Positions 1-53,135 of a DNA stretch of 53,135 nucleotides are shown here, piece after piece; within the stretch, counting starts at the first letter, position 1, and each line of letters starts with the position of its first letter. Where the stretch lies: assembly GCF_004010195.1 (NCBI RefSeq), contig NC_057718.1:99728730-99781864 (forward strand). Direction: 5' to 3'. Under the pieces are notes generated by a model. The model had not been told where the DNA came from. It did no database searches and worked only from the letters and a program-made list of their open reading frames with translations. A program made the translations under genes and the position numbers. This DNA is from Chiloscyllium plagiosum. Lineage: Eukaryota.

Positions 1-244
1 TCCTCGCGATTACCGGCCAGTTGCACAATTATTAGGCTACCCTGTTTTATAAGGGAAGTTTTCTTGCAGTTTCAGGACACAGATTTTTGGCTCCAAAGCT
101 CTCTGGGTACACAATGAGCTCTGGGTGAAATGAACAGCTCCATGGTTGTCTGTTTATGTCAATCAGGAACGGTCAGGTACAAAATGAGCAGAATTGCATG
201 GAATACTATTTTGCTCAGTTTACTCGGTTTTGTTATTTCTTTAG

Positions 245-353
245 GAGAACATCAAAGAACTGAAGAACAGATCCCTTGGGGAAATGAACACCGAAGAAGT
301 TTGTGAGTGGGTCAGAGGGCTGGGACTGGAGAGGTGTATTCCTACAATCAAAG
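245..353 (+). CDS. Unnamed SAM-RA-CC-PDZ gene, exon A (first in window): SAM domain N-half
   Basis: Acceptor ttgttatttctttag, donor AAG|gtgaca, phase 0 to 1. Translates ENIKELKNRSLGEMNTEEVCEWVRGLGLERCIPTIK, matching the SAM 'xxEEVxEWLxxLGLxxY' pattern. Confidence 0.85.
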
Positions 354-865
354 GTGACATTCATGCTAAGAGCCTCTTTGGCCCAGTTTCAATAACACTT
401 CATAAAGTGCTGTGCAAATTGTCCCTGCTTTTAGCACAGCTGTTTAATGTCTGTTGCTTCAGGTTTCCGTAATGCTTCCAGTTCTCAGCTCCACCACTAG
501 ATCATGGGGAATACACACTATGTCAGGGGCCGCTGTACATTTTACTAAACATTTTCTGTAAATGGAGCCAGATGGTGACTCCTCTGGTGGTGCTGGTGAT
601 ATGTTTCACTTCTGGTTCACCAGCAGCCACACGACCCTTCAAAATCCCGGCGTTACTCTCATTCCGGGCCCCTTGAGCATTCCACAGAGTTAAGTGTTCC
701 TCCTCTGACATCCATGGGGTTGGAGACTGAGGGCCTGAGACCTGGAGTGATCTCCCTAAATCCGTCTGCCACTCTTCCCAATGAGCAGCTGCTGAAAGGG
801 GAGCATGAGCGGGAGCCATATTGTTGTCAAGCTGGGTGTGTGGTCTGGTTGGCATGGCATCCCAA

Positions 866-1207
866 TGGTACAGTGGCTCAGTGGTTAGCCCTGTGGCCTC
901 CCAGCGCCATGGACCCAGGTTCGACTCCAGCCTCGGGTGACTGTCTGTGTGGAGTTTGCACGTTCTCCCTGTGTCTGCGTGGGTTTCCTCCGGGTGCTCC
1001 GGTTTCCTCCCACAGTCCAAACAAGTGCAGGTTAGGGTGGATTGGCCGTGCTAAATCACCCATAGTGTATGGGTGGATTAGCCATGGGGAATGCAGGGTT
1101 ACAGAGACAGGGTACAGGGTTAGGTCTGGGCCAGATGCTGTTCAGAGGATAGGTGTAGACTGAATGGGTTGAATGGCCTGCTTTTGCACTGTAGGAATTC
1201 TATGATT
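866..1207 (+). mobile_element. HE1-type tRNA-derived V-SINE
   Basis: A box TGGCTCAGTGG, B box GGTTCGACTCC, V-domain ctgtgtggagtttgcac...ggtttcctccgggtgctccggtttcctcccac, and a CR1-like tail. Confidence 0.9.
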
Positions 1208-1521
1208 AACTATTGGCGGGGGTGGGGGGGGTGCGTTTGGGGGTGGCGCGGTTGGGTGGGGATGAGAGTTCCTGCTTGCTTTGGTCTTATGGTGCCAGCT
1301 TGTCGGGCATTGGCAACTGAGCGGCGTCTCGGGCAGGACTGAGGGACCCCCCACCCCCCCAGCAGACCACCCCCCTGGTAGACCAGGCACCTTTCTGTGT
1401 GAGCCACAGCTGCTCCAGTGACATCCAAGGCTGGGGGAAGGGAGCCACCATTTCCTGTCGCGAGGGCTCTGCATCGACCTCTGATGTTTTAAACTGCACC
1501 TTTCCCCTTCTGCCACCCCAG

Positions 1522-1680
1522 AGAGCAAATTGCGAGGACAGCAGCTGGTGTCCATTGACCTGGACACTCTCGCCCATCTTCAGTTGGAAACCATTGAGGA
1601 GAAAGAGATTCTCCTGGCGTCCATTTACAAAGAGCTCCACCCAATGGACACAGGCAGCCAACGTCTTGATGATCTGCTCG
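1522..1680 (+). CDS. Unnamed gene, exon B: SAM domain C-half
   Basis: Acceptor tttccccttctgccaccccag, donor TCG|gtaaga, phase 1 to 1. (E)SKLRGQQLVSIDLDTLAHLQLETIEEKEILLASIYKELHPMDTGSQRLDDLL continues the SAM fold. This frame is absent from the ORF track. Confidence 0.85.
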
Positions 1681-2221
1681 GTAAGAACTGACTGGGTGCA
1701 GGGAAGTCACACCAAACCCTTAGCTCTTACTTTAGACAGGACTGAGGGCTTTAGGGTGGGATTCCTGTGGAGGAGTAGGGGTGAGAGGGGCAATTAGAGG
1801 CTGAATGGGGGAGAGAGAGAGTGAGAGCAAAACACTGGGCCGTTGATAGCAAGGAGCAAGTGTTGGTCATGTGGATGTCCGAGAGAAAAGGAGTGTTTGA
1901 AGATAGCAGACAGAGAAGGACAGAGTTCAGGAGACTTAAAGGGAGAAAGAATTGGCAGATAATCGGAATTTTTACCTTTACAACACATGCCACACTGTTA
2001 CTAACCAGAACTTTGCAAAGCAGTATGTCATCCGTCAGCTATCTCTCTCTCTCTCTCTCTCTCTATTTCTGAACCTATTGCCATTACCAGGCATTTCCCA
2101 TATAAATCTTTCTAAAATTTTCTTTATCTGGTCTGCAAACCACAGTGTTTATATGTTTAAAATGCAATGAAAATGAATGGGCTGAGGCCTCGCTCTCAAA
2201 ATAAGACATACAGAAATTGCA

Positions 2222-2381
2222 AAGTTAAAAATCACACAACACCAGGTTATAGTCCTACAGGTTTAATTGGAAGCACTAGCTTTCGGAGAGCTGCTCCTTC
2301 ATCAGGTGATAGTAGTCTATAACCTGGTGTTGTGTGATTTTTAACTTTGTACACCCCATTCCAATACCGGCATCTCCAAAT
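2222..2381. mobile_element. Miniature PLE-derived hairpin element
   Basis: aaagttaaaaatcacacaacaccaggttatag and its reverse complement. TSD cagaaattgca at 2211-2221 and 2382-2392. Confidence 0.85.
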
Positions 2382-2396
2382 CAGAAATTGCACACA

Positions 2397-2975
2397 GAGT
2401 CATAGAGATGTACAGCACAGAAACAGACCCCATGGTCCAACTCATCCATGCTGACCAGATATCCTAAATTAATCTAGTCCCATTTGACAGCATTTGGCCC
2501 ATATCCCTCTAAACCCTTTTTATTCATGTACCCATCCAGATGCTTTTTAAATGTTGTAATTGTACCAGCCTCCACCACTTTCTCTGGCAACTCATTCCAT
2601 ACACGTACCACCCTCTACGTGAAAAAGTTGCCCCTTTTAAAACTTTTCCTTCTCTCCCTCTGCCCTCTGTTTTGGGATCCCCTACCCTGTGGAAAAAACC
2701 GTGACTATTCACCCCATCCATGCCCCTCATGATTTTATAAATCTCTATAAGGTCACCCCTCAGCCTCCAGTGCTCCAGGGAAAACAGCCCCAGCCTATTC
2801 AGCCTCTCCTTATAGCTCAAACCCTCCCACCCCACAACATCCTTGTGTAAGTCTTTTCTGAATCCTTTCAAGTTTAACAATATCCTTTCTATAGCAGGGA
2901 GACCAGAAATGAATGCAGTACTCTAAAAGTGGCCGAACCAATGTCCTGTACAGCCACACCATGACCTCCCAACCC
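2397..2975 (-). mobile_element. CR1/HER1 LINE 3' fragment
   Basis: LYRTLVRPLLEYCIHFWSP and LSYKERLNRLGLFSLE..RLRGDLIEIYKIMRG, plus the CR1 3' tail. Confidence 0.9.
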
Positions 2976-3149
2976 CTGTATACAATTGGTATTAATTGCC
3001 CTGGCTTTAATTTCACAACATGCCCATCATTCTGAGATTGCAATCTTATTATGAGTTTGACAAAAAGATTCAGAGAGAGAGAGGGGGAGTCTGTTCCTAC
3101 GTTGATTCTGATTATACACTTTTCACTGTGTCTCAGTACACGTGACAAT

Positions 3150-3202
3150 AAATTCAATTCAATACAAGTCAATTCAATTTAATTCAATTCAATTCAATTC
3201 AA
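3150..3202. repeat. (AATTC)n microsatellite
   Basis: aattcaattcaattc... tandem units. Confidence 0.85.
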
Positions 3203-3277
3203 TACACATGCCATGTTGTCGCTAGCTACTGCTTAGATCTTGCAACGCCATTGACATCCCGGCTATAAATCCGTTAG

Positions 3278-3380
3278 ATATTTTTACGGCAACACCTGAT
3301 CAACTCATTATTTCTGTTAAGTTTATACTGGAGATGTCGCAGGCTAGATTATACATTGGGAGCTGGTGGGACTATCACAG
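3278..3380 (+). CDS. Unnamed gene, exon C (linker)
   Basis: Weak acceptor ccgttag, donor CAG|gtaaaa. 103 nt, phase 1 to 2, which is the phase change needed between exons B and D/E. (D)IFTATPDQLIISVKFILEMSQARLYIGSWWDYH(S). Confidence 0.55.
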
Positions 3381-3949
3381 GTAAAAGCCAACGCTAGTGC
3401 GTTCAATGCCTTAATTAAATCAACGAAGCTGAAAATGAAATTGATATTTGCAAATTAGCCTCTTGAATCCCGAAATAGGGACAACTTTTCATTAGGGTGA
3501 AATCCCAGCAACCTCCCATCTTGTGGTCTGGGGTGCCACCTAGTGCAGTAATTGCAAGTTGGGTCGATAAAAGGGAGATCCCATTATAAAAGTTTGATGC
3601 AGAAGCAGTAGCTGATAATGGTTTAGGAATGGCTAAAGCCTCAGAGATCGAAAGAGAGAGAGTTAGCTATAGTCCAGCTATAGTTCTGTTTAATGACGTT
3701 CTTTGTAATAATATCATTTTAATGATCTTCTAACTAGCCCATTGCTTTACTTGCAATGAGTCGAAACAATATAGGACCTAGGAGCAGGAGTAGGACATTT
3801 GAGCTGGATCTGCCATTTAATATGACTGTGGTGGGTCTGGTTTGTTCTCGTTTCTGCTTCCCTACCTCTTCCACCCTCCCCCTCAAAACCCCCAATCTCG
3901 ACTCCCTCATCTATCAAAAATCTCTCTAGCTCAGCCTCAAATAAATTCA

Positions 3950-4107
3950 AGTTAAAAATCACACGACACCAGGTTATAGTCCAACAGGTTTGTTTGGTAG
4001 CAGCACTCTGAAGTGAGTGCTTCCAAATAAACCTGTTAGACGTTAACCTGGTGTCGTGTGATTTTTAACTTAGCCCACCCCAGCCCAATACTGGCTCCTC
4101 CACATCT
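3950..4107. mobile_element. Miniature PLE-derived hairpin element inserted in a CR1 fragment (~3768-4425, -)
   Basis: Inverted arms, with TSD aataaattca at 3940-3949 and 4108-4117. Confidence 0.82.
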
Positions 4108-4428
4108 AATAAATTCATTGACCCACCCAAACCTCCCAAGAAAATCAAAAATTCTCCTCAGCTTTGGTCTTAAAAGCGAGACTCCTTATCCTTAAAGTGC
4201 ATCCCCCTCATTCTAGTCTCTCCCACAGGGGTAAAGATCCTGTTGATATCCCGTTAAATCACCTCAGAATCTTGCAATTCACAATAAGGTCACCTCTCAT
4301 TCTTCCAAATTCCAAAGGATAAAGATCCCAACTATCCAATCTTTCTTCCGAAGGTAAAGACCTTCATCCCAGCAGTTCCAGTCACCTCAGGCTTCTCTGA
4401 GCTGCTTCTAAAGCCATTCTATAGATAA

Positions 4429-5143
4429 NNNNNNNNNNNNNNNNNNNNNNNNNNNNNNNNNNNNNNNNNNNNNNNNNNNNNNNNNNNNNNNNNNNNNNNN
4501 NNNNNNNNNNNNNNNNNNNNNNNNNNNNNNNNNNNNNNNNNNNNNNNNNNNNNNNNNNNNNNNNNNNNNNNNNNNNNNNNNNNNNNNNNNNNNNNNNNNN
4601 NNNNNNNNNNNNNNNNNNNNNNNNNNNNNNNNNNNNNNNNNNNNNNNNNNNNNNNNNNNNNNNNNNNNNNNNNNNNNNNNNNNNNNNNNNNNNNNNNNNN
4701 NNNNNNNNNNNNNNNNNNNNNNNNNNNNNNNNNNNNNNNNNNNNNNNNNNNNNNNNNNNNNNNNNNNNNNNNNNNNNNNNNNNNNNNNNNNNNNNNNNNN
4801 NNNNNNNNNNNNNNNNNNNNNNNNNNNNNNNNNNNNNNNNNNNNNNNNNNNNNNNNNNNNNNNNNNNNNNNNNNNNNNNNNNNNNNNNNNNNNNNNNNNN
4901 NNNNNNNNNNNNNNNNNNNNNNNNNNNNNNNNNNNNNNNNNNNNNNNNNNNNNNNNNNNNNNNNNNNNNNNNNNNNNNNNNNNNNNNNNNNNNNNNNNNN
5001 NNNNNNNNNNNNNNNNNNNNNNNNNNNNNNNNNNNNNNNNNNNNNNNNNNNNNNNNNNNNNNNNNNNNNNNNNNNNNNNNNNNNNNNNNNNNNNNNNNNN
5101 NNNNNNNNNNNNNNNNNNNNNNNNNNNNNNNNNNNNNNNNNNN
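4429..5143. other. Assembly gap (715 N)
   Basis: Run of N. Confidence 1.
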
Positions 5144-5400
5144 NGGGTGGTAGGGGGGCGTGGACCTGACCAGGTAGTCACGGAGGGAACGGTCTTTGCG
5201 GAAGGCGGAAAGGTGTGGGGAGGGAAATATATCCCTGGTGGTGGGGTCTGTTTGGAGGTGGCGGAAATGTCGACAGATGATTTGGTTTATGCGAAGGTTG
5301 GTAGGGTGGAAGGTGAGCACCAGGGGCGTTCTGTCCTTGTTGCGGTTGGAGGGGTTGGGTCTGAGGGCGGAGGTGCGGGATGTGGACAAGATGCGTTGGA
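5144..5400 (-). mobile_element. Penelope-like element fragment (RT-to-endonuclease linker)
   Basis: DRTPLVLTFHPTNLRINQII.RHF.HLQTDPTTRDIFPSP..AFRKDRSLRDYLVRS. Confidence 0.85.
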
Positions 5401-5436
5401 GGATTTTTACCTAAGGAAATCATAGCCTACTCAGGA

Positions 5437-6187
5437 ACCAAAAGAGAAAATGCTGGAAAATCTCAGCAGGTCTGGCAGCATCTGTAAGGACAGAAAAGAG
5501 CTGACGTTTCGAGTCTAACTGACCCTTTGTCAAAGCTGCTGGCCTTTGTTGAGAACAGCATGCTCAGCCTCAGACAGGGGAAGGTCAGAGGGCATGGTGA
5601 ACACACAGCAAGGGCTGGGGTTGGAAGAGATGGGGTTCGAGGGATTGGGACTATTGGAAGGTGGAGGGTGGGCAGGGGTGTGGATGAAAAGTTGAAGCTT
5701 GCGTTCCTTAACATCTACAAGAAACAGGAAAAATATGGAGTTAAGGCGTCGAATAATACGAAGGATGAAATGAAATTGTGGACCAGGACAGCTTTGAGAG
5801 AGAGTAAGTCGGTGCTGCTGGAGAGAGGTGTCGAGTGCTTTCATGTGGCGGCGGATGGCCCTGAGTGTGGCTTTTAGGGTGCGGCTAGAACAGCAGTTGG
5901 AAAAATGTTGTATATCGTGCAAGTACCTGTAATCCTGGAGGCAGCATGCAGGGTGAAATTTGAGTTAAAATCCACGTGGAGTAAGTCAGAGGCGAAGACA
6001 GTCACTGAGGAAGGAAATATGGCTGTGGAAGCGAGTCTTAGTAAATACCTTGTCAGCTTTGACAAAGGGTCAGTTAGACTCGAAAGGTCAGCTCTTTTCT
6101 CTCCTTACAGTTGCTGCCAGACTTACTGAGATTTTCCAGTATTTTCTCTTTTGGTTTCAGATTGCAGCATCCGCAGTAATTTACTTG
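5437..6187. mobile_element. PLE insertion: inverted ~100-bp termini enclosing an ORF N-terminal fragment
   Basis: Inverted arms at 5437-5538 and 6055-6155. TSD tagcct(a/c)ctcagga at 5423-5436 and 6188-6201. - strand VFTMPSDLPLSEAEHAVLNKG. Confidence 0.85.
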
Positions 6188-6553
6188 TAGCCTCCTCAGG
6201 ATCTGGCCAACTTAATGCTGATGGGCCAAGATGGGCCAAATGGCTCCCTGCTGTGCTATATCATTTCTATGGTTCGATACAGTGCATTTTTTTAATTCTT
6301 TCACGGGAAGTGGAGACCAGCATTTACTTCCCATCCATAATTGCTAAGGGCAGCTAAGAGTCAACTACATCGCTCTGTGCACCCGGAGTCACTTGGAATG
6401 GGTCTGGGTGGGTTACTCTTCGGAGGATTGGTGTGGACTTGTTGGGCCGAAGGACCTATTTCCACACTGTAGAGATTCTACCCATGCCTAGTATGATTTC
6501 TCCATATGAAGTCTTAATGACAAATGGTCTTATGCTTAGCTTTTCATTTGTAG

Positions 6554-6592
6554 CCCTCGTAGGGCTTCCTACATCTTGCAATCCCCTTTCAA
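6554..6592 (+). CDS. Unnamed gene, exon D (39-nt symmetric exon)
   Basis: Acceptor gcttttcatttgtag, donor CAA|gttagt, phase 2 to 2. PRRASYILQSPF(K). Confidence 0.55.
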
Positions 6593-6862
6593 GTTAGTTT
6601 AACCTTTTTACCCCAGTGTTCTCACTCACCATTCAACACACATGTCTGATTAGTGTGTGACATTTGAAAAGCAAAACCTGTCACCTGTAATGGTTCAGAA
6701 TCCTCATCTGAACTGTAAAGAGCTACTCCATTCCTGATGGGCAAACCAACTCCAGTTACTAAACAAACTCCAGCGTTGTAGTTTTGGACATTATTGGAAG
6801 ACCGTGGAAGCTTTCGAGACGGTGCAGAGGAGATTTACCAGGATGCTGTCTGGACTGGAGAG

Positions 6863-7362
6863 NNNNNNNNNNNNNNNNNNNNNNNNNNNNNNNNNNNNNN
6901 NNNNNNNNNNNNNNNNNNNNNNNNNNNNNNNNNNNNNNNNNNNNNNNNNNNNNNNNNNNNNNNNNNNNNNNNNNNNNNNNNNNNNNNNNNNNNNNNNNNN
7001 NNNNNNNNNNNNNNNNNNNNNNNNNNNNNNNNNNNNNNNNNNNNNNNNNNNNNNNNNNNNNNNNNNNNNNNNNNNNNNNNNNNNNNNNNNNNNNNNNNNN
7101 NNNNNNNNNNNNNNNNNNNNNNNNNNNNNNNNNNNNNNNNNNNNNNNNNNNNNNNNNNNNNNNNNNNNNNNNNNNNNNNNNNNNNNNNNNNNNNNNNNNN
7201 NNNNNNNNNNNNNNNNNNNNNNNNNNNNNNNNNNNNNNNNNNNNNNNNNNNNNNNNNNNNNNNNNNNNNNNNNNNNNNNNNNNNNNNNNNNNNNNNNNNN
7301 NNNNNNNNNNNNNNNNNNNNNNNNNNNNNNNNNNNNNNNNNNNNNNNNNNNNNNNNNNNNNN
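6863..7362. other. Assembly gap (500 N, probably a placeholder size)
   Basis: Run of N. Confidence 1.
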
Positions 7363-8282
7363 CACACCTGTCATTTAACAAGATCATCTTAATAGTGTTT
7401 CAAACTCCCCACTCCTGTCTACTGCCAATAGCTTTTCATTGTCTTACTTCACAAGAATCTGTCTGTCTCTTAATTAAGGATCTACTTCCCTTTCCCTTAA
7501 AAAATATTCAATTGCCTCATCTCCAAAGGGAGCTCCAAAGTTGTCCAACCCTTCAGAGATGAAAGATTTTCTATCCTAGTCCCTAGTTTTAAAACAGCAT
7601 CCCCTAGTTCTGCGCTCACTGACAGAAAGATACATCCTCTCCACATCCACCCTGTCAACACAACGCAGCATCTTGCATTCTCCCAGCGAGCAACACTTCC
7701 TGCCTATCCAATATTTCCTCAGAAGACAACCCACTCATTCGAGGTATCAATCTAACAGCCCTCCTCTAAACCACCTCCAACAATGATTTTGAGTTTTCTC
7801 ATTCATTTCAAGGTAGATTGTCTCAAATTATTGGCAAGAATTTTCTCCCCTTACAAAGTTGTGATATACTCTGAGAGAAATGTTGCTCTCATCCAATCCC
7901 ATCTCTTCTTGTTAAAAGGTGGTCTTGTCTGACAACGCTTCAGATAAGACAGGTGTATAACTGGAATGTCACTGAAAAGAGCGATGTGTCACTGAAGCTT
8001 TTCATTTTGCACTCATCAGGACACATGAAAGAATGCCAAACTTCAAACGATCACAACAATTTCCAGTACAGGGGAAAAGGAGTACAAAATAAAAAGCATT
8101 GGCTACCTGCAGGATTGATGCAAGGATGTCAAATTTTCCAAATGCCACACTTCCCTTCTCAAGGTCACTCATTCCTGTGGCACCGAGAAAACTTCACCCA
8201 TTCGTTCAGTGGTTCACTCATCCCTTACTGCATTCTGAAACCACCCAAACCAGGATGGTTTCTGATGTAATCTCATGGGGTT

Positions 8283-8680
8283 CACATACACAGACACAAG
8301 CACACACATTCACATATGAACACAGACACATATACACACACACACAAGCACACACAGACACACATGGACACAGACACATACACACATACACACACAAACA
8401 CATGCACACACAGACACATATGGACACAGACACATACACACATACACACACAAACACATGCACACACAGACACATATGGACACAGACACATACACACAGG
8501 AAATATACAGACATACACTTGCACACACACCCACACACACACAGATACACACACACATAAACACATGTATGCATACAAACAGAAACAGACATACATACTC
8601 ACACTTGCACTCCCACACACACACTGAATAGACACACACACTCACACTCTTACGTACACACACATACAAACACATACACA
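8283..8680. repeat. CA-rich compound minisatellite
   Basis: Higher-order unit gacacatatggacacagacacatacacacatacacacacaaacacatgcacacaca, repeated about 3 times. Confidence 0.9.
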
Positions 8681-8893
8681 AGTTGATTGGATCTGCATTG
8701 TTGGGATCCACCTGAGCCTCTCCCCTCTTTCCTAATCAGTAACCTTAAGGAACATCCACAGAGTGGATTCCTTGACATTCCGAGAGGTCTGGAAGCAGGA
8801 AATGCCAGGACACTTGGCAGAAGGAAGTCAAGTCTGCAATTCTGTGTGTGATAAATATGAGCTCACTTTGTGTATTACGTTAATTTTATTCAG

Positions 8894-8958
8894 GGAAGCT
8901 GATGCAGTAGAAGATAAACGATTGATAAAGTCTGATCTGGTCAATTTAACAATAAAAG
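8894..8958 (+). CDS. Unnamed gene, exon E (start of RA/ubiquitin-like domain)
   Basis: Acceptor taattttattcag, donor AAG|gtaaaa, phase 2 to 1. EADAVEDKRLIKSDLVNLTIK. Confidence 0.75.
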
Positions 8959-9008
8959 GTAAAAAATATATCATTTTAAATCTGGTTATATTGTTGATTA
9001 ATAAAGGA

Positions 9009-10756
9009 GGTGCCGGTGTTGGGGTGGACAAGGTCAGACGTCACACGACACCAGGTTATAGTCCAACAGGTTGATTTGAAATCACAAGAAATGATGGCCT
9101 GTTTAAGGTTTGATGGTTATTTGAAGGTGAGAAGTGGGGCGTACAGATGATCTTGGCGAGATGCTCATCATTATTGGTGACATATTGAAGGCTGTGAAGG
9201 AACTGGTTTAGTCTGTCCACTCCAGGGAAGTACTGGACAATGAAGTGTGCGCTATCGGTTATGTCCCGTTTCTGTCTTCTGAGCAGGTCATTGCGGTTTC
9301 TCGCTGTGGCATGTCGATGAGTTGAGCATCGTATCTTGTTCTAATGAGGGTGTCTTTCACCTTCTTTAGATATCTGTTACATTCCTCCTCATCTGAGCAG
9401 CTCCTGTGTATGCGTAGGGCCTTCCTGTAGGGGATGGCTGTTTTAATGTGATTAGAGTGGAAGCTAGAGAAATGCAGCATCGTGAGGTTATCCGTAGGCT
9501 TGCAGTAGAGTGAGGTGCTGAGGTGCACATCCTTGATGGAGATGCGTGTGTTCAAAAGTGAGGCTGATTCTGAAGAGTAGTGGATGATAAGTCTGATGGT
9601 GGGATGAAACTTGTTCATATCGTAGTGTAGATGTTTCAGGGATTCCTCGTTGTCCAGTAGTTCCCTGGAGCAGAGAGACTATGCCATGTTCTTCACAGCC
9701 TTCAACATGTCATCAATGATGGGGAACACCTCACCAAGATCATCCCTACGCTCCCACGTCTTGCCTTCAAACAACCACCTTAAACAGACCGTCGCTCTCA
9801 GCAAACTACCCAGCCTTCAGGATGATATCGACCACAAGACCACACACCATTGCCATGGCAACCACTGCAAGACATGTCAGACCATTGACGATGGATACTA
9901 CCATCACACGTGGGGACACCACTCACCATGTACACAGCAGATGCTCATGTGACTCGGCCAATGTTGTCTACCTCATATGCTGCAGGCAAGGCTGCCCTGA
10001 GCCATGGTACATAAGCGAGACCAAGCAGACGCAATGACATGGACATGCGCAACAATCACCAGACAGGAATGTTCCCTCCTAGTTGGGGAACACTTCAGCA
10101 CTCAGGGAGATTCAGCCTCTGATCTTCAGGCAAGAGTCCTCCAAGACAGCCTTGGAGATAGCCAACAAAACAGAATCGTCGAGCAAAAACTCATAGTCAA
10201 GCTGCGTACCCATGAAGACAGTCTCAACCATGATCTCGAGTTCGCGTCACGCTACATGTGATCCCAAAACACTGTTCTGTATCTGTGAAATCTTCCTTAC
10301 TGACCTGTTGTGACACCATCACCTTGATAAATTGTTATGAACTCTCTACCTGGACAGTTTTGGATTACTTGTTACTTTGGTTAGACCCTTGGTATGCGAC
10401 TCTGAAAACTATTATGTTATTCCAACCATTTGGTTTGTCTCCAGCATCACCTTATTTTTAATGTTTTGTAATTATCTCTCTGCCTCAATTAATTGGATTA
10501 TAGATCATCCCTTCACTTGTTATTGAGCTGTTGACACTTTACTCACAGCATCGGACACTTTTGATCACTTGCAGAGATTTATTATTCGGCTTGTAAACAC
10601 TCACACCATTTGTATGATCTTTTGATCTCTCTGCCTATACGTTCTGTGTCTGTGCGCTTCTCTCTCACTTCCCCTGAGGAAGAAGCAGCACTCCGAAAGC
10701 TTGTGATTTCAAATAAACCTGTTAGACTATAACCTGGTGCCGTGTGACTTCTGACT
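9009..10756. mobile_element. PLE insertion with internal inversion (RT end on -, GIY-YIG region on +)
   Basis: 15-bp TSD ttgattaataaagga at 8994-9008 and 10757-10771. - strand NKFHPTIR...YCKPTD...AIPY; + strand SCDSANVVYLICC..C...YISET. Confidence 0.88.
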
Positions 10757-11357
10757 TTGATTAATAAAGGAACAGCATGTTTCAAGTTTATAGCCAGAAC
10801 TGGGTGTTGGTCCTTCACTAGCCTCTGTAAGGTCTCTGTGGCTGGCAGAATGAGATGGTCAATCATTTCCTTTCCTGCCCACTATTGAATACCAGTGGGT
10901 ATGAGTAGGTGGCTGGTGGTGGATACAACGCCACCTGAAGTGGTCGCCCAGCTCCAAGCTCATTCACCGCTCCCGGAACAGGCAACCACACTCTTCTTTT
11001 GGGAATTCCCCATGAGCAGAATCGTACAGCAGCTGTGGTCGGACTCCTTGACGCTAATGAGATCATTGGACCCCATAATGCCTCTGCTCGTTATTGTAGT
11101 CATCAGAGCAGAAGATGTAGGAGCAGATGTATGCCATTTGGCCCATCAGCTGTTCAATGGCTGATCTGATCATCCACTTCCCTGCCTGGTCACTGTAAGA
11201 TTTTCAGAAGCTCAGTACTCACTGTGGGTTACACACTTGGAATTGTGGTATTTCACATTGATTTGCTCTAGCCGACATTGGTAGATTCCACGTGTGAGGT
11301 GTCTTTATTCTCTCTCTCTCTCTCACTCCATCCTTCCCATTCTTTTCTCTATTTCAG

Positions 11358-11498
11358 CCTTTAAGAAAAACCTGCAGTTGAAGGTCCCGAGGAATTCCAC
11401 AGTTGCTAAAGTAACGGATGCGGGCCGGAAGATCCTGGGACTGAAGGAAGACGCCAGGCACCTGTCCCTCAATCTCATCGCCAGCAAAACAGGCAAAC
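11358..11498 (+). CDS. Unnamed gene, exon F (RA/ubiquitin-like core)
   Basis: Long pyrimidine tract ending tatttcag, donor AAC|gtgagg, phase 1 to 1. (A)FKKNLQLKVPRNSTVAKVTDAGRKILGLKEDARHLSLNLIASKTGK. Confidence 0.8.
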
Positions 11499-11869
11499 GT
11501 GAGGCGTTCTCCTCCAGTGGCCAGTGGCATGGGCAATCTGCTGGTTCACAAGTTGTAACTCAATTCATCAAACATCCACTTAACTAAGAACCTTAGCTGC
11601 ACACCCCACCCCCCTTCACCTCAGTATTCCTCTGAGATATCTCTGTGCCTCTCCAATCTGCTGCTGTCTCCTCTCCACCCCAAGTTCTCATTGTTTCACA
11701 TTTTGCAGCTGGTCCTTCGATTGCCAGGACACCAAATTCTCATAATTCTGCTCCCCATTCTCCCCTCTGCCTTGCCACACCCCCCCACCCCCCACCATCT
11801 CTTTATTCACACTTTTAGTCACCAGCTGTCATTTTACGCAGTTTGGTGGGTGACAACATATTTTTTAAA

Positions 11870-12190
11870 AGAATCCCTACAGTGTGGAAGCAGGCGGTTC
11901 ATCCCATCGAGTCCACACTGACCCCTCTGAAGTTCATCCCACACAGATCTACCCCCCTTTCCTATCTCTGTGACCCTGCATTTCCCCGTGGCTAATCCAC
12001 CTAGTCTGGACACTATGGGACAACTTAGCATGGCTAATCCACCCTAACCTGCACATCTTTGGACTGTGGGAGGAAACTCCTACAGACACAGAGAGAATGT
12101 GTAAGTTCCACACAGACAGTCACCCGAGGCTGGAATCGAACCTGAGTTCCTGGTGCTGTGAGGCAGCAGTGCTAGCCACCATGCCACCCT
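11870..12190 (-). mobile_element. HE1-type V-SINE
   Basis: Reverse complement of the same head, V-domain and tail. Confidence 0.88.
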
Positions 12191-12789
12191 AATTTGTTCA
12201 CAGTCACTCTGGTGCCATACCACGGAACATTTTACTCACTTAGAAAATGCTACTCAAATGCAAGTTGTTGTTTTGAAGATCGGTTCAGCAAAAAAATTAG
12301 CACAGGTCAACGTAGTCGGGCTAATAAACCTTGCTAGGTACAAATCTCAGCCCTGGCCACATTTAATATCTTGTAAAATCAAGTCACAATCAATTTGATG
12401 TTGCAACACATCTTCCTGCAAGATGTTAAGTCACAGCATACTCAATATTTTTGGCAGATCAGTTTTTCTGAGGCTGTTACTCCCACTGGAAATTGTACAA
12501 ATCCACCTGTCACCTTCACTGTGATGAAGAGTGAGTCTCCAAGGGAGGATTTGCAATGAGAATTTTGTACGAAGTGGGAACGATGAGGAAGGAGCAATGG
12601 AGTAGGTGGCATGGACATGCTCATTGTATAGAGGATTGAGGGGAAGACGTTGGGAATTTGGGAAGAAACGGGGTGAGGGTTGGTTAAATGGAGAGTGGGA
12701 GGATGAGGGTTAGGATGGAGAGGAATTTATGCACACTCTCCCCATCTTCTTCAAGTCTAGCTTCATTACTTACATCCATCATAGTTGTT

Positions 12790-13465
12790 CCATAAGACCA
12801 TTAGATATACTTTCAGGAGTAGGCCATTTGGCCCCTCAACCATTCAATAGGATTGTGGCTGTTCCAACATTCCTCATGCCTACCTTTCTGCCCTTTCCCT
12901 TGATCCTCCGACTAATCAAGAATCAATCTATCTCAGCCCTAAGTATGCACAGGGACGCTGCCCCCACAGCTCTCTGTGGCAAGGAGTTCCAAAGACCCTC
13001 AACCCTCTGAGAGAAGGAATTCCTCCCCATCTCAGTCTGAAATTGGTGTCCCTTTATTCTGAGACTATACCCTCTGGTCCTAGACTCTCCCATGAGGGGG
13101 AAACATCCTCTCAGCATTGACCCTGTCAAGCCCCTTATGAATTCAATGAGATCATTCCTCTAATCTCCAGTGAGTAGAGGCACAAACTGTTTAATCTTTG
13201 TTCATAAGGCAATCTATTCATACCAGGGATCATCCTAGTGAAACGTGTATGAACTGCCTCCAATGAGATAATTTTTTTTTTCTGGAATAAAGGGACAAAA
13301 ACTGCTCACAATACTCCAGATGTGGTCTCACCTGCAACTTGTCCAGCTGCAAGAAGACTTCCCCAGTCTTAGATCCAACCCCATTGAAAGCAGGGTCAAC
13401 ATTCCAACAGCCTTCCTGATTACCTGCTGCACTTTAGGTATTTCATGTCCAAGTAACCCCAAGTC
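12790..13465 (-). mobile_element. CR1 LINE 3' fragment
   Basis: GESRTRGYSLRIKG...FSQRVEGLWNSLPQRAV. Confidence 0.85.
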
Positions 13466-13471
13466 CCTTTA

Positions 13472-13856
13472 TGTTGAGAGGCGACCTGAAGGAAGTTTAT
13501 AAAATAATGAGGGGTATAGATAGAGTTTATGGTGGTTGTATTTTCCCTAGAATGGGGGTTTTCAACACTAAAGAGCACATTTTTAAGGTGAGAGGAGAGA
13601 GATTTAAAAAGACAAGATGGACAAATTGTATACACAGAGGGTGGTTTGTGTGTGGAATGAACTTCCTGAGGAAGTGGTGGATGGGGGTACAATTACAATG
13701 TTTAAAAGACATTTGGATTAGTACATGAGTAGGAAAGGTTTGGAGGGATATGGGCCAGGAGCAGGCAGGTGGGACTAGTTTAGCTTGGGATTATGGTTGG
13801 CGTGGACTGGTTGGACTGAAAGGTCTGTTTCCGTGCTGTATGACAGTATGACTCTA
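13472..13856 (+). mobile_element. CR1 LINE 3' fragment
   Basis: LRGDLKEVYKIMRGIDRV, with a tail ending atgactcta. Confidence 0.88.
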
Positions 13857-14020
13857 TTAGGAGGAGAATCAGAATTAGCGTTGTGTGACCCAGACAGACT
13901 CTTCCTCATTCTGAAAAAGTCTCCAGTCAGGAGTCCATTGCGAAGATGGGAAAGGGTGAGAGAGGGAGGTCTGAGGCCCCAGACTACAAAACTGAAACCC
14001 AGTACTGTGTTTGCCAACAG

Positions 14021-14139
14021 TGATTGAGGAGCTGCCAGCAGAGATGCAGATAAGCGAATTGAAGGCTTTGGAGAGAAAAGATCTCAAACTGCAACTGTGC
14101 AGGAAAGCAAGTCACAATTCCAATGGCATGGAGAATGGG
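14021..14139 (+). CDS. Unnamed gene, exon G (end of RA/ubiquitin-like domain)
   Basis: Acceptor tgtgtttgccaacag, donor GGG|gtaggt (alternative in-frame donor TAC|gtgagt at 14166), phase 1 to 0. (L)IEELPAEMQISELKALERKDLKLQLCRKASHNSNGMENG. Confidence 0.75.
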
Positions 14140-14172
14140 GTAGGTTCATCATCGAGATTTCAGTACGTGAGT

Positions 14173-14395
14173 ACAGGTGGTTCCGCTATTACGCAGTAGT
14201 TGCATTCCTGTGCGATCCTGTGGTATACACATATTGAGCAATACAAACACACCTAAAGTGTTGACAATGTAATCACGTTATAGTCAACATACACTTTAAA
14301 TGTCGTGGTTTTTAAAAAGCTGCTCCCCAGTTCATCAATCACGGTACAGCTAAACCGTGCTGACAAAATGTGCTTTACTGGAGAATGATGAGTAC
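14173..14395. mobile_element. Possible decayed Tigger/Tc1-mariner-type MITE
   Basis: Starts TA-CAGGTGGTTCCGCTATTACGC, which resembles a Tigger-like terminus. The right terminus is poorly conserved. Confidence 0.35.
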
Positions 14396-14557
14396 AAGTC
14401 TATGAAGATGAAGAAAAGTAAGTCTAGTATAAAGGAGGGACCTGTAGCTGCAGCTTTTCACTTCGCACTCATCAGGACACATGCAAGAATGCCAAAATTA
14501 TCGCAATAATTTATAGAATAAGAGAAACGGGTGCTAATGGGTTGGGAAATTTCCTGT

Positions 14558-14852
14558 GGGGCGGCATGGTGGCTCAGTGGTTAGCACTGCTGCCTACAGC
14601 ACCAGGGACCTGGGTTCTATTCCCGCCTGTCTGTGTGGAGTTTGCACATTCTCCCGGTGTCTGCGTGGGTTTCCTCCCACAATCCAAAGATGTGCAGGTT
14701 AGGTGAATTGGCCGTGCTAAATTGCCCCATGGTGCATTAGTCAAAGGTAAATATAGGGTAGGGAATGGGTCTAGGTGGGTCACTCGTCTGAGGGTTAGTG
14801 TGTACCTGTTGGGCTGAAGGGCCTGTTTCCATACCATAGGGAATCTAATCTC
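14558..14852 (+). mobile_element. HE1-type V-SINE
   Basis: ggcggcatggtggctcagtggttagcactgc head through to the gggaatctaatc tail. Confidence 0.88.
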
Positions 14853-15614
14853 AGATCTATCTTTTTTTGAGGTTGCTTAAAGTTTTGGCCTTCTGTGTGC
14901 TCGTCTTGGTAAGTATAAAATGAAACATTTTGTTAACATGCCTTGTTTTCTCAACACGACTCCACTCATGTCGGAATGGGAGGTGAAAAGCTAACGTAGC
15001 TGAAGCTAACAAAGTAAATCCATCTTTGAAAGAAATGCAATAAAATGCTGCTTCTCCCTTTTAGCTGATGGCCCACATTGTTGAAAGCAGTGACTGCGAC
15101 AGTATTCACAAATTAACAGGAATTTCATATCACCCTGACCCCAAAATCCCAGGCAGCTTTTATTTTTTACTACTGTTCCACAAAAGAATCTTAGCATTTT
15201 TGCTCTATACAGTCAGGAAATGGATAAAACTGAAAACAACGACATGGGGTTCTGCTCGATATTGTCAAATTACAATAGTTACTGCAAAACAGGTTGAATT
15301 GTTTTTTTATTAACAACTAAAAGTCATTCCTAGAACTTACCAAAATATTCCAAGCCAGCTGCTTACTATTTCCTGTCTTCATGACACTTCTGACTGTCTG
15401 ACCTGGTCTGGATGGGATAATTACCAACTTTACCAAGCTGTGGATGGGCTGATCAGACCGAACATTCAGCACCTTTTTCTCCTGTAGTGTAAATTGTGAT
15501 TGTTTGAATTTAAATATTTTTGCATGTGTCCTGATGAGTGTAAAATGGAAAACTTCCACAAAATGCTCCACTTTTTAGCTATATTAACTGATATCCTCTC
15601 TCTCCCTCTCCCAT

Positions 15615-16895
15615 TCACACACAGACACACAAAACACACACACAGACACTGACACACTAACACATGCATACACATACAAACAAGCACACAGACACACAAA
15701 CATACATACACATGGACACACCCAGGTGCAAGCACACATACAGACACACACACACAAAAACATGAACAAGCACACGCAAGTACATATGCATAAACACACA
15801 CACAAAACATGCAAGCACACATATACACAAACAAAAACAAACACAGAGACACACATATACATAACCAGGAACACAGGCACAAACATAGAGACACACATAT
15901 ACACAAACAGAAACACACACAGATACAAACATAGAGACACACATATACATAAACAGAAACACACACAGATACGAACAGAAACACACGCAGATACAAACAT
16001 AGAGACACACATATACATAAACAGAAACACACACTCCTATGTCTCCTATGTCTTATGGTCTTATATACATAAACACATATACACAAACAGAAACACACAC
16101 AGATACAAACATAGAGACACACATGCCAAAGTACAGAGGGATCTGGGAGTGCTAGTTGAGGATTCTCTAAAGGTAAACATGCAGGTTGAGTCCGTGATTA
16201 AGAAAGCGAATGCAATGTTGTCAATTATCTCAAGAGGGTTGGAATATAAAAGCACTATTGTGCTACTGAGACTTTATAAAGCTCTGGTTAGGCACCANNN
16301 NNNNAGACATTTCTTCAGCCAGAGAGTGGTGGGCCTGTGGAATTCATTGCCACAGAGTGCAGTGGAGGCCAGGACGCTAAATGTCTTCAAGGCAGAGATT
16401 GATAAATTCTTGATGTCACAAGGAATTAAGGGCTACAGGGAGAATGCGGGTAAATGGAGTTGAAATGCCCATCAGCCATGATTGAATGGCGGAGTGGACT
16501 CGATGGGCCGAATGGCCTTATTTCCTCTCCTATGTCTTATGGTCTTATATACATAAACAGAATCCCACACCGATATAAACATAGAGACACACACATATAC
16601 ACAAACATAAACACACAGATACAAACATAGACACACACACATACGCAATCAGAATCACACACATGGGGACACACAAATACACAAACAAAAACACAGACAC
16701 AAACATGGGACACAGAACAGAAACACACAAACAGAAACACACACACAGATGGGGACATACACATACACAAACAGAAAAATACACACAAGCAATCAGAAAC
16801 ACACTCAGGGGTACACACACACAGATGCAAGCACACACACAGATGTACCCATGCAACAACACATTCATAAACAGAAACACACAAGGACACACACC
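15615..16895. repeat. CA-rich compound minisatellite interrupted by a CR1
   Basis: Units such as acaaacatagagacacacatatacataaacagaaacacacacagat. Confidence 0.9.
16123..16545 (+). mobile_element. Young CR1 LINE fragment inside a CA-rich minisatellite (contains a 7-N gap)
   Basis: VQRDLGVLV...LYKALVR...FFSQRVVGLWNSLPQ, with tail ctcctatgtcttatggtctta. Confidence 0.9.
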
Positions 16896-17364
16896 CTCTT
16901 ACAGGCTGCTATATCTCATTAGGTTATAACATTCCTTTAATTTAGTTTATTTCTCCATGTACCTTTTGAAGATGCAGGAATACTAGGGCCACTCCTGCAG
17001 CTGTTAGCAAAATGTTTTTGCAATCACGCAGGGGATATCAAATGCTGCTGGTTACAAATCGGGGAATTAGTGTGTGGGCTGTGTGAATGCAGAAGAGTAG
17101 CTTCAGAAGAAAAATAAATATTAAAGCCCAGACATCACTCCCTTCAATAGTATCAAAGAGAAAAAGGGATAGGGTAATGCAAACTGGTGTGTTTGTTGTG
17201 AGAGGAAATGATACTATTGATCCTGTGCAAGGTTACTGAATGAGTAAACACTCCTTCAAGATTGACAGACCTCTCCAGGGCTCTGCAGATGGTTTGGTTC
17301 CAGCGAGTCACTTACATGCAGTGTTTCTGTACCAATGTTTAACCCTCACATACTGTCACAGTCC

Positions 17365-17395
<31 letters not shown>

Positions 17396-17520
17396 GTGCC
17401 ACATACAGACACAGTCTCTGACAAGGAGAAAGTGACGACTGCAGATGCTGGAGAGCCATCGTTGAAAAGCGCGGTGCTGGAAAAGCCCAGCAGGTCAGGC
17501 AGCATCCGAGGAGCAGGAGA

Positions 17521-17552
17521 GTCAACGTTTCGGGCATAAGCCCTTCATCAGG
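17521..17552 (-). ncRNA. Minimal hammerhead-ribozyme-like motif in a PLE terminus
   Basis: CCTGATGA-A-GGGC-TTAT-GCCC-GAAAC-GTTGAC has an intact CUGANGA/GAAA core and stem II. Confidence 0.65.
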
Positions 17553-17683
17553 AATGTGTCTGAAACAAGAGTTAGGCTTCACTCCTTTTAGTGAGGATGG
17601 AATGTGGTAGTGGACCAGAAGCTCTGAATTTGAATTTCCTCCCCAACCCCCCCCACCCCACCAACCCAATCCTTTGAAAGCTT

Positions 17684-17800
17684 GAGGTGGCACAGTGGCT
17701 CAGTGCTGCCTCACAGCACCAGGGACCCAGGTTTGATTCCGACCTCGGGCGACTGTCTGTGTGGAGTTTGCACATTCTCCCCATGTGCGCATGGGTTCCC
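17684..17800 (+). mobile_element. HE1-type SINE, 5' part only
   Basis: tRNA-derived head and start of the V-domain. Confidence 0.8.
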
Positions 17801-18009
17801 ATTGGATGCTCCCAGAGGAAAATGTAACAAAATGTTTTCATTAAAACATACGAGACAGAGACCATCCCCAGCAACAAATGATCCAGGAGATGGCACAGCT
17901 GCCTAATGGTAGGCAGTTCCATAATATCCAGGAAGGTTGGTCATCGTGCCAATAACAACCTCCAGCAATATTCTTTTACCCTCTCCCAGCTTGGCAGTGC
18001 ATTGCTACC

Positions 18010-18550
18010 TCAGTCTAGTCCTTTTAGATGTTTATAGGTTTCTATGAGGTCCTCCCCTCATTCTTCAAAACCCCAGTGAATATAATCCTAACCGATCCAG
18101 TCTCGTTTCATAAATCAGTCCCACCATCTGCAGGAATCAGTCTGGGAAACCTGCACTGCACTCCCTCCATCTTTCCTCAGATAACGAGCTCTGGATATGG
18201 TCTCACTGAGACCTTGTACAATTGCAGTAAGACAGCCCTGCTCCTGTACTCGAATCCTCTTGCTATGAAGGTCAACATTTCCCCATTTACCTTCTTCACC
18301 GCCTGCTGCCCCTGCACTTTCAGTGACTGCAGTACAAGGGAAGCCAGGTCTTGTTGCACCTCCCCCATTCCCAATCTATTCCCATTCATGTAATAGCCTG
18401 TATTCCTGTTGTTTGCTACCAAAGTGAACAACCCTACATTTATCCACACTATACGACCACTCACTCGAGTTGACCAAGTCACACTAAAGCACCTCTGCGT
18501 TCACCTCACAGCTCCCCCCTCCCACCCGCCACTGTGTGGTCTGCAAACCT
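18010..18550 (-). mobile_element. CR1 LINE fragment
   Basis: EVQQDL...FIARGFEYRSRAVLLQLYKVSVRP. Confidence 0.8.
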
Positions 18551-19199
18551 GGAACCTCAAAAGCAAATCGAATACTTTCCAATGTCCTTTTTAACAATCG
18601 GCTGCTGTTAAAATTGAAGGTGCAAAGCTTTTTAAAAAAAATTCATTCCGAATCTTAGCTTGTGGTTGGGAGTTGGTGGGGGGTGGGGGGGGATGTGGGG
18701 GCTGGGGGGAATTGGAATTCTCCTGTCAGGGTGGTCTCAGTGTGGAGGGAGCTAAGCCTTCGGCCTTTGGCTTCACTCCTCGTGAAAGGTCAAGGAAAGG
18801 ATCACACACTTTGGTATTTTGGCTCTTAACCCTTTGAAAACTGGACTTGGCTTGAAAGCATCCAAGACCATTCTGATTTTCTCTCTTTCAACATCTTTAA
18901 ATAGAAAGCTGGGAATTTGAACAACAAATTAGAAGAAATTATGTCTTTACTTCAACAACCGTGGTTTAAAAGGATCTTTCTGACTGAGTTATGCTTTTAT
19001 TTTATTGAGGCTGTTTGCTGAGCTGGTATGACATGGTGCAGAATAGGCTTCACTTCGGCCTAGGCCTGTTTTGGAGCCTGCACTACGACAGTGTGCTACG
19101 AGCGAACACTGAGGCCTAAGGCCTAAACCTCAGGCCCTATCATTGCACTGGTACCGATCTGCAGGCAGCACTCAGACATCCAGAGGCAGCTGCCTTGAT

Positions 19200-19830
19200 T
19201 CTGAGATTCAGGTTGTGCTGCGCATCTGCACTGGTCTCTCCACACTGGGCAGACTGGGTGACCGCTCTGTAGAACGCCAATGTACTATCCACAAAAGTGA
19301 CCCAGGTCACCTGCCATTTCAACACCCCACCCTGTTTCCTGGCCAACATCTCTGTCTCGGGCTTGCTGCAGTGCTCCAGCAAAGCTCAGTGCAAGCTGGA
19401 AGAACAGCACCTCGTTTTCCGTTTGGGGTCCCTGCCACTTTCAGGACTCAATATTGAGTTCAATAACTTTAAGGCCTGAGCACTTTCTCCCATGTCCTTA
19501 CCCCATCCCCCACACACCAGGCCTGAGCTGCTATCACATACTACCCATTGGCAGCCATTATTAGTGGGTCCCTATTAGGGGGTGTTCATTCTCCCAGGCT
19601 GGTCTTCATCCACTCCTCTGCCCAAGTGTTTTTTTGTCTTTCTGGGCTCATCCCCACCCATCATTTACACCTACCCCCTGCCCCCATCCCATCTCCAGTG
19701 TATATTCCAATTTTTTTCGCAGTTACAAGCAGTTCTGAAGAAGGGTCACTGGAACCAAAACAATAACTCTGTTTCTATCTCCAATGACCTGCTGAGTTTC
19801 TCCAGCACTTTCTGCATTTGGATTTGCCAG
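19200..19830 (+). mobile_element. PLE 3' fragment (GIY-YIG C-terminus and 3' end)
   Basis: CHFN...KLEEQHLVFRLGSL..SGLNIEFNNF*. Confidence 0.8.
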
Positions 19831-19987
19831 GTGACTCTCCAGTTAGATCCTGGGACAGACAAAGGGAGAATGGGGAGGCCAAACAGAGTGGGCTAGCAGG
19901 AGAGCTGGGAGAAACAATCTCCCCGGATTTAGGCAAGTTACACCAATTCCACATTACAGGCCCATGCTGGTCTTTATGCTCTGCTTT

Positions 19988-20183
19988 GGGGGTGGCACGG
20001 TGGCTCAGTGGTTAGCACAGCTGCCTCATAGCACTAGGGACCCAGGTTCGACTCCAGCCTTGAGCGACAGTCTGTGTGGAGTTTGCACATTCTCCCTGTG
20101 TCTGTGCTGGTTTCCTCTGGGTGCTCTGAGGGTGGAATCGAACCCAGGTCCTTGGCACTGTGAGGCAGCAGTGCTAACCACCC
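19988..20183. mobile_element. Two fused, oppositely oriented HE1 SINE heads
   Basis: A + strand head and part of the V-domain are joined directly to a - strand head (gagggtggaatcgaacccagg...gtgctaaccac). Confidence 0.8.
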
Positions 20184-20545
20184 TAATGAGAAAGATGAAC
20201 TACAATGATGACTTTCCAGGTTTGTTACTTTCTCCAGTTCCTCCTTTTCTGTGCTACGGTCATGTTGAGATGCTTTGAGTAGATTAATTGTCACCAATCC
20301 CGCTGGTTGCTTGGCCACTGCCTAACTTACTGATACCAAGTGGGGAGGAATTACCATACACAGTCTTCAGCAAGTGAGGCTCAATCTCCATACATGGTAA
20401 ACATTCACTGCTTTGTATGTAATGGCTATTATATAAACAAGATACACGATGGTGTCCATAGAGACATCAGACTCAGTGTCACAGCAACTCAAATACTCTC
20501 ACACTGACTTTGTAACAAATGTGGAACCCATTTAACTCCTCTCAG

Positions 20546-21060
20546 TATCAGTCTTACAAATTTTGATAGATGCACCATAGAGAGCATCCCATCTGGATGT
20601 ATCACAGTGTGATACAGCAACTGATCTTCGCAACACCACAAGAAACTACAGAGAGTCACGAACACAGCCCAGTCCATCACCAACCTTCCATCCATTGACT
20701 CCGCCTACACTTCCCACTGCCTCAGGAAGGCAGCCAACATCATCAAAGACCCCTCCCACCCCAGTTATACTCTCTTCCACCCTCTTCCATCAGGCAGGAG
20801 ATACAAATGTTTGAATACACGTATGAACAGATTCAAAGACAGCTTCTTCCCCGCTGTTAGCAGGCTTGAAATGGACCACTTTAATGTTGATGTTGATCTC
20901 TCGCTGCACCTTCCCAGCAGCTGTAAAACTGTACCCTGCACTCTGTTCTGTTACCCTGATGCACCTGGATAGTGCGATCTGCCTGTAAAGCATGTAAAAC
21001 AACACTTTTCATTGTACCTCGGCACACAAGACAACAACAACTCGAATCATATTAAATCAA
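20546..21060 (+). mobile_element. Rex1/Babar-type LINE 3' fragment
   Basis: Decayed RCTIESI.SGCITV...KLQRV...IIKDPSHP...PLPSGRRY...RFKDSFFP motif chain. Confidence 0.75.
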
Positions 21061-21269
21061 ATCAAATCTTTTGCATCCTGATGGACAGAGCTTATCGCAT
21101 GAGATCAATTAACCCATTCAGGAACTAACTGCCTGAAACAAAATCTCTATGTCAAAGTTTAAAAATTAACTTACCTCTTAGTTGATGATCTCAGTGATCC
21201 ATTTGAAACACAATGGCAAACCAACTAATTAATCTTCATGCTACACAAGTGCTAAGTAATGATCATCAC

Positions 21270-21600
21270 CAACTAGAGAGAATCTAACCATCTTGCCTTG
21301 ACATTCAATGACATTACCATGACTGAATTTCCCATGAGTGATATCGTTGGGGGTTATCATTGCCCAGAAACACACTGGACCAGCCAAGTAAATACTGTGA
21401 CTACAAGAGCAGGTCTGTGACTGGGAAGTGAGTAACTCACCTCCTGACTCCCCAAAGCCTGTCCCACCATCTCCAAGGCACAAGTCAGGACTGTGTGATG
21501 GAACACTCCCCACTTACCCTGGCTGGGGGCAGCTCCAACAACACTCAGGCAACTCGACACCATCCAGGAGTAAGCAGCTGACTTGATCGAAACTCCATTC
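21270..21600 (+). mobile_element. L2/CR1-group LINE fragment (related pieces at ~23490-23840 and ~35720-36010)
   Basis: Recurrent sequence ctcctgactccccaaagcctgtcc...gatggaa.actccccact; the other two pieces share accttccaaaccca...gggcagcaga.acatggga. Confidence 0.55.
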
Positions 21601-21949
21601 ACTGCCCTGCATCGTGGTGCATTGTTTTCATGTTTGACAGGGGAAGGAATGGGGAAGTCGGACTAATTGGGTAACACTTTCAAAAAGCCAACATTGCATA
21701 AAAGGCTGAATGTTCTCTTCTGTGATGAATAACTCTTTAATTCTATGAGTGTACAACTACTTCTTATACAACAGCCAGACAGCACGAATTATAAAAAATT
21801 AAATCTTCACTTGTGAAATTCCAGTATCGAGTGAGGCTGTGGATTGCCAACTAAATCCATTAGTCTGAGTTTTGTGCAATTTTTATTTAGAAAGATCCTT
21901 TTGACCAGAACAATCCAATTTGAGAAATGACTCTTCCCCGTCTGTCTAG

Positions 21950-22096
21950 GTGCCAGAGTCTGGCTTTGCTTCAGTTTCGCCTCTCAGCATTCCGACGCCT
22001 GGAGCTCGGATCCGTCAGATGGAGTTGAGAGCTCAAGAAGACGAGATAAGCAAATTGAAGCAGCTCATAAAAAGCATCAAAGCGAGTCATCAGCAG
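21950..22096 (+). CDS. Unnamed gene, exon H (start of coiled coil)
   Basis: Acceptor ctcttccccgtctgtctag, donor CAG|gtaatg, phase 0 to 0. VPESGFASVSPLSIPTPGARIRQMELRAQEDEISKLKQLIKSIKASHQQ. Confidence 0.85.
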
Positions 22097-22194
22097 GTAA
22101 TGGTTCTTGTTACATTAATGAACCCTGGCTGCAGCAAACTCCTCATTTTCAAATGTTGCTGTCATTTTGATTGAATTCATCATTCAAGTATAAG

Positions 22195-22760
22195 TGTGTG
22201 TGTCAGAGAGTATGTGTGTCTGTGTGTGTGAGAGAGTGTGCACTTGCGTGAGAGTATGTGTGTGTTTTTGTATGTTTGTGTGTGTCAGAGGGTATGCCGG
22301 TGAGAGCACGTGTGAGTGTGTGTATGTTTGTAAGTGCATGTGTCAGAGGGTATGTGTGTCTGTGTGTGTGAGTGTGTGTGTTTGTAAGTGTGTGTGTCAG
22401 AGGGTACATGTGTCTGTGTGAGAGAATGCGTGTGCGTGTGTGAAGAGAGAGAATGCATTTGTATGTGTGTCAGAGAGTATGTGTGTCTGTGCGTGTGAGA
22501 GAGTGTGTGTGTCAGAGGGTACGTGTGTCTGTGTGAGAGAATGCATGTGTATGTGAAGAGAGACAGTGTGTTTGTATGTGTGTCAGAGGGTATGTGTTTC
22601 TGTGCGTGTGAGAGTGTGTGTGTGTGTCAGAGGGTACGTGTGTCTGTGTTTGAGAGAGTGTGCATGTGTGTCGGAGAGTATCAGTGTCTGTGTACGTGTG
22701 TGTGTTTGTATGTGTGTGCGTGTGAGAGAGTGTGTGTGTCTGGCTGTGTGTGTGTGTGTG
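22195..22760. repeat. GT/GA-rich compound minisatellite
   Basis: Recurring tgtgtgtcagagggta(t/c)gtgtgtctgtg. Confidence 0.9.
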
Positions 22761-23898
22761 TTGAAGGGGTGAGTGAAAAGAAAACTTGAAGGGGAATTGT
22801 CAACCAGATGCTGACCATTTTCCATTGCGAGGTATCAACCATGTGTGTTGCTTTTCCACCTCCGACTTCATAAAACATTCCCATCAGATCTACTGCGGAA
22901 TTCCCAGACTTGATTAACAGCCGTCATTAGTCTGAGCACATTGCCCAGTGCAAATAACTGGAGGTGTTGGGATTCCAGGTCCTCCGTACTTCAGTGAGAA
23001 TGTTTGGAGGTCAGGAATATCTCATCACTGGGACTTAAAGTAAAAGACATATTTTCTCATAACTTCAAAGGGATTCAGATATTGACACTTGCCTCTGAAT
23101 CAGACATTGGTGACGTGCCTAATTACTCAAGTGAGGTAACAGGTATTAACATGACCAGACATATGCAAGAGGCTTGACTCCATCCAGAACAGAACAGTCT
23201 GCTCATTGGACACCCCATCCATTAAAACATAGGAGCAGAATTAAGGCCATTCAGCCCATCGAGTCTGCTCCGCCACTCTGTGTGATCTGAAAATCCTCGG
23301 CTCCGTTTTCTTGACCTTTCCTACAACCCTTGATTCACTTTCTGATTAGAAAGCTTTCTCTCTCAGCCTTGAATATAGCTTATGGCCCGGCCAACACAGC
23401 TCTCTGCGGTAAGGAATTCGACAGATTCAATATCCTCTGAGAGATGACATTCACCCTCATCTCTGTCTTAAATTTCCACCTCTTTCCACATCACCTCCCT
23501 CTACCGTGGTTGCACAGAAGCAGCCGTGTGTGTGCCATCTACAAGATACACTGCAGCGATTCACCAAGGCTCCTCCAACAGCACCTTCCAAACCCATGAC
23601 CTCTACATCCTAGATTGACAAGGGCAGCAGACACATGGGAAGCCCCTGCAAGTTGCCCTCCATCCTGACTTGGACGTTTCTCACTGCTCCTTCGCTGTCA
23701 AGTTCCTGAAACTCCCTCCTTAATAGCATTGTGGGTGTCTCTGCATTGATTCACAGAGGTAGCTCATTACCACCTCCTTAGGGGCAATTAGGGACAGCAA
23801 CAAATGCAGGGCCCAGCCAGCGACACCCAATCTCGTGAATGCATTTGCAAACATTGAAATATTCCTCAGGGAGTTCACAAAGCTTTCTTGCTCTCCAG

Positions 23899-24077
23899 AC
23901 CCTCCAGCTGCTGCAGTGTTCCCGCACCCTGCATCGAGAGGCAGTCTACCTTCTCACAGAGTCTGTCTGTCCCACAAATCCACAGGAGGGCTCATGTCGT
24001 GCTGATGCTGAACTGAACAAGAAGGAAATGTTCATCCAGCGACTAACCCTGGCACAGAAAGAGCTGGCGAACGAGAG
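23899..24077 (+). CDS. Unnamed gene, exon I (helical/coiled coil)
   Basis: Acceptor ctttcttgctctccag, donor GAG|gtacag, phase 0 to 2. TLQLLQCSRTLHREAVYLLTE...ELNKKEMFIQRLTLAQKELANE(R). Confidence 0.8.
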
Positions 24078-24119
24078 GTACAGGCCTTACTGAATGGCAC
24101 AGCCCAGATTACCATCTTA

Positions 24120-25500
24120 AATTACCGCGAAAGGAACTCTATAGCCTTCTGGACTCAATATCAAGTTCATCAATTCCAGGGCTGGAGCTTCTCCCATGTC
24201 CTTACACTAGCCCCCGCACCCCAGGCCTTGTTATCTCATTGTCTGTCTTTACAAAGCACCCATTATTAGCCACTAACAATCCTCGTTAAGAGCTATTCAT
24301 TAATTCATCCAGTGCTCCTGCTGTGGTCTTCTCTACATTGGTGAGACCCAGCATGGAGTAGGTAACCATTTTGCTGAGCATCGTTGCAAGGCCCTAACTG
24401 GTCAGCCTGATCTCCCGGACATCCGCCCATTTCGATTCCCTTTTCTGACAAGTCCAACCTCAGTTTCCACCATTGCCATAGTGCATCAGACCACATATTG
24501 GAAGAACAACACCTCATCTTCCGCCTGGGCAGCCTATAGCCCAGAGGACTCGACACTGAGTTCTCCAATTTCAAATAACCTTCCCACCCATTCTCCGGCT
24601 CCCTTCCCAGCCCCATCTCCTCCCTTCCATTGCACCTCCTGCCTCACGAGGTTCACTATCTCCCCACCACCAATCTCATCATCTCCTCTCCACCTCCTTG
24701 ACCTGTCCGTCTTCCTTCCCACCTCTCCGCTCCACATTTCCCACTGACTATCACGATAACCCTCCACCTATTGCTATCCCAACTACCTTTCCCCCAGCCC
24801 AACTCCACTCTCTATATTTATTTCTGATTTGGAGATGCTGGTGTTGGACTGGGGTGGACAAAGTTAAAAATCACCCACCACCAGGTTATAGTCCAACAGG
24901 TTTATTTGGAAACACTAGCTTTCAGAGTGCTGCTCCTTCATCAGGTAGCTATGTCATAAGACACAGAATTTATAGAAAAGATTTATAGCAAAATTCTGTG
25001 TCTTATGATCCTGCTCCACAGCTGCCTGATGAAGGAGCAGCGCTCTGAAAGCTAGTGCTTCCAAACAAACCTGTTGGACTATAACCTGGTGTGGTGTGAT
25101 TTGTAACTGAGTCCACAGTTTGCGCAAATTATTTCTTGAGCTCTCTTCCTCCTCCCCCATCCTGATGAAAGGTCTTGATCCGAAACATAGATTTCTCCAC
25201 TTCCCTGATGTTGCTTGGCTTTCTGGGTGCTTCCAATCTTCGGTTTGTCTATATTGATTCTCCCAGTCTGATCGGTACCCACTCCTTTGACTGTCCAACT
25301 GTTCTTCTCTCTCTCTGGGCTTCATCCCCTCCCATCACTTACTCCTTACCCCTCTCTCCTCACCCTGTCTTCTGCATATAAGCCGACATTTTCCTGGCTA
25401 CCATCAATTCTGAAGAGGGGTCACTAGACCTGAACCGTTAACTCTGATTTCTCTCCACAGACCTGCTCAGCTTTTCCTGCAATTCTTGTTTTTTTTTGTT
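24120..25500 (+). mobile_element. Nested PLE 3' fragments, including a hairpin element at 24829-25110
   Basis: LYIGET...F.EH...LEEQHLIFRLGSL.P.GL..EFSNF, plus several hammerhead-like termini. Confidence 0.8.
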
Positions 25501-25619
25501 TACAATCTTAAATTGATGGCGGGTCTGGAAAGGTGGTTGGTTTGGCTCCAACTGAAGGCGTTGTGAACGCTGCACTCAGGGGGTTAGTGAACGAGATTGA
25601 CTCGGATGGTGAAGGGGGC

Positions 25620-27150
25620 TGAGAAACTGCATGGAGAAGATTGTCCAGGGGGTTGACAGGGTCAATGCTGAGAGGATGTTTCCCCCTCATGGGAGAGTCC
25701 AGGACCAGAGGGTATAGTCTCAGAATAAAGGGGCACCAATTTCAGACTGAGATGGGCAGGAATTCCTTCTCTCGGAGGGTTGAGAGTCTTTGGAACTCCT
25801 TGCCACGGAGGCTGAGGTAAGGTTATAGAGACAGAGAATGTTGGATCAGCCATGATCCTATTGAATGGTTGAGCAAACTCAAGGGCTGAATGGCCTCCTC
25901 CTGATCATAATTCTGATGGCCATATGGTTGTCTTCCTCACAGCACAGAAGATTTGAGGAGATTTGGTAGAGGTACTCAACATTATTAATGTCTTTATTAG
26001 AGTCAGAGAGATGTACAGCACGGAAACAGACCCTTCGGTTCAACCAGTCCATGCCAACCAGATATCCTACATTAATTTCATCCCATTTGCCAGCATTTGG
26101 TCCCTATTGCTCTCAACCCTTTCTATTCATATACCCATCCAGATGCCTTGTAAATGATGTAGTTGTACCACCCTCCACCACTTCCTCTCATTTCATACAC
26201 GCACCACCCTCTGCGTGAATAGGTTGCCCCTTAGGTCCCTTTTAAATCTTGCCCCTCTCACTTTAAACCTATGCTGTCTAGTTTTAGATTCCCCCACCCC
26301 AGGGAAAAGACTTTGTCTGTTTATCCTATCCATGTTCCTCATGATTTTATAAACCTCTGTAAGGTCACCCCTCAGCCGCCAACACTCCAGGGAAAACAAT
26401 ACCAGCCTATTCAGTGTCTCCCTCGAGTGGCAGAGGGATTGGTAACTAGGCAACAAAAATTTAAGACCATAAGGCATAGGAGCAGAACCAGGCCATTCAG
26501 CCCATCGAGATGGTGGCTGGTCTGATAACGCTCAACTCCAATTTCCTGCTTTTCCCCCAGAACACTTCATTCTCTTACTGATTACAAATCGGTCTCTCCG
26601 TCTCAGCCTTGAATATACTCAGTGATCCAATCTCAACAGCCCTCTGTGGTAAAGAATTCACTCCCCTCTGAGAGAGGGAGTTCCTCCTCATCTCTGTCTT
26701 AAATGGATGCTCCCTTACGAAGGAGATGGACAAGAGAAACAGAAGCGATTGTTTTGTTCCAGACAGTGAGATGTGGTCTGGAACAGTGATCATAGTAGAT
26801 ATAATGTTGACTTTCCAAAGGCATGTCAAATCCTGGGAACACTTGACTGGATGAATGTGAAAAGGATGTTTTCTCTTGCAGAAGAATCTAGAACAGGGGC
26901 CATAGTTTAAAGATAAGGGGAACCCTCTTTTTTAAGACAGAGATAAGAAAACATTATTCTTTCTCAGTCTTTGGAATTCCCTTTCTCAGTTATGGTGGCC
27001 AAATGACCTGTCCCTGTTCTGTATTGTTCTGTGTTCAAAAGGCAGTGAATGTAGAGTCTTTAAATATTTTTAAGGCAGAGACAGATAGATTCATGATTCC
27101 AAAGGGGATGAAAGATTATCCAGGGATGTAAAGTTGAGGTTAAAATTAAG
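25620..27150. mobile_element. Cluster of nested CR1 3' fragments on both strands
   Basis: Several CR1 ORF2 C-terminal and tail pieces, e.g. 25998-26415 (-) RLRGDLTEVYKIMR. Confidence 0.8.
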
Positions 27151-27256
27151 TCAGTCATGACTTTTTTGATTGGTTGTTGGAGAGGGGTTTTAAAGAGGAG
27201 TGAATCCTGTCTTCAGCAGCACAACCTGATCTTCATTTGGAGCTCCTTACCATTAC

Positions 27257-27572
27257 GGGTGGCCCGGTGGCTCAGTGGTTAGCACTGCTGCCTCACAGCA
27301 CCAGGGACCTGGGTTCGATCCCACCCTGGGTGACAGTCTGTGTGGAGCATGCACATTCTCCCTGTGTCTGCGTGGGTTTCCTCCCACTATCCAAAGATGT
27401 GCAGGTCAGGTGAATTGGCCATGGGAAATTGCCCAGAGATATGAAGGCTAGGTGGGTTAGCCATGGAAAATACAGGGTGAGTCTGAGAGGGATGAGGTCT
27501 GGAGGGTTGGTGCAGACTAGATGGACTGAATGGCCTCTTACTGCCCTGTAGGAATTTTATAATTCTCTGATT
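27257..27572 (+). mobile_element. HE1-type V-SINE
   Basis: Head, V-domain and tail all present. Confidence 0.88.
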
Positions 27573-27719
27573 CCTGCAAACTCTGGAGGGCACAGATCTT
27601 GTCTCAAACAACAGCTACAACAAAGGTTGCTGGCAGCATCTATGAAGAGAAATCAGAGTGAATGATTCGAGTCCAGTGACCCTTCCTCAGGACTGATACA
27701 TGTCTCCATCTCTGCACAG

Positions 27720-27791
27720 AGGACAATCCCGTCAGTGCCGGGGTCACCCTGCTGCTGCTGTTCACAGATGTGAAAATAGGAATGATCTGTC
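27720..27791 (+). CDS. Unnamed gene, exon J (72-nt symmetric exon, possibly skippable)
   Basis: Acceptor tgtctccatctctgcacag, donor GTC|gtgagg, phase 2 to 2. GQSRQCRGHPAAAVHRCENRNDL(S). Confidence 0.55.
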
Positions 27792-27989
27792 GTGAGGTGA
27801 CTGGTCTCTGGCAGATCACTGAACAATTTACCTCACTGTAGAACTGTTGAGCAGAGCCATCTGGTGTACAGCCTGAACATTTTGTTCATTTGTACACTCA
27901 TGTATCTGTGCAGCAATGATGTGATAGAGCGAGACTTCTAGTTTGGAAAATTTCGGCAATCGCTTCTTCTATAACGAACCGATGATCAT

Positions 27990-28800
27990 TATCAGTCATG
28001 GCATAGATTATGAGTGCAGGGAAATCCTGTTGAAACTGTACAGAACTTTTCTTCAGCCACATATGGAGTACTATGTGCAGTTCTGGTCCCTACACTATTG
28101 GAAGCGTGTGATTGCACTGGAGGGGGTGTGGAGGGGATATTGCCTGGGATGGAGCGTTTCAGTGATGAGGAGAGAATGGATAAGGTCAGGTTGTTTTCTT
28201 TGAACAGAGAAGGTTGTGTGGGGAGTCCTGATGGAGGTGTTTAAATTGATGGGGGAGGGGCATGGACAGGGTGGATAGGAAGCAGCTGTTCCTCTCATAT
28301 GAAGGGTCAGTAATAAGGGGGGCATAAAATGGAAGGCAGGAGGTTTAGAGGTGATTAGAGGGAAGATCTTTTCACCCAGAGGGTGGTGAGGGTCTGGAAT
28401 GCGCTGCCTGGGTGGGGAGATGAGGCAGGGAACTTCACAACCTTTAAAAGGTAATTGGATGAGCCACTTGAAATGTCATAACGTTCCAGGATGTGGGGCT
28501 AAAGTGGGAAAGTGGGACATGTTGAAATAGTGGTGTACCTTCGGTAGTACAGACATGACAAGCTGAAAGGCCTCTGCTATTCTATATGATCGCATTATTC
28601 AACAATTTTGAATTTAATTTTAAATCACTTTTTTCAAGACAGAGGTAGACAGGTTCTTGGTTGGTAAGGGGGTCAAGGGTCAATGGGAGAAAGCAGGAGA
28701 ACAGGGTGGGGGCTGAGAAACATTTCAGCCATGATCGATTGGCTGAACAGACTCGATGGACTGAATGGCCTAATTCTGCTCCTATACCTTAAGGTCTGAT
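27990..28800 (+). mobile_element. CR1 LINE 3' fragments
   Basis: LLKLYRTFLQPHMEYYVQFWS...EERMDKVRLFSL. Confidence 0.8.
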
Positions 28801-29108
28801 GGTCTATGTGAAAATGTAAGGGTAAATCCTAAGTATTAGAGTCAATAAATTCATGCTATAATTTGTCATCGACTGTGCAATGGAATTATGATATATATTG
28901 TCCATTGATGCACTGAATTCCAATGTTTCAAGATTAAATCTCAGGTTCCATGAATGCACATTGGAAAGTAGTAGGCCATTCAGCCCACAGGAAGGATGTG
29001 ATCCTGAATCAATAAAATGAGGCAGCTATCCTCATCCGCCTTGTGAAGGGATTGAGCAAGCTGGACATATTAATTCAAATAAGATGGTTACGATGAAACT
29101 GTCGGCAC

Positions 29109-29412
29109 GTGGTGGCACAGTGGTTAGCACTGCAGCCTCACAGCACCAGTGTCCCCGGTTCGATTCCAGACTCAGTCTGTGTGGAGTTTGCTCATTCTCC
29201 CTGTGTCTGTGCGGGTTTCCTCCAGGTGCTCCGGTTTCCTCCCACAGTCCAAAGATGTGCAGGTCAGGTGAATTGGCTGTGCTAAATTGCCCATACTGCT
29301 AGGTTGCACTAGTCAGAGGGAAATGGGTCTGGGTGGGTTACTCTGCGGAGGGTGGGTGTGGACTGTTTGGGCCGAAGGGCCTGTTTCCACACTGGAGGGA
29401 GTCTAAAAAAAA
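29109..29412 (+). mobile_element. HE1-type V-SINE
   Basis: Head, V-domain and tail ending in an A-run. Confidence 0.88.
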
Positions 29413-31094
29413 ATCCGTTTTGCTCATAGTGAAAACAACTCAATCACTTCAATAAGAAAAGTGAAGGACAAGTTTTGCACAGGAACCTCAAAGATTGCAG
29501 TACTGTATCAATAATGGCATTTGGGTGGAGTCTTTAAAATATCCCACGACATTTTGCAAGAATCTCATCAAACAGAGCTTGACTACAATATAACAATATG
29601 GAGGTGCTGGTGTTGGACTGGGGTGGGCAAAGTTAAAAATCACATGACACCAGGCTATAGTCCAACAGGTTTATTTGGAAGCACTAGCTTTCAGAGCGCT
29701 GCTCCTTCATCAGGGTAGTAATGATGAAGGAGCAGTGCTCTAAAGCTTGTACGTTCAGGATGTAAAGGATATAAAGGAGGAAAGAGAGGAGAAGAGGTTT
29801 AAGGATGGAATTCTAGAACTCTGGGCCCTGGCAGCTGCATGTCAGTGGGATGTTGGTGTTGGGAATCTGGGATCCTCAAGAGGCTAGATTTGGAAAGATC
29901 TCAGAGCCAAAATGAAATAAATAGACTTGTATACTTCAAAGTGGCTGGCCAGTTACGCCAACGCATCTCCTTTACCAGTCTTCAGTGTCTTTACCTTTTG
30001 AGAGGGTTGTAAGAATCTGAAAATGAAAGTACATTATTATCAGGAGCTACAGTAGGTCAGTGAGGATGCGTGATAAATGAAAGGATAAATGTGTGTGGGT
30101 TAGTACACAGACTGTAGAGTTTGGAACTCCCAGACAGCAGAATGTCAGAGGTCAGCTTTTAGATGTGCTAACTTTTTTCGATTTATTATTGTCACATGTG
30201 CCTAAGTCGAAGAGTGCGGTGCTGGAAAAGCACAGCTAGTCAGGCAGCATCCGAGGAGCAGGAGGGTCAACGTTTCAGACATGAGCCCTTACCTAAGCAT
30301 GGTAAAAAATTCTGTTTTCACGTGCAGTACAGGTGGACCATACCTACAATGTTAAGCTGCAGAGAAGATGCACAAAAAGCAAGATCAACATTAGATTTGA
30401 GAGGTCCATTCAGAAGTCTAATAACAGCAGGGAAGAAGCTGTTCTTGAACCTGGTCTTGGTCAAATTCTGGAACTCCCTCCCTAACAGCCCTGCAGATGT
30501 ACCCAGAACCATGGACTATGGCAGCTCAAGATGACAGCTCACTACCACCTCCTTGAGGACAATCAGGGTTGGGCAAGTTTCTGGCTTTGCCAGCAATGCT
30601 CACAGCCCATGAGTGAGTAAAAAAATAATGAATTGGTTACTCTGATAGACAAACAAATGAATCCAGAAATGACAAAAGGAAATAAGGATTATTATTACTG
30701 AAAATTTCTCTGACATGATGCATTTCAGTGATAATGTTTCATTCTATTAATGTCTTTCTTTCTGTGGTAGTAATAACTCCGTACGTGCACAAAGAATGGC
30801 CTAGCTGGAGTACATTAACCCAAATGCCTTTATAGAAACGACTTGGCTCATTTGAATCCTGGACTGACCTTGGTCATCTGAAGGGGGTTTGGGGAGTGGG
30901 GTGGGGTGGAGGAGGGGGAGTGTGGGGTGGTAGTCTAAGAGGAATTTTCCAGAACAGTTGGACCCTGCAATTTCTGCTTTGCCTTCCCCAGGAGCCTATC
31001 TAACTGAGGTTTGGTAAGAGACACGGGTTGAAAATGTATTGAAGAGGTGTTCAGGCATGCTATCCAGCCGTGATGGACAGGTGATGGACAGGTT

Positions 31095-31605
31095 CTAGAG
31101 TCACACAGCACAGAAAAGAGTCCCGTTTGTCTGCATTTAGCGAATCCCTCTAAACCTTTCCTATCCATGAAGCTGTTCAAATGTCTTTTAAATGTTGTAT
31201 GTGTACCCGTCTCTACCACTTCCTCTCGCAGCTTGTTGCATGTACACACCCCACACTGAGTGAAAAAGTTGTCCCTCAGGTCTCTCTTAAATCTGTCCCC
31301 TCTCCCCTTAAACCTATGCCCTCTAGTTTTGGACACCCCCCCCCAATCGCGGGGAAAAGACCTTTGCTACTCACCTTTACTCTGCCTCTCGTGATTTTAT
31401 AAACTTCTATAAGGTCACCTCTCAGTTTCGATGCTCCAGGGAGAAAATGCCAAGACACTAATAAATCAAACCTTCCGGTCTCAGTATCACACTTTGTTGC
31501 ACCCTTTTCCAGTTTAATAACATCCTTCCCAAAGCAGGGTGACCAGAATTGTACGCAGTACTCCAAGTGTGACCTTATCAATGTATTGTACAGTCGTAAC
31601 ATGAC
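31095..31605 (-). mobile_element. CR1 LINE 3' fragment
   Basis: LRLYNTLIRSHLEYCVQFWSP...LRGDLIEVYKI. Confidence 0.85.
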
Positions 31606-31859
31606 GTACTTTGATGCACCAACTGAGTTTGATCTGATTGCCACAATGTTGTAACAAATACAAACATCCTACTTCATTTAAATATACGCCTGACTGGTAT
31701 TGAAAGGGTTAGTATGAACACCATGTTGACCAAGAGCGATTTCAAGTGAATAAATAAAACAAGAAACCACTAAGTTTGCTTAAATTTGAGCACAGTTGGA
31801 GGATCTCAGTAAGTTGGAACTAAATGAATGTTTTGTCTCTCTTTGCCTGGGTGCTGTAG

Positions 31860-31989
31860 CTGCTTTGACAAAGGGCTCCTTGAACAAATGAAACAAGACT
31901 ATCAGATTCTGAAGGAAAAAGTCTTTACCTTCTATCGAACACAGGAACAGACAAAATGGAAGAACGTTCAGGAGTACCTGAGAACAAAG
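31860..31989 (+). CDS. Unnamed gene, exon K (helical)
   Basis: Acceptor ttttgtctctctttgcctgggtgctgtag, donor AAG|gtatac, phase 2 to 0. CFDKGLLEQMKQDYQILKEKVFTFYRTQEQTKWKNVQEYLRTK. Confidence 0.8.
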
Positions 31990-32171
31990 GTATACCCTGA
32001 ATACCTCACTGTTTCTGTAACAATGATCTGAAGAAATTAGGCCTTTGAATATAACTAGATTATCTCCTTGCGAAGTGTTTTATGATTGATGGTAAATTGA
32101 AAGGCTCTTGTATCATTTCCCCAAAGCCTCACACACAGTAAGAATGCTTTGTATCATGTGTATGTTCGCAG

Positions 32172-32353
32172 GCAGTCGGCAAGCTGCAGTCGATGACGTT
32201 GTCACAGCTCATTGTACCCCATTCAATGGCACTGCTGGTGAGGGTGCAGCTGACAGTAAGGCCTGGTCACTGTGGAGTCACCGTGAGATGGTGTGTAGGC
32301 CAAGGGCTGCAGGTTGTGACAGCAGAGAGTTCACATCTACAACCCAATGACAG
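32172..32353 (+). CDS. Unnamed gene, exon L (PDZ-like N-half)
   Basis: Acceptor tgtatgttcgcag, donor CAG|gtaaag, phase 0 to 2. AVGKLQSMTLSQLIVPHSMALLVRVQLTVRPGHCGVTVRWCVGQGLQVVTAESSHLQPND(R). Confidence 0.8.
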
Positions 32354-32544
32354 GTAAAGGTATAACTGCCATTCAGAAAGTGAAACGCAAGGTGGCGTAG
32401 CAGCATTGGGGGTGAAATACTCATGGTTGGGAGCATCAGCAACAGATGAGTATGTGCTCCTATTTGTCTTTCAGGGGATGTAGGCACCGTTGGCAAGACC
32501 TGCCATCGGTGCCCAGTGTTAAGTCCTGAAGGCTGTGAAGTTAC

Positions 32545-33090
32545 ATAGAGTTGTATGGCGCGGAAACAGACCCTTCAGTCCAACTTGTTCTAGCAAACTA
32601 GATATCCTAACCCAATCTAGTCCCATTTGCCAGCACTTGGCCCATATCAACCCATCCAGATGCCTTTTAAATGCTGTCATTGTACCAGCCTCCACCACTT
32701 GGTCTGGCAGCTCATTCCATACACACACCACCCTCTGCATGAAAATGTTGTCCCTTAGGTCCCTTTTATATCTTTCCCCTCTCACTCTAAACCTATGCCC
32801 TCTAGTTCTGGACTCCCCGACCCCAGGAAAAAGACTTTGTCTATTTACTCTATCCATGCCCCTCATGATTTATAAATCTCTATAAGGTCACCCATAGGAA
32901 GGAGACCAGAATTGCACACAATATTCCAACAGTGACCTAACCAATGTCCTGTACAGCCACTACATGACCTCCCAACTCCTGTACTCAATACTTTGACCAA
33001 TAAAGGAAAGCATCCTATCTACCTGCGACTCCACTTTCAAGGAGCTATGAACCTGCACTCCAAGGTCTCTTTGTTCAGCAACACTCCCCG
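32545..33090 (-). mobile_element. CR1 LINE 3' fragment
   Basis: MRGMDRVNRQSLFPGVGESRTRGHRFRVRG...WNELP. Confidence 0.88.
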
Positions 33091-34344
33091 GGATGTTACC
33101 TTCCTAACTGAAAAAGGAAAATGCTGTTCCCTAGTTTTCCAAAGACTTTGGAAAGGAAAGGGGCCTTTGAGATTGAGTGAAACATTACAAGAACCAAGTG
33201 TTCGAGAGTAGGATTTTGGAAAGGGAGGATTCAAATGTGAGGGGAAATTAATGTTGTTGGCTTGAATGGAAAATCAAATAGGGAGTGGACTGATCAACAG
33301 TTTAGGCTGAATGGAGTCAAGGGAGGTATAGATGAGTCTGATAGACAAGGTGATCAGGAGAGTTTGACAAAAAAGTTAAATCACATCTGCATTGGCTCAA
33401 AGAAGCTCAAGTCTCCAACATTAACAGTAACCCGTCTTCATCAATAACAACAGAAAGCACTGGAGAAACTCAACAGGTTCAGCAACATTTATGGGGAGAG
33501 AAGCAGAGTTAACATTTTGACATTCCTCAGGAAGTTCATTCCACACATGAACCACACCCTGCGTTCTGAAGAACATTCATATCAGATTTAAAGTGCTCTG
33601 CTTCTCTCCCCATAAATGTTGCTGGACCTGTTGAGTTTCTCCAGTGCTTTTTGTTGTTATCGATGAAGACGAGTTATTGCTAATGTTGGAGACTTGAGAC
33701 TCCTGACCCTCATTTCTGAAGAAGGGCTTTTGCCCATAACGTCAATTCTCCTGCTCCTCGGATGCTGCCTGACCTGCTCTGCTTTTCCAGCATCATTCTC
33801 TTGACTGTTGGACCGACAGGTCTCTTTCCATGCTGTATGGCTGGAATATGGGGTTTTTATGCTGTTGACAGAAGAGGGTGAGGGTGCTCAGAGCAAAAGA
33901 CAAACAGATTAAAAGACTAATAGTAGTTAAGCAGATATAGAGATGTTAAGTAGGTGCCAATAAAAGTTATGCAAAGGAGAAAATAGGTTCACTCGACCTT
34001 AATTGGATTGGGGCAAGAGGCAATTGAATGGCATTGCCAGTATGCTCACTGCACCTCTACCTTACTGAGCAGCTCACTGTCCTTCTGAAGCTTGGTCAGG
34101 ATATGCCCAAGGTATGTCTGGTTTGGACCTACTATCTCATTCAGCTTTAAACTCATTTATCGTAAAACATTCTGACTTTTCCTCATGAGGTAATCATGTA
34201 AATTCCCCACTCATGTTGTGTCAGGAAGATATTAGCTGTGAAGAAAGTTTTTTGGCTTACAGTGAATTCATCAATTTGCTGTTTAGCTTTTGGAAAAGGT
34301 TCACCTGAAATTATAACCCTGCTCTTTCATAAGACTATAACATT

Positions 34345-35340
34345 AAAAAGAATAATCCTTTATCCCCTTACTAATCAAGAACCTATCCATCTCTGTCTTA
34401 ATTGGAATACTGAATACAGTTCTGGTCACCACATTACCTAAAAGGATGTGGATGCTTTGGAGAGGGTGCAGAGGAGGTTCACTAGGATGTTGTCTGGTAT
34501 GAAGGTGCTAGCTATGAAGAGATGTTGAATAGTTTAGGATTATTTTCATTAGAAAGGCAGAGGTTGAGGGGGGAACCTGATTGAGGTCTGCAAAATCATG
34601 AGAGGTATAGACAAGGTGGATAGCAAGAAGCTTTTTCCCCAGAGTGGGGGACTCAATTACTCGGGATCACAAGGTCAAGGTGAGTGGGGAAAGGTTTTGG
34701 GGAGATATGTGTGGAAAGTTCTTTATGCAGAGGGTGGTGAGTTCCTGGAACATGTTGCCAGCGGAGGTGGTAGAGGCAGGCACGATAGTGACATTTAAGA
34801 TGTATCTAGACAGATACGTGAACGGCCATGGAGCAGAGGGATACAGACCATTAGGAAATAGTTGACAGGTTTAGATAGAGGATCTGGATCAGTGCAGGCT
34901 TGCAGGGCTGAAGGGCCTGTTCCTGTGCTGTACTTTTCTTTGTTCAATGATTTGGGCTCCACAGCCCTCTGCTACAATAGGTTCTGTAGATTCACCACCC
35001 CCTGGCTGAAGATATTCCTGATCTCAGGGCTGTCCCTTCACTCTTGAGGCTGTGCCCTCCCCATAAGAGGAAATATCTCCTCCACCTCCACTCTCTCCAG
35101 GCCTCTCAGTGTTCTGCATGTTTCAATCAGATTCCCTTCATCCTAAACGCCAGCGTCCTCAACCGCTCCTCATATGACAAGCCCTTCATCCCTGGAATCG
35201 TTCTTGTAAACCTCTCCATCAACACCAGCACATCCTTACTTAGGTATAGGGCCCAAAACTGCTCACAATATTCCAAATGCGGTCTGACCAGAGTGTTATA
35301 CAGCCTCGGCAAAACATTTCTGTTCTTGTATTTCACTTCT
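34345..35340. mobile_element. CR1 (+, ~34400-34945) nested in a CR1 (-)
   Basis: + strand MRGIDKVDSKKLFP...; - strand LYNTLVRPHLEYCEQFWA...LSYEERLRTL. Confidence 0.8.
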
Positions 35341-36044
35341 TGAATAAAAGCAGCTTCACTTCTTATCAATATGATCCCAGATAATCCCTAACAGCAGCCT
35401 ATCAGATTGTTTGAATGTTAAACAACAAGACCCCCGCCTCGTCATGGCAACATGGAACTTTCACTGAGCTCAATGCCTCTTGATCATGTGCCTTTACCAA
35501 CTGCAGAAAAGTAGGCTTATGAAATTTCAAGAACAGCAAAAAAAATAGAGCAGCGCAACATCTGCACTTCCACATGTTTCTACATTACTATAATTTATCT
35601 GACCTTTTCTCAATACAGCTGAGTTTTCATACAGTCTTCCACCTACTAGAATGCTGTTCTGAGACATCTCCAAGCACCCAACCTGAAAAGTAATTTCAAA
35701 AAGCCAGGACATTGCCCAAAACCTTCCAAACCCACCACCACTTCCACCCAGAAGGACAAGGGCAGCAGATACATGGGAACACCACCACCTTAAAGTTCCC
35801 CTCCAAGCCACTCACCATCCTGACTTGGAAACATATGCCGTTCCTTCACTGTTGCTGGGTTAAAATCCTGGAATTCCCTCCCCAAGGGCATTGTGGGTCA
35901 ACCCACAGCACATGGGCTGCAGCGGTTCAAGGCGGCAGCTCACCCCCACCTTCTCAAGGGGCAACTAGGGTCAGGCAATAAATGCTGGGCCCAACTACTG
36001 ACGCCCATATCCTACAAAATGGATTAATGAAAAGCAGCAAAACA

Positions 36045-36395
36045 GAGTGTACTCAGGAGTACAGCATTAGTGTGCCTTACAGATGAGACATTAAACCCAG
36101 AGCATGCCTGCCTTCTCAGCTGGATGTAAGAGGTTGCATGGTGTCATTTCTAAGACAAGCAGGGGAGATTTCCATCATGCTCTGACCAAAATTTATCCTT
36201 CAACTAACATGACTCAAACATGAAAATCAATTTGTCTGGGATGTTGCTGTTTGTGTGACCCAGCTGCATGCAAATTTCCCTTGGACTTCGACTGCCCCGT
36301 TTCCCACATTACAAACAGTCTCGCCAATCCAGATGGACTTAATTGCCTATAGAGTGCTTTGGACGTTCTGAGGTAGTGAGAAGTGCAAGTCTTTC
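36045..36395 (+). mobile_element. Degenerate Deu-domain SINE (SacSINE1/AmnSINE1-like)
   Basis: cagatgagacattaaacc...ggatgtaa...gcaggggag...tttatccttcaa resembles the Deu domain as recalled. Confidence 0.6.
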
Positions 36396-36706
36396 TTACA
36401 TCAATCACCACAGACCCAATGGTTTCAAGCACAACAGTGTCGCTCCAGGGAACAAGGAGCAGTTCCTTTAAGGTCTGCTTTCCCCGTGAGGGCCCAGAAA
36501 CCTTTCCTGATTGTGAACATCAGGAAGCTGGGTCCTATAGGGGGGTGTATGGCCATTGTATAATCCCACCCAAAAGTCCTTAACCCAGTGAAATTGTCAT
36601 GTGGATGTTTGGAACTCCAAAATGTATCATGACAGTGTGCTCAGCAGCTGTAATTCCAAAGCAGTGTTGCCAGTAATTAATGTGCTTGCTTCCTGCTTTC
36701 TTGCAG

Positions 36707-36833
36707 ACTTGTGGAAGTGAATGGGATCTGTGTACTGGATGCTTCAGAGGAAGAGCTGATGGAATTACTGACAGCACCAAGTGCAGAAATTCTGGTACTG
36801 AGAGATCTTGCTCCCTCTGCCCCAGAACCTTAA
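36707..36833 (+). CDS. Unnamed gene, terminal coding exon M (PDZ-like C-half, stop TAA)
   Basis: Acceptor cttcctgctttcttgcag. (R)LVEVNGICVLDASEEELMELLTAPSAEILVLRDLAPSAPEP*. Splicing to exon L creates the PDZ signature LQPNDRLVEVNG. Confidence 0.85.
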
Positions 36834-37261
36834 AATACACAAACAATGTCTGCTGGAACAATGCATCTCTTGTGATTACAACAAACCATTGTACTGCTAC
36901 AGATCATTGTCAAGACTGCTTCACTGTGCAGTGTGGACTGATAGAGCATTGTGGTGAAACACATTGTAATTCATAGGATAGCTAATTGCTGACTAAACGA
37001 CTGTGCCACATCACAGATTGAAATCCAGCTGAGATTCATTCACTCCTGACCTTCCTTTAAATCAGGAAATTCCTCGGCTTTGTTAAGCTACGTAAGAAAT
37101 AAGGAATGTAAGGAGACTTACCCAAAACAGAGAGAAATCACTTACACCAGAGCTCACAGATAATGAAAACATCCACCCAGTTTATAATGTCGTTGTACAG
37201 AGGAAAATGTTATGATCTCTAAAGAGTGATGGGGAAGAAGCAGAGGAGTAGGAATCATCAA

Positions 37262-37564
37262 ATGGTTAGCACTGTTGCCTCACAGCGCCAGGGACCCAGG
37301 TTCGATTCCCACCTCGGGCGAATGACTGTGTGGAGTTTGCACATTCCTCCCGTGACTATGTGGGTTTCCTCTGGGTGCTCCGGTTTCCTCCCACAATCCA
37401 AAGACGTACAGGTTAGGTGAATTGGCCATGGTGTTACGTGCATTAGTCAGTGGAAAATATAGAGAAGGGGAATGAGTCTGGGTGGGTTACTATTCGGAGG
37501 GTCGGTGTGGACTTGTTGGGCCAAAGGGCCTGTTTCCATACTGTAGGGAATCTAATAAAAAAAA
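37262..37564 (+). mobile_element. HE1-type V-SINE, 5'-truncated
   Basis: V-domain and tail ending tctaataaaaaaaa. Confidence 0.88.
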
Positions 37565-38638
37565 CCTTCAAAAAGTGAACACAATAAAATGGTTAGCACC
37601 ATAGAGACCATTCAGTCCTCTTCACAGCTTCAGCTCATTCCTGAAGGGCTTTTGCCCAAAACATTGATTTTTCCTGCTCCTCAGATGCTGCCTGACCTGC
37701 TGTGCTTTTCCAGCACCGCTCTAACCTCCAGCATCTGCAGTCCTCACTTCTGTCTAGCTTCTCTCAAATACTGAGTGCAGCACAGTTAATAACGATTTCA
37801 GCCTCACACCATCAGCCATGTTATAGCCCATTTATAATGAGGCAGCAATGATGTTTAAGCTTTAAACTTGCAGAACAGCACACCATCCTCAGGAAGACCC
37901 TGTCATTTGTAATTTCACATTTAATTGTTTCAAACCTGCCACTCGGTGGTGGTGGTGGTGGTGGGTGGCAGGGGGGCGGTGTTGAGAAGCATCCATCGAG
38001 ACACAAACCCCCTTCCGCTTCTGGAAATGAATGACCGACACACCATGTAATTGGAGGAAGCATGGGGCCCCTCAGGTCCTGGGACTGGATGGCAAACTGT
38101 TAAAGTTTTGAGATGAGAGGAGAAAAACTTTAAAAAGTCAAAGGAGCTTTGTTGTTTATTTGTACACAGGGAGTGGTTCGCGTTTGGAATGAACTTCCAG
38201 AGGGAGTGGTGGATGCAGGTACATTTACAATGCTTTAGTAGATAATTAGATGAGTACATGAATAAGAAATGCCAAGGGCAGGAAGTTGGACTAGTTTAGT
38301 TTGGGATTATGATTGTTATGCACGGGTTGGTCTGAAGATGATGAAGGAGCAGCACTATGAAAGCTGTGATTTTAATTAAACCTATTAGACCATAACCTGG
38401 TGGCATGTGACTTCTGATTTTGTTCAAACAGTACAGCATTTTGACTCTTCCCCCACCATATTGTTCTAACAGCCCATTTTTCCATGGGGCACAGTAGAGT
38501 ACTGGGTTTAACAGTATAAGCTCCTGTTTACACACAATAATATCACTGGACAGTACTGGAAGCACTCATTATTAGAAGTAATACAGCCACATTATTGTTT
38601 TTGTATCTTGTTGCTTTTAGAGAAACACATGAGGTCAG

Positions 38639-38644
38639 TTTATT
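38639..38644 (-). promoter_or_regulatory. Probable mpc1 polyadenylation signal (AATAAA)
   Basis: + strand tttatt. It is followed on the - strand by a GU/U-rich element (atgtgtttct). Confidence 0.55.
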
Positions 38645-39089
38645 GCTTATGAATTGGATGCCTTTTAATTGACAGCTTGCCATGAGACATTACTTAAAAA
38701 AACCATTGATCTACCAACAAAATATTGATTGCAACACAAGGAAATATCCATGATCATATATTATTTCTTTCTAACTTTACTACACACTGATAAATAGTAC
38801 CAGTCGGTGTTCATTTCGAATGAGGAGTGGGAGGGGTGGAATATATAATGCATATTAAAAAGGCATGTATAATAATAATTTCTCATTTTAATTTAAGGCA
38901 ATTTTAGGAGATAATAAAACAAATTTGTTACAATTAATTACATCACAAAACACAGTTGGGATTAAATATGTTTGAAAGATTAGTCATCCAGGGTCCAAAG
39001 CCTTTTATGTGGAAACTTGTGCGTAAAAAACCCATCGTTGGTGACACATGGAAGTAATGAAGGAGTGCTTCAGGAGGTGTAGACTGATA

Positions 39090-39120
39090 TTACTCAGAAC
39101 GGTGCATCCGCTTCTGAGCA
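39090..39120 (-). CDS. mpc1: mpc1 probable last coding exon (5)
   Basis: Acceptor aatgtttctgttgatgcag, phase 2. Gives ...IKH(N)AQKRMHRSE* followed by a repeat-free ~450 nt stretch that ends at AATAAA. Confidence 0.65.
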
Positions 39121-39930
39121 CTGCATCAACAGAAACATTATCACTGATTAATACCATACAGCCGGCAAGCAGATTTGTACAAATTCAATTATCAACAGAT
39201 TGCTAGGAATTAATTTGTTTCTAAAATAATACCCCTTACCATCCTAATACACACACACACAAAATCCATCTCTCTGTAGACTGCACTCTTCAACTTCATG
39301 TATTCATCAAGGTAGAGGACATCAGCAATACTTTGTCCTTTCAATTCGGCCACCCAGTCATGACCAGTACCGAGTGCAAATGGGTAAATGGGATCTGAGC
39401 ATCTACACTGCAGCTGGAATCACAAAGACATCACGTCTAACTGGCAACCTTTATCATTTGTGTGACTTAATTCACAAGCACAATTTCATCATTTAAGAAA
39501 CACTTGGATAGGTACATGGATGGGACAGGTATGGAGGGATATGGACCAAATGTAGGCAATGGGTCTAGATTAATTGTCAAACCTGGGCAGCATGGACAAT
39601 GGGGCAGAGGGGCCTGTTTCCATGCTGTAAATCCCTATGACTCTAGAATTCCAAATAGCACAGAATCAGACACAAACGTCCTCCCAGGCAGCAGCCGAGG
39701 AGCAGGAGAATCATTGTTTCGAGCATACGCTCTTCATCAAGAATGAGGCTTGTGGGCCCAGGGGGCTGAAAGATTAATGGTAGGGGCTGGGGGTGTGGTC
39801 TGGGGGCAAGGTAGATGAAGGTGGGGGAGAAGGTGATAGGTCAGAGAGGAGGGTGGAGCAGATAGGTGGGAAGGAAAATGGACAGGTAGGACAGGTCAAG
39901 AGGGCAGTGCCGAGTTGGAAGGTTGGATCT

Positions 39931-41150
39931 GGTTAAAAAATCACTATTTGGAAGCACTATCTTTCGGAGTGCTGCTCCTTCATCAGGTGGTTGTGGAGCA
40001 GGACAAGAGAGAGAATTTATAGCAAAGTGTTACAGTGTCACTGAGCTAAAGTTTATTGAATATATCATTACATTTGTGAGAAGATTTGTAGCTCAGGTGC
40101 TCGTTGTTGTGGTTCTGTTCGCCGAGCTGGGTTGTGTTGCAGATGTTTCGTCCCCTGTCTAGGTGACATCCTCAGTGCTTGGGAGCCTCCTGTGAAGCGC
40201 TTCTGTGATCTTTCCTCCGGCATTTATAGTTATTTGTATCTGCCGCTTCCGGTTGTCAGTTCCAGCTGTCCACTGCAGTGGCCGATATATTGGGTCCAGG
40301 TCGATGTGTTTGTTGATTGAATCAATGGATGAGTGCCATGCCTCTAGGAATTCCCTGGCTGTTCTCTGTTTGGCTTGACCTATAATAGTAGTGTTGTCCC
40401 AGTCGAACTCATGTTGCTTGTCATCTGCGTGTGTGGCTACTAAGGATGGCTGGTCGTGTCGTTTCGTGGCTAGTTGGTGTTCATGGATACGGATCGTTAG
40501 CTGTCTTCCTGTTTGTCTGCACAAAACACTACATAGGACAAAACAGGAAGACAGCTAACGATCCGTATCCATGAACACCAACTAGCCACGAAACGACACG
40601 ACCAGCCATCCTTAGTAGCCACACACGCAGATGACAAGCAACATGAGTTCGACTGGGACAACACTACTATTATAGGACAAGCCAAACAGAGAACAGCCAG
40701 GGAATTCCTAGAGGCATGGCACTCATCCACAGATTCTATCAACAAACACATCGACCTGGACCCAATATACCGGCCACTGCAGCGGACAGCTAGAACTGAC
40801 AACCGGAAGTGGCAGAGACAAACTACTATAAATGCCAGAGGAAATAACACAGAAGCGCTTCACAGTAGGTTCCAAGCACTGAGGATGTCACCTAGACAGG
40901 GGACGAAATGTCTGCAACACAAAATCCCAACTCGGCAAACAGAACCACAACAATACATCATTACAACTCAGTGACACTGTAACCCTTTGGCTATAAATTC
41001 TGTCTCTCCTGGACCTGTTCCACAACCACCTGATAAAGATGCAGTGCTCCGAAAGCTAGTGCTTCCAAATAGACCTTTTGGACTATAACCTGGTGTTGCG
41101 TGATTTTTAACTTTGTCCACCCCAGTCCAACATTGGCACCTCCACATCAT
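39931..41150. mobile_element. Nested PLE palindrome (GIY-YIG-bearing element inside a hairpin-type PLE)
   Basis: Inner arms ~40103-40514 and 40541-40953 encode QTGRQLTIRIHEH...AREFLEAWHS. TSD ta(t/c)atcattaca. Outer arms ~39945-40045 and 40967-41071. Confidence 0.9.
40139..40178 (-). ncRNA. Hammerhead-ribozyme-like motif (mirror copy on + at ~40877-40916)
   Basis: GCA-CTGAGGA-TGTCACCTAGACAGGGGAC-GAAAC-ATC-TGC. Confidence 0.65.
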
Positions 41151-42786
41151 GACTGGATCTGGGACAAGGTGGTGGTGGTGCTGAAATCCACATTGGTCCC
41201 ATGTGGTTGGAGGGTCCCAAGGCAGAAGAGGAGTTCTTCCTCCAGACGTCGGGTGGTGGGGGTTTAGCAATGGAGGTGGCCCAGGACCTGCATGATGCAC
41301 ATCCTTTTCCAGCACACACATTTGACTGATCTCCAGCAACTGTAGTCCTCATTTTCTCACAGATCTCCTTCCAGCCAAGTGTGTCCAATCGCTGAAGAAT
41401 TTCTCCATTACTAGGGTAACCACGTGACCTCACTGAGGTTACCCCTTGTGTTCCATTGGCAACAAAGCTGAAGGCACCCAGCAATGAGTACAAACAGCAG
41501 ACACATGCTCAAATGGTGGGATGGTTCACCAGCTCCCAGAACCCCAAGACCCACGTGTGCAGCTGAATACTCCCTTGACCCCCTCAGGGAAGACCCACCA
41601 GTCAAAAGGTTAGGACACAGACTGAAATTTGTTTGTTTTGTTGTCCAAAAGGATTGAGAACCAGACTAAAGTTTGCCCATGTTAAAAATTTCTTCATTAC
41701 ACAAGCCACAGAAGGTAAAGCTCTGAAGATAACGAACAGGCCGGATGAATTGCAAGACAACGCTGTGTTAAGAATTAAACTCTGCTTTCTGAATTGAGCA
41801 GTAGTGGTACACATAGATTCTCCCACATTACTGGAAACAGGAGATTAACTAACTAACAGTTTTGGAAGAATCTAAAACCAAACATGCCAAACCAATACAA
41901 GGTCAGTTTGGTACGCAAAATGCAAGGAAGATGTGCAAACACTGATGGCAGAATATGGAACAACCAGAAATTTAGTATCAAGAGATGAAGACTGGGATAA
42001 ACTCAAAACCTATTACCCTGGAAGGAGGCAGGGTGAATGGTACGGACAAGAATATTTCTGCACACTGAATAGTTGGAAGAGGTCAAATTAAGTTTACGAG
42101 TGGTCATGAGGAAACCCTTCAGACAGAAAGCCAGCACCACTTCAAATGCAACATCCAAGTAAAGCTTGGATGTACTTAATGAGCATCTAACTAATATACA
42201 TTTCAAATGACTCCCTTACACATTATTGTAGATTTTAACATGAACTGTAACCCCAATGCCCTGGATTGCTTTATTGCAGATGAACAATGTATGAAGGAAA
42301 TGTAGAAATTTAACCATTTTAATAACTAAAAGTAGGAATCTAAAACACAGGGACAGAGTCTCAGGATAAGACACTAGTGAAGTAATTTCTCCAAAAGGGT
42401 AGAGAATTCGACAGATTCGCAATTTGAGAGGGTTTTAAATGTGCCATTATTCATACTTAAGGATGGTATAGAATGTTTTTTGGTCTCTTGGGATTTATGG
42501 GAAGTGGGTGGGCAATGTAGTTGAAACTCAAGATCAGCCATGGTCATAGTGATGGGAGAGCAGACCATGTGTTCTACCTGTGCTCGATTCTTCTGAAAAA
42601 CTTACTGACTTCACCAAATTACTTTGCTTGTGTAGGAGAAGGCAGCTGCTAAAGAAACCATGCAGAAAGCGAGTTGAAAGACACGGGTTGTAAACAGGTT
42701 TGATCTCGCATGCACTCACTGATTCTAGGCTTTACAATCACTACTCCACCCCAGCATGAAACAGCCAGTGTTTTACAAAATAACAC

Positions 42787-43136
42787 GGGTGGCACGGTGG
42801 CTTAGTGGTTAGCACCACTGCCTCACAGTGCCAAGGACCCTGGTTCGATTCCCACCTTGGGCGACTATCTGTGAGGAGCTTGCATGTTCTCCCCGTGTCT
42901 GCGCAGGTTTCCCCCGGGTACTCTGGTTTCCTCCCACAGTCCAAAGATGTGCAGGTCAGGTGAACTGGCCATGGGCAATTGCCCATATTGTTTAGGGAAG
43001 TGTAGGTTAGGAGCATTAGTCAGGGGTAAATGTAGAGTAACAAGGGAATGGATCTGGGTGGGACACTGTACGGAAGATCGGTACGGAGTGGTTGGGCCGA
43101 AGGGCCTGTTTCCACACTGCAGGGATTCTATGTTCT
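42787..43136 (+). mobile_element. HE1-type V-SINE (mpc1 intron 4)
   Basis: Full head, V-domain and tail. Confidence 0.88.
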
Positions 43137-43416
43137 GAAAATACTCTGGAGATAAGAGGACATCAGTTGTGTCAATGGCTCCTCAATTCTGCTTTTATTC
43201 CTGCAGCCTCTTCCGTTCTAAAATCATGAATGCTTCTCATGATGCACTATCCAGTGTAAGTTGATGCAAGCTTCACCATCTTCTTTCTCAAATTCACACA
43301 CGTGCAGTCTGAAGCTGACTCTTTTACAACAACAGCATAACTCCCAAAGGCAACCCAGGCTGGCCATAGAGTTTAGCGTCTAACCCAAAATTGTTTGCAT
43401 AAACAGTGGGACTTAC

Positions 43417-43549
43417 TTGTGCTTGATCAGCCGACATCCCTGAATGATCTGTGCACTTTCATTCGTGAAGTGACAGGCAAACAAGAGCCAATTCCTGGGC
43501 TGGACCTTGTATGCAAACCGCATGAACAGCAGAGAGTAGCAACACAATG
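43417..43549 (-). CDS. mpc1: Mitochondrial pyruvate carrier 1, exon 4 (133 nt)
   Basis: Acceptor gtattctctcctgcag, donor CAA|gtaagt. (A)[43 protein letters not shown]. Confidence 0.97.
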
Positions 43550-43869
43550 CTGCAGGAGAGAATACAGACAGGTCATTTCGTACGAAGGTTGGTCAACACA
43601 TAAAAAGGCGCCACAATGATCAAGGTTAGACCAAACCGCAACAAGCAAATGCAATACCCTTATTTGTTTACATCGCACAGAACAAAGCTTAAGATAGACG
43701 GCCAGGTGATTTTGAAGTTATTTAAAGTCAGTGCAACTTGTAAAAGTAGTAGACAGATGATTAAAATATTAGCTCATTGTGAAATGCAAAAGGTGCATCA
43801 TCCTGCTCAAACATTGTTCAATAACATCCTGAGTACAAGAAAACATGTGGACCAGAGAATTGTTATCAA

Positions 43870-44553
43870 CAGCCACACACTCAGTGTATGGAGTATAGGA
43901 GTTGGGAGGACATGTCATGTTTGTACAGGACATTGGCGAGGCCACTTTTAGAACACTGCATTCAATCTGGTCTCCTTGCTATGAAAAAGAGGTTGTTAAC
44001 TTGAAAGGATTCAGAAAGGATTTATAGAGTCATAGCATGGAAACAGACCCTTCCGTCCAACTCGTCCATGCCTACCAGATATCCCAACGTAATCTAGTCC
44101 CATCTGCCTTGGGATTGGAGGGTTTGGGCTATAGGGAGAGGCTGAGTAGGCTAGGGCTGCTTTCCTTGGAGTGTCGGAAGCTGAGGGGGGACCTTATAGA
44201 GGCTTATAAAATCATGAGGGGCATGGATAGGATGAATAGACAAGGACTTCTTCCCAGGGTATGGAAGTCCAAAACTGGATGGCACAGATTTAAGGTGAGG
44301 GGGGAAAGATTTAGAAGGGATCTGAGGGGTAACTTCGTCACACAGAGGGTGGTGCGTGCATGGAACGAGCTGCCAGAAGAACTGGTGGCAGCTGGTACAA
44401 AGACAACATTTAAAAGGCATCTGGATGAATACATGAAAAGGAAGGGCCTAAAAGGGATGTGAGCCAAATGGGACTAGATTAATTTAGGATATCTTGCTGG
44501 CACAGACGAGTTCGACCGAAGGGTCTGCTTCTGTGTACAGCTCTATGACTCTA
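43870..44553 (+). mobile_element. CR1 LINE 3' fragment with a short inverted CR1 tail inserted (~44025-44105)
   Basis: LGYRERLSRLGLLSLECRKLRGDLIEAYKIMRG...WNELP. Confidence 0.88.
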
Positions 44554-46363
44554 CCCAGGATTCAACTTCAAAAGTTAAGAAGTGTGGAATAGAGAAATAC
44601 AAGTAATTTGGAAGGAAAATTCCATCGGTGTACAAAGAAACTGTACACAGAAAGCGTCAGACATTTTCATATAAACCCATGGGAGGCATTCACACACAAG
44701 TGGGATCTTAGCCTTAGTTCCAGAAAACTGCCAGTGATTACTGAATTAGAAAAATGTGGAAACTGCAGGGAAAAAAAAATCTTAGAGTGGAGTAACACTC
44801 CTAAGAGGTACAGAAAAATTCCAAAAAGGTTTATGTTCAAAACTAATAACAATGCTTTAACAAATATCCTCATCAATAGTTACCAAGATGAATTGCTGCT
44901 AATTGGATAAATGAAATAATAATTGGTTAAAAAATGGCTTTTTTGCAAATTTGATTTGATTGTCCCACACGATAGTTTTGCAAAATAGCCGTCTTCCTTT
45001 ACCTCTAAGCTCATAGCAAAATAAGACAATGATCATAGGATCACAGCATTGTTACAATACAGAAGGCCATTTGATCCATCACATCAGTGCTGGTTCTCCC
45101 AATTCACCCACTGCAATGAGTTCCGGGCTCCCCACTTCTCTCTGGTTGGTAATATTTCTCAGCTCACTTCTAACCCTTCCACCAACCAGTATCTGCAGCT
45201 TGATCCAAGGCCATAAACAAAAATAACCCACATACCACATGTGCAATCTGGCTACTGATAGATAGGGAATAAACAAACTTGTCAAATATTACACTCAGCT
45301 CAGTAATGACAAAGATGAGTGTATCAGTCGAAATTAAAGGTATCTAAAGAGCAGTAAACCTCTTGGGCACGCAGCCTATAAGATTCCAACTCATTGATGA
45401 TGAATCAAATAAAATCACTCATTTTAAAGGGGTGTAGAGAACTGAAGTGCATCTAAAGTACTAATGCGGTTTAATATGGGTAACGTGGATGGAGAAAACG
45501 CATGAGGGACAATCTTTCCAGTGAGTTATTACATTATTCCCAGTGTGTCACAAAAGAACAATTTACTTTCAACTGATTTGAAATAAAACACATCTACAAG
45601 ATACTGAAGAGAAGTATTTAATGGCAACCATTTACTTACCCTGAGCTAGTGTTTGACAGGCTGTTGTGACACAGTGGTAGTGTACCTACTTTTTGGCCAG
45701 AAGGTCTGAATGAGTCCCACTAGCCCGGGATGGACAATAACATGTCCCATTATGTTGAATAAAAATATTTTAAAACGATACTGACACATCTAGGAACCTG
45801 CATGTGTACAGAAATACTTGATTACCAAGGGAACACTGGCAGGTCAATAGATTTACATGCTTTGTCCAAGACTTCTCAAGGAAGCAAAGTCACCATGGAG
45901 TGGGAGCAAAGCAGTGCCACTTCCTCAGGAAAAAAAATCAGCAAAAAATAAAACGGATCAATTTTCCCACTCCATCGGGTCATCATTGAGTGTGGCTCTG
46001 GTAGAGAGATGGCCTCAAATCTTAGCTCCCTGCAGGGAAACCCTAAGAGATCATAAAGTGGTTGGTAGACCATTTGTAGGTTTAGAAATTGCTACATTTC
46101 TGAATATCCTGTTTTAGTTGATGCGTACAAGTTTAAAAGACCAAGTCTTGGATAGTCCCCTTGGAACCATCGAACCATTATTAATGAAGGTACTAGTATG
46201 TTCTGCCCTTTGTCCTTCCAATGTTCCTAAATGGACACTACTGCAGATTGTGAATTCATCACCTTCAAATAAATAGCTGGCCAAATGAGATTTACCAGAG
46301 ATTCAGAGTGGCATTATTTGCTCACTGCAACAGCACACAAAGCTTTAAGCTGCCTTGACTTAC

Positions 46364-46460
46364 CAAATGTCATCCTGCCACTAATAATCTCTGGAGTTTT
46401 CTTCATATCATTGAAAGCAGCGATGGGCAGCCCCCAGTTAGCAACAGGGCCCCAAAAATG
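46364..46460 (-). CDS. mpc1: Mitochondrial pyruvate carrier 1, exon 3 (97 nt)
   Basis: Acceptor ttcccatttcatag, donor TTG|gtaagt. [32 protein letters not shown] is near-identical to vertebrate MPC1. Confidence 0.97.
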
Positions 46461-47456
46461 CTATGAAATGGGAAGAAAGTAAAAAGGAGAGTCAAACTTA
46501 AATGAGAGCTTTCTTTAGTTTCACAATTAGAAAAAGCTAAAGTTCATTAATAGACTTGCACTTCTTTGAAGCAAAGCAACATCTTTTACAACTCTAGATT
46601 CTCACCCTTTCACAGAAAAGCAGAAAGACAGACAGTATGCTAGCCCAACAGATTTTGCTGTTAGTTGTTTATATAAAGCAGGCGAAAGCCCTCAGGTTCA
46701 TATGCATGATGGTGGGAAGAGAGGGCAGTGCAACTTGTTGTAAGGCAGGATATGGGTGGAAGAGATTCAGGGGTAAGATTACGGAAGGTGAAACAGCAAT
46801 CGGTATAGACCTGGAACAGTCAGATCTAAGGTTAACAGTGGCATGGGTGAAGGAAGAACTGATTTACTTTGCTGACGGTTCTGTATGAATTTACCAAAAT
46901 TACAGCTGGTTCATATCGGAGTAAAATCTGGAAGCACCACATCACACAAAAAGGTCATCTGAACTGTTGCCTGCCGATGACGGATCAAACATTGCTCCCA
47001 ACGCTCCAATCATTTTTGTTTGGAGATATTAAAAGATTTGGGACTAATCCATTAGAATGGGGTCAAGGGGCAGATTGAACTGGTGCAACCAGAATGCAGA
47101 ATCCCCTCCTGTGGTTTCTCTTGAATCCATAGCTCAGTACCCAGACGTCGAGACTGTGAGGCGCCGTACCCATTCATTAGTTGCTGAATTGCCAGCGAGT
47201 TCATTCACCTCACAAAACACAGCCACTGTTGACCAACAAAACACCGCTGCACGTGAGGATCAAGCAAACTGCAACTTCAATACACTTGCTTGTCATCACG
47301 CTATTTGTACTGGATGGAGGGTGCAGAGTGAAGCAGATATAGTTTAGGCACCTCATTTACCAGATGTGAATATTGCCTGGAGTTAAGTGAAATCATAATT
47401 GAGAAAACTTACAGCAGAAGTGATTAAGCAATGCATTTAAAATTACTAAGACTTAC

Positions 47457-47460
47457 TGTG
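47457..47460 (-). CDS. mpc1: mpc1 exon 2, 4-nt microexon (CACA)
   Basis: Minus strand reads ttatcag|CACA|gtaagt, with a pyrimidine tract further upstream. It supplies the end of Ser and the Thr codon of 'MSTHFWG'. Human MPC1 also has a 4-nt exon 2. Confidence 0.85.
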
Positions 47461-48315
47461 CTGATAAATGATCAGTCCATGTGAAGTTTGCGTGCAGGGA
47501 AAGAGAAAAAAGATAATTAATTTTTTTTTGTAATGTAAAATTGCTCAGTAATATTGTAAACTCTACACTCCATTCCAAAATCTGGGCAGTTGGTTGAGGG
47601 TGTGCACTGTGCATGTGCCTGAAACAAGTTTCTACACAACACACTCTTAGAAGAGCCGGTCACCTCCAGAGTTCCCTACAGGTTCTGCGTGTGATCCTTC
47701 AAATTTCCTTTTAGGACGGCTTTGAAGAGGAGGAATGATTTTGATCCTCAGCAACTTCGGGAAAAACTTATGAATGAGGCAACAGCATTAAGCACAGCTT
47801 CTTCCAAGCTGCTGACTGACCAAAGCAGCTACAGCACAGAACTCAAATTAAGGAGTTTTGGCGCCTGTATTTGCTGGGGTTTGAAAGTCATTTGAACCAG
47901 GGAGATTTTTATTTAAAAAGACAATCTTGCGTGCTCGGAAACTTCTGCAAACATTCTTTCAAAACGACAATCAATAAAATTAGACTACATTCCAACACAA
48001 AAAAAATTAATGAATGCAAAATGTTACTTTACTAATATTCCAGTCCAAAACACAAAATGTAAAACGATGATAATTTCACTCTATAAACAGCATAACACAA
48101 ATGATCCCTTATTTTGTACACAAACCAGATTTCTTTCAGAAAAGTTAACTTAAGAAGTCAACTTGATTACTAATAATATTCAATACACACTAACAGTTAA
48201 CCAGGCCAGGGAAACAGGTCAACATCACCCACGTGAGAACATAAATTAGAATTAACTTTATTGCCATATATATGCAAACGAGTACAATGAAAAGTTTATA
48301 CGTTGCCACTTACAG

Positions 48316-48493
48316 AGCTAGCATTGATAAAACATGGAGATGGAAAGGCACAGCAGGTCAGACAGCATCCGAGAAGCAGAAGAGTCACGTTTCATTAGGA
48401 CTGATGAAGGGTCCTGACCCAAAACATTGACTTTCTTGCTCCTCTGATGCTGCCTGACCTGCTGTGCCCTTCCAGCTCCTCATTTTATCAACT
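48316..48493. mobile_element. Miniature PLE-derived hairpin element (second family)
   Basis: Inverted arms ttgataaaa...cagcaggtcag / ctgacctgctg...ttttatcaa. Flanking direct repeat ccacttacag at 48306-48315 and 48494-48503. Confidence 0.75.
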
Positions 48494-49139
48494 CCACTTA
48501 CAGTGCCATCTCAGTTAGTCAGGTATCTAGTTACAGTGAAACAATATCACCAACACATGGTGTCATCTTAGCAACCCTTCAAAAACCTATCCTGCCAGTC
48601 ACACCATCATGCTAATCTGCCACTTTATCCCATCCATAGTTGAAAGGGGTAACAGGACTGGATGTAGTTTGTCCAGAGGGGGCTTGAGGAATCAACTTGG
48701 GTTATATTTATTGAAAGGCCAAGAGCAGGATGGTAAGTGACATTGACAAAGAAGTACCGAAAACAACGAATGCTGGAGATCACTGTGGGTCAGGCAGCAT
48801 CCATGGACAGAGAGCCTGGATGAGTCTTCATCAGAGCATGAAGTGAAGTGTGGAGGGGACAGCATTTATGCTATAGTTTGGGAGGGGACAATGTTTTCAC
48901 ACAGGGGTACAACTCGTCTATGCTGACCACATATCCTAACTTCTAGTCTCATTTGCCAGCACTTGGCCCATAGCCCTCTAAATCCTTCCTATTCATATAC
49001 CCATCTTGATGCCTTTTAAAATATTGTAATTGTACCAGACCCCACCACTTCCTCTGGCTGGAAGGTGCCTAGAGGGAAGATGAAATGCTGTACCTCCGTT
49101 TTGCATTAAGACACAAGGATGTGCCCCTGCCATTACACA

Positions 49140-50120
49140 ACTACAGTTACCACCCAAGCTGATGCAGGAAGTTACACACTCGCATGCACAGAAGATTGCG
49201 CGGCTGACAGGAAATAGTTAGCAAAGGTAAATGGTCAATTTCAGGTTTGCAGGATGCCATAAGAATCAATGGCTCTCCCTCAATATTTATCATCTACATC
49301 AATGACTTGGATGAGAGGACCAAACACATGGGGCTCAGTTTAGTGATGACACAAAGATAGGTTAGAAAATAAATTGTGAAAAGGTGTCTGCAAAGGAACA
49401 AACCAGGTTGAGAACATGCAAACCATTGACAAATGGCATATAACATGAAAAAGCAGTAACTTGTCTACTTTAGCAGCCATAGTGTAAAAGCAGCATATTG
49501 TTGTGGAATTGTACATTTAAGTATAGAGGGAATGCTGAACTTGGAGGTCAGGAGCGATCTGGATACCGGAATGAATCCCAACAAAATTAGTGTGCAGGGG
49601 GAGCAAATGATTTAGCAAACGGATAGTTAATTTCAGTGCAAATATAAAAGTTGTACCTGGCATACTGTGTGTAGTTTGAGCCCCTTTACTTAAAGTTAAT
49701 AACTAAATTAGCAGTTTAAGGCTCATCTGACTGATTTCTGGGATGAGAGCTTATCCCACAAGCAAGGGGTAGTGAACCCTGAGAGTCTGGGGCTAATAGG
49801 TAGGATGGATGCCAAGAGGAGCATTCCCCTTGTCGATCAGACTAGAATTAGGGGCAGATAAAGTCTTCCTTTCAAGTTGGAAATGAGGCAGATCTTTCCC
49901 AGAGGGATGGGTGCCTTTGGAACTCTCTTCACCAGAGAGATTGGAGATAAGGCATGGAATATTTTTTTAAGGCAGCGATCGTTAGATTTGTCACTACCCA
50001 GAGAGTCAAAGGGTGACTGGGCAGGCAGAAAAGTGGGCTTGAGGCTACAATCCAATCAGTCAGAACTTTATCAAATGGTAGAACAGAATGGCCCATTCCT
50101 GCTTCTAACTTGTATGTTCT
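49140..50120 (+). mobile_element. Old CR1 LINE fragments (mpc1 intron 1)
   Basis: Decayed IYINDLD...F.DDTK reverse-transcriptase motif and a CR1-like 3' end. Confidence 0.65.
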
Positions 50121-53100
50121 AAATTCCTTCAAATGCTGTTTGTATAAAGTGCAAGCTAAAGAACAATGTTTATACACAGAAGCCAACCCTGAAAGAACGG
50201 ATTCTAGCATTGCTGACTATCTGACACACTGCCCAAAGTGCTAGGTAAAAGGGGAAGCAGGAGAAGCCAAAAATTACTGTCACAACAAACAAGACGGATC
50301 ACATTCTCCACATGCAACCACCCATCACAGATAATTCAAACTCTGAGCACAATCACAACCTTCAGCCTGCCACCTGACCACGCTCTTTCCATTATGCTGC
50401 TATAGCCAGATTTAGAATGGAAATCACTGAGACAAACTTGCCACCGTGATAACAGAAACATCCCTTTGCCACCAGAGGGTGCTGGGATAAATGATGGAAA
50501 TGTGAATTTTTAATAAGGAGGATGATCCTGGAGCAGGGATTGAATGAAATCCCATTCCAATCATGCATCACCATGCTGCACTAGCTTTGACTTAATACTT
50601 TTGATCATTATTGATTTCGCTAGCCAAAATATTGCAGCATCACTTTCAACATACATTAACTGGCAAGTAAGATGACGGACTGACCAAATGGATAAATGAT
50701 TTAAGCTCCCCTCAAAAACATTGGCTGCTCAACATTTTAAATTGGACATCGGTCAGAGAGTGCATAAGGCATGAGGTACAAGGAGGAATATTTTACAACT
50801 TGACGCTAAGCCAAGCTACAGAGTTAGATTCTCTGGCACTGGTTCAGGTGTCATATGACAAGCCATCTTTGTTTGGATTTTTTTTCCATGCTCTGGTATT
50901 AGTCATGAGTATTTATATTTATCAAGAGAGAGTGCACACAACTCTCTTTGGCACATTGCCAAACAAGATGTCACAACTGTGTTCCAGCACTCTTTTTTAG
51001 GTGCAAGTGTACTTGAGACAGGTGAATGGAAGCTTCTACCCACACTACTGGCAATAAAGAACTCACCAACTCTTAACACAGACTGAGATTACTTATTAAC
51101 AACCTAGCACTGAGTTCTCCATAAAGATTACATCTTAAGTCACACCTCTCACGCTGCACTCATTCATATGTGCAAGTCACGAAAGTTCATTTCACAGGAA
51201 ATTATACAATTACAGAATTAACAATGGTTTGAATTTATAGGCAAAATTATAACAACCTCCTAGATTTCCCACTGCAGTCCAACAGTCTACCCCATGATGA
51301 TCAAACCATGTGAAGTGCCTTATAAACTAGCTCAAACCATCAAAAGCCCAATGTTGGTGGAATATACGTTGGGAACCGCAGACTACATTTACTGTAAAGT
51401 CAGCCAATTTAAGTTGTCCTGGACACATGTTAAATTGCTACTCTGATGTGCCACTCACACGATTTAGTCCAAAACCCTTTAAGCAGAAAACAACTATAGC
51501 AAACTTTGCCTTAAACAACATTATGAACAGGCAGCAATTAAATACCTGAAATACAGGAAGTTTACTGTATGATCGTGACGAAGGCTCTCTACCAATAAGT
51601 TTTAGCGAGTGATTTATGCTGCAAAGAGAAGATTTGGCAGCTCCAAGAATAAAAAAGTGCTTATTTTTGACATTGAAAAGCTATGGAAGTTATAAAAGGT
51701 TAACCAAGGTGATGCTTTAACAAGAAAAAGGTGCAGCAAGAGTGGCCAATGGACAAGTCCTCAGCGTCACACATCGGTCACTAACCATTCGGTGTCATCT
51801 TTGGATTACTGCAATCAGCACAGCATTGTATGGAAAACAATCAGTAATAAAGCCACCTTCTCAAGGACAATTGTTGAATCAACGACTTGTTTGCAACATC
51901 CATATCCAACAGAAACATCAACAAAAGTGCCTTTGAGAATTCCAGTATCGCTTTTAAAAAAAAGCCCTAACTATTTCAGTTCTTCAAAAAAAAATTGAAT
52001 CAACCTAATACATTATCCAGTTGCCTCAAAAACTAGAGAGCAGCTCTAAAATTAGCTCAAAGTCACCACACTAAACCACATAGATGTCTGAATCATGCGT
52101 TCAAAAATAAAAAGGGATCGGTTAAAATTATACTCTTGATCACATACAATTATATTCAGAGAACTGGACAAAAGACTGCTATTGTGAATCAACAGGATTA
52201 TACACAAAACAAGAACCAAGATGTGGTGAGTGACAAAGGGTTGGAAGGGAACGGATCAGAGTACAGAATTACCAGGCAGAACTATTTCCCATGTTATCAT
52301 CATTAACCCTGTAACCAAGTGAATGTGAATTGCTGCAAGTAAGTTGGCAACTGGGATAACCTCATGACATATTTGGATCAGGGCAGGAATGAGGAATATA
52401 TAGTTGGGAGAAAGTCACACTAACAGCACAGAACTTGTGAACGTTGAGTTTACTGCCAATTATTCATAGCAACAACTCAGCCCGATTTGTTTACATTACA
52501 TCACCGGGAAATTGAGCCACTGTCCAAAAGTCTTGAATTCAGACAAGCTGCAGGAGAATGACATTAAACAGAATGTGGTGCACAGGTCAATTGCTTGATG
52601 TGCTGGTCTTTCAACTCCCCAAGAACCTCCTCCAAATTCCATTAACACACATCTATTTTTCTTAAAATTCTAATGTGCTTTCCTGTGAAAGCAATCAACT
52701 GTTAACATGCTCCAAACTATTCCCCTATAGCGCAATGAACTTTCGCACATCAAGGGAACATCTGGACGAGCATTTTAAATGCCTGGGCGTAGTAAGCTAT
52801 GGACCAAGTGCAAGTAAATGGGATTAGTGCAGTTTGGTGCTCGTTGGGTTGGTGTCGACATGGTGGGCCGAATGGCCTGTTTCTATGCCGCACACCTCGG
52901 GGTGAATTAACTATTAACACGTTCCAACCCATTCCCTCTCCAGATTCCCAAAAGGAGTTACCATTTGCTCTCTTTCGCTGATGGTTTTCCCCTTCCACTC
53001 CCCCATTCACCCTTCCCCAATGGCCCTCACCCCCTCACCTTTCCTCCGCCGTCCCATTTTCCCCTTCCCCGTATATCTCCTCGCTCCATCAGCACCTCAT

Positions 53101-53135
53101 TGGCCTCTATCCCCCCAACCCCCTCATAACCCCAT

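Follow-up and report, generated by a model that had tools for sequence, protein, structure and literature searches.

A shark gene encoding a SAM, ubiquitin-like/RA, coiled-coil and PDZ protein, a probable relative of insect Sprite

The window analysed, a stretch of 53,135 nucleotides from Chiloscyllium plagiosum, contains between positions 245 and 36833 a real, multi-exon gene. We propose, with about evenly balanced confidence, that its product is a conserved, Sprite-related protein composed of a SAM domain, a ubiquitin-like or RA domain, a coiled coil and a PDZ domain, predicted to act as a membrane signalling scaffold. The protein is placed in a bilaterian family, new here, that includes insect Sprite and amphioxus and hemichordate proteins with the order SAM-SAM-RA-RA-coil-PDZ-coil. 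The first-pass annotation of this DNA had proposed an uncharacterised adaptor of unrecognised architecture. The reading as an unstudied scaffold was kept, but the gene already had a database model, and the supposed orphan order appears homologous to that of Sprite and of the two-SAM, two-RA proteins. This puts a fly gene and a zebrafish gene (LOC101882067), neither of them studied, in one family, offering two genetic models for one predicted scaffold.

Gene structure

The locus had been annotated as uncharacterized LOC122553279 with the model XP_043552802.1, which carries a wrong filler segment at an assembly gap and was corrected in the present analysis. The corrected protein has about 855 aa, encoded by the window exons, one exon on an unplaced contig and four coding exons upstream of the window that provide about 367 N-terminal residues. 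Exon support was defined as a score of at least 10 bits against 21 full-length family proteins, and ten window exons, each supported by 2 to 20 of these proteins, were retained:

245–353, + strand: linker and first half of SAM (19/21 family proteins; exact match to P0019; weak SAM_2)
1522–1680, + strand: rest of SAM, then first helix of the hairpin that follows it (20/21)
8894–8958, + strand: linker and first RA/ubiquitin-like strand (2/21)
11358–11498, + strand: RA/ubiquitin-like core with conserved basic patch (14/21; predicted fold)
14021–14139, + strand: end of the RA/ubiquitin-like domain (9/21; predicted fold)
21950–22096, + strand: linker, then beginning of long helix 1 (6/21; predicted fold)
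23899–24077, + strand: long helices 1–2, start of the Sprite-type coiled-coil core (7/21; profile alignment)
31860–31989, + strand: third long helix, in alignment with Sprite's conserved helix (7/21)
32172–32353, + strand: short pre-PDZ helix and first half of PDZ (13/21; predicted fold)
36707–36833, + strand: second half of PDZ and stop TAA, last coding exon (14/21; predicted fold)

All ten exons are open with GT-AG ends. Once the contig exon is included, the spliced window part is identical to P0001 of the sister species C. punctatum at 390 of 411 residues, without gaps, and the gene is colinear with those of catshark and rays. An ab initio exon listing over about 430 kb contained the downstream BTB gene as the sole clear gene among the exons listed.

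The first-pass annotation had described a chain of 13 exons totalling 1572 nt with one TAA stop. Its exons were known by length only, and their positions were recovered by a length-and-phase search; the chain could be rebuilt and ten of its exons are those supported by homologs, but the exons of 103, 39 and 72 nt were spurious. The candidates rejected, together with an assembly gap, are as follows:

3278–3380 (alternative 8164–8266), + strand: candidate for the 103-nt exon, rejected (0/21 family proteins)
6554–6592, + strand: candidate for the 39-nt exon, rejected (0/21)
25461–25532 (alternative 27720–27791), + strand: candidate for the 72-nt exon, rejected (0/21)
6863–7362, no strand: assembly gap of 500 N, candidate place of a missing hairpin exon

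Half of 25461–25532 is a repeat, and exon 23899 is joined directly to exon 31860 in the homologs. The 1572-nt frame stayed open in all four tested combinations of the three candidates and, as a consequence, phase compatibility proves nothing; with an unchanged splice-score threshold, intron 24078–31859 by itself contains 20 pseudo-exons of compatible phase. The database-model extension back to 8740, filler upstream of exon 8894–8958, was also rejected (0/21). The observation that SAM and PDZ are split across exons was correct, a single-exon scan giving only a weak SAM match in 1 of 11 exons. Extension upstream for N-terminal exons, also advised, yielded the four coding exons mentioned above, and the window itself proved to be without a true exon of 109 nt.

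This exon encodes a conserved 35-aa helical hairpin that homologs carry between the equivalents of 1680 and 8894. It was found, with AG/GT boundaries, on an unplaced contig (G000:C94702:13647-13755) and scored at least 10 bits in 18 of the 21 family proteins; with it, the window part comprises 1467 nt and 488 aa with no internal stops. The exon is likely hidden in gap 6863–7362 or in gap 4429–5144, and a search for overlap of the contig with the gap flanks found none. Two DNA runs (X2 and X3) contain it, and in X2 its contig depth (about 10) is that of unique window pieces. No RNA reads were found on this exon, and no RNA data set was listed as containing the last exon. Four runs over 23800–37400 gave repeat-derived signal, with no splice joint among those listed, and the single-cell runs among them, sampled at about 2% and about 6%, left the exons uncovered. 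Neither result is evidence on expression.

Domain composition

The order SAM, ubiquitin-like/RA, coiled coil and PDZ was borne out by profiles and predicted folds. The SAM domain scored 24.1 bits with Pfam SAM_2 (cut-off 20.5) and was predicted as a five-helix fold (Z 11.3, rmsd 1.5, 68 aligned); oligomerisation is a known behaviour of SAM domains. The model of P0001 showed a beta-grasp at residues 61–147 matching the RalGDS RA domain (Z 11.0, rmsd 3.0, 89 aligned), then three long helices, and finally a PDZ domain at 328–406 (Z 12.3, rmsd 1.7, 79 aligned). The beta-grasp matched FERM F0/F1, ubiquitin-like and RA domains equally well, with IDOL FERM (Z 12.1), SNX17 FERM (11.8) and talin F0 (11.2–11.3) among the top matches, tied with RA. 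The best fish score with Pfam RA was 18.6 bits against a cut-off of 21, and of the two amphioxus RA domains it was the first, and not the more basic second, to which the fish domain aligned, with a weak score of 4.8 bits. Where strand 2 ends, two positions are K/R in 36 of 36 partly redundant rows, and helix 1 is basic in 34 and 32 of them; we take this patch to be the GTPase-binding face.

The PDZ domain scored below the Pfam cut-off. Its carboxylate-binding loop has G, Y/F, G and F in 30/33, 27/32, 26/31 and 31/32 rows, the bamboo sharks deviating from the family. In class I PDZ domains the binding helix opens with His; here that position is Glu in 23 of 32 rows and His in 2.

In line with the earlier statement that this is not CNKSR, afadin or neurabin, no sign of these was found. 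CNK/CNKSR proteins also have SAM, then helices and later PDZ, and fly CNK gave one fold alignment over SAM and hairpin (Z 10.7, rmsd 4.2, 108 aligned), a partial post-SAM overlap with no CRIC Pfam match. However, no scanned family protein matched CRIC or PH in Pfam, and here RA lies between SAM and PDZ. Afadin and RADIL, Rap effectors with RA upstream of PDZ, share this arrangement and would be likewise GTPase-effector adaptors if the RA binds, whereas the shark family has a SAM domain and neither FHA nor DIL by Pfam. In neurabin the order is PDZ, coiled coil, SAM, different from that found here.

N-terminal cysteine cluster and PPTP motif

The N-terminus is a predicted disordered region with a conserved cysteine cluster and a PPTP motif. 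Of 20 proteins checked, 19 have a CC or CxC cluster within their first 50 residues or in the matching block. A regular expression requiring PP[TS]P-type and FF anchors picked 51 sequences with the block; in these, P at position 1, I at position 3, L at position 5 and Ile at position 6 were each present in 50 rows, and PPTP came next in 48. The block is conserved from lamprey to teleosts inside an otherwise poorly conserved region and runs on into an acidic FF segment; by inspection, amphioxus, hemichordate and insects do not have the cysteine/PPTP module.

Seven of 11 motif positions are identical, in register, to the CABIN1 peptide given in PMC12612047. According to PMC9166766 and PMC12612047, phosphorylation of PPTP in CABIN1 and calcimembrin raises calcineurin affinity, and calcimembrin is S-acylated. 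The docking motifs of CABIN1 and calcimembrin/C16orf74 share the register P-x-I-x-hydrophobic-x-PPTP, and calcimembrin also has N-terminal cysteines close to the motif. Both differ in having Thr at position 6, and the likeness stays at motif level, with no overall homology. Judging from sequence, the cysteine cluster is rather likely to be S-acylated, and the motif may dock calcineurin, a possibility we hold with some doubt.

Family distribution and genomic neighbourhood

Sharks, rays, chimaera, bowfin and teleosts yielded 18 relatives, and further members came from gar, paddlefish and lamprey. Unnamed teleost relatives, of the kind mentioned in the first-pass annotation, do exist. No amniote member was present among the 27 nameable of 150 matches. 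The gene lies between JAG1 and a BTBD3/6-type gene, and the finding points to a multi-domain signalling gene of the JAG1-BTBD3 interval that has been kept by fishes and likely lost by mammals. No paper on the shark gene or on Sprite mechanism was found in the literature, and little on the human interval.

A vertebrate paralog (catshark XP_072350330.1, coelacanth LOC102349508 and, in the shark's own genome, C10 at about 3.50–3.51 Mb) lies at most 2 Mb from another Jagged gene and a BTB-BACK-PHR gene of the BTBD type. It has SAM with the matching phase-1 intron and the coiled coil-PDZ core, but is without RA, retains a post-PDZ coiled coil and, in sharks, has a tandem second SAM copy.

Isoforms of zebrafish (548–549 aa, without the N-terminal module) and cichlid (604–607 aa) are far shorter, and the PDZ is cut short in several models from sharks and rays. 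Some members bear labels (kinesin, spindle pole body component 110, interaptin-like, myosin-XVIIIa) that look as if a coiled coil had been labelled automatically. In a protein cluster atlas the top clusters were unnamed chordate SAM proteins, with all amphioxus matches below 0.9; an automatic SAMHD1 cluster label was rejected, the HD domain being absent by Pfam. A PDB sequence search gave weak generic PDZ/SAM matches only (best E 0.00028).

Relationship to Sprite and to amphioxus and hemichordate proteins

The fish protein is very probably a distant homolog of insect Sprite (sprt; Drosophila CG30023). Relatives of the cricket match P0181 are named sprite or sprt, and the link to CG30023 was made via database names, there being no Drosophila sequence among the 120 listed matches. 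Fish and Sprite profiles aligned with a score of 137 over 178 columns, about half before the PDZ, whereas a generic multi-PDZ control, a single sequence not fully matched to the profile comparison, reached 55 over 76 columns. With a fish HMM of the coiled coil alone, 27 of 119 insect proteins scored above 10 bits, as against none of 595 locally shuffled ones. Conversely, the Sprite coiled-coil HMM gave 33.7 bits with amphioxus, 0.7–4.5 bits (3 of 6 shown) or no score with fish, and missed the hemichordate. The direct Sprite-fish link outside the PDZ is weak and rests partly on amphioxus, through which the coiled-coil hairpin directly before the PDZ matches strongly and appears homologous beyond the PDZ.

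This hairpin, a short helix and a shortened PDZ follow one another in Sprite as in the fish protein, in matching register. In the alignment, all family groups have the short pre-PDZ helix and a PDZ deletion relative to outgroups; residues 361–369 of the P0001 model form no helix, which fits a PDZ without the segment before the conserved beta strand. Sprite differs in having no SAM or RA by Pfam and a long tail after the PDZ, whereas the fish protein ends a few residues past the PDZ and adds SAM, RA and the N-terminal motif region. Since insect Sprite shows neither SAM nor RA, the family core would work without them. A check of one-to-one orthology with insect sprt met two vertebrate paralogs and an unrooted tree, in which the outgroups lay on long branches inside the fish group and from which P0043 was left out because its anchor motif was not found. 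Fly evidence on sprt is thin: knockdown was negative in a border-cell migration screen (PMC3484668), and an effect of sprt on mek mRNA found no confirmation (PMC3958334).

The uncharacterized proteins XP_019617088.1 of amphioxus and XP_070572186.1 of the hemichordate are colinear with the fish protein over SAM, post-SAM hairpin, RA, coiled coil and PDZ (profile alignment over 576 columns, E 1e-24). Unlike it, they have a pair of SAM domains and a pair of RA domains, the latter exceeding the cut-off with 57.9 and 63.7 bits; a further coiled coil and a tail weakly resembling FIP (14.7 bits, short of the cut-off) are also present, and the cysteine/PPTP module is missing. A remnant of their first SAM is kept in rays and bony fishes. 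Amphioxus aligned with Sprite over 289 columns (E 9e-18), including the Sprite N-terminal motif.

Proposed function and alternative readings

The long vertebrate isoform would be anchored in membranes, likely by acylation of the N-terminal cysteine cluster, and SAM and coiled coil are predicted to mediate its oligomerisation. Its RA domain is, by a little, expected to bind GTP-loaded Ras/Rap. The conserved core of helical hairpin, short helix and shortened PDZ may bind a partner common to insects through fish. To this core the long isoform would add a lipid anchor and a possible phosphorylation-tuned calcineurin site, a module that short teleost isoforms would be without. A wider scenario, which we consider rather unlikely as a whole, is an unrecognised vertebrate Sprite branch: a deuterostome SAM-SAM-RA-RA-coil-PDZ-coil ancestor would have been duplicated with the genome into RA-bearing and RA-less copies beside two Jagged genes and lost in mammals, and the RA-bearing copy would have gained a palmitoylated, phospho-switched calcineurin dock coupling Ras/Rap to calcineurin at fish membranes.

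The bamboo-shark PDZ loop is off the family consensus, the mini-exon that in rays and bony fishes represents the SAM1 remnant was looked for upstream and not found, and several shark models are truncated, as would be expected of a decaying gene, conserved elsewhere and under relaxed selection or silent in bamboo sharks. However, the ten open exons, the identity to the sister species without indels and the colinearity with catshark and rays make this very improbable. Somewhat less remote, yet still improbable, is that the likeness to Sprite is that of any coiled coil plus PDZ, the insect gene standing apart from the chordate/hemichordate family. Scores are inflated by heptad patterns, fish proteins hardly score with the Sprite coiled-coil HMM, and the tree is unrooted; against this, the amphioxus alignments bridge both sides, the PDZ deletion and pre-PDZ helix are held in common, and the fish PDZ HMM had an insect median of 38.9 bits compared with 19.3 and 24.8 for two generic PDZ proteins.

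Within the family, the ubiquitin-like domain might bind no GTPase and be a packing or partner module like FERM F0/F1 or UBL, leaving a coiled coil-PDZ adaptor clustered by SAM. The tied FERM and talin matches, the fish RA score below the Pfam cut-off and the absence of RA from insects and from the shark/coelacanth paralog speak for this. Nevertheless, the orthologous amphioxus/hemichordate region is an RA above the cut-off and the basic patch is invariant at two positions, and we hold this reading unlikely. The PPTP block could equally be another linear motif with no phosphatase link (a proline-directed kinase site, a WW or SH3 ligand, or a piece of the acidic FF segment behind it), to which we give nearly even weight. 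Ile in place of Thr at position 6, the continuation into the FF segment and the absence of the module from amphioxus, hemichordate and insects favour it, but the in-register match to CABIN1, kept from lamprey to teleosts, argues for docking. If the motif does bind calcineurin, the docking rule would be widened to Ile at position 6, and Ras/Rap and calcium-phosphatase signalling would be linked on one protein.

As a separate observation, the shark's own genome encodes an intronless Rap2.

Exon structure and gene model

The gene, annotated as uncharacterized LOC122553279, was judged to be real and its model was corrected. The first-pass annotation had proposed 13 exons, given as lengths without coordinates, and the chain was rebuilt by length, phase and splice score. 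This search recovered the 1572-nt chain, in which the terminal TAA is the sole stop. Ten of the exons held, reaching at least 10 bits in 2 to 20 of the 21 full-length family proteins, but candidates for the 103-, 39- and 72-nt exons reached this value in none of the 21. Open, phase-compatible pseudo-exons are common, one intron having 20 of them at the same threshold. A single-exon query retrieved two bamboo-shark proteins at 95% identity, and one of these, used in turn as query, retrieved 18 relatives from sharks, rays, chimaera, bowfin and teleosts.

In relatives, the SAM domain is followed by a conserved helical hairpin, for which no exon was found in the window. A genome search gave one match, located on the unplaced contig C94702. 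The window part together with this exon encodes 488 aa without a stop, and 390 of 411 positions match P0001, the protein of the sister species C. punctatum. The hairpin exon is also present in the DNA runs X2 and X3, and in X2 its contig has the same depth (10.4) as unique pieces of the window. We infer that it sits inside an assembly gap of the window. The database model XP_043552802.1 (870 aa) matches letter for letter the ten window exons and four upstream exons. Its 5' extension of the exon at 8894 (8740-8893) was rejected as coding, being intronic gap filler present in no relative. The corrected protein has about 855 aa.

Assembly gaps and exons added to the window model (C9, contig carrying the window)
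4429-5144 (window): N gap
6863-7362 (window): N gap
C94702:13647-13755: hairpin exon, 109 nt, AG/GT ends, phases fit
~C9:99698646-99699465: upstream exon 1, from XP_043552802.1 mapping
~C9:99715766-99715866: upstream exon 2, from the same mapping
~C9:99718712-99718841: upstream exon 3, from the same mapping
~C9:99726480-99726529: upstream exon 4, from the same mapping

An X2 contig differs from the window at three exon positions (23899, 23907 and 24017), two of which give the residues of the sister-species protein. Window introns (e.g., 15500-16900, 22190-22760 and 37270-37560) are densely filled with SINE/LINE fragments and have extended (CA)/(TG) arrays, and a SINE lies about 440 nt past the stop codon, ahead of the first AATAAA-type signals near 37550.

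Domains and predicted function

The SAM domain scored over the Pfam cut-off and its predicted model has a SAM fold. In the P0001 model (mean pLDDT 76, pTM 0.36), a beta-grasp is followed by three long helices, then by a short helix and finally by the PDZ. Fold matches of the beta-grasp tied between RA, FERM F0/F1 and ubiquitin-like domains, and the Pfam RA match is weak in the fish proteins. Four strand 2/helix 1 positions are basic in 36, 36, 34 and 32 of 36 rows, respectively. Most rows retain the PDZ carboxylate loop, and the binding helix starts with Glu, not His.

Most of the region encoded by the large upstream exon is poorly conserved, with islands of conservation formed by clustered cysteines (in 19 of the 20 proteins checked) and by a PVINLI-PPTP block, assessed over 51 partly redundant rows picked by regular expression; zebrafish short isoforms are devoid of this N-terminal module. 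PxIxIT followed by PPTP docks calcineurin with high affinity, enhanced by phosphorylation, both in CABIN1 and in the S-acylated microprotein calcimembrin (PMC9166766, PMC12612047). The block of the present family has the same register as these motifs, except for Ile at position 6.

The protein is most likely a lipid-anchored scaffold. The N-terminal cysteines would provide anchoring, the SAM and coiled coil would promote clustering, the RA domain would bind Ras/Rap-GTP, the core shared with insect Sprite would engage a conserved partner, and calcineurin may dock on the PPTP block. As regards Ras-type loci of this genome, an intronless Ras-like copy (G000:C5:123853556-123856987) with altered conserved residues and a premature end is likely a processed pseudogene, and locus L052 is an intact intronless Rap2.

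Family members and relationship with Sprite

A profile search over 1.84 billion representatives gave 232 matches at E ≤ 0.001. Among the best 150, the 27 with an assigned species belong to cartilaginous and ray-finned fishes, lamprey, coelacanth, amphioxus, hemichordate and cricket, and none of these 27 comes from amniotes or amphibians. The listed matches include 143 new ones, 120 of which are nearest to cichlid, zebrafish or gar references. Seven divergent fragments (P0063, P0078, P0091, P0094, P0108, P0121 and P0175), near neither sharks nor ray-finned fishes, could be lobe-finned or tetrapod members; because of them, and of the 27/150 species assignment, the sequences point to gene loss in mammals as likely and no more than that.

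In both the amphioxus and the hemichordate proteins, two SAM and two RA domains scored over the cut-off, and the fish family aligned colinearly with them (E 1e-24). The cricket protein gave 142 matches and, among the best 120, many are named sprite/sprt. Fish and Sprite aligned with a score of 137 over 178 columns, against 54-55 over 65-76 columns for the generic PDZ control, and Sprite matched amphioxus at E 9e-18. Without the PDZ, the fish HMM exceeded 10 bits in 27 of 119 insect proteins and in 0 of 595 shuffles; the reverse direction was weak against fish and strong for amphioxus alone. In the alignment (tree unrooted), all groups have in common a deletion within the PDZ and a short helix ahead of it.

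Ray and bony-fish proteins, including P0006, P0009 and P0014, have a short conserved pre-SAM segment aligning with the C-terminal half of amphioxus SAM1, a half-SAM relic; it was not found upstream in the C. plagiosum genome. The C-termini of P0131 and P0114 (amphioxus, hemichordate) have a terminal cysteine and a FIP-like (Rab11-binding-type) segment that scores below the Pfam cut-off.

Fly sprt data are thin. Knockdown reduces gut-tumour growth (PMC12355558, whose motility citation for sprt points to an Arp2/3 paper). Expression in trachea has been described (PMC5898912), and sprt is a marker of ganglion mother cells (PMC9404614) and figures in a gene list (PMC9275024). Against a clear role, a supplement row of a border-cell screen reports sprt as negative (PMC3484668) and an effect on mek is given as unconfirmed (PMC3958334).

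The shark gene is already annotated, yet uncharacterised, and a literature search conducted largely outside subscription journals returned no paper tying Sprite to vertebrates or studying the shark gene. Each domain is of a known kind; new are the way the domains are combined, the link to the Sprite family and the presence of a candidate dock for calcineurin.

Genomic neighbourhood and paralog

On C9 the gene (+) is flanked on one side by a Jagged-1-like gene (99.107 Mb, -) and on the other by a BTB-BACK-PHR gene (99.92-99.94 Mb, +), which we take to be BTBD3 and not BTBD6. In human, a gene-poor site at 20p12 has five genes listed within ~2 Mb of it, JAG1 and BTBD3 being two of them (PMC4467308). 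No such scaffold gene is known to lie in this human interval.

An unnamed paralog that lacks the RA domain and has a second SAM copy in tandem was located at G000:C10:3496050-3510905 (L042-L044). In its vicinity are another Jagged-type gene, at 2.17 Mb, and, at 1.59 Mb, the closest BTB paralog. The SAM intron of the RA-less gene matches that of the C9 gene, gene order differs between both contigs, and related proteins of catshark, electric ray and coelacanth retain an amphioxus-type coiled coil after the PDZ. The two genes would fit a whole-genome-duplication pair. Finally, C9 carries, about 135-144 kb past the window start (L032-L033), a tandem array of ~9 kb in which every phase has long open frames; it is probably a satellite.
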